This document shows, in pieces, positions 1 through 64,000 of a stretch of DNA of 64,000 bases. The DNA comes from Paramoeba atlantica. Lineage: Eukaryota; Protista; Discosea. Each line of letters opens with the position of its first letter. The first letter of the stretch is position 1. A program made the position numbers and the translations under genes. Under the pieces are notes generated by a model. That model did no database searches. It saw only the letters and a list, made by a program, of their open reading frames with translations, and was not told where the DNA came from. The DNA is taken from positions 1 through 64,000 of the forward strand of contig CDRNVI010000010.1 of the NCBI GenBank assembly GCA_977017575.1, read 5' to 3'.

Positions 1-1177
1 GACTAGGCCCAGTACTCGGAGGACCGTCCCGGACCCTCCCCTCAGGGAACGAGCTCCCTTACCCGGCTTACACCTCTTGGGTAAGCCGTGTTGACGTACA
101 GTTCGTCGACGCAGCGTGTTGGTAACAGCACGTTGGTGCCGCCTTGGAAAAGCGGAAACTGATAGAGGACGTCGGCCTCGGAACTTCCAAATCTTTCTGT
201 GAAGGGTCTGGCTTGCCAGTGGCCATCCGGAGCAATCCGGAATGATTGATTTGGGGTTGGGTGTGGGACTTGAAGGCACTCCTGGTCGCTTTCCCTTTGT
301 AGTGAGGCCGGCAGGTTGCGAGTTTTGTCGATATCGGGAATATAACCCCCAACCTGCAGGTTGTAAGGCCCACCGTCTCCAACTACAATTACACCGCTTT
401 CCTCTGTAGAAGCTACCCAAATAAAGGCCAGACCCCTCGGCCCGGCTTAAATCTCTGCTTTAAGATTGGCAGAACCTCGTTGAGACACTAAAGATTCAAC
501 TAGATCCTACACAAGCACTTGTCGAAGTAACTTCCCTACATTGGAAAGCATCATTTAGTCGAGCAACCTTCTTCCTTCTTCCTTCAGGGATCAAAGTTTC
601 GAACCCGCTCATCGCATAATTCCCGGCGGCCTCGATCTAAGAGGCTGGGCTGAGAATCGACTAGGCCCAGTACTCTGACGGCCGCCAGGGGCGCTCCCAT
701 CAGGGAACCGGTTCTCTTCTCTTCTTCTTCTTTTTGGATTGGATTCTTCTTCCCCTCCTCCCATCAGGGAGCCGGCCCCCTTACCCGGTTTAAGCCTCTT
801 GGGTGGGCCGCGTTGTCATACAAGTCGTCGAAGCAGCGTGTTGGTAACATAACGTTGGTGCCGCCTTGGAAAAGCGAAAACTGGTAGAGGACGTCGGCCT
901 TGGAACTTCCAAATCTGTCTGTGAAGGGTCTTGGTAGCATTGGGGCTGATAAATGTTTATGCGTTTATTGGTGGTAGAGGGGGGCGGCTATGCGAAAACA
1001 AAAATAAAAGGCGTTAAAAGAGACGTTTTGCATCAATGAGGAGAAATTCTTGAGAATTATTTTTGATGATGGTGGCTCTGGGGGTTTGTTATGTACAAAA
1101 TTGTTTATGATTAAGTGCTCTAGTAGGGTCCTTCGCATCTTTTTGAAATGTCTACAAAAGTAGGGAAACTTTAAGAA

Positions 1178-1936
1178 TCAAAGGGGATTTGTGGAAATTA
1201 ATGTCTTTTTTGAAGCCTCATCTTGAAACCAAAGAAACTCAGCATTAAATTTCACAAGAAACCTTTTCAACACAGTAAAATTTGAAGAAAGGAGCAAATC
1301 AAAGGTTTTCTCACCCCTTACCAGCTGATAAAGGTCGCTCATCGCAACTTCTTCCCCCATGATCTGGCTAACAGAAAATTTTAAGAGATCACTATACTCT
1401 TTTCCTCGTGTAAATCCAAAATTGGGCTTTTTTGAACTTGAATGCAAAACTATCCACCTGCAAAGGTCTTTCCCAAGGTATTGGTAAAATGGGTTGCCTG
1501 CATTTTTAACCATTCTCTGAAACTTCAAAACATTAAAAAGGTATTTCTGATCAATCTGGTTCCTCACGTAGTCGTATGAAAGGGCCCCAGATGAAGGATT
1601 AACAAAATTGTCTTGAAAAAGACCAAGAACATCTCTACATACACTTTCTGCTTCCTTCTTTAAAAGATTGTGAAACGTGATGCTCAACATGCTCGCACAA
1701 GTAAAGTTAACGGCTCCACCCTCCGGGTCTAACACGAATTGGTCCCCGCTCGACGTGGAAATTCCTATGGGTTGAGAAAGAGAAGAAAACAGGATTACGG
1801 AGGATCGTTGGAGATGTTTTGGCGTGAAGCATAACTTCTGTTTGAAAATATCGCTTTCCTCGATTTCAACATCTGGCACCCCATCCACAAATACCTTGCA
1901 TGAGGGAGGGCTGGAAACTTGAAGCCCGAAATTCAT
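1178..1936 (-). CDS. Hypothetical 252-aa protein of the tandem unit (copy 1)
   Basis: Open frame with first ATG at 1936 (the track starts at TTG 1939). Globular-looking composition, intact in 7 copies, no recognisable motif. Confidence 0.55.
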   Translation of the reverse strand: MNFGLQVSSPPSCKVFVDGVPDVEIEESDIFKQKLCFTPKHLQRSSVILFSSLSQPIGISTSSGDQFVLDPEGGAVNFTCASMLSITFHNLLKKEAESVCRDVLGLFQDNFVNPSSGALSYDYVRNQIDQKYLFNVLKFQRMVKNAGNPFYQYLGKDLCRWIVLHSSSKKPNFGFTRGKEYSDLLKFSVSQIMGEEVAMSDLYQLVRGEKTFDLLLSSNFTVLKRFLVKFNAEFLWFQDEASKKTLISTNPL

Positions 1937-2872
1937 CAATTTGTTATTTTAAAAAAGTAGCGGACTGAGTAAATATTTTTGAAAATATCAAAAAAGATGA
2001 GTTCAAGATTTGAAACCCACTTCACACTGGAGGGTCCCCTGGCAAGGTGTATCTCGTGAGTTCTCGAGCAAAACGAAACTCAGTTATCGCATGTGAAGCC
2101 GGGTAGCGCTAATTCAAGCATTTGAGTGGCAGGTTCTTTGTCCGCTCATGGTGGGGCTTTGGGCGATATCTTAATTATTATATTGCGGTGGTTGTATAAC
2201 TACCGCTCTACCCTCGATTATTGAAAAAAGAGTGAACAAAAACAGTGAAAATATAAAGAGGAACACAGGGGGGCATACCGCACGATTTTTTTTTTTGAAA
2301 TTTTTTTTTCGAAAAAAACCCGCAGAAGGGGTAGCCGGGGTTGGCGCTTATTTTCCGCCCCCTACCCGGGGGTGGCCCCCCCTCGTATCCGCAGGACGGG
2401 TCCGCCAAGTTCGGATGTTTTTGAAAAAAAATTCAACTTGGCGAAAAAACTGGCAAAGAAAATATTTTTTCAATATTCTTTCCCCTGTTGTATTTTGATA
2501 GTTCGGGGCCTATACTAGCTTTCTCGGCCTTTGGTTTCTCAAGGTATCTCTTCTTCGAGCCGTGGTGCGCCACTCAAAATGACCCATTTTCGACTGAAAT
2601 AGGTGAAAAAGTATTTTTCGGACCTCAAGGGGTCTTTTTGGGTCGGAAGAATGGTGTGGTTGGGGTCCAATCCAATATCCAATCCAAAAGACCGACGTAA
2701 AGTCGGTTGAAAAACTTAATGTTTACACCTTGAAAGCTTTCATCTATCGCTTCCACGTTCAGAGTTTATATGTGTCTGATACGGTACAAACAAACAATAT
2801 TTTTCCGATAACCTATGAATAATCCTCAAGGCATTCTAAGTTGGCAAATAAATAATTCCATCAATTCTCTCC

Positions 2873-3367
2873 CTACTTAGACGGTTTCCTATTACCTCCA
2901 GCTCTCGCAACCTTCCCTCGAAATACCCCTTCCGCCTCAGCTTTGCGCTTCGATGATGGAATGTCTCGTGCTTGCTTATTTCCAAGGGACTTCCTTTTGA
3001 GTAAGGCTTTCAAAGACCATGACGGTTGTGAATTCTCACTATCCTCCGAGTTAGCAGTTGTTTTTCTCCTTTTTTGGGTCGGAGCCCGTGCCACTTTTCG
3101 TGATGCCAAAAGTGCTAGACCATCTGCCTCCTCATTCCATTTGTTTCCAATGTGCGCCTTTACCTTGCACAAATATATATTATACGAATGGAATTTTAGT
3201 AACCTGAGCTTTGCGTCCACATCATACATTAGGTCGCCATTCTTGGGGTTGGGGTCGCATTCTTTACCCAATACGTTCGGCAGGCTTTCATTCATGCCTA
3301 CGAGTGATTTCCCACGAGCAAATATCGGATTTCGTGAATGAAAACAAATACACAAAAATGACCCCAT
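2873..3367 (-). CDS. 164-aa protein with the C-terminal half of an RNase H (RNase HI-like) and a basic tail (copy 1)
   Basis: PKNGDL...YLCKVKAHIGNKWNEEADGLA matches the RNase H C-terminal signature (KNxDL...VKAHxGxxxNExADxLA). The N-terminal catalytic acidic residues are not seen. K/R-rich tail (QKRRK, SKRK). Confidence 0.65.
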   Translation of the reverse strand: MGSFLCICFHSRNPIFARGKSLVGMNESLPNVLGKECDPNPKNGDLMYDVDAKLRLLKFHSYNIYLCKVKAHIGNKWNEEADGLALLASRKVARAPTQKRRKTTANSEDSENSQPSWSLKALLKRKSLGNKQARDIPSSKRKAEAEGVFRGKVARAGGNRKPSK

Positions 3368-3469
3368 TTTTACCCGAAAATCGGCTATTTTTGGCTATAA
3401 TATTTCAATTTAGGCTTTTCGTTAAACGCGGTAGTAGAGTTGCAAACCAGCTTTCAGGACTCTGGGGAA

Positions 3470-3470
<1 letters not shown>

Positions 3471-3500
<30 letters not shown>

Positions 3501-3540
3501 AAGAAGAAGAAGAAGAAGAAGAAGAAGAAGAAGAAGAAGA
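3471..3540 (+). repeat. (AAG)n microsatellite, one per unit (others start at 7414, 11380, 15346, 19288, 23254, 27217)
   Basis: (AAG)23 in this copy and about 21-30 in the others. It reads (CTT)n on the - strand, upstream of the RNase H-like ORF. Confidence 0.97.
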
Positions 3541-3823
3541 CACCGAGGGCTCTGCACCGTTAGGGTAGAGTCTCAAGCCACCGACCTTCATTGTCTTGCT
3601 TCCCCCTTCCAAGACGGCACTCGAAGCCTTGCGGCCCGAGCACGGGTACCCAACCGTAGCTACCAGGACGGGCGTCCAACCCCGTTGCATCGTGTAGGCT
3701 GTGTCTCATGCCTCGTTTGCGTAAGAAGCATGAATTTTCGGCGGCTGCGCTGGAGCCTGGTTCGGCTCTGCGGTTCCGGGTCGTTCCTCCAGAGGGAGGC
3801 CTTCTTCCTAGCGGACTTTTTCC

Positions 3824-4270
3824 GAGCGGTGGCGTAGCAGCAAGAATTCAAAGTTTCAAGCACGTGGTGCTCAGACGGCGAGTTCAAACCCGCTCATCGA
3901 AATATTCCTGGCGGCCTCCCTCTAAGAGGCTGGGCTAATAACCGACTAGGCCCAGTACTCGGAGGACCGTCCCGGACCCTCCCCTCAGGGAACGAGCTCC
4001 CTTACCCGGCTTACACCTCTTGGGTAAGCCGTGTTGACGTACAGTTCGTCGACGCAGCGTGTTGGTAACAGCACGTTGGTGCCGCCTTGGAAAAGCGGAA
4101 ACTGATAGAGGACGTCGGCCTCGGAACTTCCAAATCTTTCTGTGAAGGGTCTGGCTTGCCAGTGGCCATCCGGAGCAATCCGGAATGATTGATTTGGGGT
4201 TGGGTGTGGGACTTGAAGGCACTCCTGGTCGCTTTCCCTTTGTAGTGAGGCCGGCAGGTTGCGAGTTTTG
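3824..4270 (+). ncRNA. Putative structured RNA 'A' with tRNA-like Pol III head (representative copy; others at 1-327 partial, 7790, 11756, 15698, 19664, 23627, 27593)
   Basis: A-box-like TGGCGTAGCAG 3830-3840 and B-box-like GTTCAAACC 3882-3890. GAGCGG 3824-3829 pairs with CCGCTC 3890-3895. Several hairpins follow, with GUAA, GGAA and GCAA tetraloops. First T4 run at 4266-4269. Family not recognised. Confidence 0.5.
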
Positions 4271-4533
4271 TCGATATCGGGAATATAACCCCCAACCTGC
4301 AGGTTGTAAGGCCCACCGTCTCCAACTACAATTACACCGCTTTCCTCTGTAGAAGCTACCCAAATAAAGGCCAGACCCCTCGGCCCGGCTTAAATCTCTG
4401 CTTTAAGATTGGCAGAACCTCGTTGAGACACTAAAGATTCAACTAGATCCTACACAAGCACTTGTCGAAGTAACTTCCCTACATTGGAAAGCATCATTTA
4501 GTCGAGCAACCTTCTTCCTTCTTCCTTCAGGGA

Positions 4534-4873
4534 TCAAAGTTTCGAACCCGCTCATCGCATAATTCCCGGCGGCCTCGATCTAAGAGGCTGGGCTGAGAAT
4601 CGACTAGGCCCAGTACTCTGACGGCCGCCAGGGGCGCTCCCATCAGGGAACCGGTTCTCTTCTCTTCTTCTTCTTTTTGGATTGGATTCTTCTTCCCCTC
4701 CTCCCATCAGGGAGCCGGCCCCCTTACCCGGTTTAAGCCTCTTGGGTGGGCCGCGTTGTCATACAAGTCGTCGAAGCAGCGTGTTGGTAACATAACGTTG
4801 GTGCCGCCTTGGAAAAGCGAAAACTGGTAGAGGACGTCGGCCTTGGAACTTCCAAATCTGTCTGTGAAGGGTC
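4534..4873 (+). ncRNA. Diverged second copy 'B' of the structured RNA (representative; others start at 591, 8500, 12466, 16408, 20374, 24337, 28303)
   Basis: Colinear with A 3848-4152, with shared blocks such as AACCCGCTCATCG, TCTAAGAGGCTGGGCT, CGACTAGGCCCAGTACTC and GCAGCGTGTTGGTAACA. It has a 29-nt deletion in the head and a pyrimidine-rich insertion at 4660-4700. Confidence 0.45.
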
Positions 4874-5120
4874 TTGGTAGCATTGGGGCTGATAAATGTT
4901 TATGCGTTTATTGGTGGTAGAGGGGGGCGGCTATGCGAAAACAAAAATAAAAGGCGTTAAAAGAGACGTTTTGCATCAATGAGGAGAAATTCTTGAGAAT
5001 TATTTTTGATGATGGTGGCTCTGGGGGTTTGTTATGTACAAAATTGTTTATGATTAAGTGCTCTAGTAGGGTCCTTCGCATCTTTTTGAAATGTCTACAA
5101 AAGTAGGGAAACTTTAAGAA

Positions 5121-5879
5121 TCAAAGGGGATTTGTGGAAATTAATGTCTTTTTTGAAGCCTCATCTTGAAACCAAAGAAACTCAGCATTAAATTTCACAA
5201 GAAACCTTTTCAACACAGTAAAATTTGAAGAAAGGAGCAAATCAAAGGTTTTCTCACCCCTTACCAGCTGATAAAGGTCGCTCATCGCAACTTCTTCCCC
5301 CATGATCTGGCTAACAGAAAATTTTAAGAGATCACTATACTCTTTTCCTCGTGTAAATCCAAAATTGGGCTTTTTTGAACTTGAATGCAAAACTATCCAC
5401 CTGCAAAGGTCTTTCCCAAGGTATTGGTAAAATGGGTTGCCTGCATTTTTAACCATTCTCTGAAACTTCAAAACATTAAAAAGGTATTTCTGATCAATCT
5501 GGTTCCTCACGTAGTCGTATGAAAGGGCCCCAGATGAAGGATTAACAAAATTGTCTTGAAAAAGACCAAGAACATCTCTACATACACTTTCTGCTTCCTT
5601 CTTTAAAAGATTGTGAAACGTGATGCTCAACATGCTCGCACAAGTAAAGTTAACGGCTCCACCCTCCGGGTCTAACACGAATTGGTCCCCGCTCGACGTG
5701 GAAATTCCTATGGGTTGAGAAAGAGAAGAAAACAGGATTACGGAGGATCGTTGGAGATGTTTTGGCGTGAAGCATAACTTCTGTTTGAAAATATCGCTTT
5801 CCTCGATTTCAACATCTGGCACCCCATCCACAAATACCTTGCATGAGGGAGGGCTGGAAACTTGAAGCCCGAAATTCAT
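5121..5879 (-). CDS. Hypothetical 252-aa protein (copy 2)
   Basis: Same translation as copy 1. Confidence 0.55.
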   Translation of the reverse strand: MNFGLQVSSPPSCKVFVDGVPDVEIEESDIFKQKLCFTPKHLQRSSVILFSSLSQPIGISTSSGDQFVLDPEGGAVNFTCASMLSITFHNLLKKEAESVCRDVLGLFQDNFVNPSSGALSYDYVRNQIDQKYLFNVLKFQRMVKNAGNPFYQYLGKDLCRWIVLHSSSKKPNFGFTRGKEYSDLLKFSVSQIMGEEVAMSDLYQLVRGEKTFDLLLSSNFTVLKRFLVKFNAEFLWFQDEASKKTLISTNPL

Positions 5880-6815
5880 CAATTTGTTATTTTAAAAAAG
5901 TAGCGGACTGAGTAAATATTTTTGAAAATATCAAAAAAGATGAGTTCAAGATTTGAAACCCACTTCACACTGGAGGGTCCCCTGGCAAGGTGTATCTCGT
6001 GAGTTCTCGAGCAAAACGAAACTCAGTTATCGCATGTGAAGCCGGGTAGCGCTAATTCAAGCATTTGAGTGGCAGGTTCTTTGTCCGCTCATGGTGGGGC
6101 TTTGGGCGATATCTTAATTATTATATTGCGGTGGTTGTATAACTACCACTCTACCCTCGATTATTGAAAAAAGAGTGAACAAAAACAGTGAAAATATAAA
6201 GAGGAACACAGGGGGGCATACCGCACGATTTTTTTTTTTGAAATTTTTTTTTCGAAAAAAACCCGCAGAAGGGGTAGCCGGGGTTGGCGCTTATTTTCCG
6301 CCCCCTACCCGGGGGTGGCCCCCCCTCGTATCCGCAGGACGGGTCCGCCAAGTTCGGATGTTTTTGAAAAAAAATTCAACTTGGCGAAAAAACTGGCAAA
6401 GAAAATATTTTTTCAATATTCTTTCCCCTGTTGTATTTTGATAGTTCGGGGCCTATACTAGCTTTCTCGGCCTTTGGTTTCTCAAGGTATCTCTTCTTCG
6501 AGCCGTGGTGCGCCACTCAAAATGACCCATTTTCGACTGAAATAGGTGAAAAAGTATTTTTCGGACCTCAAGGGGTCTTTTTGGGTCGGAAGAATGGTGT
6601 GGTTGGGGTCCAATCCAATATCCAATCCAAAAGACCGACGTAAAGTCGGTTGAAAAACTTAATGTTTACACCTTGAAAGCTTTCATCTATCGCTTCCACG
6701 TTCAGAGTTTATATGTGTCTGATACGGTACAAACAAACAATATTTTTCCGATAACCTATGAATAATCCTCAAGGCATTCTAAGTTGGCAAAGAAATAATT
6801 CCATCAATTCTCTCC

Positions 6816-7310
6816 CTACTTAGACGGTTTCCTATTACCTCCAGCTCTCGCAACCTTCCCTCGAAATACCCCTTCCGCCTCAGCTTTGCGCTTCGATGAT
6901 GGAATGTCTCGTGCTTGCTTATTTCCAAGGGACTTCCTTTTGAGTAAGGCTTTCAAAGACCATGACGGTTGTGAATTCTCACTATCCTCCGAGTTAGCAG
7001 TTGTTTTTCTCCTTTTTTGGGTCGGAGCCCGTGCCACTTTTCGTGATGCCAAAAGTGCTAGACCATCTGCCTCCTCATTCCATTTGTTTCCAATGTGCGC
7101 CTTTACCTTGCACAAATATATATTATACGAATGGAATTTTAGTAACCTGAGCTTTGCGTCCACATCATACATTAGGTCGCCATTCTTGGGGTTGGGGTCG
7201 CATTCTTTACCCAATACGTTCGGCAGGCTTTCATTCATGCCTACGAGTGATTTCCCACGAGCAAATATCGGATTTCGTGAATGAAAACAAATACACAAAA
7301 ATGACCCCAT
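6816..7310 (-). CDS. RNase H-like 164-aa ORF (copy 2)
   Basis: Identical translation to copy 1. Confidence 0.65.
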   Translation of the reverse strand: MGSFLCICFHSRNPIFARGKSLVGMNESLPNVLGKECDPNPKNGDLMYDVDAKLRLLKFHSYNIYLCKVKAHIGNKWNEEADGLALLASRKVARAPTQKRRKTTANSEDSENSQPSWSLKALLKRKSLGNKQARDIPSSKRKAEAEGVFRGKVARAGGNRKPSK

Positions 7311-7412
7311 TTTTACCCGAAAATCGGCTATTTTTGGCTATAATATTTCAATTTAGGCTTTTCGTTAAACGCGGTAGTAGAGTTGCAAACCAGCTTTCAG
7401 GACTCTGGGGAA

Positions 7413-7443
<31 letters not shown>

Positions 7444-9086
7444 AAGAAGAAGAAGAAGAAGAAGAAGAAGAAGAAGAAGAAGAAGAAGAAGAAGAAGAAG
7501 AAAAGACACCGAGGGCTCTGCACCGTTAGGGTAGAGTCTCAAGCCACCGACCTTCATTGTCTTGCTTCCCCCTTCCAAGACGGCACTCGAAGCCTTGCGG
7601 CCCGAGCACGGGTACCCAACCGTAGCTACCAGGACGGGCGTCCAACCCCGTTGCATCGTGTAGGCTGTGTCTCATGCCTCGTTTGCGTAAGAAGCATGAA
7701 TTTTCGGCGGCTGCGCTGGAGCCTGGTTCGGCTCTGCGGTTCCGGGTCGTTCCTCCAGAGGGAGGCCTTCTTCCTAGCGGACTTTTTCCGAGCGGTGGCG
7801 TAGCAGCAAGAATTCAAAGTTTCAAGCACGTGGTGCTCAGACGGCGAGTTCAAACCCGCTCATCGAAATATTCCTGGCGGCCTCCCTCTAAGAGGCTGGG
7901 CTAATAACCGACTAGGCCCAGTACTCGGAGGACCGTCCCGGACCCTCCCCTCAGGGAACGAGCTCCCTTACCCGGCTTACACCTCTTGGGTAAGCCGTGT
8001 TGACGTACAGTTCGTCGACGCAGCGTGTTGGTAACAGCACGTTGGTGCCGCCTTGGAAAAGCGGAAACTGATAGAGGACGTCGGCCTCGGAACTTCCAAA
8101 TCTTTCTGTGAAGGGTCTGGCTTGCCAGTGGCCATCCGGAGCAATCCGGAATGATTGATTTGGGGTTGGGTGTGGGACTTGAAGGCACTCCTGGTCGCTT
8201 TCCCTTTGTAGTGAGGCCGGCAGGTTGCGAGTTTTGTCGATATCGGGAATATAACCCCCAACCTGCAGGTTGTAAGGCCCACCGTCTCCAACTACAATTA
8301 CACCGCTTTCCTCTGTAGAAGCTACCCAAATAAAGGCCAGACCCCTCGGCCCGGCTTAAATCTCTGCTTTAAGATTGGCAGAACCTCGTTGAGACACTAA
8401 AGATTCAACTAGATCCTACACAAGCACTTGTCGAAGTAACTTCCCTACATTGGAAAGCATCATTTAGTCGAGCAACCTTCTTCCTTCTTCCTTCAGGGAT
8501 CAAAGTTTCGAACCCGCTCATCGCATAATTCCCGGCGGCCTCGATCTAAGAGGCTGGGCTGAGAATCGACTAGGCCCAGTACTCTGACGGCCGCCAGGGG
8601 CGCTCCCATCAGGGAACCGGTTCTCTTCTCTTCTTCTTCTTTTTGGATTGGATTCTTCTTCCCCTCCTCCCATCAGGGAGCCGGCCCCCTTACCCGGTTT
8701 AAGCCTCTTGGGTGGGCCGCGTTGTCATACAAGTCGTCGAAGCAGCGTGTTGGTAACATAACGTTGGTGCCGCCTTGGAAAAGCGAAAACTGGTAGAGGA
8801 CGTCGGCCTTGGAACTTCCAAATCTGTCTGTGAAGGGTCTTGGTAGCATTGGGGCTGATAAATGTTTATGCGTTTATTGGTGGTAGAGGGGGGCGGCTAT
8901 GCGAAAACAAAAATAAAAGGCGTTAAAAGAGACGTTTTGCATCAATGAGGAGAAATTCTTGAGAATTATTTTTGATGATGGTGGCTCTGGGGGTTTGTTA
9001 TGTACAAAATTGTTTATGATTAAGTGCTCTAGTAGGGTCCTTCGCATCTTTTTGAAATGTCTACAAAAGTAGGGAAACTTTAAGAA

Positions 9087-9845
9087 TCAAAGGGGATTTG
9101 TGGAAATTAATGTCTTTTTTGAAGCCTCATCTTGAAACCAAAGAAACTCAGCATTAAATTTCACAAGAAACCTTTTCAACACAGTAAAATTTGAAGAAAG
9201 GAGCAAATCAAAGGTTTTCTCACCCCTTACCAGCTGATAAAGGTCGCTCATCGCAACTTCTTCCCCCATGATCTGGCTAACAGAAAATTTTAAGAGATCA
9301 CTATACTCTTTTCCTCGTGTAAATCCAAAATTGGGCTTTTTTGAACTTGAATGCAAAACTATCCACCTGCAAAGGTCTTTCCCAAGGTATTGGTAAAATG
9401 GGTTGCCTGCATTTTTAACCATTCTCTGAAACTTCAAAACATTAAAAAGGTATTTCTGATCAATCTGGTTCCTCACGTAGTCGTATGAAAGGGCCCCAGA
9501 TGAAGGATTAACAAAATTGTCTTGAAAAAGACCAAGAACATCTCTACATACACTTTCTGCTTCCTTCTTTAAAAGATTGTGAAACGTGATGCTCAACATG
9601 CTCGCACAAGTAAAGTTAACGGCTCCACCCTCCGGGTCTAACACGAATTGGTCCCCGCTCGACGTGGAAATTCCTATGGGTTGAGAAAGAGAAGAAAACA
9701 GGATTACGGAGGATCGTTGGAGATGTTTTGGCGTGAAGCATAACTTCTGTTTGAAAATATCGCTTTCCTCGATTTCAACATCTGGCACCCCATCCACAAA
9801 TACCTTGCATGAGGGAGGGCTGGAAACTTGAAGCCCGAAATTCAT
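9087..9845 (-). CDS. Hypothetical 252-aa protein (copy 3)
   Basis: Same translation as copy 1. Confidence 0.55.
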   Translation of the reverse strand: MNFGLQVSSPPSCKVFVDGVPDVEIEESDIFKQKLCFTPKHLQRSSVILFSSLSQPIGISTSSGDQFVLDPEGGAVNFTCASMLSITFHNLLKKEAESVCRDVLGLFQDNFVNPSSGALSYDYVRNQIDQKYLFNVLKFQRMVKNAGNPFYQYLGKDLCRWIVLHSSSKKPNFGFTRGKEYSDLLKFSVSQIMGEEVAMSDLYQLVRGEKTFDLLLSSNFTVLKRFLVKFNAEFLWFQDEASKKTLISTNPL

Positions 9846-10781
9846 CAATTTGTTATTTTAAAAAAGTAGCGGACTGAGTAAATATTTTTGAAAATATCAA
9901 AAAAGATGAGTTCAAGATTTGAAACCCACTTCACACTGGAGGGTCCCCTGGCAAGGTGTATCTCGTGAGTTCTCGAGCAAAACGAAACTCAGTTATCGCA
10001 TGTGAAGCCGGGTAGCGCTAATTCAAGCATTTGAGTGGCAGGTTCTTTGTCCGCTCATGGTGGGGCTTTGGGCGATATCTTAATTATTATATTGCGGTGG
10101 TTGTATAACTACCACTCTACCCTCGATTATTGAAAAAAGAGTGAACAAAAACAGTGAAAATATAAAGAGGAACACAGGGGGGCATACCGCACGATTTTTT
10201 TTTTTGAAATTTTTTTTTCGAAAAAAACCCGCAGAAGGGGTAGCCGGGGTTGGCGCTTATTTTCCGCCCCCTACCCGGGGGTGGCCCCCCCTCGTATCCG
10301 CAGGACGGGTCCGCCAAGTTCGGATGTTTTTGAAAAAAAATTCAACTTGGCGAAAAAACTGGCAAAGAAAATATTTTTTCAATATTCTTTCCCCTGTTGT
10401 ATTTTGATAGTTCGGGGCCTATACTAGCTTTCTCGGCCTTTGGTTTCTCAAGGTATCTCTTCTTCGAGCCGTGGTGCGCCACTCAAAATGACCCATTTTC
10501 GACTGAAATAGGTGAAAAAGTATTTTTCGGACCTCAAGGGGTCTTTTTGGGTCGGAAGAATGGTGTGGTTGGGGTCCAATCCAATATCCAATCCAAAAGA
10601 CCGACGTAAAGTCGGTTGAAAAACTTAATGTTTACACCTTGAAAGCTTTCATCTATCGCTTCCACGTTCAGAGTTTATATGTGTCTGATACGGTACAAAC
10701 AAACAATATTTTTCCGATAACCTATGAATAATCCTCAAGGCATTCTAAGTTGGCAAAGAAATAATTCCATCAATTCTCTCC

Positions 10782-11276
10782 CTACTTAGACGGTTTCCTA
10801 TTACCTCCAGCTCTCGCAACCTTCCCTCGAAATACCCCTTCCGCCTCAGCTTTGCGCTTCGATGATGGAATGTCTCGTGCTTGCTTATTTCCAAGGGACT
10901 TCCTTTTGAGTAAGGCTTTCAAAGACCATGACGGTTGTGAATTCTCACTATCCTCCGAGTTAGCAGTTGTTTTTCTCCTTTTTTGGGTCGGAGCCCGTGC
11001 CACTTTTCGTGATGCCAAAAGTGCTAGACCATCTGCCTCCTCATTCCATTTGTTTCCAATGTGCGCCTTTACCTTGCACAAATATATATTATACGAATGG
11101 AATTTTAGTAACCTGAGCTTTGCGTCCACATCATACATTAGGTCGCCATTCTTGGGGTTGGGGTCGCATTCTTTACCCAATACGTTCGGCAGGCTTTCAT
11201 TCATGCCTACGAGTGATTTCCCACGAGCAAATATCGGATTTCGTGAATGAAAACAAATACACAAAAATGACCCCAT
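10782..11276 (-). CDS. RNase H-like 164-aa ORF (copy 3)
   Basis: Identical translation. Confidence 0.65.
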   Translation of the reverse strand: MGSFLCICFHSRNPIFARGKSLVGMNESLPNVLGKECDPNPKNGDLMYDVDAKLRLLKFHSYNIYLCKVKAHIGNKWNEEADGLALLASRKVARAPTQKRRKTTANSEDSENSQPSWSLKALLKRKSLGNKQARDIPSSKRKAEAEGVFRGKVARAGGNRKPSK

Positions 11277-11378
11277 TTTTACCCGAAAATCGGCTATTTT
11301 TGGCTATAATATTTCAATTTAGGCTTTTCGTTAAACGCGGTAGTAGAGTTGCAAACCAGCTTTCAGGACTCTGGGGAA

Positions 11379-11409
<31 letters not shown>

Positions 11410-13052
11410 AAGAAGAAGAAGAAGAAGAAGAAGAAGAAGAAGAAGAAGAAGAAGAAGAAGAAGAAGAAAAGACACCGAGGGCTCTGCACCGTTAGGGTAG
11501 AGTCTCAAGCCACCGACCTTCATTGTCTTGCTTCCCCCTTCCAAGACGGCACTCGAAGCCTTGCGGCCCGAGCACGGGTACCCAACCGTAGCTACCAGGA
11601 CGGGCGTCCAACCCCGTTGCATCGTGTAGGCTGTGTCTCATGCCTCGTTTGCGTAAGAAGCATGAATTTTCGGCGGCTGCGCTGGAGCCTGGTTCGGCTC
11701 TGCGGTTCCGGGTCGTTCCTCCAGAGGGAGGCCTTCTTCCTAGCGGACTTTTTCCGAGCGGTGGCGTAGCAGCAAGAATTCAAAGTTTCAAGCACGTGGT
11801 GCTCAGACGGCGAGTTCAAACCCGCTCATCGAAATATTCCTGGCGGCCTCCCTCTAAGAGGCTGGGCTAATAACCGACTAGGCCCAGTACTCGGAGGACC
11901 GTCCCGGACCCTCCCCTCAGGGAACGAGCTCCCTTACCCGGCTTACACCTCTTGGGTAAGCCGTGTTGACGTACAGTTCGTCGACGCAGCGTGTTGGTAA
12001 CAGCACGTTGGTGCCGCCTTGGAAAAGCGGAAACTGATAGAGGACGTCGGCCTCGGAACTTCCAAATCTTTCTGTGAAGGGTCTGGCTTGCCAGTGGCCA
12101 TCCGGAGCAATCCGGAATGATTGATTTGGGGTTGGGTGTGGGACTTGAAGGCACTCCTGGTCGCTTTCCCTTTGTAGTGAGGCCGGCAGGTTGCGAGTTT
12201 TGTCGATATCGGGAATATAACCCCCAACCTGCAGGTTGTAAGGCCCACCGTCTCCAACTACAATTACACCGCTTTCCTCTGTAGAAGCTACCCAAATAAA
12301 GGCCAGACCCCTCGGCCCGGCTTAAATCTCTGCTTTAAGATTGGCAGAACCTCGTTGAGACACTAAAGATTCAACTAGATCCTACACAAGCACTTGTCGA
12401 AGTAACTTCCCTACATTGGAAAGCATCATTTAGTCGAGCAACCTTCTTCCTTCTTCCTTCAGGGATCAAAGTTTCGAACCCGCTCATCGCATAATTCCCG
12501 GCGGCCTCGATCTAAGAGGCTGGGCTGAGAATCGACTAGGCCCAGTACTCTGACGGCCGCCAGGGGCGCTCCCATCAGGGAACCGGTTCTCTTCTCTTCT
12601 TCTTCTTTTTGGATTGGATTCTTCTTCCCCTCCTCCCATCAGGGAGCCGGCCCCCTTACCCGGTTTAAGCCTCTTGGGTGGGCCGCGTTGTCATACAAGT
12701 CGTCGAAGCAGCGTGTTGGTAACATAACGTTGGTGCCGCCTTGGAAAAGCGAAAACTGGTAGAGGACGTCGGCCTTGGAACTTCCAAATCTGTCTGTGAA
12801 GGGTCTTGGTAGCATTGGGGCTGATAAATGTTTATGCGTTTATTGGTGGTAGAGGGGGGCGGCTATGCGAAAACAAAAATAAAAGGCGTTAAAAGAGACG
12901 TTTTGCATCAATGAGGAGAAATTCTTGAGAATTATTTTTGATGATGGTGGCTCTGGGGGTTTGTTATGTACAAAATTGTTTATGATTAAGTGCTCTAGTA
13001 GGGTCCTTCGCATCTTTTTGAAATGTCTACAAAAGTAGGGAAACTTTAAGAA

Positions 13053-13811
13053 TCAAAGGGGATTTGTGGAAATTAATGTCTTTTTTGAAGCCTCATCTTG
13101 AAACCAAAGAAACTCAGCATTAAATTTCACAAGAAACCTTTTCAACACAGTAAAATTTGAAGAAAGGAGCAAATCAAAGGTTTTCTCACCCCTTACCAGC
13201 TGATAAAGGTCGCTCATCGCAACTTCTTCCCCCATGATCTGGCTAACAGAAAATTTTAAGAGATCACTATACTCTTTTCCTCGTGTAAATCCAAAATTGG
13301 GCTTTTTTGAACTTGAATGCAAAACTATCCACCTGCAAAGGTCTTTCCCAAGGTATTGGTAAAATGGGTTGCCTGCATTTTTAACCATTCTCTGAAACTT
13401 CAAAACATTAAAAAGGTATTTCTGATCAATCTGGTTCCTCACGTAGTCGTATGAAAGGGCCCCAGATGAAGGATTAACAAAATTGTCTTGAAAAAGACCA
13501 AGAACATCTCTACATACACTTTCTGCTTCCTTCTTTAAAAGATTGTGAAACGTGATGCTCAACATGCTCGCACAAGTAAAGTTAACGGCTCCACCCTCCG
13601 GGTCTAACACGAATTGGTCCCCGCTCGACGTGGAAATTCCTATGGGTTGAGAAAGAGAAGAAAACAGGATTACGGAGGATCGTTGGAGATGTTTTGGCGT
13701 GACGCATAACTTCTGTTTGAAAATATCGCTTTCCTCGATTTCAACATCTGGCACCCCATCCACAAATACCTTGCATGAGGGAGGGCTGGAAACTTGAAGC
13801 CCGAAATTCAT
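13053..13811 (-). CDS. Hypothetical 252-aa protein (copy 4, F>V variant)
   Basis: KLCVTPK instead of KLCFTPK. Confidence 0.55.
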   Translation of the reverse strand: MNFGLQVSSPPSCKVFVDGVPDVEIEESDIFKQKLCVTPKHLQRSSVILFSSLSQPIGISTSSGDQFVLDPEGGAVNFTCASMLSITFHNLLKKEAESVCRDVLGLFQDNFVNPSSGALSYDYVRNQIDQKYLFNVLKFQRMVKNAGNPFYQYLGKDLCRWIVLHSSSKKPNFGFTRGKEYSDLLKFSVSQIMGEEVAMSDLYQLVRGEKTFDLLLSSNFTVLKRFLVKFNAEFLWFQDEASKKTLISTNPL

Positions 13812-14747
13812 CAATTTGTTATTTTAAAAAAGTAGCGGACTGAGTAAATATTTTTGAAAATATCAAAAAAGATGAGTTCAAGATTTGAAACCCACTTCAC
13901 ACTGGAGGGTCCCCTGGCAAGGTGTATCTCGTGAGTTCTCGAGCAAAACGAAACTCAGTTATCGCATGTGAAGCCGGGTAGCGCTAATTCAAGCATTTGA
14001 GTGGCAGGTTCTTTGTCCGCTCATGGTGGGGCTTTGGGCGATATCTTAATTATTATATTGCGGTGGTTGTATAACTACCACTCTACCCTCGATTATTGAA
14101 AAAAGAGTGAACAAAAACAGTGAAAATATAAAGAGGAACACAGGGGGGCATACCGCACGATTTTTTTTTTTGAAATTTTTTTTTCGAAAAAAACCCGCAG
14201 AAGGGGTAGCCGGGGTTGGCGCTTATTTTCCGCCCCCTACCCGGGGGTGGCCCCCCCTCGTATCCGCAGGACGGGTCCGCCAAGTTCGGATGTTTTTGAA
14301 AAAAAATTCAACTTGGCGAAAAAACTGGCAAAGAAAATATTTTTTCAATATTCTTTCCCCTGTTGTATTTTGATAGTTCGGGGCCTATACTAGCTTTCTC
14401 GGCCTTTGGTTTCTCAAGGTATCTCTTCTTCGAGCCGTGGTGCGCCACTCAAAATGACCCATTTTCGACTGAAATAGGTGAAAAAGTATTTTTCGGACCT
14501 CAAGGGGTCTTTTTGGGTCGGAAGAATGGTGTGGTTGGGGTCCAATCCAATATCCAATCCAAAAGACCGACGTAAAGTCGGTTGAAAAACTTAATGTTTA
14601 CACCTTGAAAGCTTTCATCTATCGCTTCCACGTTCAGAGTTTATATGTGTCTGATACGGTACAAACAAACAATATTTTTCCGATAACCTATGAATAATCC
14701 TCAAGGCATTCTAAGTTGGCAAAGAAATAATTCCATCAATTCTCTCC

Positions 14748-15242
14748 CTACTTAGACGGTTTCCTATTACCTCCAGCTCTCGCAACCTTCCCTCGAAATA
14801 CCCCTTCCGCCTCAGCTTTGCGCTTCGATGATGGAATGTCTCGTGCTTGCTTATTTCCAAGGGACTTCCTTTTGAGTAAGGCTTTCAAAGACCATGACGG
14901 TTGTGAATTCTCACTATCCTCCGAGTTAGCAGTTGTTTTTCTCCTTTTTTGGGTCGGAGCCCGTGCCACTTTTCGTGATGCCAAAAGTGCTAGACCATCT
15001 GCCTCCTCATTCCATTTGTTTCCAATGTGCGCCTTTACCTTGCACAAATATATATTATACGAATGGAATTTTAGTAACCTGAGCTTTGCGTCCACATCAT
15101 ACATTAGGTCGCCATTCTTGGGGTTGGGGTCGCATTCTTTACCCAATACGTTCGGCAGGCTTTCATTCATGCCTACGAGTGATTTCCCACGAGCAAATAT
15201 CGGATTTCGTGAATGAAAACAAATACACAAAAATGACCCCAT
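14748..15242 (-). CDS. RNase H-like 164-aa ORF (copy 4)
   Basis: Identical translation. Confidence 0.65.
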   Translation of the reverse strand: MGSFLCICFHSRNPIFARGKSLVGMNESLPNVLGKECDPNPKNGDLMYDVDAKLRLLKFHSYNIYLCKVKAHIGNKWNEEADGLALLASRKVARAPTQKRRKTTANSEDSENSQPSWSLKALLKRKSLGNKQARDIPSSKRKAEAEGVFRGKVARAGGNRKPSK

Positions 15243-15344
15243 TTTTACCCGAAAATCGGCTATTTTTGGCTATAATATTTCAATTTAGGCTTTTCGTTAA
15301 ACGCGGTAGTAGAGTTGCAAACCAGCTTTCAGGACTCTGGGGAA

Positions 15345-15375
<31 letters not shown>

Positions 15376-16994
15376 AAGAAGAAGAAGAAGAAGAAGAAGA
15401 AGAAGAAGAAAAGACACCGAGGGCTCTGCACCGTTAGGGTAGAGTCTCAAGCCACCGACCTTCATTGTCTTGCTTCCCCCTTCCAAGACGGCACTCGAAG
15501 CCTTGCGGCCCGAGCACGGGTACCCAACCGTAGCTACCAGGACGGGCGTCCAACCCCGTTGCATCGTGTAGGCTGTGTCTCATGCCTCGTTTGCGTAAGA
15601 AGCATGAATTTTCGGCGGCTGCGCTGGAGCCTGGTTCGGCTCTGCGGTTCCGGGTCGTTCCTCCAGAGGGAGGCCTTCTTCCTAGCGGACTTTTTCCGAG
15701 CGGTGGCGTAGCAGCAAGAATTCAAAGTTTCAAGCACGTGGTGCTCAGACGGCGAGTTCAAACCCGCTCATCGAAATATTCCTGGCGGCCTCCCTCTAAG
15801 AGGCTGGGCTAATAACCGACTAGGCCCAGTACTCGGAGGACCGTCCCGGACCCTCCCCTCAGGGAACGAGCTCCCTTACCCGGCTTACACCTCTTGGGTA
15901 AGCCGTGTTGACGTACAGTTCGTCGACGCAGCGTGTTGGTAACAGCACGTTGGTGCCGCCTTGGAAAAGCGGAAACTGATAGAGGACGTCGGCCTCGGAA
16001 CTTCCAAATCTTTCTGTGAAGGGTCTGGCTTGCCAGTGGCCATCCGGAGCAATCCGGAATGATTGATTTGGGGTTGGGTGTGGGACTTGAAGGCACTCCT
16101 GGTCGCTTTCCCTTTGTAGTGAGGCCGGCAGGTTGCGAGTTTTGTCGATATCGGGAATATAACCCCCAACCTGCAGGTTGTAAGGCCCACCGTCTCCAAC
16201 TACAATTACACCGCTTTCCTCTGTAGAAGCTACCCAAATAAAGGCCAGACCCCTCGGCCCGGCTTAAATCTCTGCTTTAAGATTGGCAGAACCTCGTTGA
16301 GACACTAAAGATTCAACTAGATCCTACACAAGCACTTGTCGAAGTAACTTCCCTACATTGGAAAGCATCATTTAGTCGAGCAACCTTCTTCCTTCTTCCT
16401 TCAGGGATCAAAGTTTCGAACCCGCTCATCGCATAATTCCCGGCGGCCTCGATCTAAGAGGCTGGGCTGAGAATCGACTAGGCCCAGTACTCTGACGGCC
16501 GCCAGGGGCGCTCCCATCAGGGAACCGGTTCTCTTCTCTTCTTCTTCTTTTTGGATTGGATTCTTCTTCCCCTCCTCCCATCAGGGAGCCGGCCCCCTTA
16601 CCCGGTTTAAGCCTCTTGGGTGGGCCGCGTTGTCATACAAGTCGTCGAAGCAGCGTGTTGGTAACATAACGTTGGTGCCGCCTTGGAAAAGCGAAAACTG
16701 GTAGAGGACGTCGGCCTTGGAACTTCCAAATCTGTCTGTGAAGGGTCTTGGTAGCATTGGGGCTGATAAATGTTTATGCGTTTATTGGTGGTAGAGGGGG
16801 GCGGCTATGCGAAAACAAAAATAAAAGGCGTTAAAAGAGACGTTTTGCATCAATGAGGAGAAATTCTTGAGAATTATTTTTGATGATGGTGGCTCTGGGG
16901 GTTTGTTATGTACAAAATTGTTTATGATTAAGTGCTCTAGTAGGGTCCTTCGCATCTTTTTGAAATGTCTACAAAAGTAGGGAAACTTTAAGAA

Positions 16995-17753
16995 TCAAAG
17001 GGGATTTGTGGAAATTAATGTCTTTTTTGAAGCCTCATCTTGAAACCAAAGAAACTCAGCATTAAATTTCACAAGAAACCTTTTCAACACAGTAAAATTT
17101 GAAGAAAGGAGCAAATCAAAGGTTTTCTCACCCCTTACCAGCTGATAAAGGTCGCTCATCGCAACTTCTTCCCCCATGATCTGGCTAACAGAAAATTTTA
17201 AGAGATCACTATACTCTTTTCCTCGTGTAAATCCAAAATTGGGCTTTTTTGAACTTGAATGCAAAACTATCCACCTGCAAAGGTCTTTCCCAAGGTATTG
17301 GTAAAATGGGTTGCCTGCATTTTTAACCATTCTCTGAAACTTCAAAACATTAAAAAGGTATTTCTGATCAATCTGGTTCCTCACGTAGTCGTATGAAAGG
17401 GCCCCAGATGAAGGATTAACAAAATTGTCTTGAAAAAGACCAAGAACATCTCTACATACACTTTCTGCTTCCTTCTTTAAAAGATTGTGAAACGTGATGC
17501 TCAACATGCTCGCACAAGTAAAGTTAACGGCTCCACCCTCCGGGTCTAACACGAATTGGTCCCCGCTCGACGTGGAAATTCCTATGGGTTGAGAAAGAGA
17601 AGAAAACAGGATTACGGAGGATCGTTGGAGATGTTTTGGCGTGAAGCATAACTTCTGTTTGAAAATATCGCTTTCCTCGATTTCAACATCTGGCACCCCA
17701 TCCACAAATACCTTGCATGAGGGAGGGCTGGAAACTTGAAGCCCGAAATTCAT
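16995..17753 (-). CDS. Hypothetical 252-aa protein (copy 5)
   Basis: Same translation as copy 1. Confidence 0.55.
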   Translation of the reverse strand: MNFGLQVSSPPSCKVFVDGVPDVEIEESDIFKQKLCFTPKHLQRSSVILFSSLSQPIGISTSSGDQFVLDPEGGAVNFTCASMLSITFHNLLKKEAESVCRDVLGLFQDNFVNPSSGALSYDYVRNQIDQKYLFNVLKFQRMVKNAGNPFYQYLGKDLCRWIVLHSSSKKPNFGFTRGKEYSDLLKFSVSQIMGEEVAMSDLYQLVRGEKTFDLLLSSNFTVLKRFLVKFNAEFLWFQDEASKKTLISTNPL

Positions 17754-18689
17754 CAATTTGTTATTTTAAAAAAGTAGCGGACTGAGTAAATATTTTTGAA
17801 AATATCAAAAAAGATGAGTTCAAGATTTGAAACCCACTTCACACTGGAGGGTCCCCTGGCAAGGTGTATCTCGTGAGTTCTCGAGCAAAACGAAACTCAG
17901 TTATCGCATGTGAAGCCGGGTAGCGCTAATTCAAGCATTTGAGTGGCAGGTTCTTTGTCCGCTCATGGTGGGGCTTTGGGCGATATCTTAATTATTATAT
18001 TGCGGTGGTTGTATAACTACCGCTCTACCCTCGATTATTGAAAAAAGAGTGAACAAAAACAGTGAAAATATAAAGAGGAACACAGGGGGGCATACCGCAC
18101 GATTTTTTTTTTTGAAATTTTTTTTTCGAAAAAAACCCGCAGAAGGGGTAGCCGGGGTTGGCGCTTATTTTCCGCCCCCTACCCGGGGGTGGCCCCCCCT
18201 CGTATCCGCAGGACGGGTCCGCCAAGTTCGGATGTTTTTGAAAAAAAATTCAACTTGGCGAAAAAACTGGGAAAGAAAATATTTTTTCAATATTCTTTCC
18301 CCTGTTGTATTTTGATAGTTCGGGGCCTATACTAGCTTTCTCGGCCTTTGGTTTCTCAAGGTATCTCTTCTTCGAGCCGTGGTGCGCCACTCAAAATGAC
18401 CCATTTTCGACTGAAATAGGTGAAAAAGTATTTTTCGGACCTCAAGGGGTCTTTTTGGGTCGGAAGAATGGTGTGGTTGGGGTCCAATCCAATATCCAAT
18501 CCAAAAGACCGACGTAAAGTCGGTTGAAAAACTTAATGTTTACACCTTGAAAGCTTTCATCTATCGCTTCCACGTTCAGAGTTTATATGTGTCTGATACG
18601 GTACAAACAAACAATATTTTTCCGATAACCTATGAATAATCCTCAAGGCATTCTAAGTTGGCAAAGAAATAATTCCATCAATTCTCTCC

Positions 18690-19184
18690 CTACTTAGACG
18701 GTTTCCTATTACCTCCAGCTCTCGCAACCTTCCCTCGAAATACCCCTTCCGCCTCAGCTTTGCGCTTCGATGATGGAATGTCTCGTGCTTGCTTATTTCC
18801 AAGGGACTTCCTTTTGAGTAAGGCTTTCAAAGACCATGACGGTTGTGAATTCTCACTATCCTCCGAGTTAGCAGTTGTTTTTCTCCTTTTTTGGGTCGGA
18901 GCCCGTGCCACTTTTCGTGATGCCAAAAGTGCTAGACCATCTGCCTCCTCATTCCATTTGTTTCCAATGTGCGCCTTTACCTTGCACAAATATATATTAT
19001 ACGAATGGAATTTTAGTAACCTGAGCTTTGCGTCCACATCATACATTAGGTCGCCATTCTTGGGGTTGGGGTCGCATTCTTTACCCAATACGTTCGGCAG
19101 GCTTTCATTCATGCCTACGAGTGATTTCCCACGAGCAAATATCGGATTTCGTGAATGAAAACAAATACACAAAAATGACCCCAT
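18690..19184 (-). CDS. RNase H-like 164-aa ORF (copy 5)
   Basis: Identical translation. Confidence 0.65.
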   Translation of the reverse strand: MGSFLCICFHSRNPIFARGKSLVGMNESLPNVLGKECDPNPKNGDLMYDVDAKLRLLKFHSYNIYLCKVKAHIGNKWNEEADGLALLASRKVARAPTQKRRKTTANSEDSENSQPSWSLKALLKRKSLGNKQARDIPSSKRKAEAEGVFRGKVARAGGNRKPSK

Positions 19185-19292
19185 TTTTACCCGAAAATCG
19201 GCTATTTTTGGCTATAATATTTCAATTTAGGCTTTTCGTTAAACGCGGTAGTAGAGTTGCAAACCAGCTTTCAGGACTCTGGGGAATAAGAA

Positions 19293-19323
<31 letters not shown>

Positions 19324-20960
19324 AAGAAGAAGAAGAAGAAGAAGAAGAAGAAGAAGAAGAAGAAGAAGAAGAAGAAAAGACACCGAGGGCTCTGCACCGT
19401 TAGGGTAGAGTCTCAAGCCACCGACCTTCATTGTCTTGCTGCCCCCTTCAAAGACGGCACTCGAAGCCTTGCGGCCCGAGCACGGGTACCCAACCGTAGC
19501 TACCAGGACGGGCGTCCAACCCCGTTGCATCGTGTAGGCTGTGTCTCATGCCTCGTTTGCGTAAGCAGCATGAATTTTCGGCGGCTGCGCTGGAGCCTGG
19601 TTCGGCTCTGCGGTTCCGGGTCGTTCCTCCAGAGGGAGGCCTTCTTCCTAGCGGACTTTTTCCGAGCGGTGGCGTAGCAGCAAGAATTCAAAGTTTCAAG
19701 CACGTGGTGCTCAGACGGCGAGTTCAAACCCGCTCATCGAAATATTCCTGGCGGCCTCCCTCTAAGAGGCTGGGCTAATAACCGACTAGGCCCAGTACTC
19801 GGAGGACCGTCCCGGACCCTCCCCTCAGGGAACGAGCTCCCTTACCCGGCTTACACCTCTTGGGTAAGCCGTGTTGACGTACAGTTCGTCGACGCAGCGT
19901 GTTGGTAACAGCACGTTGGTGCCGCCTTGGAAAAGCGGAAACTGATAGAGGACGTCGGCCTCGGAACTTCCAAATCTTTCTGTGAAGGGTCTGGCTTGCC
20001 AGTGGCCATCCGGAGCAATCCGGAATGATTGATTTGGGGTTGGGTGTGGGACTTGAAGGCACTCCTGGTCGCTTTCCCTTTGTAGTGAGGCCGGCAGGTT
20101 GCGAGTTTTGTCGATATCGGGAATATAACCCCCAACCTGCAGGTTGTAAGGCCCACCGTCTCCAACTACAATTACACCGCTTTCCTCTGTAGAAGCTACC
20201 CAAATAAAGGCCAGACCCCTCGGCCCGGCTTAAATCTCTGCTTTAAGATTGGCAGAACCTCGTTGAGACACTAAAGATTCAACTAGATCCTACACAAGCA
20301 CTTGTCGAAGTAACTTCCCTACATTGGAAAGCATCATTTAGTCGAGCAACCTTCTTCCTTCTTCCTTCAGGGATCAAAGTTTCGAACCCGCTCATCGCAT
20401 AATTCCCGGCGGCCTCGATCTAAGAGGCTGGGCTGAGAATCGACTAGGCCCAGTACTCTGACGGCCGCCAGGGGCGCTCCCATCAGGGAACCGGTTCTCT
20501 TCTCTTCTTCTTCTTTTTGGATTGGATTCTTCTTCCCCTCCTCCCATCAGGGAGCCGGCCCCCTTACCCGGTTTAAGCCTCTTGGGTGGGCCGCGTTGTC
20601 ATACAAGTCGTCGAAGCAGCGTGTTGGTAACATAACGTTGGTGCCGCCTTGGAAAAGCGAAAACTGGTAGAGGACGTCGGCCTTGGAACTTCCAAATCTG
20701 TCTGTGAAGGGTCTTGGTAGCATTGGGGCTGATAAATGTTTATGCGTTTATTGGTGGTAGAGGGGGGCGGCTATGCGAAAACAAAAATAAAAGGCGTTAA
20801 AAGAGACGTTTTGCATCAATGAGGAGAAATTCTTGAGAATTATTTTTGATGATGGTGGCTCTGGGGGTTTGTTATGTACAAAATTGTTTATGATTAAGTG
20901 CTCTAGTAGGGTCCTTCGCATCTTTTTGAAATGTCTACAAAAGTAGGGAAACTTTAAGAA

Positions 20961-21719
20961 TCAAAGGGGATTTGTGGAAATTAATGTCTTTTTTGAAGCC
21001 TCATCTTGAAACCAAAGAAACTCAGCATTAAATTTCACAAGAAACCTTTTCAACACAGTAAAATTTGAAGAAAGGAGCAAATCAAAGGTTTTCTCACCCC
21101 TTACCAGCTGATAAAGGTCGCTCATCGCAACTTCTTCCCCCATGATCTGGCTAACAGAAAATTTTAAGAGATCACTATACTCTTTTCCTCGTGTAAATCC
21201 AAAATTGGGCTTTTTTGAACTTGAATGCAAAACTATCCACCTGCAAAGGTCTTTCCCAAGGTATTGGTAAAATGGGTTGCCTGCATTTTTAACCATTCTC
21301 TGAAACTTCAAAACATTAAAAAGGTATTTCTGATCAATCTGGTTCCTCACGTAGTCGTATGAAAGGGCCCCAGATGAAGGATTAACAAAATTGTCTTGAA
21401 AAAGACCAAGAACATCTCTACATACACTTTCTGCTTCCTTCTTTAAAAGATTGTGAAACGTGATGCTCAACATGCTCGCACAAGTAAAGTTAACGGCTCC
21501 ACCCTCCGGGTCTAACACGAATTGGTCCCCGCTCGACGTGGAAATTCCTATGGGTTGAGAAAGAGAAGAAAACAGGATTACGGAGGATCGTTGGAGATGT
21601 TTTGGCGTGACGCATAACTTCTGTTTGAAAATATCGCTTTCCTCGATTTCAACATCTGGCACCCCATCCACAAATACCTTGCATGAGGGAGGGCTGGAAA
21701 CTTGAAGCCCGAAATTCAT
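20961..21719 (-). CDS. Hypothetical 252-aa protein (copy 6, F>V variant)
   Basis: KLCVTPK variant. Confidence 0.55.
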   Translation of the reverse strand: MNFGLQVSSPPSCKVFVDGVPDVEIEESDIFKQKLCVTPKHLQRSSVILFSSLSQPIGISTSSGDQFVLDPEGGAVNFTCASMLSITFHNLLKKEAESVCRDVLGLFQDNFVNPSSGALSYDYVRNQIDQKYLFNVLKFQRMVKNAGNPFYQYLGKDLCRWIVLHSSSKKPNFGFTRGKEYSDLLKFSVSQIMGEEVAMSDLYQLVRGEKTFDLLLSSNFTVLKRFLVKFNAEFLWFQDEASKKTLISTNPL

Positions 21720-22655
21720 CAATTTGTTATTTTAAAAAAGTAGCGGACTGAGTAAATATTTTTGAAAATATCAAAAAAGATGAGTTCAAGATTTGAAACC
21801 CACTTCACACTGGAGGGTCCCCTGGCAAGGTGTATCTCGTGAGTTCTCGAGCAAAACGAAACTCAGTTATCGCATGTGAAGCCGGGTAGCGCTAATTCAA
21901 GCATTTGAGTGGCAGGTTCTTTGTCCGCTCATGGTGGGGCTTTGGGCGATATCTTAATTATTATATTGCGGTGGTTGTATAACTACCACTCTACCCTCGA
22001 TTATTGAAAAAAGAGTGAACAAAAACAGTGAAAATATAAAGAGGAACACAGGGGGGCATACCGCACGATTTTTTTTTTTGAAATTTTTTTTTCGAAAAAA
22101 ACCCGCAGAAGGGGTAGCCGGGGTTGGCGCTTATTTTCCGCCCCCTACCCGGGGGTGGCCCCCCCTCGTATCCGCAGGACGGGTCCGCCAAGTTCGGATG
22201 TTTTTGAAAAAAAATTCAACTTGGCGAAAAAACTGGCAAAGAAAATATTTTTTCAATATTCTTTCCCCTGTTGTATTTTGATAGTTCGGGGCCTATACTA
22301 GCTTTCTCGGCCTTTGGTTTCTCAAGGTATCTCTTCTTCGAGCCGTGGTGCGCCACTCAAAATGACCCATTTTCGACTGAAATAGGTGAAAAAGTATTTT
22401 TCGGACCTCAAGGGGTCTTTTTGGGTCGGAAGAATGGTGTGGTTGGGGTCCAATCCAATATCCAATCCAAAAGACCGACGTAAAGTCGGTTGAAAAACTT
22501 AATGTTTACACCTTGAAAGCTTTCATCTATCGCTTCCACGTTCAGAGTTTATATGTGTCTGATACGGTACAAACAAACAATATTTTTCCGATAACCTATG
22601 AATAATCCTCAAGGCATTCTAAGTTGGCAAAGAAATAATTCCATCAATTCTCTCC

Positions 22656-23150
22656 CTACTTAGACGGTTTCCTATTACCTCCAGCTCTCGCAACCTTCCC
22701 TCGAAATACCCCTTCCGCCTCAGCTTTGCGCTTCGATGATGGAATGTCTCGTGCTTGCTTATTTCCAAGGGACTTCCTTTTGAGTAAGGCTTTCAAAGAC
22801 CATGACGGTTGTGAATTCTCACTATCCTCCGAGTTAGCAGTTGTTTTTCTCCTTTTTTGGGTCGGAGCCCGTGCCACTTTTCGTGATGCCAAAAGTGCTA
22901 GACCATCTGCCTCCTCATTCCATTTGTTTCCAATGTGCGCCTTTACCTTGCACAAATATATATTATACGAATGGAATTTTAGTAACCTGAGCTTTGCGTC
23001 CACATCATACATTAGGTCGCCATTCTTGGGGTTGGGGTCGCATTCTTTACCCAATACGTTCGGCAGGCTTTCATTCATGCCTACGAGTGATTTCCCACGA
23101 GCAAATATCGGATTTCGTGAATGAAAACAAATACACAAAAATGACCCCAT
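22656..23150 (-). CDS. RNase H-like 164-aa ORF (copy 6)
   Basis: Identical translation. Confidence 0.65.
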   Translation of the reverse strand: MGSFLCICFHSRNPIFARGKSLVGMNESLPNVLGKECDPNPKNGDLMYDVDAKLRLLKFHSYNIYLCKVKAHIGNKWNEEADGLALLASRKVARAPTQKRRKTTANSEDSENSQPSWSLKALLKRKSLGNKQARDIPSSKRKAEAEGVFRGKVARAGGNRKPSK

Positions 23151-23258
23151 TTTTACCCGAAAATCGGCTATTTTTGGCTATAATATTTCAATTTAGGCTT
23201 TTCGTTAAACGCGGTAGTAGAGTTGCAAACCAGCTTTCAGGACTCTGGGGAATAAGAA

Positions 23259-23289
<31 letters not shown>

Positions 23290-24923
23290 AAGAAGAAGAA
23301 GAAGAAGAAGAAGAAGAAGAAGAAGAAGAAGAAGAAGAAAAGACACCGAGGGCTCTGCACCGTTAGGGTAGAGTCTCAAGCCACCGACCTTCATTGTCTT
23401 GCTGCCCCCTTCAAAGACGGCACTCGAAGCCTTGCGGCCCGAGCACGGGTACCCAACCGTAGCTACCAGGACGGGCGTCCAACCCCGTTGCATCGTGTAG
23501 GCTGTGTCTCATGCCTCGTTTGCGTAAGCAGCATGAATTTTCGGCGGCTGCGCTGGAGCCTGGTTCGGCTCTGCGGTTCCGGGTCGTTCCTCCAGAGGGA
23601 GGCCTTCTTCCTAGCGGACTTTTTCCGAGCGGTGGCGTAGCAGCAAGAATTCAAAGTTTCAAGCACGTGGTGCTCAGACGGCGAGTTCAAACCCGCTCAT
23701 CGAAATATTCCTGGCGGCCTCCCTCTAAGAGGCTGGGCTAATAACCGACTAGGCCCAGTACTCGGAGGACCGTCCCGGACCCTCCCCTCAGGGAACGAGC
23801 TCCCTTACCCGGCTTACACCTCTTGGGTAAGCCGTGTTGACGTACAGTTCGTCGACGCAGCGTGTTGGTAACAGCACGTTGGTGCCGCCTTGGAAAAGCG
23901 GAAACTGATAGAGGACGTCGGCCTCGGAACTTCCAAATCTTTCTGTGAAGGGTCTGGCTTGCCAGTGGCCATCCGGAGCAATCCGGAATGATTGATTTGG
24001 GGTTGGGTGTGGGACTTGAAGGCACTCCTGGTCGCTTTCCCTTTGTAGTGAGGCCGGCAGGTTGCGAGTTTTGTCGATATCGGGAATATAACCCCCAACC
24101 TGCAGGTTGTAAGGCCCACCGTCTCCAACTACAATTACACCGCTTTCCTCTGTAGAAGCTACCCAAATAAAGGCCAGACCCCTCGGCCCGGCTTAAATCT
24201 CTGCTTTAAGATTGGCAGAACCTCGTTGAGACACTAAAGATTCAACTAGAGCCTACACAAGCACTTGTCGAAGTAACTTCCCTACATTGGAAAGCATCAT
24301 TTAGTCGAGCAACCTTCTTCCTTCTTCCTTCAGGGATCAAAGTTTCGAACCCGCTCATCGCATAATTCCCGGCGGCCTCGATCTAAGAGGCTGGGCTGAG
24401 AATCGACTAGGCCCAGTACTCTGACGGCCGCCAGGGGCGCTCCCATCAGGGAACCGGTTCTCTTCTCTTCTTCTTCTTTTTGGATTGGATTCTTCTTCCC
24501 CTCCTCCCATCAGGGAGCCGGCCCCCTTACCCGGTTTAAGCCTCTTGGGTGGGCCGCGTTGTCATACAAGTCGTCGAAGCAGCGTGTTGGTAACATAACG
24601 TTGGTGCCGCCTTGGAAAAGCGAAAACTGGTAGAGGACGTCGGCCTTGGAACTTCCAAATCTGTCTGTGAAGGGTCTTGGTAGCATTGGGGCTGATAAAT
24701 GTTTATGCGTTTATTGGTGGTAGAGGGGGGCGGCTATGCGAAAACAAAAATAAAAGGCGTTAAAAGAGACGTTTTGCATCAATGAGGAGAAATTCTTGAG
24801 AATTATTTTTGATGATGGTGGCTCTGGGGGTTTGTTATGTACAAAATTGTTTATGATTAAGTGCTCTAGTAGGGTCCTTCGCATCTTTTTGAAATGTCTA
24901 CAAAAGTAGGGAAACTTTAAGAA

Positions 24924-25682
24924 TCAAAGGGGATTTGTGGAAATTAATGTCTTTTTTGAAGCCTCATCTTGAAACCAAAGAAACTCAGCATTAAATTTCA
25001 CAAGAAACCTTTTCAACACAGTAAAATTTGAAGAAAGGAGCAAATCAAAGGTTTTCTCACCCCTTACCAGCTGATAAAGGTCGCTCATCGCAACTTCTTC
25101 CCCCATGATCTGGCTAACAGAAAATTTTAAGAGATCACTATACTCTTTTCCTCGTGTAAATCCAAAATTGGGCTTTTTTGAACTTGAATGCAAAACTATC
25201 CACCTGCAAAGGTCTTTCCCAAGGTATTGGTAAAATGGGTTGCCTGCATTTTTAACCATTCTCTGAAACTTCAAAACATTAAAAAGGTATTTCTGATCAA
25301 TCTGGTTCCTCACGTAGTCGTATGAAAGGGCCCCAGATGAAGGATTAACAAAATTGTCTTGAAAAAGACCAAGAACATCTCTACATACACTTTCTGCTTC
25401 CTTCTTTAAAAGATTGTGAAACGTGATGCTCAACATGCTCGCACAAGTAAAGTTAACGGCTCCACCCTCCGGGTCTAACACGAATTGGTCCCCGCTCGAC
25501 GTGGAAATTCCTATGGGTTGAGAAAGAGAAGAAAACAGGATTACGGAGGATCGTTGGAGATGTTTTGGCGTGACGCATAACTTCTGTTTGAAAATATCGC
25601 TTTCCTCGATTTCAACATCTGGCACCCCATCCACAAATACCTTGCATGAGGGAGGGCTGGAAACTTGAAGCCCGAAATTCAT
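24924..25682 (-). CDS. Hypothetical 252-aa protein (copy 7, F>V variant)
   Basis: KLCVTPK variant. Confidence 0.55.
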   Translation of the reverse strand: MNFGLQVSSPPSCKVFVDGVPDVEIEESDIFKQKLCVTPKHLQRSSVILFSSLSQPIGISTSSGDQFVLDPEGGAVNFTCASMLSITFHNLLKKEAESVCRDVLGLFQDNFVNPSSGALSYDYVRNQIDQKYLFNVLKFQRMVKNAGNPFYQYLGKDLCRWIVLHSSSKKPNFGFTRGKEYSDLLKFSVSQIMGEEVAMSDLYQLVRGEKTFDLLLSSNFTVLKRFLVKFNAEFLWFQDEASKKTLISTNPL

Positions 25683-26618
25683 CAATTTGTTATTTTAAAA
25701 AAGTAGCGGACTGAGTAAATATTTTTGAAAATATCAAAAAAGATGAGTTCAAGATTTGAAACCCACTTCACACTGGAGGGTCCCCTGGCAAGGTGTATCT
25801 CGTGAGTTCTCGAGCAAAACGAAACTCAGTTATCGCATGTGAAGCCGGGTAGCGCTAATTCAAGCATTTGAGTGGCAGGTTCTTTGTCCGCTCATGGTGG
25901 GGCTTTGGGCGATATCTTAATTATTATATTGCGGTGGTTGTATAACTACCACTCTACCCTCGATTATTGAAAAAAGAGTGAACAAAAACAGTGAAAATAT
26001 AAAGAGGAACACAGGGGGGCATACCGCACGATTTTTTTTTTTGAAATTTTTTTTTCGAAAAAAACCCGCAGAAGGGGTAGCCGGGGTTGGCGCTTATTTT
26101 CCGCCCCCTACCCGGGGGTGGCCCCCCCTCGTATCCGCAGGACGGGTCCGCCAAGTTCGGATGTTTTTGAAAAAAAATTCAACTTGGCGAAAAAACTGGC
26201 AAAGAAAATATTTTTTCAATATTCTTTCCCCTGTTGTATTTTGATAGTTCGGGGCCTATACTAGCTTTCTCGGCCTTTGGTTTCTCAAGGTATCTCTTCT
26301 TCGAGCCGTGGTGCGCCACTCAAAATGACCCATTTTCGACTGAAATAGGTGAAAAAGTATTTTTCGGACCTCAAGGGGTCTTTTTGGGTCGGAAGAATGG
26401 TGTGGTTGGGGTCCAATCCAATATCCAATCCAAAAGACCGACGTAAAGTCGGTTGAAAAACTTAATGTTTACACCTTGAAAGCTTTCATCTATCGCTTCC
26501 ACGTTCAGAGTTTATATGTGTCTGATACGGTACAAACAAACAATATTTTTCCGATAACCTATGAATAATCCTCAAGGCATTCTAAGTTGGCAAAGAAATA
26601 ATTCCATCAATTCTCTCC

Positions 26619-27113
26619 CTACTTAGACGGTTTCCTATTACCTCCAGCTCTCGCAACCTTCCCTCGAAATACCCCTTCCGCCTCAGCTTTGCGCTTCGAT
26701 GATGGAATGTCTCGTGCTTGCTTATTTCCAAGGGACTTCCTTTTGAGTAAGGCTTTCAAAGACCATGACGGTTGTGAATTCTCACTATCCTCCGAGTTAG
26801 CAGTTGTTTTTCTCCTTTTTTGGGTCGGAGCCCGTGCCACTTTTCGTGATGCCAAAAGTGCTAGACCATCTGCCTCCTCATTCCATTTGTTTCCAATGTG
26901 CGCCTTTACCTTGCACAAATATATATTATACGAATGGAATTTTAGTAACCTGAGCTTTGCGTCCACATCATACATTAGGTCGCCATTCTTGGGGTTGGGG
27001 TCGCATTCTTTACCCAATACGTTCGGCAGGCTTTCATTCATGCCTACGAGTGATTTCCCACGAGCAAATATCGGATTTCGTGAATGAAAACAAATACACA
27101 AAAATGACCCCAT
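26619..27113 (-). CDS. RNase H-like 164-aa ORF (copy 7)
   Basis: Identical translation. Confidence 0.65.
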   Translation of the reverse strand: MGSFLCICFHSRNPIFARGKSLVGMNESLPNVLGKECDPNPKNGDLMYDVDAKLRLLKFHSYNIYLCKVKAHIGNKWNEEADGLALLASRKVARAPTQKRRKTTANSEDSENSQPSWSLKALLKRKSLGNKQARDIPSSKRKAEAEGVFRGKVARAGGNRKPSK

Positions 27114-27215
27114 TTTTACCCGAAAATCGGCTATTTTTGGCTATAATATTTCAATTTAGGCTTTTCGTTAAACGCGGTAGTAGAGTTGCAAACCAGCTTT
27201 CAGGACTCTGGGGAA

Positions 27216-27246
<31 letters not shown>

Positions 27247-28889
27247 AAGAAGAAGAAGAAGAAGAAGAAGAAGAAGAAGAAGAAGAAGAAGAAGAAGAAG
27301 AAGAAAAGACACCGAGGGCTCTGCACCGTTAGGGTAGAGTCTCAAGCCACCGACCTTCATTGTCTTGCTGCCCCCTTCAAAGACGGCACTCGAAGCCTTG
27401 CGGCCCGAGCACGGGTACCCAACCGTAGCTACCAGGACGGGCGTCCAACCCCGTTGCATCGTGTAGGCTGTGTCTCATGCCTCGTTTGCGTAAGCAGCAT
27501 GAATTTTCGGCGGCTGCGCTGGAGCCTGGTTCGGCTCTGCGGTTCCGGGTCGTTCCTCCAGAGGGAGGCCTTCTTCCTAGCGGACTTTTTCCGAGCGGTG
27601 GCGTAGCAGCAAGAATTCAAAGTTTCAAGCACGTGGTGCTCAGACGGCGAGTTCAAACCCGCTCATCGAAATATTCCTGGCGGCCTCCCTCTAAGAGGCT
27701 GGGCTAATAACCGACTAGGCCCAGTACTCGGAGGACCGTCCCGGACCCTCCCCTCAGGGAACGAGCTCCCTTACCCGGCTTACACCTCTTGGGTAAGCCG
27801 TGTTGACGCACAGTTCGTCGACGCAGCGTGTTGGTAACAGCACGTTGGTGCCGCCTTGGAAAAGCGGAAACTGATAGAGGACGTCGGCCTCGGAACTTCC
27901 AAATCTTTCTGTGAAGGGTCTGTCTTGCCAGTGGCCATCCGGAGCAATCCGGAATGATTGATTTGGGGTTGGGTGTGGGACTTGAAGGCACTCCTGGTCG
28001 CTTTCCCTTTGTAGTGAGGCCGGCAGGTTGCGAGTTTTGTCGATATCGGGAATATAACCCCCAACCTGCAGGTTGTAAGGCCCACCGTCTCCAACTACAA
28101 TTACACCGCTTTCCTCTGTAGAAGCTACCCAAATAAAGGCCAGACCCCTCGGCCCGGCTTAAATCTCTGCTTTAAGATTGGCAGAACCTCGTTGAGACAC
28201 TAAAGATTCAACTAGAGCCTACACAAGCACTTGTCGAAGTAACTTCCCTACATTGGAAAGCATCATTTAGTCGAGCAACCTTCTTCCTTCTTCCTTCAGG
28301 GATCAAAGTTTCGAACCCGCTCATCGCATAATTCCCGGCGGCCTCGATCTAAGAGGCTGGGCTGAGAATCGACTAGGCCCAGTACTCTGACGGCCGCCAG
28401 GGGCGCTCCCATCAGGGAACCGGTTCTCTTCTCTTCTTCTTCTTTTTGGATTGGATTCTTCTTCCCCTCCTCCCATCAGGGAGCCGGCCCCCTTACCCGG
28501 TTTAAGCCTCTTGGGTGGGCCGCGTTGTCATACAAGTCGTCGAAGCAGCGTGTTGGTAACATAACGTTGGTGCCGCCTTGGAAAAGCGAAAACTGGTAGA
28601 GGACGTCGGCCTTGGAACTTCCAAATCTGTCTGTGAAGGGTCTTGGTAGCATTGGGGCTGATAAATGTTTATGCGTTTATTGGTGGTAGAGGGGGGCGGC
28701 TATTCGAAAACAAAAATAAAAGGCGTTAAAAGAGACGTTTTGCATCAATGAGGAGAAATTCTTGAGAATTATTTTTGATGATGGTGGCTCTGGGGGTTTG
28801 TTATGTACAAAATTGTTTATGATTAAGTGCTCTAGTAGGGTCCTTCGCATCTTTTTGAAATGTCTACAAAAGTAGGGAAACTTTAAGAA

Positions 28890-29409
28890 TCAAAGGGGAT
28901 TTGTGGAAATTAATGTCTTTTTTGAAGCCTCATCTTGAAACCAAAGAAACTCAGCATTAAATTTCACAAGAAACCTTTTCAACACAGTAAAATTTGAAGA
29001 AAGGAGCAAATCAAAGGTTTTCTCACCCCTTACCAGCTGATAAAGGTCGCTCATCGCAACTTCTTCCCCCATGATCTGGCTAACAGAAAATTTTAAGAGA
29101 TCACTATACTCTTTTCCTCGTGTAAATCCAAAATTGGGCTTTTTTGAACTTGAATGCAAAACTATCCACCTGCAAAGGTCTTTCCCAAGGTATTGGTAAA
29201 ATGGGTTGCCTGCATTTTTAACCATTCTCTGAAACTTCAAAACATTAAAAAGGTATTTCTGATCAATCTGGTTCCTCACGTAGTCGTATGAAAGGGCCCC
29301 AGATGAAGGATTAACAAAATTGTCTTGAAAAAGACCAAGAACATCTCTACATACACTTTCTGCTTCCTTCTTTAAAAGATTGTGAAACGTGATGCTCAAC
29401 ATGCTCGCA
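28890..29409 (-). pseudogene. 5'-truncated copy 8 of the 252-aa ORF
   Basis: About 80 N-terminal codons are replaced by the 18-bp satellite. In this frame the satellite has a TGA in each unit, so there is no fusion. Confidence 0.8.
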
Positions 29410-31093
29410 TGTTGTTTGTCACAAATTGTTTGTGAAGATCAAATTTTTTGTAAAGATCAAGCTTTTTGCAAAGATCAAGTTTTTTGCAAAGATCAAGTTT
29501 TTTGCAAAGATCAAATTGTTTGTGAAGATCAAGTTTCTTGTAAAGATCAAGTTTCTGGTAAAGATCAAGTTTCTTGTAAAGATCAAGTTTCTTGTAATGA
29601 TCATGTTTTTTGCAAAGATCAAGTTTCTTGTAAAGATCAAGCTTTTTACAAAGATCAAATTTTTTGCAATGATCAAATTTTTTGTGATGATCAACTTTCT
29701 TGTCAGGATCAAGTTTCTTGTAAAGATCAAGTTTCTTGTAAAGATCAAGTCTCTTGTAAAGATCATGCTTTTTGAAAAGATCAAGCTTTTTGCAAAGATC
29801 AAGTTTTTTGGAAAGATCAAGTTTTTTGCAAAGATCAAATTGTTTGTGAAGATCAAGTTTTTTGTAAGGATCAAGTTTCTTGTAAAGATCAAGTTTCTTG
29901 TATAGATCAAGCTTTTTGCAAAGATGAAGTTTTTTGCAAAGATCAAGCTTTTTGCAAAGATCAAGTTTTTTGCAAAGATCAAATTGTTTGTGAAGATCAA
30001 ATTGTTTGTGAAGATCAAGTTTCGTGTAAAGATCAAGTTTCTTGTAGAGATCAAGTTTCTTGTAAAGATCACGTTTCTTATAAAGATCAAGTTTCTGGTA
30101 AAGATCAAGTTTCTTGTAAAGATCAAGTTTCTTGTAAGGATCATGTTTTTTGCAAAGATCAAGTTTCTTGTAAAGATCTAGCTTTTTACAAAGATCAAAT
30201 TTTTTGCAATGATCAAATTTTTTGCAATGATCAAATTTTTTGTGATGATCAACTTTCTTGTCAGGATCAAGTTTCTTGTAAAGATCAAGTTTCTTGTAAA
30301 GATCAAGTTTATTGGAAAGATCAAGTCTCTTGTAAAGATCATGCTTTTTGAAAAGATCAAGTTTTTTGGAAAGATCAGGTTTTTTGCAAAGATCAAATTG
30401 TTTGTGAAGATCAAAGTTTTTGCAAAGATCAAGCTTTTTGCAAAGATCAAGTTTTTTGCAAAGATCAAGTTTTTTGCAAAGATCAAGTTTTTTGCAAAGA
30501 TCAAATTGTTTGTGAAGATCAAGTTTCTTGTGAAGATCAAGTTTCTGGTAAAGATCAAGTTTCTTGTAAGGATCATGTTTTTTGCAAAGATCAAGTTTCT
30601 TGTAAAGATCAAGCTTTTTACAAAGATCAAATTTTTTGCAAGGATCAAATTTTTTGTGATGATCAACTTTCTTGTCAGGATCAAGTTTCTTGTAAAGATC
30701 AAGTTTCTTGTAAAGATCAAGTTTCTTGTAAAGATCAAGTCTCTTGTAAAGATCATGCTTTTTGCAAAGATCAAGTTTTTTGCAAAGATCAAGTTTTTTG
30801 GAAAGATCAAATTGTTTGTGAAGATCAAGTTTTTTGTAAGGATCAAGTTTCTTGTAAAGATCAAGTTTGCTGTAAAGATCAAGTGTTTTTGCAAAGATCA
30901 AGTTTCTTGTAAAGATCAAGTTTTTTGAAAAGATCAAGTTTTTTGTAAGGATCATGTTTTTTGCAAAGATCAAATTTTTTGCAATGATCAAATTTTTTGT
31001 GAAGATCAACTTTCTTGTCAGGATCAAGTTTCTTGTAAAGATCAAGTTTTTTGTAAAGATCAAGTTTTTTGTAAAGATCAAGTTTTTTGTAAA
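29410..31093. repeat. 18-bp minisatellite, about 93 copies, consensus AAAGATCAAGTTT(T/C)TTG(C/T)
   Basis: GATC recurs every 18 bp. Variant units recur in blocks. The repetitive ORFs (CKDQVF, VKIKFL, KKLDLY, TRNLIF) are readings of this repeat. Confidence 0.97.
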
Positions 31094-31551
31094 TACTTGC
31101 AGAAATGGCGATGCGTCCGGTGCGCGTAAGTCCACAGAAATTATGAATCTTCTCGCGCGTTCGACGTTGGTCGGAGGGTTCTATTCCTGCAGAAGTCGGA
31201 ACAGAACCTACTAAACTTCGATCGAGAGCGTTGGGACGACTATCGCGTCACTTGCGTTTGGGAGTCGAGCTTGCGCTTGTGTAGAGGTACGCGAATGCAC
31301 TGAACTATAGTGTGTGACAGGGGGTTGTAGAACGCAGGGCGCCGAACCACTGGCGGATACGCTATGCTCAGTGTCCGCGGTATACGCTTCAATTCCCGCC
31401 TTGTAGTCCTCACATCGTCCTCTGTGCTGCTCGAGTGCACGTGCCTATAAGCAGGAGGCGCAGGAATATGCGATCTCGAAAACAAAGAGCACAGTCCGGC
31501 AAACGTGCTCTCCGCGACTCGGTGGGTCTTAAAGATCCCGCTGTGAAGAGA

Positions 31552-32270
31552 ATGTTTAACATTGTAACCTTAAACGTAACTACCTTGAAGCTGAAGGGTG
31601 AGTACGAGTTTAGCGTACGAAAGTGCGGACACCTTTGCGAAGTACTTAGATTTATGGAGAGGAAGGGAATTAATATTCTAGGCTTGCAGGCTTACATATT
31701 TTCTTCTTCCGAAAAGTCGGACGTACTCCACCGCAAAGTACAATACAAGAACACGGAGTGTCACTTGAACCTCATCACACTCGCGACAAGGATGCATACA
31801 ATGGGATGAGATTCGTCAGCTCTATTCCTTTGTTCAAGGTTTCTAAAATCAGCGAAAGAAATATGTTTGGTGAGTTTGAGATGGAAGATGGAGTCGGTAC
31901 GGTTGTTAATGTATATTCTCCTACAAGAGATTCTTCAGACGTCGAAATTAGGGAGTTTTACAGAGAACTGGAAAAATGATGCTCAAAAGTGCGCGAGAAC
32001 AATCCATGTCGCCCCATTACAGTGCTAGGCGACTTCAGCGCACCATTAACGCACATAACCAATAAGGAATTAGACCCAATACAGCCGCACGACTTAAAGG
32101 CCTATCACGTTCTATAGACTGTAAGTCAGCGCACCTCCTTTGTCCAAGCAGTCGGAAATGGACCTGCGAGCTGCCTAATAAGGCGTTGCGACAGTTGTAA
32201 CACATATTTATATGCCGCAGATTTGCATCGGCGATTCAACGACACAAAGTGATCAAGGCACCTATTCCTA
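31552..32270 (+). pseudogene. Degenerate APE-type endonuclease of a non-LTR retrotransposon (RTE/L1-like)
   Basis: Motifs in the expected order across frameshifts: FNIVTLNV, INILGLQ(A), GVGTVVNVYSPT...EFYRELE, VLGDFSA, and a possible degenerate SD(Q) near 32250. No RT domain follows. Confidence 0.75.
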
Positions 32271-32796
32271 CTACCCACTGTTGTGTCATTGCGAGTATCA
32301 AGTCTTGGCCACGAGGCGGCGCGAAGCGGCGCCGATTTTTTTTACCTTTTTTCATTTTCTTGTGTACTGTCCCTTTCATAAATAATTATAATTATAAAAT
32401 ATAAAACTTTTGGATTTATATTTTTTTCAACCTTTTTAGGCTCTTCGTTAAACGCGGCGGTCGTTTTCAACGCGAAGCGCACAGCATGAGTGACTTAACT
32501 CAAAACCCTCCACTAAACGAGTAACTACGACTCAATGGCACTGGTCATTTAGGGTTCCACTCATTTACGCATCATCTAAGATGCAGGGATACCACACTTA
32601 CAAAAGGTATGGCGTATCCAAAACGTGATAATAAAAGCGAGTCAGAGTCCACACGTGGAACTGTAGTCATCCAGACCGACACTATCCAACTGCCATGGCA
32701 AATCCACGAGAGGCAGTACCCTTGATGCGAGCGGTCATATTCTGTATCAAACGCCATATTCTCTATCAAATCAACTTGACTGATTCAACGCTACAC

Positions 32797-33522
32797 GCGG
32801 ATCTACACTACATGCGAGCGGTTCGACGCTGGATCAAACAGCGGATCTACGCTCCTATAAATCAGCATGAGTGGCTCGACGCTGCAGGACCAGCGGATCT
32901 ACACTCTATGCGAGCGGTTCGACGCTGGATCAAACAGCGAATCCACGCTCCTATAAATCGGCATGAGTGGCTCGACGCTGCAGAAACAGCGGATCTACAC
33001 TACATGCGAGCGGTTCGACGCTGGATCAAACAGCGAATCCACGCTCCTATAAATCGGAATGAGTGGCTCGACGCTGCAGGAGCTGCGGATCTACACTACA
33101 TGCGAGCGGTTCGACGCTGTATCAAAGAGCGGATCTACGCTCCTATAAATCAGCATGAGTGGTTTTACGCTGCAGGAGCAGCGGATCTACACTCTATGCG
33201 AGCGGTTCGACGCTGGATCAAACAGCGGATCTACGCTCCTATAAATGAGCATAAGTGGCTCGACGCTGCAGGAGCAGCGGCTCCACACTCCATGCGAGCG
33301 GTTCGACACTGTATCAAACAGCGGATCTACGCTCCTATAAATCAGCATGAGTGGCTCGACGCTGCAGGAGCAGCGGATCTACACTCTATGCGAGCGGTTC
33401 GACGCTGTATCAAACAGCGGATCTACGCTCCTATAAATCGGCATGAGTGGCTCGACGCTGCAGGAGCAGCGGATCTGCACTCCATGCGAGCGGCTCCACG
33501 CTGTGTCAAACAGCGGCTCCAC
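32797..33522. repeat. 96-bp tandem repeat, about 7.5 copies
   Basis: Units start at 32797, 32893, 32989 and so on to 33469. Each contains four AGYG-N6-CRCT motifs. One + frame is open (32-aa repeat within 32695..33624). Confidence 0.95.
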
Positions 33523-34393
33523 TTTACTTCGTTCATTCATTCCTTCATTCCTTTATTCTTTCTCTCCCCTGCTTTCTTGCCTTCCGTGTCTTTCTTTCTT
33601 TCCTTCCATTCTTTCAATGCGTAAACTTAAAGTTTGCGTCGTATAGCGGTTCTCCGCCCAATGGTGAGTATGTAGTTAGTATCTGTAGGTACGTGTGAGT
33701 TTCTGTAAATTTCTGTGAGTCGCTGTGGGCTGCTGTGAGTATCTGTGAGTAGCTGTGGGTATTTTTTTCCCTCGGAAGAGCCTGAAAGACGAGAAGAGGC
33801 ACTCAAAAGATCGGTGGTTAAGGAGGTTAGCATATCCATGCTTTCGAAACAGCGAAACGGCGAGGGCCCGCGTGAGCGGGCCTGAGCCGTACCCCGCGTA
33901 GGATTCCCCTGTGCGTCGTTAGTGGGAAGCAATTTGCGAAGCTCACTGAATTTCGTAGTTTTCGCTACGCAGGCGTTGTCAACGTATATAGTGAAGTGTA
34001 GGATACTGAACGCACGGAAAATGAAAATCAAAAAAAATTCTTGGGTGTTCCACAAAAGTCCTTGACATATGCAAGAGTCCTTGACTTGCACCGTAAATTT
34101 CCGTTCGTTGAGTACTCAACGAAAATCCGGCAGTTCGTTGAGTACAACGAACGTACCCCCAACCCAATATTTTTTGGGTCGCGCACTGAGGACCTGTGTC
34201 TGCCGCTTCCGCAGGTTTGTGTATTTGTAAGTTATGACTTTATCTTTGTAAACTTATGAGGCAATAGTTTTAAGAATCCTTCCGCTTTTTGATAACGTTT
34301 CGGATTTGTTTTTGTCTTACGGATCAAGGTAGCAGCCAGGAGCATGATGCAGACCGAAACGAGCTTTTTTTTTACAAAAAGAAATTGCGTTTT

Positions 34394-34527
34394 CATTCAT
34401 CGAACAGGATGTCCTGTTCGATGAATGATTTATCGAACGGGTCGTACTGCAATCCATTCATCGAACAGGATGTCCTGTTCGATGAATATTCATCGAACGG
34501 ACAGTGCGTTCGATGAATATTCATCGA
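34394..34527. repeat. Cluster of near-perfect palindromes built from ATTCATCGAAC / GTTCGATGAAT
   Basis: CATTCATCGAACAGGA-TG-TCCTGTTCGATGAATG at 34394-34427, repeated at 34456-34487. TCGATGAATATTCATCGA at 34479-34496 and 34510-34527. Confidence 0.9.
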
Positions 34528-35507
34528 GTGCCCCCCCTCCCCTATAAATCTGCTTTACCATTTTTATTTCTGTCAAAAAAACCGAAGAACAAAAACTGAA
34601 AGTCACAAAGGAATAGCAAAAAGTTTGAGTACCTGTAGATTTCTGTGAATCGCTGTGAGTCGCTGTGAGTATTTTTTTGCGACGAAAAATGGCGATCTAG
34701 AGACTCACCAATGGGTCCACCTATCTTCCTCACACTTCGCTTCAATGATACTAAGTATCAACGAAGCGACGCCGGGCTTGGAACCGGTATCTAGCGTGTT
34801 TACGTAGGTGGTGATAATGTGCATTTATATCGGTAAGACTTGGCAAAGAAAAATATTGTTGTGACGCGGTCCTTCCGCCACACGTTGGGCAACAGCATCG
34901 CAGATAGCACTGTCCACGCGGTTACTCGCCCTCTTCCGAGTTCTTGGTGTCTTATCCTGGGAGCTTTGGAAGAGTTTTATCCTGCGTTGAAGAGCGAACC
35001 TCTTGAGAAGAAAATACTTCCGGTGAAGAGGTGGTAATTGCAACATCATGTACCTTACTGATTGATCGAGAAGAGTGCCGAGGTGGAGAGTTCGTCGGGA
35101 AGAATCTTTTTCGACATTAGACTTCTTACAAGTACTCTCTGGCAGAGGAAAACCATGTGGAAGACGAATGGAAGGAGGAGGAATGCGAAATCCTCCCGTA
35201 GGCTCTCTACCTCTCATTTTACCAGTTAAGAATAAAGAAGTTGATATACTTTATCGTTATTCGATACTTTTAGTAGTGTAGGGAAAATCAGACGCTACAA
35301 TTTATTCAACAAACCGCTTCACAGTATTTAATTCCCAAAATATGGTTTCAGAAAACAAGCAAAGGTAAACAACATATTAAGTGGTAATAGGAAGTAATAG
35401 AAGGTAATTACCTCATTACCACATACAGGGTAGGAATCAATGGAATAATTGTTTTTGAAAATCATTTTCCCTTAATTAGTATAATTCTTAATTAATGTTT
35501 CTACGGT

Positions 35508-35746
35508 AAAAAATAATTGAATTTCTCATGGGAGGAGATTTAATTACTTGAAATGTGATAAATTGGCCTCTTGAAAAATGTGCAGAAAGTGATAATCCGT
35601 CTATCGGATGCACGCATTAAAGAGTTTTGGTTCCATGCTTTAACGCGCAAAGTCTGTGTTGAGATCTGCAAAATGCAACGAAAATCAGATCAAACGGACA
35701 CTTGGATGAAAAGTTAGAGGGGGGTGACTTTTCGCTGTGGGGGGTT
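35508..35746 (+). mobile_element. Solo right end of the MITE family found at 51406-52329
   Basis: Diverged direct copy of 52087-52329, ending in the same TIR AGAGGGGGGTGACTTTTCGCTGTGGGGGGTT. Confidence 0.8.
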
Positions 35747-35949
35747 AATTTTCACTATTTGTGTCCACTTTTTTCAATAATCGAGGGTAGAATGGTAGCT
35801 ATACAACTACTGCAATCGAGTGTAGAGCGGCAGTTGTACAATCACTGCAATTCACTTCATTGCGGAAAAATGGGTTGCTGAAAAGAATTCAAAAAAGACC
35901 ACAGTTTTGAAAGGGTTCGGCTGAACGAATCCAACCCAGTGAATTCTCA

Positions 35950-37200
35950 TTATATCGTGTTTTCTGTGTTTCGAACAAAATGCCATATTTTAAGATGTCC
36001 ATCTTCACCTACACTTGCTAGGAATGCATCGCGAGTGTCTCGGCGCCATGCCACATCCAGTAGAGCGCCTTCGTGATCCTCTTCCGAAGGATTAGTAGGA
36101 ATATAGAACAAAGAAGCTTTTTTGCCAACTCCGTTGTCTGTTTGGTTTCGCCTAATCTTGCACAAACCAACGTGCCCATCAGCTCCTCCATATGCAACAA
36201 GATCCAGAGGTCCCCAATCAACGGAGTATATGGGACCTTCGTTCAAACACTGAAAAACATCAGAAATTGTCCATAACTGACATTTGGCAGAAGATTCATC
36301 GAAAAACCGCGGACGAAACCACAGAATTATTCGCTCATCGGACCCGCAGGTGACCATATACTCGGTAAGGCCACTGGTATTTTCTTCGAATAGTATTTTC
36401 CAAACTGTGTCTAGATGTTCTTGCAAAACGAATGGACAATCCCACTCATCGCTATAGACGCCTTTTTTTGGACACCAAATACGAATCGTTTCATCATAGC
36501 CGCATGAGTAGAGCTCATCCTTCGAGGGGTGCCACGCAACAAACTTTACGTCTTGCGTATGACCTTCTAATAAACACAACACTTCGTGTTCCTGTTTTAA
36601 TGTACTGGTATACATCAGTTCATCTTTTGCTCGTGAATCTCCAGCAATAACCGAGCCACTGGATTCATGTGAAGATTCCAAATCAAAATCCTGAGTATTT
36701 GCTGCACAGGATGGCATACCATGAGCATCTGCCGAGTTTATCCATATCCATACTGTTTTGTCGCGACTGCATGTTGCTATAAGACTTTTTTTTAAATGCC
36801 AGGCACAACACTTCACCTCACTGTCGTGACCTTCAAGGCATTCTTTAGCGCTAAAATATACGTCAGAGATCTCTTTTGGCCTATCAGAAGTAGAAACGGT
36901 TGAAAATTCAGAAAAGACAACGTCATATAAGTAAGTGCAGGAGTCAAAGCTACAAGTCATCAGACGGTCTCCTTGTGGACTCCACGCCACACGCCGAATT
37001 GCTCGACGATGTGGCGTTGTGTGGCGAGCGATCCATTGTCGTCGAGAAAAGTCGAATACGCATATGCAGCAATCGGAGCCACCCGTCACAATTAACGGTT
37101 TGTAAGGATGCCAAGCGCAACACCAAGCTGATCCTGCATGTGCCTTCGAATCATATACAATGTTCATAAAAAGAAAAATAAAAAAATCTAGATTCTCCAA
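35950..37200 (-). CDS. CIA1: Cytosolic Fe-S assembly WD40 protein CIA1/CIAO1
   Basis: AH..AWCCAWHP, HRRAIRRVAWSP, LEGHDSEVKCCAW, ATCSRDKTVWIW, LEGHTQDVKFVAWHP...SCGYDETIRIW. Confidence 0.9.
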   Translation of the reverse strand: MENLDFFIFLFMNIVYDSKAHAGSAWCCAWHPYKPLIVTGGSDCCICVFDFSRRQWIARHTTPHRRAIRRVAWSPQGDRLMTCSFDSCTYLYDVVFSEFSTVSTSDRPKEISDVYFSAKECLEGHDSEVKCCAWHLKKSLIATCSRDKTVWIWINSADAHGMPSCAANTQDFDLESSHESSGSVIAGDSRAKDELMYTSTLKQEHEVLCLLEGHTQDVKFVAWHPSKDELYSCGYDETIRIWCPKKGVYSDEWDCPFVLQEHLDTVWKILFEENTSGLTEYMVTCGSDERIILWFRPRFFDESSAKCQLWTISDVFQCLNEGPIYSVDWGPLDLVAYGGADGHVGLCKIRRNQTDNGVGKKASLFYIPTNPSEEDHEGALLDVAWRRDTRDAFLASVGEDGHLKIWHFVRNTENTI

Positions 37201-37485
37201 AAATCATCGCCGATTGCAAGAATTATCATTAGGCAAGTATTACCATTAGGTGTGCGAGTCTAAACGTAGGGGGATGAAAGACTGTCTTTGCCGTGTGCAC
37301 TGGACAGCTTTTACTAGAGAAAAGACTTGCAGGTGTATAAGTAAGAAATGAACACAAGGAAGTGTGAACCACTTCAAAGAGTGGGTATATGACAGAGACG
37401 AATCGACAAAATAAGTTTGCCGTAGCGCTTCGTATTAATGACAAAAATTCATGATGCGGGACTCATGCTCTGATCACAAAATAGG

Positions 37486-39045
37486 CTAGTCAAAAAATGC
37501 AGCATGCTTCTGGTTTCTTATCGGAGTACGTAAGTCAACAACCTTGGATAGATTCATGCCACCTGTTTTCCAGTCTTCTATCTCAAAAATATGGTCAACA
37601 ACGTTATCTAAATCTTTATAAACATGTGCAAGAAAGGGATTCTCCTTGCAGCACTGTAGCTGGACCACGAAATCAAAACTACATGGATTCATGCGCTCTA
37701 ATACGGTTTTCCGTAGCTTTTTCTTTGCTCTTTTTTCATCATATGAGAGTAGAACAGGCTGAGATCCACCTAGAAGCCTATTTAAAGATGTGTTGCGGAC
37801 AATGTTAGCGAGCGATGAACCGTGTACGGTACAAAGGACGCGAACCCCACGCTGCGTCGCACTGCAAACGCCGATTGCCTCTTCCTCTGTACCTATTTCG
37901 TCGATGACTAATATGTCCGGAGCGTGATTCTGCACACCCTCCATCATGACTTTCAACTGCTGCTCTCGAGATGGAACCTGAAGGCGTCGAGTACCACCAA
38001 AATACGGTGCCACCCCATCGGATTCCCCAACGATCTCATTCGAGGTATCAATCACCACCACCCTCGGAGGATCCGGCAGACGACTCAGGCTTGCGACGGC
38101 GTCCCGTAGCACAGTCGTTTTCCCCCCGCCTGGAGGCGACACGACCAACACGCTGCCAAAATACAGCAGATCGACCAGGAGACGTCCCGCAAAAGGGATG
38201 TATCGTCCCAGACGGATCGTACACCCGAGGGCGGTGCCATCCTTCCCCAGCAGCGCCCCCACACGGTGTAGCGTGCCGGGTATCCCCGCGCGGTGGTCGG
38301 TGCCAAGCCTGGGAAGCCTTTGAAAGAGATGCGCGATGTCCGTATTCTGCACAATATGGTCTAAGACTACCTGGGAGGTGCGGGTGTAAAGCACGGGCCT
38401 CTGGGAGACGTGCAGGTAGAGCTCTGTGGGCTCACACGGGGTTGTGGTTTCCGTCAACTCGTCGGGGTGGGTCGGTGTGCCTCGTAGACGTTCGATGGCT
38501 AAGACGACTTGTGATCGTAGGGTTACGGGCAGGAGTTGGATGAAACGGTCGTACTCCATTTGATAGGAGGAAGCAGCAAGATTGCGAAGAAGAGTTCGAT
38601 TTTCTTTTGCTTTGTTTCGAAGCATGTCTTCGCTTTCGCTAGATTCGTTGGCGTCTTGATCAGTTTTTTCTAATTTTTTCTTACAAAAGCTTTCGATATG
38701 CTCGGCGTCTTTAATAATGTTGCGGTGTAGTTTGTCCCAGGCGTGAAATAAGTTCATAGTGGCCTTATCGATCGGATGTTCATACTTTCTCTTGTGACGG
38801 ACGTCTCGATTAGTGTCCGTCATGGGTCGAAAAGAAAATGTAGACGAATTATCGTGGGAGCGAAAAGCAATGAAATTATTCGAAATCGTCGAATGTTTAA
38901 TCCGCGTGAGCTTTCTTCTATCCAAGGAAAATGGTTTGTAAGCAATATTGAAGAGCGGGATCGGCGATTTTTTAGCACGTGAATCTAATAGCGTTTCTCG
39001 TGTTGTCCTACATCGAAGAAAATTTGCTTTGCATAAGCAAAACAT
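37486..39045 (-). CDS. Ycf45/SpoIIIAA-like AAA+ ATPase
   Basis: Walker A SPPGGGKTT, VVVIDTSNEI, Walker B LVIDEIG, CTVHG. The true start may be a downstream ATG (MTDTNRDV). Confidence 0.75.
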   Translation of the reverse strand: MFCLCKANFLRCRTTRETLLDSRAKKSPIPLFNIAYKPFSLDRRKLTRIKHSTISNNFIAFRSHDNSSTFSFRPMTDTNRDVRHKRKYEHPIDKATMNLFHAWDKLHRNIIKDAEHIESFCKKKLEKTDQDANESSESEDMLRNKAKENRTLLRNLAASSYQMEYDRFIQLLPVTLRSQVVLAIERLRGTPTHPDELTETTTPCEPTELYLHVSQRPVLYTRTSQVVLDHIVQNTDIAHLFQRLPRLGTDHRAGIPGTLHRVGALLGKDGTALGCTIRLGRYIPFAGRLLVDLLYFGSVLVVSPPGGGKTTVLRDAVASLSRLPDPPRVVVIDTSNEIVGESDGVAPYFGGTRRLQVPSREQQLKVMMEGVQNHAPDILVIDEIGTEEEAIGVCSATQRGVRVLCTVHGSSLANIVRNTSLNRLLGGSQPVLLSYDEKRAKKKLRKTVLERMNPCSFDFVVQLQCCKENPFLAHVYKDLDNVVDHIFEIEDWKTGGMNLSKVVDLRTPIRNQKHAAFFD

Positions 39046-39370
39046 TTGACAAAGTAAGAGGTGGTGTGTAGGCAGTAAATCAAAAAATTATAGTTGGAAT
39101 TATCTGATCACAGTACTTCAAAGTGAAAATTCCTTAGACAAGAAAGAAAACATGAAAATTTAGTTTTTAGAAAGTTCAGAAACTCCTGAAATTAGATTAT
39201 AGCAGTGCTAAAAAGCTGCTTGGGGAAGTGAGTCAGTGTCGAAATATGGAAAAGTCATTTTATCCTCATTAAGAGTAAGAAAATGTTTTGTCACAAAGAA
39301 TATGTACGAGCAAAAAAGTTTTGCCTCCTACATTCTGCAGAGCGAATTGAAAGCTGGAGAGAAGGATTGC

Positions 39371-40069
39371 CTAGTAAGTTCGCGTGTCTCCCAATAAGAT
39401 GCTTTGTGGGGGTGGGGGTAGGTGATAGACGCTGGACGCTTCAGAGATGCTGGAATTCGCGCTCCTCAAAGAAGCTTCATTGGGAATAAATATGGACATG
39501 TCCACTTCCTTTTTCGGAGAATCCGACACGCTGTACAATTTTGAAATGTCCTGTCTGCTTCTTACTGGAGCTGAAGTGACTCCTCGGGGCTTTTCTGCAG
39601 TCTCCTCACGGGAGAAGGAGGGTGAGGCGACATGCACACGAGATTTTGTACGTGCCGCCTTGTGTTTTTCATTCTGTAGTTTGTGGGGATCATTCAAGAG
39701 TTCCAATAGATTCTCCACCCGCCGTTTCGCTCCGTCGATGCGAGATGCCGTAGCAAGGGATGCTCTATGATCCCGCATGTCCCGGAGAACTGCGCTGGTT
39801 CCATGAAGGGTGAGATATTCCATGCAATCGAGCGCCTTAGTGATCTGTATCTCTTTGCTGTGAGGGTTATGTATTCGCTTCCACAGGGCGCGCAGTATGA
39901 TTCTCCTCTTCTCGCTGTCGTGAGTGGCTTCGGCAAGTTGTTGCATTTGTTGCGTAGTGGGTCCCCAGACATCCGTGTTGGTCGCATCCTTTACTTTAGC
40001 TTTAATTTCAGAGTATCGGTGGACCCAATATTTCAGTGTACGAAAAAGCGTATTGAGCTCGACGGACAT
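39371..40069 (-). CDS. ENTH-domain (epsin-like) protein
   Basis: KVKDATNTDVWGPT...LWKRI...KALDCMEYLTLHG. Confidence 0.85.
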   Translation of the reverse strand: MSVELNTLFRTLKYWVHRYSEIKAKVKDATNTDVWGPTTQQMQQLAEATHDSEKRRIILRALWKRIHNPHSKEIQITKALDCMEYLTLHGTSAVLRDMRDHRASLATASRIDGAKRRVENLLELLNDPHKLQNEKHKAARTKSRVHVASPSFSREETAEKPRGVTSAPVRSRQDISKLYSVSDSPKKEVDMSIFIPNEASLRSANSSISEASSVYHLPPPPQSILLGDTRTY

Positions 40070-40603
40070 CTCAAAACGTTAAAAGTGGATAGATATTTAT
40101 TAAAAAAATGGCCCAGCATGACCTCTCGATTTCCCCTATACTGTCCCCTGTACATGTTTTATCGCGAAAACACAGATTTTACTGCTGAAAAAATTAGTAG
40201 CAACCCAGTACAGGTTATTAAATCTTAAAGTAGATCTTCACGTACAATGGGTAGATGCCAGAGATTATAAAAACATAGCGCATTGTCCTCCATTCATAAT
40301 GTCGCAGATTTTGACCACGCGTTATACACAGTGTAGCTTAAAGAAAGAAAGAAATTATCGTAAGATTCGAAAAAAGATGTAACCATTCACCAGCGGAATT
40401 GCTGCTTCTATACCGAACTTCGAATTGGGTGCGAAAATAAGAAGTAAAAAATATAAAATGCATATCAGATTTTTTTTCCAGAACAGAGTTCAAATTTTTG
40501 TGTTCATTTTACTTGAGGCTCAACAACACTTGAGGTTCAATATCACTAATAATTCATTTTTTCTTCACTAATAATTCATTTTTTGGATGCGCTGTTGCAA
40601 AAA

Positions 40604-41857
40604 TTATTTTGCTTTGTTTCTTTCACGGGAGGCCAGCTGTATTACGTCTAACCCTAAGAGACCATGCTTCTGCACTGCCTCGTCAGATACCGTCACGCTT
40701 TCTTCTTCAGCCTGAGTACTCCCTGAGTTTCGCTCCTTGGGGTCTTCCGCCACCTCCGCATCCGTTTCCTTCCGAGCGGCTCTCTGCTGCAGCCGAACAA
40801 TTTCCGCAATAAGTTTCTCACGATTGAGAGAAGCCCCATCTGTGCCCGCTATGCGTTTTCCAGAACTTTTCTTGGCAGCGATATGAGCCTGTGTTTTTTC
40901 AGCGAGCTCAATAAGCTCTGCCTTACTTTTGAGATGAACGGATAACAGACGCTTTTCCTCATGAGGCATGTGGGAAAACGGGAAATTGTTGTCAGCCTCG
41001 AGTTCCGCACGGTCGCGTACCTCAGGGTTCCAATCCAAGTACCTCCACTGGCCAAGTTGTCCCTCCAGATGCTTAATCGTAAGACGCTGCATGATCGCTT
41101 CATGCGCCAGCATGGGTTTGAACTTTTCCAGTAGCTCGACAATGTAGTCCAGCCGTCGGGCTTGAATGGGCTTCAAGTACGCTGCGTTTTCTTTCTTGAT
41201 AGCCGCCTCGTTGCGCTCCGTGGAGTGCCGAGAAAGTGCATCATAGCGCCACCGTTTCTCCACGACAACTTCTCGATCGATCACATTGTTGTATTCTTCT
41301 GCTAAATTCATCTCTGGCGGAGTGAGGTGAGAAACGTTTTCGGCGCCTCCGGTTCGCTTTCTCTCGGCTTTGAAGGATTCGTATTTGACTCTTTTCTCAT
41401 GCTCCGAGCGAAGTGCAGCGCTTTTTTGCATGTCAAGTTGCGTGTAGACCAGCCACTTATCCATTTCTGCAAAGTTACTCGAACCCTCGTCCTTTAAATA
41501 CGACCACAACGCATGGCGCAACATTCGTTCAATCGCAGTTAGCTTGTCGGAGGGTTCATCGTCTTGGATGTTTTTCCTTAGTTTTGCAGCACTACCAATA
41601 AGGTTCTCAACTTCAGTGCTTAAGTCCCGGAATGAGTGTGAATATTTTCTGACATATGCGGGAGGCTTATTTCCCTTGATACATCTCAGAAGCTCAATTG
41701 CAGTGTTCGTATTTTTCTCAAGGATTTCACTTTTATTTTTTTCTCGATCAAAACGAGGAATAAATATCACCGGAGCCACGCCGCATACTCCACGTATTTG
41801 TGCTACGTACAGTGATGAAATCGAGTTATTGACTATTCCGCGCATTATGTTTAACAA
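40604..41857 (-). CDS. Hypothetical helical protein, possibly mitochondrial
   Basis: 417-aa ORF on the same strand as its neighbours, with an Arg/Ser-containing, acid-poor N-terminus. Family not recognised. The true start may be the internal ATG (MRGIVN). Confidence 0.7.
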   Translation of the reverse strand: MLNIMRGIVNNSISSLYVAQIRGVCGVAPVIFIPRFDREKNKSEILEKNTNTAIELLRCIKGNKPPAYVRKYSHSFRDLSTEVENLIGSAAKLRKNIQDDEPSDKLTAIERMLRHALWSYLKDEGSSNFAEMDKWLVYTQLDMQKSAALRSEHEKRVKYESFKAERKRTGGAENVSHLTPPEMNLAEEYNNVIDREVVVEKRWRYDALSRHSTERNEAAIKKENAAYLKPIQARRLDYIVELLEKFKPMLAHEAIMQRLTIKHLEGQLGQWRYLDWNPEVRDRAELEADNNFPFSHMPHEEKRLLSVHLKSKAELIELAEKTQAHIAAKKSSGKRIAGTDGASLNREKLIAEIVRLQQRAARKETDAEVAEDPKERNSGSTQAEEESVTVSDEAVQKHGLLGLDVIQLASRERNKAK

Positions 41858-42095
41858 GATGTAAAAAGAACTTGCACGATCTAAAAGTGATATGGTGAAT
41901 TAGTGAAAAGGAAATAGAGGACATAGAAACTAACTGAACTTACAAACTTCGATACAAAAATTATAACACCACGTCATCAGAAAAGATATTTTAAAAAATG
42001 TACAAAAATGACCCGCTACAGAATCCAGCAAAACGTACGCCATTTTTTCACTACTATAGAAATATTGTGATCCTTTAAATTAGAGAATAAAGAAT

Positions 42096-43877
42096 CTACG
42101 AATTCAAGTGACCTCCTTTGGTGAGAGAGATGCTAGAACCTCGCCGGTTTCTACTAGAGCACTTCTTTCGAACGGTAGAAGAATCTTGTGTATCTGTAGG
42201 CGATTGTGAAGAGTTGGCCGTGCCCTCATTCGATATGTCTACAATGGAAGAAGTTTTATCATTCTTTGCAAAAGATAACTTAGAAAACAAATCCTTAACA
42301 ACCAATTCACGTTCACGTAATCCTTCTGACTGTTGCATTTGCTCTATCACATGATTTGGGGAAGTGCCTTGTCGACTTTGACAGGGCACACCTCGAAAAG
42401 TCTTAACACATGTTTCAGTCGATTTTTTTCTGACCACTTTTGCCCAAGTAGAATCCATTACGTTGCAAACTGATGAAGTTTGATTCATCGGATTCTCAGA
42501 GAGAGATTTAAAATTAAAATCCTTCCTTTCGGTATCTAGCTCGCCTTCAATTTCAGAATTATCAGATGAGGAACATTTACTTAAGCAATCTCCGCAATCA
42601 TTTTCCTCAAGAAAGACGGACTCTGGCGCCGAGCACATTCTTAAATCTGTCTCGTTGACATCCTCCACTTCATTGGATCCTCTAGAAAGGAGGATTTTGT
42701 ATCTTCTCCTACGCGTTTCGAGTGCGCTTTTACAAGCAATCAATTCTTCTTTTGAAAGGTGGCCTCTCAAATCTGCTACGCATATGATGAACTCAGATCC
42801 TAGTGGAAGGAACGAAAAATCTTTGTATCGAGACTGCGTCAAGGTCGTTTGAACAATTTTTTCAAAATACAAGACTTTAAGTGACAGTTTGTACGGCTTT
42901 TCTTCCGTTTGTGGATTTGAGTGCAAAGACGACTCAGAAGAAAATCTCATTAATCGGCACTTGTTGCTTATTGCATTACGCACACGAGTCAGCAGCATTT
43001 GAGTACAGAACGGGTCCAGAAAAATACATTCACCATTTTCCGCATGATACAGATAATGATCTTTACTTTCGATTTTCACTGTTGTAGGCATTTTGTTTAC
43101 AGTGTGAGAAGTAAATTTTCCCCCAGCTTCCTTGATGTCGCTAATCTCAGCCTCCAATTTCGATAGGTACGTTGCGTGCCAAGTGCTGCACTCTTTGTCC
43201 TTGGTGTATTTCCTTCTTCGTTTTAACAAATCCGCTTTTGCTCTTTCGAGTACTAACAAGGCGGAAGATACAGAAGCTGTGTAATACTTCCCGCTAAGAT
43301 TATCGAGATCGTCATTGAGAATCAAAGGGTTCATGATCGCTTCACTATTTTGTAGAGGGATGTAGGCTTGACTGCCAGTCCGTCGGTACATGAGGCGAAA
43401 TGTTAGTGGAGTGTTTCGAAGCGCTAAGCCCAACCAAGCGGTTGAAAATTCTGAAATATGAACAGAATAGTAGCGCCCTACTTTTGGTTCAACTTTGTGA
43501 AAAATTAAATGACGAAGCAATTCGCGGGTAACCCCAATTTGCGAACAAATAGGACATTTATAAACGTCGATTGTGCACGTAGATTGTAATCTTGGTGAAG
43601 TTACCTTATAAATGCAATGCGCGCAGAATATATGCCCACATGGAGTAATCAAAGGTGCAACAAAATCTTCAAGACAAATTGGACAACAAGAAGCAAAGTC
43701 GTAAAAAGCTATGGCGTAAATATCTCCCCAATCCGGAGGCCAATCCATATCGTACAGAAAGCGGTACTCGTGGTTGACTGTGGCTCGATAAGATGCCGAG
43801 CACCAGGTGGGTCGAAGAATGACTTTATATTGCGGGCGTAAAAGCCATCGTTGCGAGCTCATTACTTTCGATGCCAA
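42096..43877 (-). CDS. C3HC4 RING protein, RNF10/MAG2-like
   Basis: CPICL...TPCGHIFCAHCI...CPIC. Downstream YLYHAENGECIFL and RYKDFSFLPLGSEF resemble RNF10-family blocks. Confidence 0.75.
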   Translation of the reverse strand: MASKVMSSQRWLLRPQYKVILRPTWCSASYRATVNHEYRFLYDMDWPPDWGDIYAIAFYDFASCCPICLEDFVAPLITPCGHIFCAHCIYKVTSPRLQSTCTIDVYKCPICSQIGVTRELLRHLIFHKVEPKVGRYYSVHISEFSTAWLGLALRNTPLTFRLMYRRTGSQAYIPLQNSEAIMNPLILNDDLDNLSGKYYTASVSSALLVLERAKADLLKRRRKYTKDKECSTWHATYLSKLEAEISDIKEAGGKFTSHTVNKMPTTVKIESKDHYLYHAENGECIFLDPFCTQMLLTRVRNAISNKCRLMRFSSESSLHSNPQTEEKPYKLSLKVLYFEKIVQTTLTQSRYKDFSFLPLGSEFIICVADLRGHLSKEELIACKSALETRRRRYKILLSRGSNEVEDVNETDLRMCSAPESVFLEENDCGDCLSKCSSSDNSEIEGELDTERKDFNFKSLSENPMNQTSSVCNVMDSTWAKVVRKKSTETCVKTFRGVPCQSRQGTSPNHVIEQMQQSEGLRERELVVKDLFSKLSFAKNDKTSSIVDISNEGTANSSQSPTDTQDSSTVRKKCSSRNRRGSSISLTKGGHLNS

Positions 43878-44330
43878 TTACTTCAAGGACCGAAGAAGCA
43901 TGAAGAAAAAGAAACCTCAAATGTAGACGAGGAGGTAATATGAACTATCTTAATAACACAAGATCAAACCTATCAAAGTATAAATTCACATGTTTCGTAA
44001 TAGAAAGATAATTTACTTTTATCTTATCCACAAGAACGTGATTAAAATGAAAATAGAGCATATTTATTGCCAAACTTGGACTCCTCTACTATCACTTCAT
44101 GATACAAAAAAACGAGATACTAACTGTTAACCTTTCTACAAATTACCAAAATCAAGAGCACACGATCGCCAAAGGCTAAAAAAAGAGAATAAGAGCAAAG
44201 TGAATTAGTCATAAAACTCATAATGTATGCCAACATCAAAGTACACAATTCATATATTAAAAGCACGGAATTCAGCATTCTGAATACATGCGCATTTCTC
44301 TTTTTACTACTAATCTCGAAATCTAATACT

Positions 44331-45656
44331 TCAATCGCTGTGACTTGACGATGTTTCTTCCAATTTATAATCGATGGAAGATGCAGCCTCCTGCTCAATT
44401 TTACATTTTATAACTTTTTCCTTCAGTACAACGAGCACTTCCTGGGCTTGACTTGTTGTGCGTGGGTAATCCATTTTCAATTGTTCAAAGGAAACAATGC
44501 GGTGAAGATCAATTCGGAGTGGTGCATCTTTTCCTTGTGATTTTGTTACCTTTCCACCGGAGGATTTTTTTCGACGGTTTGAAAACAACCAGTCGCTTTC
44601 GCCATTAGGCGAGGTGTCTTCTGAGACTGCAGTGCTCGGGCGATTAGTTTCTTGAGGCTTACGATGTGCTTTTCCGATACTAAGTTTATCCTCAAGATAA
44701 TAAATCAAAGAGTTGCAGAGATGGCGTTCCTTTTCATTCATATGCAAAGCCTCATCTTGTTCGTTTTTTTTCGCGCGGTCTTCCGATCTCTGTTGACGCA
44801 GTTTGTCCCTCTCAGCCTTTATGGCCTCGAGCTCTGTCATCCACGCCTCTCGCTTCGATCGGTACTCTTCTTCTTCCTTCTTAAATTCTTCCCGAAGATC
44901 TTGCATCGCCTTGTAGGCCTCATTCATTTGCGTGCGAAGCTTGTCTCGCTTGCTGCGTAATTCTTTTACCTCCTTCCACGCACCTGTAGGTGCCGAAAGC
45001 GCATCTCTGGCTGCTTTTGCTTCATTCAATTTCGCTTTGTGTTCTTCAATACGCTTTGATATCTCGCGTGATTCGCGTAAATTTTCAATTTCTTTATCGC
45101 CGCACTGACTAATCTGCTCCTTCAGCGGCTCAACCTCCTTCAACTGCTCCTTGGCACTCTCCAACATCTTTCGGCGTCTCAGAAACTCCTTCTCCTGCTT
45201 CAAACTTCCATGGCCCTCTGTTTCCAACTTCTGCTCCATGTGCGCAATCGCGGAGTGAATATCCTCCACGTTCTTAAACGCATCCAACTCGCCGGTAAGC
45301 TTCTGAAGTTTACTACGCAAGTCGGCGCGAAGCTGTCGGGTCTCCTGTGTCGCCTTGGAGAGCTCGTAGTACTTCTCCCGTTCGCGCTGCATCAGCGCCT
45401 GCAGGTGACGAATCTCCCCGTTGTATTCCTGCTGCCTCTCGTAAAAGGAGCGGCGCTCTTCGTCACTCTCCAGTGCCCGCAGTCGCTCCGAGAGTGTACT
45501 CAGGCGCGCGCGGAATGCTGTCATCTCTTCCCGCGTGCGTGCGATCTTTGTGTCCAGTGCGGCCCGATTGGGTGGGGGTGGGGGTTTGGGGAGTGCGGGG
45601 AAACTTCGGGTTTGGGTTTTGTTGTCGCTTTTAGCGGGGAGGGGTGCCTCGGTCAT
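44331..45656 (-). CDS. Coiled-coil protein, BFR1/nuclear segregation protein-like
   Basis: N-terminal PKPPPPPNRAAL, a long E/K/R heptad region, SLKQEKEFL, and C-terminal LHRIVSFEQLKMDYP. Confidence 0.6.
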   Translation of the reverse strand: MTEAPLPAKSDNKTQTRSFPALPKPPPPPNRAALDTKIARTREEMTAFRARLSTLSERLRALESDEERRSFYERQQEYNGEIRHLQALMQREREKYYELSKATQETRQLRADLRSKLQKLTGELDAFKNVEDIHSAIAHMEQKLETEGHGSLKQEKEFLRRRKMLESAKEQLKEVEPLKEQISQCGDKEIENLRESREISKRIEEHKAKLNEAKAARDALSAPTGAWKEVKELRSKRDKLRTQMNEAYKAMQDLREEFKKEEEEYRSKREAWMTELEAIKAERDKLRQQRSEDRAKKNEQDEALHMNEKERHLCNSLIYYLEDKLSIGKAHRKPQETNRPSTAVSEDTSPNGESDWLFSNRRKKSSGGKVTKSQGKDAPLRIDLHRIVSFEQLKMDYPRTTSQAQEVLVVLKEKVIKCKIEQEAASSIDYKLEETSSSHSD

Positions 45657-46129
45657 GAACGTGGGAGAAAGTGAAAAAGAAGAGGTGTAGAAATTCCTGA
45701 GAGGTGTAAATTTTGAGATGAGAAAAAGAAAGAAAAGTTTACTTCAGCGGTCAAAAATATATCGATGTGAAGGTAACGACTGAAGAGTAGGTAAAAATGA
45801 ACTATAGAAGGTATTTTTGTCTTAAAATACAGGAATCCGTTGACTCGCTGACGTTGTTTGCGTATTTACAAGGTAAATACCTTGCACGGAAGCATTACTA
45901 TTGAAGAATTTCAAGAAGCTCACTGACCAAAGATGTAAACCTAAAAAAGAAATTAAATTGCTACTAAAGCATCTGAGGCTTTATAAGAACAGAAAAAGAG
46001 CAAAGCAAAGCTTCAAAACTCCCTTATTAATGGTTAAAAATATTATCTTCCGACAGAAATAAAAAAGGACGAAATGTGAAGACCAAAATTCTTCATCGTA
46101 CATCAGACTCAATACTTCCTTAACGATAA

Positions 46130-48445
46130 TCAAAGATGGTTGTCCGCGTAGTTTATGACGTCCTTCGGTCTACAACGCAGTTCTGCTTGCAGCAAAGTCC
46201 AGAAAGAAGGAGAAGTCGCCTTGTCAAGATCTTTGTGAAGAGCCGAATCTAATATTTTATCACACGCATTATTGACCTTTTGAATTTCGTGCATAATATT
46301 TTTGGCAGCAATCAGATCCACTTGACAGCCTTCAATAAATTTTATCGACGGCAATGACTCAAGAAGTGGAGCGTCGCAGAGCTTTACTCCTCGTCCGAAC
46401 ATGGAAGAATCAACGCAACGATCCCATTGCAGTGGATACACAAGTACTGTTTTCTTATCGGTTATATGCACAATAATATTATTTACTTGAAGATTTCCAT
46501 GAAGAATTCTTTCACCGGACAAATTTCTGAGAAAAGAAAAGAGACGTGATAGAACAGATTCCAGAACGATTTCCGAGGTATCTTGTTTCACAAAATCCCG
46601 CAAAGAAAAGAGCTTACCACTGAATTCCCATATCGTATAACCGATTCTCTCGTCTGGGAGTTCGAAATAGTTGAGTGATTTCACAGGAAGATCGGTTCGA
46701 TGAATGGCAGCTTGACTACGCGCAGTTTCACAAGTATCGCTCCACAACCATTTATACAAGACGTAGTGAGCACCGGTTCCCATTTTCGTAGCGAAATGTA
46801 ATGTGCGTCCATCTCTGTCGGGATAGTTTTGATAAATTGTGTACTTTTCATTTTTAATCACTACTTCCGTAGGAGTCCGCTCGTTCGGAGAAATATGAAA
46901 TTCACCAGGTAAAACGACAAAGCGCTGTGAGGGTTCCATGCGCGAACAAAATGCCTGTTCTACTTTGTCTTTTACAGAACGAATACTTAAAGAACCATCC
47001 GCTGTGCCCGAAATCAGACCGAGCTTCGACTCTACAGTTTCCATGGTTTTATTAAGAGCGATAGGCCTTTCCAAAGAAGGGGGTTGAAGTTGGATATTGG
47101 CACTACGCAAGTGTACGCCAGCCGTTGTACCGCCCATTTCATATTTTCTGTCTTCTGGACGAGATTCCGAAATGGGGCTACCCTTAATGCTTTCCAGAGG
47201 TTGTGATGCCCCGGGAGTAGATCTCCCTGAATAAACACTAGCGTCCTCAAGAATATTACTACACTCATCATGAAGTTCCACGATATCGCTTCCTTTGTGC
47301 TTCATACCGTTTTGTTCATCAAGTATTCCGGCATGGTCTTGACTGCCATTAAGGCTACCCCCAAAATCATTTACGCGCTTTTCAGAATGGACACGATCAG
47401 GCCTCTGAGCACTGGACACACTAACGGGACTGCTTAGTCGACATTTACTAACGTCCTCATACTCTGTTTTTATAGATTTGCTATGCGATAAATGTGAAGG
47501 AGAAAGGTAATCATATTTTCTCTGTTCTGCGGCTGCTCCGAACACACGAATCGTGTCACGCACAGGGGCGGTGTTTTCAGCTCCTTCGTTTCGTTCTTCC
47601 TGTGAATTCTTAATGTTGTCGGCCAGAACTGCTGAATGAGAAATGCTGTAGACTGTGGATGCTGTAGGCCGAGGCATCGCGCCCTCTCTAACCTCCGATC
47701 CAACATCCTGGTGCAGTAGAGAGTCGAAAGGTGTTTCGTTTATCCCCTTGACACCCACGGGAGATTTTAATACGTTTGGTGTCACCGGAGTTGGAGAGGA
47801 AAGAGGCGATGGCTGTTCTGACCGGCCCTCTAAAGTTTTTTTAGATTTTGGTAATCTTGGAGACATATGCTTTTCTTGATTCCAATTCTTTTTGCGACTT
47901 GGAGAGTTAATTAAATTCGAGAAGGTTTCAATGTTTCCTGCATTCATCTTGTTCTCGGTGCTTTCAGAATGTGCATTTTTGACAGGACTCAGGCGCCTCT
48001 TCTGGGCTCGTTCATTCTGTGTGATATCACTTTTGATAACGTCCTGCGGTTGTTGAAGTGCGACATATTGTGACTGAGGCGGAATAGGAGAAGTACCACG
48101 TGATACAAGGCGAGAAAAAGAAACTCGAGGTCGTGGAGGAGTACCATTCTGAGACTCTGACGAGTAAAGTTCCCTGGCAACCTCACTCGAAGAATTTCCA
48201 ACACTATTTTTGCCCGCGGCATTCAAAAAATACCGCATCCGCTGCGTGGGTACGTGTAGTGCACACTGATGCTCACTATCCCAATAAGGAAACGGAGTGA
48301 CAAGTGTTTTACCCGGCTTGCTCGGCTGGGGATTTATCCTTCGTTTGGTTGCCGCATCTATATCTTCCTCTCGCGTAAGAAGAAGTAACCGTGTTTGGTC
48401 TCCCATGCGAGGGCGTAGAGCCGCTAGAATAGAATCACAGGACAT
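46130..48445 (-). CDS. 771-aa protein: low-complexity N-terminus and a C-terminal kinase-like (probable pseudokinase) domain
   Basis: YTIWEF (hinge-like) and ILHGNLQVNNII (catalytic-loop-like, no Asp). No DFG motif. The N-terminal ~480 aa are S/P-rich. Confidence 0.65.
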   Translation of the reverse strand: MSCDSILAALRPRMGDQTRLLLLTREEDIDAATKRRINPQPSKPGKTLVTPFPYWDSEHQCALHVPTQRMRYFLNAAGKNSVGNSSSEVARELYSSESQNGTPPRPRVSFSRLVSRGTSPIPPQSQYVALQQPQDVIKSDITQNERAQKRRLSPVKNAHSESTENKMNAGNIETFSNLINSPSRKKNWNQEKHMSPRLPKSKKTLEGRSEQPSPLSSPTPVTPNVLKSPVGVKGINETPFDSLLHQDVGSEVREGAMPRPTASTVYSISHSAVLADNIKNSQEERNEGAENTAPVRDTIRVFGAAAEQRKYDYLSPSHLSHSKSIKTEYEDVSKCRLSSPVSVSSAQRPDRVHSEKRVNDFGGSLNGSQDHAGILDEQNGMKHKGSDIVELHDECSNILEDASVYSGRSTPGASQPLESIKGSPISESRPEDRKYEMGGTTAGVHLRSANIQLQPPSLERPIALNKTMETVESKLGLISGTADGSLSIRSVKDKVEQAFCSRMEPSQRFVVLPGEFHISPNERTPTEVVIKNEKYTIYQNYPDRDGRTLHFATKMGTGAHYVLYKWLWSDTCETARSQAAIHRTDLPVKSLNYFELPDERIGYTIWEFSGKLFSLRDFVKQDTSEIVLESVLSRLFSFLRNLSGERILHGNLQVNNIIVHITDKKTVLVYPLQWDRCVDSSMFGRGVKLCDAPLLESLPSIKFIEGCQVDLIAAKNIMHEIQKVNNACDKILDSALHKDLDKATSPSFWTLLQAELRCRPKDVINYADNHL

Positions 48446-48689
48446 GCGACTGTAGCATAAAAAATTGTAACCCTATTCCACAATCTATTCCATCATTTAT
48501 GATTGTACTCATGAATATCAAAACATTAGTGAGATTCAAAGCTTATAAAATCCGTCTATACATGTAAATGAGACATGCAAGACCTCAGCATAAAGACCGT
48601 GTTTGAGGGCCAAACTCAAGAAAATCTCCGAAAGGAAAACCCACACACCATTAGAAACCAAAAGTTTGAATGCTTTGAGACACAAAAAC

Positions 48690-49685
48690 TTATGGTGTGG
48701 ATTTCTTCTCTCGCAAAGTCTCTACGAGATTCTGAGGCAACTGCTTATTTTGGTACAACGTTTGCATCTCCTCCACCGTGACATTCTCAGGTCGAATCCA
48801 TGACCGGGTCCTGAGATAGCGTACCGCACGTTCCTGTGCTACCTCGTCCACAGTATGAGGCTGTGACGGGTGGGAGGCAATCCACAACGCGTGCATCAGC
48901 CTTGGATCCCGCAGCCCCTCCTCCAGTTGCTGAGGATTCAAATGACTAAGGTCCGGGTGGTGCACGCGGTAATAAAGTGGTGCCTCCTCCAGACTCTTTT
49001 TCTCCATCTCTACCCACTGCTCCCAGTGTTGCTTGGTATACTCCTCACACTTTTTTTTATACTCCGTCTCTGTGATTCCGTATACAGGGCTTGACGGGCA
49101 ATCTACCCCGAGAACACAAACCCCCATCGTACGACACTGTGCCACGAGACGCCGTACCCTCATCTCAATCGGAGGGTAGTGTGGGTTTCCCCACTCCACT
49201 GCCTTCTGCTTTGCGATCTCATACAGCATCTCGAGGGTAATGTAACACACCCATTTTTTCGGATCCGTCTCTCTTCGTTTTTTGCGAATCGCTCGCAGAA
49301 TGTACCACGCAGAGGGAGGGCCATCGATGCGCCACTGGAATGACTTGTCCTCATAGACTTGAATCCGGCACAGAATTTCAATGTCCTCACGAAAGACGGG
49401 TTTGGTTCGATCGTTAAACGTTTTTACAAAATCCATGGGCTTGACGCCGAGTTGGGTTAAGTCTTGCCCGAGCGGGGGACCGGTGGTGGCCCTTCCGGGT
49501 TTTAGAAAGTAGCGGTAGTTCGCAATCACTTTACGTGGAGGCTCGGGGTGGGGTGCGAAGTTGTCGCGAAACTTTTGTTCCAGAGCTTTGGGGAGATATC
49601 GGTTGCTACCGGGACGAATGTCTACAGTAGACAATCTTTTTTGTTGGGTGACAGATCTTTGCATGTGGAGGAAACGATATTTCAA
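48690..49685 (-). CDS. MRPL11: Mitochondrial ribosomal protein uL11m with a long C-terminal extension
   Basis: PGRATTGPPLGQDL..LGVKPMDFVKTFNDRT...IQVYEDKSF..RIDGPPSAW...ITLEMLYEIAKQK...RTMGV. Confidence 0.85.
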   Translation of the reverse strand: MKYRFLHMQRSVTQQKRLSTVDIRPGSNRYLPKALEQKFRDNFAPHPEPPRKVIANYRYFLKPGRATTGPPLGQDLTQLGVKPMDFVKTFNDRTKPVFREDIEILCRIQVYEDKSFQWRIDGPPSAWYILRAIRKKRRETDPKKWVCYITLEMLYEIAKQKAVEWGNPHYPPIEMRVRRLVAQCRTMGVCVLGVDCPSSPVYGITETEYKKKCEEYTKQHWEQWVEMEKKSLEEAPLYYRVHHPDLSHLNPQQLEEGLRDPRLMHALWIASHPSQPHTVDEVAQERAVRYLRTRSWIRPENVTVEEMQTLYQNKQLPQNLVETLREKKSTP

Positions 49686-49813
49686 AAAGTTTTGGATAAA
49701 ACGGTTAAGATAAGTAAAGTAAGATCACATGCGACAAGGTTCTGTGAAGAAAATATGGCTTTGTAGATAGTATTCTCACCACTTAGGAGCGCGCATGAAA
49801 TGGGTTCTTTATT

Positions 49814-50635
49814 TTACGATGACACATTTTCGATTTTGGTGCCACGAATGGAAACTAAACTGGAAGAAGAGTAATCCACAATACCATGAAGCTCAGCATT
49901 CCCGTGCAGAGCAAGGGTTTCTAGTCTTGGAGGAAGATTATCGAACTGAACCAAACCTGAAAAACAATTGTTCTTGCAGCTCAGAACTTCAAGGGACACG
50001 GGCAAGTGCTGCAAATCAAGATTTCCGGTGAACTTGTTGTCGTGCAATACGAGTACGGTCATAATTTGGGGTAAAACGTCGAGGACTATATCGCCAGAAA
50101 GCGTATTAGATGAAAATCCCAATTCTCTAAGAGAAGGCGGTAAAAGCGTCAGATCTACATTTCCTTCGAAGCGATTTTTATTGAAATTCGCGTGCTCCAA
50201 AGTGCATGGCAAACGTGTTAGGTCTAGTCCCCCATCAAATTTGTTATGGCCAATTTTTAGAATGTTGAGATTTGAGGGCAAGAGATCCGATTGTACCGGT
50301 CCGGATAACTCATTACGTCCTATGTCGAGTGAACGTATTGTTTGGGGTAAAAACTCAAAGCCGAATGAGCACTCGTGAAATTCAAATAATGAAAGATCTT
50401 TAAAGCTCCAGTGTATGTCTTCAACATGCATGTCTTGATCACATGTCACACCGTTCCACTCACATGCAGATGTCGATGCATTCCAGGAGCGATGTGGATT
50501 TTCAATGTTGCGAACAACTCGTTCTAATTCATATTCCTGGGGTAAGTTCGCTCCTCGTACCTTACTTGGAAGTCTACACGGGACTCTGACAATGTCAGAT
50601 GCATGAAAACAGGAATGGAAAAAGATGTACACCAT
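49814..50635 (-). CDS. Leucine-rich repeat protein with a Cys cap
   Basis: SACEWNGVTC cap followed by repeats of type LPxxLxxLxLxxNxFxGxLDL. Confidence 0.85.
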   Translation of the reverse strand: MVYIFFHSCFHASDIVRVPCRLPSKVRGANLPQEYELERVVRNIENPHRSWNASTSACEWNGVTCDQDMHVEDIHWSFKDLSLFEFHECSFGFEFLPQTIRSLDIGRNELSGPVQSDLLPSNLNILKIGHNKFDGGLDLTRLPCTLEHANFNKNRFEGNVDLTLLPPSLRELGFSSNTLSGDIVLDVLPQIMTVLVLHDNKFTGNLDLQHLPVSLEVLSCKNNCFSGLVQFDNLPPRLETLALHGNAELHGIVDYSSSSLVSIRGTKIENVSS

Positions 50636-51405
50636 AAAAGTTCCGAATAGCTGTAAAAAATTAGGAGAAACGTTGGTTAGGAACCGCCTTTCTTCGATTT
50701 TCGTATTTAATTTTTAGGGGTAACACGATGAATATTTCAATTATTGACGTGAAAAATGTTGAATGTTTTGTTTGCTATTGTCGACAACAAATAAAAGTTC
50801 AAAAAAATAAAATTTCCGTGCCTTGTAAACGAGAGTCTCGGTGAAAGTTTCTCGGTGAAAGTCTGGATGCTTGAATTGGAGGCGCGTATCATATTGAGAA
50901 TCGCGGTGATTCAATCACCCCAAGTCAGCCCCAGCTCATTTCTTTGTCCCTTACTAAGACTAGTAAACTCGCTAATGTTGTCGTATGTGGTGTACGTGCT
51001 TGCTCCGGGAAAAAGTGGACATCTAGTTTTGAAGCAAGTTCTTTAAAGCAAGGGAAGGACTCGTCCTTTTTGAAAGGTTTCAGGTTCGTGGACATTGTTT
51101 CATCATTTTTCTAGTTGGGCCACCACCCCATTGCACCCCATTGGGCCACCACCCTTGCACGGCGGCCTGTCGAAATGCCGTACCGAGGTCATCCAAGAGG
51201 CAATGCGCAGCACCTTCAGCCTCTGGTTGAAGCGAGAATCCCCTGAATGGGATGAGAAAACTATAGGCTTGTGAGCAGCCAGGCAGACGACGTCATATGC
51301 GTACGTCTGTCTGGTCGTTATTACTCTACAGGTATTGCCCCGTATAGATATATACAGGGCATATAAAGATCTTATATATTATATTATATTTATAAAGATC
51401 TTATA

Positions 51406-52329
51406 AACCCCCCACAGCGAATAAGTCACCCCCCTCTTTTTTTTGTACAACGAGGCTTTGGGGGTTGCAGCACCACTTTTTCGTTCAAAATTTTGAGATC
51501 TGCACGTTCCCGCTGTTTTTAGACCTCTTCACAGATAACAAATTAAAACTCATTTTTTTAATGACGTTTTCACATAGTCATGCCAATATTACCCGAAAAA
51601 TCTCATGTTCCTCGACCAGGGGGGGAGAAGGGGGTCAACATGAAAATGGTGTCACAGATCTTCGCTAGGGGAACGAGATCTCTCGATTGCAACAAAAATG
51701 ATCAAAAACAGATAACAAACATTCAATTTGTCACGTGGTGGAATATTTGTCTTTGATTGGTTCTTTCTTGAAACGGTGATAAATCAATTTTTTTAAGATG
51801 TCCCCTTTACTTTTTGCTTGAAGGGGCCTAAGGGGGTTAAGATATCATTTTCTCGTTCAAAATTCTGAGATCTACACGTTCCCACAATTTTTAGATCATT
51901 TTAGAAACTGAAAAAGAAAATTGGTTTTAGGTTCTATTTTTTTGCATCATCATACCACACTAATTTAAGAAAACAAACACTCCGCGGCCAGGGGGCACAA
52001 GTGGGTCAATATTAAAACATAGCGGCAAAGATCTTTGCTAGGAGAACGAGATCTCTCGTTCGCAACAAAAATCAGCAAAAACGGACAAAAATAATTGAAT
52101 TTCTCATGGGAGGAGAAGATTTATTTTGTTAAAGTGTGAGAAATTGGTCTCTTGAAAAATGTGAAGAAAGTGATAATCCATCTATCGGATGCACGCATTT
52201 GAGAGCCTTGGTTCCATGCTATAACGCACAAAGTCTTTGTGTTGGGAACAGCAAAATGCAACAAAAATGAGCTCAAACGGACACTTGGCTGAAAAGTTAG
52301 AGGGGGGTGACTTTTCGCTGTGGGGGGTT
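51406..52329. mobile_element. MITE 1 (~924 bp, ~31-bp TIRs, TA flanks; Tc1/mariner-like, non-autonomous)
   Basis: Left end TA|AACCCCCCACAGCGAATAAGTCACCCCCCTCT, right end AGAGGGGGGTGACTTTTCGCTGTGGGGGGTT|TA. Diverged internal duplication (~51477-51720 vs ~51849-52085). No transposase ORF. Confidence 0.8.
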
Positions 52330-52355
52330 TATATATCATACAGGTATATAGTATA

Positions 52356-53094
52356 CAGGGGTGTAAATTTGGATGTGGGGGGGTCTAAAATTTATAAAAA
52401 TTGGCCAATTTCGGAAAATAATAGCGCATTCGAGAGCTCTCGAACAGGGCTCATGAACGTAACATGACCGAACTAGGCACAAGGGGGTATTACCCCCTAG
52501 ACAAAGAACCCCCAAATGCTATTTGCAACTTTCTAAAGCAATAGCAAATATCAAAAAAAAAATTATTAATTGCCATTATCATCGTTTTATCTCAATTACA
52601 ATACGGCATCGCTTTCGAAAGCTCTGCATGGCATTTTCAGGGGCCTTGAAACGCTGCTTCGATCGCAATGATCAAATCTGCGCGATTCCGAGGGGCTCAA
52701 CCATTTTTGAAGTCGCCCACTATGGAAAATAAATTTTTAGAGCGAAAAAGATTGTGTTGTTTCGTAATCGGCAACAAGAACCATGCACCAGCTTGCTTTT
52801 ACGTGCCCAGGCGAAGAATAAGCCCTTTCGTAGTCTTTGTATTCGGGCGATCGCCCACAACCCCGTCTTTGTTGCATGAATCAGGGGAGAAATCAGAAAA
52901 CCTGTGAAAAATGCAAGATTTTGTCTCCCAAAAAAATGAGTTTTTTATGTGCACTTGAAAATCTAATTAACGCAGATGCCGTACATGCACGTTCATGAGC
53001 CCTGTTCGAGGGCTCTCGAATGCGCTATTATTTTCCAAAATTGGCCAAGTTTTACAAATTTTAGACCCCCCCCACATCCAAATTTACACCCCTT
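52356..53094. mobile_element. MITE 2 (~739 bp, ~110-bp TIRs, TA flanks)
   Basis: TA|CAGGGGTGTAAATTTGGATGTGGGG... (52356-52466) is the inverted repeat of ...CCCCACATCCAAATTTACACCCCTT|TA (~52984-53094), with a terminal mismatch. No transposase ORF. Confidence 0.85.
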
Positions 53095-53392
53095 TATGAT
53101 ATATTATATATATGATATATTATATGTATATATTATATACATCTGAGCATTGCCCCTCTGTACAGCCCCCTCCCCCCATGAAAACCATTTTCATCAATTT
53201 TACAACGTTTGGTTGAATAATCAGAGCGATACGCGTGTAACACAAAAAAAGGACCTTATAAGTGTTCGTCATACCTTTCGCACTCGAATTTGCTCCAAAA
53301 AACGTGACAGGAGTTTTCTAAAAGACACGGTATGCGTCGGTACTGTAGAAAAATTCTGTATTCATTAGGTTTTGAGTGTTTATTTCCCACAC

Positions 53393-55600
53393 TCATGTCT
53401 CACAAAGATGCATATTCTGAAACACGTATCGCGAGAGTGCTCTAATAAGGGGGTATGGCAAGTGATCTCTTATCATTTCAGTAGTAACAAGTATCTGGTT
53501 GTACTCCTCAGTACTTACCCTTCTTGCAGTGTAGAGAGTGTCGTATGAAAGTGGAGAAGAATTCACCATTAAGAAACTTCCCCAGTTTGCACGTTCCCAT
53601 TCTCGTTCTTGAATGCCAAATGATTTGAAGCGATCGCTTTTTTCCGCAATCTTGTCAAGCTGGAGCATATTATCGGGAGGACACATTGGAAGATTTTCAC
53701 CAGGAACCATATTTATAAGAGACTTCGCAAGAGCTTGAGATTCTGCCGAGGCATGTGTACTCACGCCCAGATCATCCCCAAATGACTCTTCTGTGGCATT
53801 ATACAAAAAGTTCGACTTGTGAGCTCTACAACACGTCAAGAGAATTTGATACTTTACGCATGCAGCGTGAGAGATAGCAACAATGAGTTGCCTTTGTAAT
53901 CTATTCACAGTCGACTGACTTAGGCGAGGGACAATATCTTTACCGAAAGAGACGGCCTTGACGTATGAACTCGCGTGTCTTGCGAGCACTGGACTTAAGA
54001 GACCGCCAGGGGGAGCAAAGGCAAGTGCAGTGACACGAGACCCTAGTAATGGATATCGCTGTCGTAATACAGTTGCAATAAGAGTAGCCACTCCGGCACC
54101 CAGTGAATGACCCAATACCACAATTTTGTATCCGCAATATGGAAATTCACTCATTATTTGGTGAAGTACCCCGGCATCCTCCAATACCTGTATCACATTA
54201 TTTGCCGCTTTCAACATTCCGGAATGAGCATACGTATCAATAGTAGGCCAATGCTTTTCAATTTTCTCTTTTTTAAACTCAGGAATTTCAATAGGCTGTG
54301 ATACACCATTAATGGGACACTCCGCGGGCTGACAATAAACATCTGTGATACAATCCGCCAGGCTTGTCGTGCCTCGTATGGCAATAATAATCTCCTTTCG
54401 ACTCTTAAGCGTGGCGACATAAAAAGAAGGCAAGCATATGCGATTCCCAAACCAGCAGTACAGCACTTCACTGGGAGACAGACCTGTGCAGGCAAGCATG
54501 GCGTTGATATCCATGGGGGAAACGGGTGACCTTGAGCGCACGCTTCCTGACAAGCAGGAAAATTTGGAATACACGAACTGTCGAAAAAGCGTCAAGGGAG
54601 CAAAAAAACCGTCCCTCCACCAATATAAAATCGAACCGTAGGCTCCAAGAAAGTATTTCACATATTCGTGCATGTCCCGTGCGTGCTGCATCAAAGGGTT
54701 GATCTCTTCGTGCGACGGAGTTGTGGAGCCAAGTAAACCTTGCCGCCGTTGTAGTGCGTTGAGCAGAACGAGCCCTGCGGCAACATCCGAGGGAGAGACG
54801 TCCACGTCACGAAAAACCTCCAGTACGGCACTCGAGGCGTGATGGAGTGCGTCCACGTCCTCATCGAATCGTATCGACGATGTCGCTTCCTGGGAAAGCG
54901 CATCATACCATAGCCAATGTAAAAATCGGACGCTGGGATGCCTCAACTTGGATGGCTGCATTTCTGTGGGAGCCACTTGAATCAAACTCATGGAGGACTT
55001 CCCGTGCCCGTAGAAGTTGACCCAAAGCAACATGTAGAATGCGGGAACGATAGAAAAGATTCCATTGCCAATAAGACAAAGTGTCATGAGGCGAGAGCAC
55101 GAGCTATCATAGGTGGTTGTGTTCAAAGGTGAGAAGGACCATGACTGCAATACGCCGTACCACCCAAGTATGCCGCTCAACACGATCAGGGGAAGAAGGA
55201 GATTCAGAAAGACCGGTACGAGGCGGCGTTTGGAGGGCTCGAAAGGAAGTCCACGCGAACTAAAAAATGTGAGCCCTATAAAGCATAAGAACTGTCCAGC
55301 GATAAGAATACCACTGCATAAAAAATATGTCTTGATAGAATTGTCTAAAATGATACTGAGAGGCCGATGCTCACTAGTATTCTCTGACTCTAGTGACGGA
55401 GAGAACGGAATTGAATTCCTCTCACGCGTATCAAAAAGTTGAGTTTGACCGAAATCCGACTGTAATTTTACATACGACATAAAGAAGTTGAGAAAGAGAC
55501 ATAACCACACGAAGGAAAGTAAACCCATGAGTGCTCCGGGAAGGACGAAATCATCACACGAGATATTCCACCGTCGATGAAGCCAACGTAGTCTAGGCAT
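53393..55600 (-). CDS. sn1-diacylglycerol lipase-like (class 3 lipase with N-terminal TM helices)
   Basis: About four hydrophobic segments. IIAIRGTTSLADCITD, AHSGM, VLGHSLGAG (GxSxG), DIVPRLS, DHLP. Confidence 0.88.
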   Translation of the reverse strand: MPRLRWLHRRWNISCDDFVLPGALMGLLSFVWLCLFLNFFMSYVKLQSDFGQTQLFDTRERNSIPFSPSLESENTSEHRPLSIILDNSIKTYFLCSGILIAGQFLCFIGLTFFSSRGLPFEPSKRRLVPVFLNLLLPLIVLSGILGWYGVLQSWSFSPLNTTTYDSSCSRLMTLCLIGNGIFSIVPAFYMLLWVNFYGHGKSSMSLIQVAPTEMQPSKLRHPSVRFLHWLWYDALSQEATSSIRFDEDVDALHHASSAVLEVFRDVDVSPSDVAAGLVLLNALQRRQGLLGSTTPSHEEINPLMQHARDMHEYVKYFLGAYGSILYWWRDGFFAPLTLFRQFVYSKFSCLSGSVRSRSPVSPMDINAMLACTGLSPSEVLYCWFGNRICLPSFYVATLKSRKEIIIAIRGTTSLADCITDVYCQPAECPINGVSQPIEIPEFKKEKIEKHWPTIDTYAHSGMLKAANNVIQVLEDAGVLHQIMSEFPYCGYKIVVLGHSLGAGVATLIATVLRQRYPLLGSRVTALAFAPPGGLLSPVLARHASSYVKAVSFGKDIVPRLSQSTVNRLQRQLIVAISHAACVKYQILLTCCRAHKSNFLYNATEESFGDDLGVSTHASAESQALAKSLINMVPGENLPMCPPDNMLQLDKIAEKSDRFKSFGIQEREWERANWGSFLMVNSSPLSYDTLYTARRVSTEEYNQILVTTEMIRDHLPYPLIRALSRYVFQNMHLCET

Positions 55601-56001
55601 CGTAAATCCGTGTTAAAAGGTTGTGAAGAACTCAGCAGCGTCGAAATATACGATTCTTTTTGTGCTCAAACAATGATTCTGTTACTTGAAGATTCATACC
55701 TAAAAATGTTTAATTAATTCTTGCACTTCTTTCTTTCGCTATGCAAACGTGCCTAGCTTTGCCCCAAATAGAGTGAACAAAGTGAGAATAGCGTTCGACG
55801 TTTTAGTAGATTTAATACCTCATTGATTATCTAGAATATACAGACTGTACTAGAGCGAATGAAACGTATTGTGCGTATTGTACACCAGAACGCATACGAT
55901 AAACTTTGTAGAATAAGTCTACAATATACAGGTAGAAAAATTTTAATCCAAGAAAAAGTAACTGCCAACCATCACACTGACTTTGGGAATCTAGAGCAAT
56001 C

Positions 56002-59000
56002 TTAACTAGAAATTTTCCTGCGTTTGATTGCTTCTTGCGATTCACTAGAGTCTGTGCTTTTCCCAGCCAGCATCACCCTGTTCTCAAGCTGTGCGCGCAC
56101 ATGAGATGGGTTCAGTGCAATACTAGTGGTGCAGTCACGCACCTTGCAGACTCCAAGAAGCTGATGTGCAAGTTCAAACATTGCGTTTCGCAAAGACACA
56201 ATAATAAACTGCGCACAAATGGCCTGATTGAGAACGTACCGAGCCACAATTGCAACGTTACGAAAATCTAAAGCGGCGTCAATTTCGTCCATGATGTACA
56301 GCGGAGTAGGTTTGAAATGGTGGAGTGCAAATACAAAGCTTAAGGATGCCAATGTTTTTTCTCCGCCTGATAGTTGTCCTATTTGTTTCCAAGATTTTCT
56401 AGCAGGCCGCACTGTAAAGTTTATACCATCAAAAGGATCGTGCATATCGACAAGTTCCAAGTCAGCGTCCCCGCCCTGGGTTAACATTTGATACAGAGAT
56501 CTCAGACGACTTCGTATGTCCTCGAAGGCAACGAAAAATTCCTTTTTCCTCCGATCTTGAAGCTCACAGACGCTCTTCTCTGCTTCGACAGTCTTGTTAT
56601 GTATTTCTTCGTATTCTGCCTTGGATGAGCGCCACTGGGTGTCTTTTTCCTTCCATCTTGCAACACTTTGCAAGTCAATGGTGTCTCTCACGCGATCTAT
56701 CTCCATCTTCAGTTGCTCGGCCAAATATTTTTGATGTTTAAAGTCTTGCCGTGCCAATTCCTCAGAGGACAAACATGTGCTAAACCGTTTCGTATCTGCA
56801 TTCGCTAGTTCTTCTACCTTTTCGGAATGGGCTTTACTTCCCTCCGATGTTTCATCAAGCACAACAACTTCATCGCCAAACTCACTGTAGTTCTCAAATA
56901 TTTTTTCCTCACATGTTTTAATAGCTTGCTCGTATTTTTCTAATCCTTTTCGACGCTCTTCAATAGCGTCTTGTAGAGATTTAATCTTTTCTTGTACATC
57001 TTGCTCTTCGTTTTCTAAACGTTTCACCTCTGTAATCGCATTTCGCAGTGTATCGTCGCCACGTCGCTTGACCTCAAAAGAGTCCTCTATTTCGTGTTCT
57101 TTGTCGTTCAAGTTGGATTTAATCTTGTTTAACGTTTTTTGCAGAGCATTGAGCTTCTCAGTCTCAGAGCGTGTAGTAACACCTCTTTGATTTTCTAGTG
57201 ACGCTTCAAGATCGTGCTTTTCCCGAAGCTTAGTATTTTTCATACTAGTCAGCTTTGCCTCATTTTTCTTTGCCTCCATGAGTTTTGTCTCTTGTTCTGT
57301 AACAGTTTTTTTATCCTGCTGGATTTGCTCTTGAATGCGCCTGTATTCAGGGCCACCGATATCTTCCAATGCTTTATCAAGAATTTCAAGTTCCCTTTTA
57401 TATTTTTCACAATCTTGATCTATTTTAAGCCTACGACTAACTAGCGATTCTTTTTCTCCGATTAGTCTTTTGTGCTCAGTAGATTCTACAGCTCTCTTTG
57501 ATTTCTCATAGTTTGCCAGCGCGCTACTGCAAAGCTTTTCGGCTCGGGAGAGATTAAGTGTTTCAGTGCGATGACGCATAGTGGTCTCTTGTAATTGTCT
57601 CCGCAATTCCTCATAAGAGCGAGCACTCCGCTCTTCACTTCCACGAAGATTGGTTAACATTTCCCTTAGCTTCAAGACTTCTGAGTGAGCGTTCTGTAGT
57701 TGAGTTTGAAGATTTTGCAACTCTTGTCGTACATTCTGATTCTTTCTGGTTGGCACGGAGCTTGCGTTCAATCCTGCCCCTTGAGGTCTCGCTTGACCCC
57801 CGCCTGTAACTTGTCCTACAGGATCCACTACTTCACCTGCAAGTGTCACAACTCGGCTACGCGTCTTACCTCCCAAACCAATGGAGCGGGCCACATGCAA
57901 AGTTGTGGTCACTAATGTGTCACGCACTGCAAAATAAAAAGCTGGAAGAAAACGAACATCGACGGGTTTGATTAGATCAAACAGGCGCGTTGATTGTGAG
58001 GGAGGCGCAAAAGGTTGCGCTAATCTCGTGCTGTGCTCTTTCTTTTGATGTGCAAGTACTATGAAGCTGGCGCGACCAATGTCGTTTTTGCGAAGATGTT
58101 GTATGGCCTGTTGAGCAACATTTTCATCCTCAACTACATGATACGTCCAGTAGGCGCCAGCCGCAACACCAGCCGCAATGTCGTATCGATCGTCGATGGA
58201 ACCCAATCTACGAAGTGGACCATAGTAACCATCAATTCCCTGCTCTTCAAGAAATTTCGTAATTTTGTCGTCTCCTTGAGAGGCTATAAAGTCTTGCTTA
58301 ATAGCATCAATTTGAGCAACTAGATCTGCTTTTCGCTGCTGTGCGACATCCAAATCTTTCTCTAGCTTCGCCGCCGAGTGCATTGATCTAAGACGCTTCT
58401 GTTCCTCAATTTGCTTTTCAATAGTACATATAGATTGATGAGCAGTTTCTATTTGTTGTCGCATTTCCTCCATCTTCGAATTTTCAGATTTGCATTCGCG
58501 ATGTTTAATTTCAACATTTTCTTGACTCACTCGTAGAGTATCCTCAATGGTATTCAGGGAATTCGTAATTTTGTTGTGCTCCGCGGTCCAGGGGGCAAGC
58601 TGTTTCATTTGTTCTTCCTTTTTCCGACGAATGGGCCTCATTTTCTCCTGCAGGCTGCTTGTCATTTGATCAAATTGGGGGTCCAAACGATCTCGACGTT
58701 CTGAAGCTTCTTCCATGTTTCTCAGAGCAATCTTTTTGTCCCTTTCAATGTCATCTAACTGAAGAGATATGCGTGACATTTCATCATTCAATTTCTTAAT
58801 CTTATCATACTGTCGCTTCTCCTCCTTCTCAGAGTGCTCCAGTTGCATTTTAATGTCTTGAGCTTCCCGCTCATTCGAATCTTTTTGGGCTTGCAAATCT
58901 TGTTGTTCCTTTTGATATTGTCGAATCTGTTTGTTAAGTTTGTTTAAGTTTTCAGTTTCGGCGTCAACCGTATCTTCGAGATTCTTTACCTTACGTTGAA

Positions 59001-59796
59001 CTTCAGAAAGACGATTACCAAGAGCTTTTTCTTCGGCACGTTGAGGAGCAAGCTCTTCTTCTCCGGCAAGAATTTTCAATTGACACATTGTAGAAACGAT
59101 TTTTTGCATCTGGTTGTCTTTGCGAACGTAGGAAACAGCGGCGTTTTTACAGTTTTCCAGGATCTCTTTTTCTTTCCCCAACTTATGAGACTTTTCCAAG
59201 GAGGTAATTCGGTCCTCTTGAAGAACTTCGGCGACCCCGGAGGCCTCACGAATTCCAGGAATGTATTTGTTTGTTCCAATTAAGTCCTCCAAATATTCAA
59301 GAAATCCCTCTTCCCCTTCTTTCTCACATTTTGGGCGCATCAGGGCTATTTGCTCCACCTCACCTTGCAAAATAAGAAAACGGTTGTGGTCCAAATCAAT
59401 ACCTTTCTCCTTTAAGAAAGTGACAACACTTGCCTGGGACTGTCTCTTTCCATTAATAAAGTATTGAGAACTTCCTGTGTGTTTCGCAACCTCGCGAGTA
59501 AGACGTATCACTTCGTCAGAATAGCGAAATAGAACAGTGACTGATGCACTTGTACAATCCGGGTGGGCTGCAGACGAATGAATAAGTTCTCCAAGCTTTT
59601 CCAGTCTAATTTTATTTGCTCGTTTACCAAAAACAAAGAGAAGAGCGTCCAGTATATTTGATTTTCCACTACCGTTTGGACCAATAACTGCAGTAAATGT
59701 TTGGTGAAAAGGACCAATGCGATGTTTTCCAGCATACGATTTAAAATTTTCGACTTCAATGTACTCAATGGAAAGCGCAGGCGTGTTTTCCGACAT
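56002..59796 (-). CDS. SMC4: Condensin subunit SMC4
   Basis: ENFKSYAG..IGPFH...GPNGSGKSN, IDLDHNRFLILQGEVEQI, hinge G.YGPL, LSGGEKTL, DEIDAALD. Confidence 0.96.
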   Translation of the reverse strand: MSENTPALSIEYIEVENFKSYAGKHRIGPFHQTFTAVIGPNGSGKSNILDALLFVFGKRANKIRLEKLGELIHSSAAHPDCTSASVTVLFRYSDEVIRLTREVAKHTGSSQYFINGKRQSQASVVTFLKEKGIDLDHNRFLILQGEVEQIALMRPKCEKEGEEGFLEYLEDLIGTNKYIPGIREASGVAEVLQEDRITSLEKSHKLGKEKEILENCKNAAVSYVRKDNQMQKIVSTMCQLKILAGEEELAPQRAEEKALGNRLSEVQRKVKNLEDTVDAETENLNKLNKQIRQYQKEQQDLQAQKDSNEREAQDIKMQLEHSEKEEKRQYDKIKKLNDEMSRISLQLDDIERDKKIALRNMEEASERRDRLDPQFDQMTSSLQEKMRPIRRKKEEQMKQLAPWTAEHNKITNSLNTIEDTLRVSQENVEIKHRECKSENSKMEEMRQQIETAHQSICTIEKQIEEQKRLRSMHSAAKLEKDLDVAQQRKADLVAQIDAIKQDFIASQGDDKITKFLEEQGIDGYYGPLRRLGSIDDRYDIAAGVAAGAYWTYHVVEDENVAQQAIQHLRKNDIGRASFIVLAHQKKEHSTRLAQPFAPPSQSTRLFDLIKPVDVRFLPAFYFAVRDTLVTTTLHVARSIGLGGKTRSRVVTLAGEVVDPVGQVTGGGQARPQGAGLNASSVPTRKNQNVRQELQNLQTQLQNAHSEVLKLREMLTNLRGSEERSARSYEELRRQLQETTMRHRTETLNLSRAEKLCSSALANYEKSKRAVESTEHKRLIGEKESLVSRRLKIDQDCEKYKRELEILDKALEDIGGPEYRRIQEQIQQDKKTVTEQETKLMEAKKNEAKLTSMKNTKLREKHDLEASLENQRGVTTRSETEKLNALQKTLNKIKSNLNDKEHEIEDSFEVKRRGDDTLRNAITEVKRLENEEQDVQEKIKSLQDAIEERRKGLEKYEQAIKTCEEKIFENYSEFGDEVVVLDETSEGSKAHSEKVEELANADTKRFSTCLSSEELARQDFKHQKYLAEQLKMEIDRVRDTIDLQSVARWKEKDTQWRSSKAEYEEIHNKTVEAEKSVCELQDRRKKEFFVAFEDIRSRLRSLYQMLTQGGDADLELVDMHDPFDGINFTVRPARKSWKQIGQLSGGEKTLASLSFVFALHHFKPTPLYIMDEIDAALDFRNVAIVARYVLNQAICAQFIIVSLRNAMFELAHQLLGVCKVRDCTTSIALNPSHVRAQLENRVMLAGKSTDSSESQEAIKRRKISS

Positions 59797-60225
59797 TGTA
59801 AAAATAAATGATTAAAACAGAAATACGTTTTCGAAAAGGATATCAGCGTATTAGATACTGCAGTCAAGCACAGTAAAAACATAGTAGGCTACCAAACTGC
59901 ATGTAACTTTGATAAACTGTATCTAAATGGGCACCTAGCGGTTCACACTTCTCATTTCTACTACCATTTTTTTTTTCAAAACTTAACGTGCAACAGAAAC
60001 CAATAAAAAATTAGCTTATTTGTTTGATGCACCCGTAAAATATAATAGCCAGGCCATACCACAGTGAAATAGGGTAACTAGATAGTTCACATAAAAAAAC
60101 TGATTCTGAAAACCTTTACAGCTTTCGACTGTTGACAATGAACGGCAAGCGTTATCTACCAGCGTCAAGATGTTGTACACAAACAAAGTTCGCCTGATAT
60201 CAAATTTTCAAAAATGGCTGTGCGA

Positions 60226-60873
60226 TTAGCAACAAAAGCATTTCCTGCGTTTTACCTTTTTCGGAACCTGAGGAATCGAACTTTCCCGTGTGGAGTTTAA
60301 GTCAGCCGGTTTTTCACTTTGCACACTCTTCGAGTCTTCTACGACAGGCGATGCAGTACTGGAATCCGGAGCGTCTAAATCAGGGGCTGTATCCCGAGGT
60401 GCTGTAGATTGGGCCTTTATGTTACACAGCTTTCGAATCAATTCTTGATAGTCGACGCAAGATTCATCCTTACAGTCCTCTAAAAAGTCATTTATTTCTG
60501 TATCACTTAATGACTCACCCTTATTTTGCAATATGAAACGAAGCTCTTGTACGGTAATCTTTCCCGTCTTGGACGGATCAAATTTAAAAAAGCATTGTTC
60601 GAGCAATTGAGCATTAACCCTTGTGCCATCTAGCAAATGCGAAATACACTCAAACGCTTCCCACCGAAACTTACTGGAATTATCATTATTTAGAAAACCA
60701 CAAGTCTTCGCCACGTCAGAATAAGAAGGATTTAAACCCAAGGAGTAGAGAGCTGATAGTACGAAATTCATCGGCATGTACTGCTGTCCATCAGGCTCTA
60801 CAAATGAAAAGCGTTGGAATACTTCTCGAAGAGAATTTTCATCCAGCGGCATGCAGTAGTAACGGAAGATCAA
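60226..60873 (-). CDS. EF-hand (calmodulin/myosin light chain-like) protein with a C-terminal Cys cluster
   Basis: LREVFQRF, FFKFDPSKTGKITVQELRFILQNKGESLSDTEINDFL. Ends in KRRKCFCC. Confidence 0.8.
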   Translation of the reverse strand: MIFRYYCMPLDENSLREVFQRFSFVEPDGQQYMPMNFVLSALYSLGLNPSYSDVAKTCGFLNNDNSSKFRWEAFECISHLLDGTRVNAQLLEQCFFKFDPSKTGKITVQELRFILQNKGESLSDTEINDFLEDCKDESCVDYQELIRKLCNIKAQSTAPRDTAPDLDAPDSSTASPVVEDSKSVQSEKPADLNSTRESSIPQVPKKVKRRKCFCC

Positions 60874-61191
60874 AAAATGTCAGTCAATAAACATCAATTT
60901 GCTATGTAATTGCTGACCCCTTTACCATGCAGGTCGGTGAAAAATAAAATTATGGTTTTGAATATTCTTCTCGTACGTGCTAATCGGCAAATAATATTGA
61001 AGTAAACAAAAACTGCGCAAGAAATACGGAATATACAGATACTAATACATACATGTATTAGTATGTAATACAGTGTAAAGAACACAGTGAAACCTAGCTA
61101 GAACCTAGGGATGCGTAAAAAAGTTGATACAACCACCAGTTATGAGGTTTAAAGCATGAAATGCGCCAGACTTTGCATGTGTCAAATCTAT

Positions 61192-61923
61192 TCAGTTACA
61201 TAAGAGGCGTAGAGAAGTTGCAAAAGCATACAATTTTCCATCAATACACATGTTCTGAGTTGCAGCACATGACTCAATAAAGTGAAGAAGATCACACAGC
61301 TTCACAACATGAACCAAAATGTGCTCACCGTCTTCACATTCCTGCTGCGGATGTTGATTTTCCTTCGAATTTGGATCCACAAAAAGGGTAACAAAACGAA
61401 ATGTCGTGTTCGACATGCCTGACTCGTATGAGCATACAGGAGAGGTGCTGTCCTGGTGCTTTCCTGGAAAGGGCTTTCCGACGTATCCCGTTTCCTCTCG
61501 AAGTTCACGTATGGCGGCGTTCACAGCACTATCTGAATCTACCAACCCCGCAGGAAATTCAAGACATACCTTTTGTAATGGAGGTCTATATTGCGAAACG
61601 AGCACAACGCGGGCACCAGAAGAAATAGAATTACTCAAAGAAGGCGTCACTACATTCACTTCAGGTATAATTGCAATGATATCCACAGCATCAATATCAT
61701 TGGATCGAGAATGAGTGAAATCGTCAGCTACACTACTTGAAAACGTTTTCGCAGGTTCCTTGGGTGGATGGTTCCGTTCAACGGTTTCCCACTGACGAAT
61801 GCTGCCAGATATTGGATCATAATATTCGATAATACAAAGTCGTAGCCAACGCAGGGAACACTTTATAACGCGTGAAACCTCATAGAAACCAGAAAGGGAA
61901 ATTTTTGAACACTGAATCTGCAT
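61192..61923 (-). CDS. NUDIX hydrolase, ADP-ribose pyrophosphatase (NUDT5-like)
   Basis: SQYRPPL...LEFPAGLVD...AAIRELREETGY (Nudix box), Q..EDGE.I, IDGKLY. Confidence 0.88.
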   Translation of the reverse strand: MQIQCSKISLSGFYEVSRVIKCSLRWLRLCIIEYYDPISGSIRQWETVERNHPPKEPAKTFSSSVADDFTHSRSNDIDAVDIIAIIPEVNVVTPSLSNSISSGARVVLVSQYRPPLQKVCLEFPAGLVDSDSAVNAAIRELREETGYVGKPFPGKHQDSTSPVCSYESGMSNTTFRFVTLFVDPNSKENQHPQQECEDGEHILVHVVKLCDLLHFIESCAATQNMCIDGKLYAFATSLRLLCN

Positions 61924-62071
61924 TTCACCGAATCAAACATTTTGGCAATATCTCGATAGTGCATAAATATTTTTAAAAGCATAAACTTCTAGTATAATCT
62001 CCATGTATTCAAAAGACAAAAATAAAAAGAAATCTTAAATTTAAGACTACAATTGAATGGTTTTTAGGGAT

Positions 62072-63643
62072 TTAACCTTTATCTGTGCAAGAATTAGTGC
62101 TATCCAGTCCTCTTACTTGTAGCATATCATCATAATATGATGACAAAACAGCCATGTTCTTTATTTGGCCTTTATCAACGCATTGGAACGGCAACCATTC
62201 CGCACAGTAGACAAGCTTTTCCTTCCCAGAAACAACGCAATCGTTTTGCTGCGTATCCTTAATAGACAAGCCTGAATCAGGACTATACTTCACTATAACA
62301 GACCCCGCATGCATTGCTGCGACCAAATATTCGCTGCCTGTACTTTGGTCATTGTTCTCCACATCATGCAAAGGTGCGGGGTCCAAATTCGCACCATATT
62401 TTTGATGAGACCGTTTCTTAGACATACGCCAAGCTCCACCCCCAACAAAGACGGAGCTTACACTCCGACCCAAATTTCGCGTGTCATAGAGTCGAACATG
62501 ACCATCGTAGCACCCGGTAAGAAACATGTACTCAGTTGAGCTCAAGATAGAGTCACGATCAATACCCTGATTTTCAGAAAATCCTGTTGTATGACGTTCA
62601 TATCCGGGCAAAGGATAAATGCAAGTAACCCCCGCAGGATGTTTCACTTGTTGACATGACGAAGATACGCGTAAGGAACCTGCATTTCTAGAGTCCCAGT
62701 ACTTTACCAATTCCTCTGTAGGCAGCATTCGAGTATCCCAAATTTTCCACATCCCGTCATCACCTCCTGTACTAAAACAACATGATCGTTCACTGTCCTG
62801 TGTCGTATGAAAACAACAAGCCCATGCCTCAGCATCATGAGCCTGAAACAATTTCGTTGAGTGCGCAGGGTGACTCTCCGACCCCAAGCCCACATACTCC
62901 ACATCGAGTAAAGCACATCCACCCGAACTCAACGTGGACACTATCGACGAAACATAAGGACCAGAGTGTTTATCGCAAACCGCAGGAGAGTAATCTGTGC
63001 TTCCCGGATAACTTCTCACGATGTAGTCACTGCATGTGCAAATGGAATCTGCTTCCACATTTTTATTGACCATTTGCTTTTCATCCATCTCAGGCAAGAG
63101 ATGAGCACAAAAAACTTCCGAAATGTCAAGTTCATAGTCCTTTGGTTCGCATCGTGATGATTTTAACGTTTTAAAATCACAGGGCTTGCTGAATGAAACA
63201 GCTTGTTCGATTTTAAAAATGCGGACGGTTCCATCGGAGCATGAGAAAAGAATAAAATCCTGTAAACAAAAATCTTGAGAGCAAATTACCTTCATATCAA
63301 ACAGGGCTGGTGTTCCAATATGAGAAATTGAGCTCAATTCAACGGTTGATTCTGTACCGACGTCATGCAATCGGCATAAAACAGCTTCTACACCCCCTTT
63401 TCTAGATGAGCTCTGTGTATCAAATTCATACATCCCAGCCAGAATTATACAGTCTTCGGATTGGCCCGTGCTTTCGTCGATCGCATATTGTTGACACATG
63501 TTCATTCGTCGTGTCTTAGAATCTGAGTATTTCTCAGAACCAATAGAACTGCAGTCGGAAGGATGTGACAAATGCTTCCTCTTATCTTGTAGCACAGTAA
63601 GACAGCTAACATGAGCAGGAAGTGCAAGCGTACCTGTTGACAT
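62072..63643 (-). CDS. DPH7: Diphthine methyl ester esterase DPH7 (WDR85)
   Basis: AHDAEAW, TGGDDG..KIWDTR, TGCYDGHVRLYDTRN, VGGGAWR, AAMHAG, LVY, SSYYD. Confidence 0.82.
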   Translation of the reverse strand: MSTGTLALPAHVSCLTVLQDKRKHLSHPSDCSSIGSEKYSDSKTRRMNMCQQYAIDESTGQSEDCIILAGMYEFDTQSSSRKGGVEAVLCRLHDVGTESTVELSSISHIGTPALFDMKVICSQDFCLQDFILFSCSDGTVRIFKIEQAVSFSKPCDFKTLKSSRCEPKDYELDISEVFCAHLLPEMDEKQMVNKNVEADSICTCSDYIVRSYPGSTDYSPAVCDKHSGPYVSSIVSTLSSGGCALLDVEYVGLGSESHPAHSTKLFQAHDAEAWACCFHTTQDSERSCCFSTGGDDGMWKIWDTRMLPTEELVKYWDSRNAGSLRVSSSCQQVKHPAGVTCIYPLPGYERHTTGFSENQGIDRDSILSSTEYMFLTGCYDGHVRLYDTRNLGRSVSSVFVGGGAWRMSKKRSHQKYGANLDPAPLHDVENNDQSTGSEYLVAAMHAGSVIVKYSPDSGLSIKDTQQNDCVVSGKEKLVYCAEWLPFQCVDKGQIKNMAVLSSYYDDMLQVRGLDSTNSCTDKG

Positions 63644-63937
63644 ACCGTGAAAGGTTTGCGTATTATCAAGCTATACGTTCTGATGATGGATGTTCAACGA
63701 TTCATGATCCCCATGCGAATAAGCGTAATGCACAATAGATCTAGACGTACCACATGGCTAGCATGTACGTTTAAGTAGACCAATATGTGATATTCAAGAA
63801 AAAAAATCGTTTGTTTCGTTAGTTTTCGTAGTTTTAAAAAAAATATCTTGCATTTGAGTAAATCCAAAGAAATATAACCAAGACTGTAAGGAGTCATCGG
63901 CAATTGCTTATCCTTACCGTGCGGAATCCAACCTCCA

Positions 63938-64000
63938 TCAAATAATGCTTTTCCGCAACGCTACTTCTACTTGAGGAAGAACACCGGCCTGTACGTAATT
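63938..64000 (-). CDS. Possible 3' end of the next minus-strand gene (partial)
   Basis: Open frame from the edge, NYVQAGVLPQVEVALRKSII*. Too short to identify. Confidence 0.25.
   Translation of the reverse strand, partial: NYVQAGVLPQVEVALRKSII

Follow-up and report, generated by a model that had tools for sequence, protein, structure and literature searches.

The first 29,409 positions of the analysed window, a stretch of 64,000 nucleotides (C10:1-64000), are filled by a tandem array that is probably the result of a lineage-specific amplification, to at least 32 copies and likely for dosage, of the sole gene of a conserved family in this genome. Seven full units and one partial unit follow one another head to tail (3942-3966 bp each, with an identity above 99.7%), in agreement with the preliminary description, which had counted at least 7.4 near-identical copies. 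The seven full units show 9 single-position differences (8 substitutions and one 1-bp indel) and also differ in the length of the (AAG)n tract. The order of the plus-strand elements, from (AAG)n through a GC-rich block to the RNA A and its diverged copy B, and the presence of two intact ORFs on the minus strand (164 aa; 252 aa, or 253 aa from TTG) were found as described (Table 1). Another contig of the same genome (C105, 100,945 bp) consists of the array throughout and provides 25 further copies. Since C10 and C105 both stop within the array, the count of 32 intact copies is a minimum. The whole 3.95-kb unit is confined to the array, with the exception of one scrambled relic on contig C58. 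Inside the unit, only the stretches 4341-4540 and 4875-6124 are specific to the array, and repeats account for about 59% of the unit length.

A collapsed or over-expanded repeat could be suspected from the fact that both contigs break within the array. This reading has virtually no probability, and the array is real rather than an artefact of assembly: the independent ENA assembly ERZ24900291 contains it too (unit of about 4.38 kb), distinct SNP, microsatellite and SINE-insertion variants occur among the units in a consistent order, and the array sequence is found in runs of three other studies (all the sequencing runs compared here were stored as contigs).

Table 1. Coordinates of the features of the array and of its border in the window (dot, no strand assigned).
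Feature	Position	Strand	Remarks
Tandem array	1..29409	.	7 full and 1 partial units; runs on past the contig start
Unit starts	1, 3944, 7910, 11876, 15818, 19784, 23747, 27713		Array end at 29409
(AAG)n microsatellite	3470..3540	+	Reads (CTT)n on the gene strand; chief cause of unit length differences
R1, left part ("GC-rich block")	3541..3798	.	Many contigs have copies with about 89% identity
SINE A ("structured RNA A with tRNA-like head")	3828..4197	+	Aged copy, antisense to the gene
R1, right part	4198..4340	.	91-94% identical copies elsewhere
"Diverged copy B"	4541..4874	+	Two older SINE-related fragments, 4541-4661 and 4696-4874
Stretch covered by run X7	4929..5899	-	Single contig: ORF with 17 nt before it and 192 nt after it
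Reference gene copy	5121..5882	-	253 aa from TTG, 252 aa from ATG at 5879
Other intact gene copies	1178-1939, 9087-9848, 13053-13814, 16995-17756, 20961-21722, 24924-25685	-	
5'-truncated gene copy	28890..29402	-	aa 81-253 only; where the array meets the 18-bp satellite
R2, left part	6125..6610	.	Dispersed high-copy repeat, copies 84-97% identical
LINE 3' end	6611..7189	-	579 bp, 5'-truncated; resident APE-RT-RNase H LINE
164-aa "RNase H-like" ORF	6816..7310	-	First 41 codons from R2, rest from the C-terminal tail of the LINE ORF
R2, right part	7190..7354	.	Continuous with the left part at locus L018, no LINE piece between
18-bp satellite	29429..31093	.	92 copies; borders the array

The 252-aa ORF had been presented as an orphan, but full-length homologues with 29-34% identity were detected, among others in Perkinsela (XU18_1888), in Papus ankaliazontas and in one MMETSP transcript. 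A scan of 1.84 billion proteins gave 18 representatives of the family. In Perkinsela and in a second genome, the family gene is single-copy and adjoins the proteasome and ABC1 genes. No second member was found outside the array in this genome, and no member was found in trypanosomatids by the searches made. The ORF is open in 32 of 32 copies, with an amino-acid identity of 98-100%; the truncated copy is the furthest upstream in the array by direction of transcription. Judged by this sequence conservation, the ORF is a real gene of a small kinetoplastid family, of which the genome has this sole member.

The 253-aa ORF gave no match in Pfam. An AF2 model of the protein (pLDDT 87; an earlier run with 5 sequences was poor, pLDDT 56) displays a beta domain at the N-terminus and, after it, two winged-helix domains. 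In the predicted fold, the LOTUS domain of MARF1 is matched by residues 91-168 (Z 7.9), and generic winged helix-turn-helix domains by residues 172-253 (Z about 9). In the ESM Atlas, no usable match was obtained by features, and matches by shape did not exceed a TM of 0.36. From the predicted beta-sandwich-like domain and the two winged-helix (LOTUS-like) domains, the protein probably binds nucleic acid, the fold matches being generic. An uncharacterised but conserved kinetoplastid family thereby gains a confident fold model, together with a species in which it is massively amplified; its amplified member may therefore be a structural or nucleic-acid-binding protein made in abundance.

All 14 flanking ORFs (35950 to 63643) are on the minus strand, as is the array gene, and 11 of them contain Pfam domains. 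The best foreign matches of one of these neighbours, a CIAO1-like gene, are only about 30% identical. Because the array shares its strand with the neighbouring genes, read-through within one polycistronic unit is the most likely mode of expression. Each repeat unit would then give a single mRNA, trans-spliced at the pyrimidine tract and AG that lie shortly before the ATG and polyadenylated some 190 nt past the stop codon, both sites being placed from sequence only. The number of gene copies would set the dose of protein, as in other kinetoplastid gene arrays. As to the coverage of the unit by sequencing runs, three runs cover 28-29 of 30 bins, whereas run X7 covers only the gene and its immediate surroundings. 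The extent of this single X7 contig probably matches an mRNA, X7 being a probable transcriptome whose RNA status is a tool's guess and whose contigs carry no strand, spliced leader, ends or expression level.

Among 27 gene copies of this genome, the 9 variable sites are all non-synonymous. When the other assembly is included, the ratio is 17 non-synonymous to 3 synonymous, for a neutral expectation of about 3.75:1. No purifying selection is apparent among the array copies (dN/dS not below 1), in a test that has little power with only 20 variable sites and is blurred by homogenisation within the array. Since the copies show no purifying selection, a neutral or selfish macrosatellite has to be considered, in which the unit would have been spread by unequal crossing-over with no benefit to the cell, the gene copies being redundant and drifting. 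The comparison of the two assemblies points in the same direction, as the gene (98.4%) is no better conserved between strains than its flanks (98-99.6%); so do the continuing turnover indicated by units with and without an extra SINE, and the truncation of one gene copy by the bordering satellite. Against it, the gene is the genome's only representative of a family conserved across kinetoplastid lineages, no copy is interrupted and a probable mRNA contig exists. We consider purely neutral expansion unlikely, and retain amplification for dosage as the better reading. A bolder variant, which appears doubtful to us, takes the product as a nucleic-acid-binding protein that is very abundant and confined to kinetoplastids other than trypanosomatids, and the excess of amino-acid changes as the mark of diversifying use and not of drift. 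If it were true, the beta domain and the two LOTUS-like winged helices would make the protein a candidate chromatin, kinetoplast-DNA or mRNP packaging factor, and a need for it in bulk would account for a sole gene present at more than 32 copies over about 130 kb.

The rest of the unit is largely composed of pieces of mobile elements. The RNA A belongs to a dispersed non-coding family of about 375 nt, with 494 candidate places in the genome at a first screening. The 40 places that were scored are mostly full length, with 97-99% identity, and the target-site duplications of the family are of 8-14 bp. The array copy is 93-95% identical to the young copies and has three changes in the A box. The tRNA-like head reported in the preliminary description is real and carries A and B boxes of the Pol III type; its best match is tRNA-Leu(TAG). 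Alignment with the cell's tRNA-Leu(TAG) gives 60 like positions out of 85 (z = 10 against shuffles), whereas z remains below 2.2 for tRNAs lacking the long variable arm and reaches 3.9 for tRNA-Ser. ARAGORN did not detect any tRNA in the window or in the SINE loci, and Rfam at E up to 1 gave no match with young copies; the head is therefore a decayed tRNA, its origin resting on direct alignment to the cell's own tRNA-Leu genes. A search of the genome for its own tRNA family had as top matches many identical copies on few contigs (C137-C185) of possibly foreign, perhaps bacterial, origin. The 3' end of the SINE is a hairpin followed by (TTGGA)n, as in the resident LINE; the likeness is in the kind of tail (hairpin and (T2-nGGA)n) and not in a long common sequence. 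By these sequence features, A is identified as a tRNA-Leu-derived SINE with a LINE-like 3' end, whose transcription by Pol III is putative. It was also considered as the "Pr77" 5' signature of ingi/L1Tc; this was rejected, since the LINE copy that was examined has no A in its 5' region and since A possesses a tRNA-type head of its own.

SINE A is inserted into a dispersed repeat, R1: in other copies, reads join 3792 to 4196. The two fragments of B are 81-89% identical to SINE copies and lack the A-box half of the head. A newer SINE insertion, with a 7-bp target-site duplication at 6463-6469, is present in some units only, as judged from three C105 units that are about 0.4 kb longer; it is also found in the C58 relic and in every unit of the other assembly.

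A second nested insertion lies in the repeat R2, for which the query 5900-6612 gave 1211 candidate places at a first screening (array copies counted in). It corresponds to the truncated LINE 3' end, whose identity with dispersed copies is 97-99%. A target-site duplication of 10 bp without mismatch, GGTTGGGGTC, stands on either side of this LINE end (6601-6610 and 7190-7199). The full copies of this LINE encode APE, RT and RNase H, and their 3' end is the hairpin followed by (TTGGA)n mentioned above. The nearest sequences in the protein search were unnamed environmental ones (39-59% identity), with no named ingi or L1Tc match. The RNase H signature announced for the 164-aa ORF is only partly upheld: a C-terminal match with the Pfam family RNase_H (PF00075) does exist, but it is limited to the profile positions 109-137 of 141 and scores 16.3 bits, below the cut-off of 25.8. 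The remainder of the domain was found only in full LINE copies, and the ORF fails the test for a complete RNase H domain, in which catalytic acidic residues are required. This ORF is a chance chimera between a LINE fragment and its host repeat. An LTR element with (AAG)n as polypurine tract was also rejected, as it does not agree with an RNase H piece that lies on the other strand and comes from an APE-type LINE.

As announced, the unit contains neither RT nor endonuclease (Pfam on three minus-strand ORFs), and no rRNA, tRNA or other Rfam family was detected in it (ARAGORN, Rfam). The Rfam check proposed in the preliminary description was run with Rfam 15: there was no match at the gathering score over the whole window, and one unit searched at E up to 5 gave a best E of at least 0.13.

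Two readings of the preliminary description have to be weighed against these identifications. According to the first, the Pol III RNAs A and B, the RNase H-like protein and the orphan protein would form a functional module kept at high copy number. The RNAs fold better than shuffled sequences (z = -3.6 for A and -2.0 for B), A has box-like motifs in its head and both ORFs are intact in all units. However, A is an aged SINE, with a mutated A box, among hundreds of dispersed copies with target-site duplications, and B consists of remains of SINEs; the RNase H ORF retains the last 29 of 141 profile positions, in a LINE fragment with its own duplication; the probable RNA run X7 covers neither A and B nor this ORF, and no Rfam family matches. 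Such a module is thus very improbable. A match with a known type of element, the outcome named in the preliminary description as refuting it, was obtained for the RNA pair (SINE) as well as for the RNase H ORF (LINE).

According to the second reading, the unit would be one composite non-autonomous retro-element arrayed at a chromosome end, in the manner of subtelomeric element arrays. The unit does contain such elements, its repeat-derived share is high and the array is situated at a contig end. The pieces are nevertheless separate: they come from at least four families, each with its own insertion scars or duplications, and the entire unit was met with only in the array, apart from the relic. 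The location at a chromosome end is not established, since no telomere repeat was seen at the array; the contig ends where the assembly breaks off within the array, more of which is carried by C105. We regard a single composite element as highly improbable.

In the reading retained here, the spacer had gathered insertions before the unit was amplified: SINE A nested in R1, the older fragments B, and the 5'-truncated LINE 3' end nested in R2. These pieces were then multiplied passively with the unit. Neither the 164-aa ORF nor the "structured RNA pair" is a working part; both arose as by-products of the insertions. The apparent new module of ncRNA and RNase H is consequently a false lead, and what remains is a gene array with hitch-hiking transposon pieces. 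The nested, dated insertions and the polymorphic SINE insertion indicate recent activity of both the tRNA-Leu SINE and its partner LINE, and the concerted evolution of a kinetoplastid array is naturally recorded in the variants among units.

In Trypanosoma brucei, genes without a promoter of their own are known to gain in dosage from tandem arrays (PMC1855330). The array described here resembles the trypanosomatid arrays of tubulin, histone, HSP70 and other genes (surveyed for T. brucei in PMC1855330) in its near-identical head-to-tail units with one intact ORF each, in its homogenised copies, in following the strand of the surrounding polycistronic unit and in its presumed role in dosage. In contrast to these arrays, the gene belongs to an uncharacterised family, its copies are without purifying selection and the spacer is unusually long (3.2 kb per 0.76-kb gene), about three quarters of it being repeat-derived.

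UnaSINE1 and UnaL2 are an example of a tRNA-derived SINE paired with a LINE by a matched 3' tail. SINE A is of the same type in its tRNA-Leu-like head with A and B boxes, in its LINE-like end made of a hairpin and short repeats and in its several hundred young copies, but its host is a kinetoplastid. To our knowledge, the kinetoplastid retroposons described so far (RIME, NARTc and SIDER) are deletion derivatives of LINEs, and no paper describing a tRNA-headed SINE in kinetoplastids was found in our literature search. Finally, the resident LINE is similar to ingi/L1Tc in the order APE, RT, RNase H and in its 5'-truncated insertions with target-site duplications, and differs from them in its tail, which is (TTGGA)n after a hairpin and not poly(A).

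The unit holds one real gene and a microsatellite; about 59% of it is spacer derived from repeats, namely R1, SINE A, SINE debris B, R2 and a LINE fragment. The window represents the opening 64 kb of contig C10, in an assembly of 45.7 Mb and 248 contigs. Units of 3942 to 3966 bp follow each other head-to-tail over positions 1-29409, with starts at 1, 3944, 7910, 11876, 15818, 19784, 23747 and 27713. The seven full units display nine single-position differences (eight substitutions and one 1-bp indel), and the (AAG)n tract also varies in length. Re-reading of the sequence agrees with the two-strand layout given in the preliminary description. On the left-hand side the array continues past the contig end. 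No telomere repeat was seen, and thus nothing places the array at a chromosome end. The right-hand end lies within a gene copy, which is cut at codon 81 by an immediately adjacent 18-bp satellite (29429-31093; 92 copies, 86% match). As its period is divisible by 3, this satellite contains long spurious ORFs in several frames. A second contig, C105 (100,945 bp), consists of the array from end to end and carries 25 gene copies. A scrambled relic of the unit was also detected on contig C58 (8081-13307; loci L001, L010 and L014); it retains codons 1-189 of the gene (95% identical) and the upstream spacer carrying an extra SINE, plus several SINE copies that lie in either orientation.

Features of the array unit (window coordinates)
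Feature	Position	Strand	Remarks
R1	3541-3798 and 4198-4340		dispersed repeat with A nested inside; copies elsewhere ~89-94% identical
SINE A	3828-4197		93-95% identity to dispersed copies
SINE debris B	4541-4661 and 4696-4874		two older fragments, 81-89% identical to the SINE, without the A-box half
Gene (252/253 aa)	5121-5882	-	
164-aa ORF	6816-7310	-	
LINE 3' piece	6611-7189	-	only the last 579 bp of the element in the array
Perfect 10-bp direct repeat	6601-6610 and 7190-7199		GGTTGGGGTC; flanks the LINE piece

The only array-specific parts of the unit are 4341-4540 and 4875-6124, the latter holding the 762-nt ORF. This ORF had been considered an orphan, a status that is contradicted by full-length homologues in Perkinsela sp., in Papus ankaliazontas and in a MMETSP transcript. 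A profile scan of 1.84 billion representatives recovered 18 family proteins, and no trypanosomatid homologue is present among the family matches. The array protein displays 29-34% identity with the full-length homologues, and the C-terminal motif is strongly conserved. Among relatives, Perkinsela and another large assembly each have one copy of the gene, located downstream of ABC1 kinase and proteasome subunit genes. All homologues of the present genome are localized in the array (seven full and one truncated on C10, 25 on C105), except for the C58 fragment; with a distant family member as query, nothing beyond these was recovered from the genome. The AlphaFold2 model (19-sequence alignment, pLDDT 87) comprises beta strands at residues 13-91, followed by two winged-helix domains. 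Foldseek recovered tandem winged-helix proteins (ESCRT-II, STK19, Cdt1, MAGE/Nse3 and Egalitarian) with weak E-values. With VIA-align, residues 91-168 matched the LOTUS domain of MARF1 (Z 7.9) and residues 172-253 many generic winged helix-turn-helix domains (Z 8-9). The predicted structure is in favour of a scaffold that binds nucleic acid or protein, and of no more specific role.

When one unit was searched against the genome, positions 6613-7187 proved to be a repeat dispersed over many contigs with 97-99% identity. At these loci the piece forms the 3' end of long ORFs with RVT_1 and a complete RNase_H (Pfam), and an Exo_endo_phos endonuclease ORF is found upstream; this combination of APE, RT and RNase H identifies the element as a non-LTR (LINE) retrotransposon. 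At locus L018 the flank 6233-6610 is directly joined to the flank 7190-7348, and the LINE piece is absent. This empty site and the direct repeat (see table) indicate a 5'-truncated LINE insertion into the repeat R2. R2 is itself high-copy, with 1211 first-look candidates for the query 5900-6612 (array copies included); the copies outside the array match the right-hand part of the query (6125-6610) at 84-97% identity. R2 is also arranged in a short tandem series of its own on contig C21 (734589-739493), where successive copies are ~0.94 kb apart. The 164-aa ORF, previously described as RNase H-like and as a component of the unit, starts 41 codons inside R2 and continues into the tail of the LINE. 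Of the 141 positions of the Pfam profile it matches only 109-137, with a score under the cut-off, and this ORF is a chance chimera.

The structured RNAs of the plus strand belong to a SINE. With a young copy as query, 494 first-look candidates were obtained; 40 of them were scored, and these are mostly full-length (372-393 nt), with 97-99% identity. Twenty copies fetched with their flanks display target-site duplications of 8-14 bp, variable short repeats at the 5' junction and, at the 3' end, a short hairpin followed by TTTGGA/T-run/GGA repeats. The resident LINE ends with a hairpin followed by TTTTGGA(TTGGA)n. As the two tails are of the same kind, this APE-RT-RNase H LINE is the likely partner of the SINE. 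Neither ARAGORN nor Rfam called a tRNA in the SINE head. The head is nevertheless tRNA-like, as had been proposed: it is colinear with the tRNA-Leu genes of the cell, the best being tRNA-Leu(TAG) (60 matches over 85 nt, z = 10 against shuffles), against 2.8-7.8 for other Leu, 3.9 for tRNA-Ser and below 2.2 for tRNAs without a long variable arm. The positions of the A box and B box are kept, with three changes in the A box of the array copy. In contigs of two runs, position 3792 is joined to 4196 without the SINE. The RNA folds better than chance (z -3.6), so that the structure attributed to RNA A stands, as a property of a dispersed mobile element and not of an array module; its supposed diverged partner B corresponds to old SINE fragments. 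The SINE was recently active: an extra copy, flanked by a 7-bp duplication (6463-6469), occurs in all units of an independent assembly and in the C58 relic, and is absent from the units of the window. Three units of C105 are ~0.4 kb longer (~4.35-4.39 kb), a length that fits the same insertion. Each spacer insertion bears its own scars; being common to all units, the spacer insertions predate the amplification, and the later SINE insertion marks a continuing turnover of units.

Seven of the eight listed public runs hold all or part of the stretch. Four were compared on one unit: three cover 28-29 of 30 bins, whereas X7, a small run from 2015, gave a single 971-nt contig corresponding exactly to 4929-5899 and to no other part of the unit. 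This contig spans the ORF and extends 192 nt past its downstream end and 17 nt past its upstream end. This is the extent that an mRNA would have, for a run whose RNA label is a guess and a contig without strand, ends or spliced leader. About 30 nt before the ATG, the gene strand has a pyrimidine-rich stretch and an AG, which would fit a candidate trans-splice site.

The long-term conservation of the gene is clear. Among the 27 copies of this genome, all nine variable sites are non-synonymous; with four copies from the other assembly there are 17 non-synonymous against three synonymous (chance expectation ~3.75 to 1). Between the two assemblies the gene is 98.4% identical, no better conserved than its flanks. 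Recent constraint is thus undetectable on individual copies, and for this reason a neutral expansion of the array is retained as an alternative, although we consider it improbable. The reading that we favour is a tandem array of the gene within a polycistronic unit.

The genome is of kinetoplastid type. Beyond the right end of the array (35950-63643), all 14 long ORFs are on the minus strand, and 11 of them contain ordinary eukaryotic Pfam domains (SMC, RING, ENTH, ribosomal L11, lipase, NUDIX, EF-hand, WD40, AAA and LRR). Between the array and this cluster, just one plus-strand ORF is sizeable (32695-33624, 309 aa, weak DUF6125 match), and it includes a 96-bp tandem repeat (32797-33516, 7.5 copies). 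The 3' signature of the kinetoplastid spliced leader occurs 181 times in the genome, against 0 for the reversed control. At these 181 sites, dispersed on many contigs (e.g. L021-L024, near position 1500), the 3' 28 nt of a spliced leader of kinetoplastid type precede GT and a conserved stretch of over 250 nt, and the upstream flanks differ. Concerning tRNA genes, six (Leu, Gly, Glu, Arg, Ile and SeC) are clustered on both strands within ~720 bp at L101 (C19:13125-16181). The highest-scoring ones are present in many identical copies on contigs C137-C185 (e.g. C143, C144 and C149), a subset that may be foreign, possibly bacterial, rather than kinetoplastid. The many short contigs C95-C135 and C221 each contain the same two A+T-rich type-II tRNA-like matches ~1.8 kb apart, and resemble repeated copies of a single small molecule, possibly organellar.

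In the favoured reading, the tandem copies would raise the dose of the gene within the polycistronic unit. Tandem arrays in polycistronic units are a known means of raising gene dose in kinetoplastids (PMC1855330), and the present array resembles them by its tandem gene copies, probably inside such a unit.
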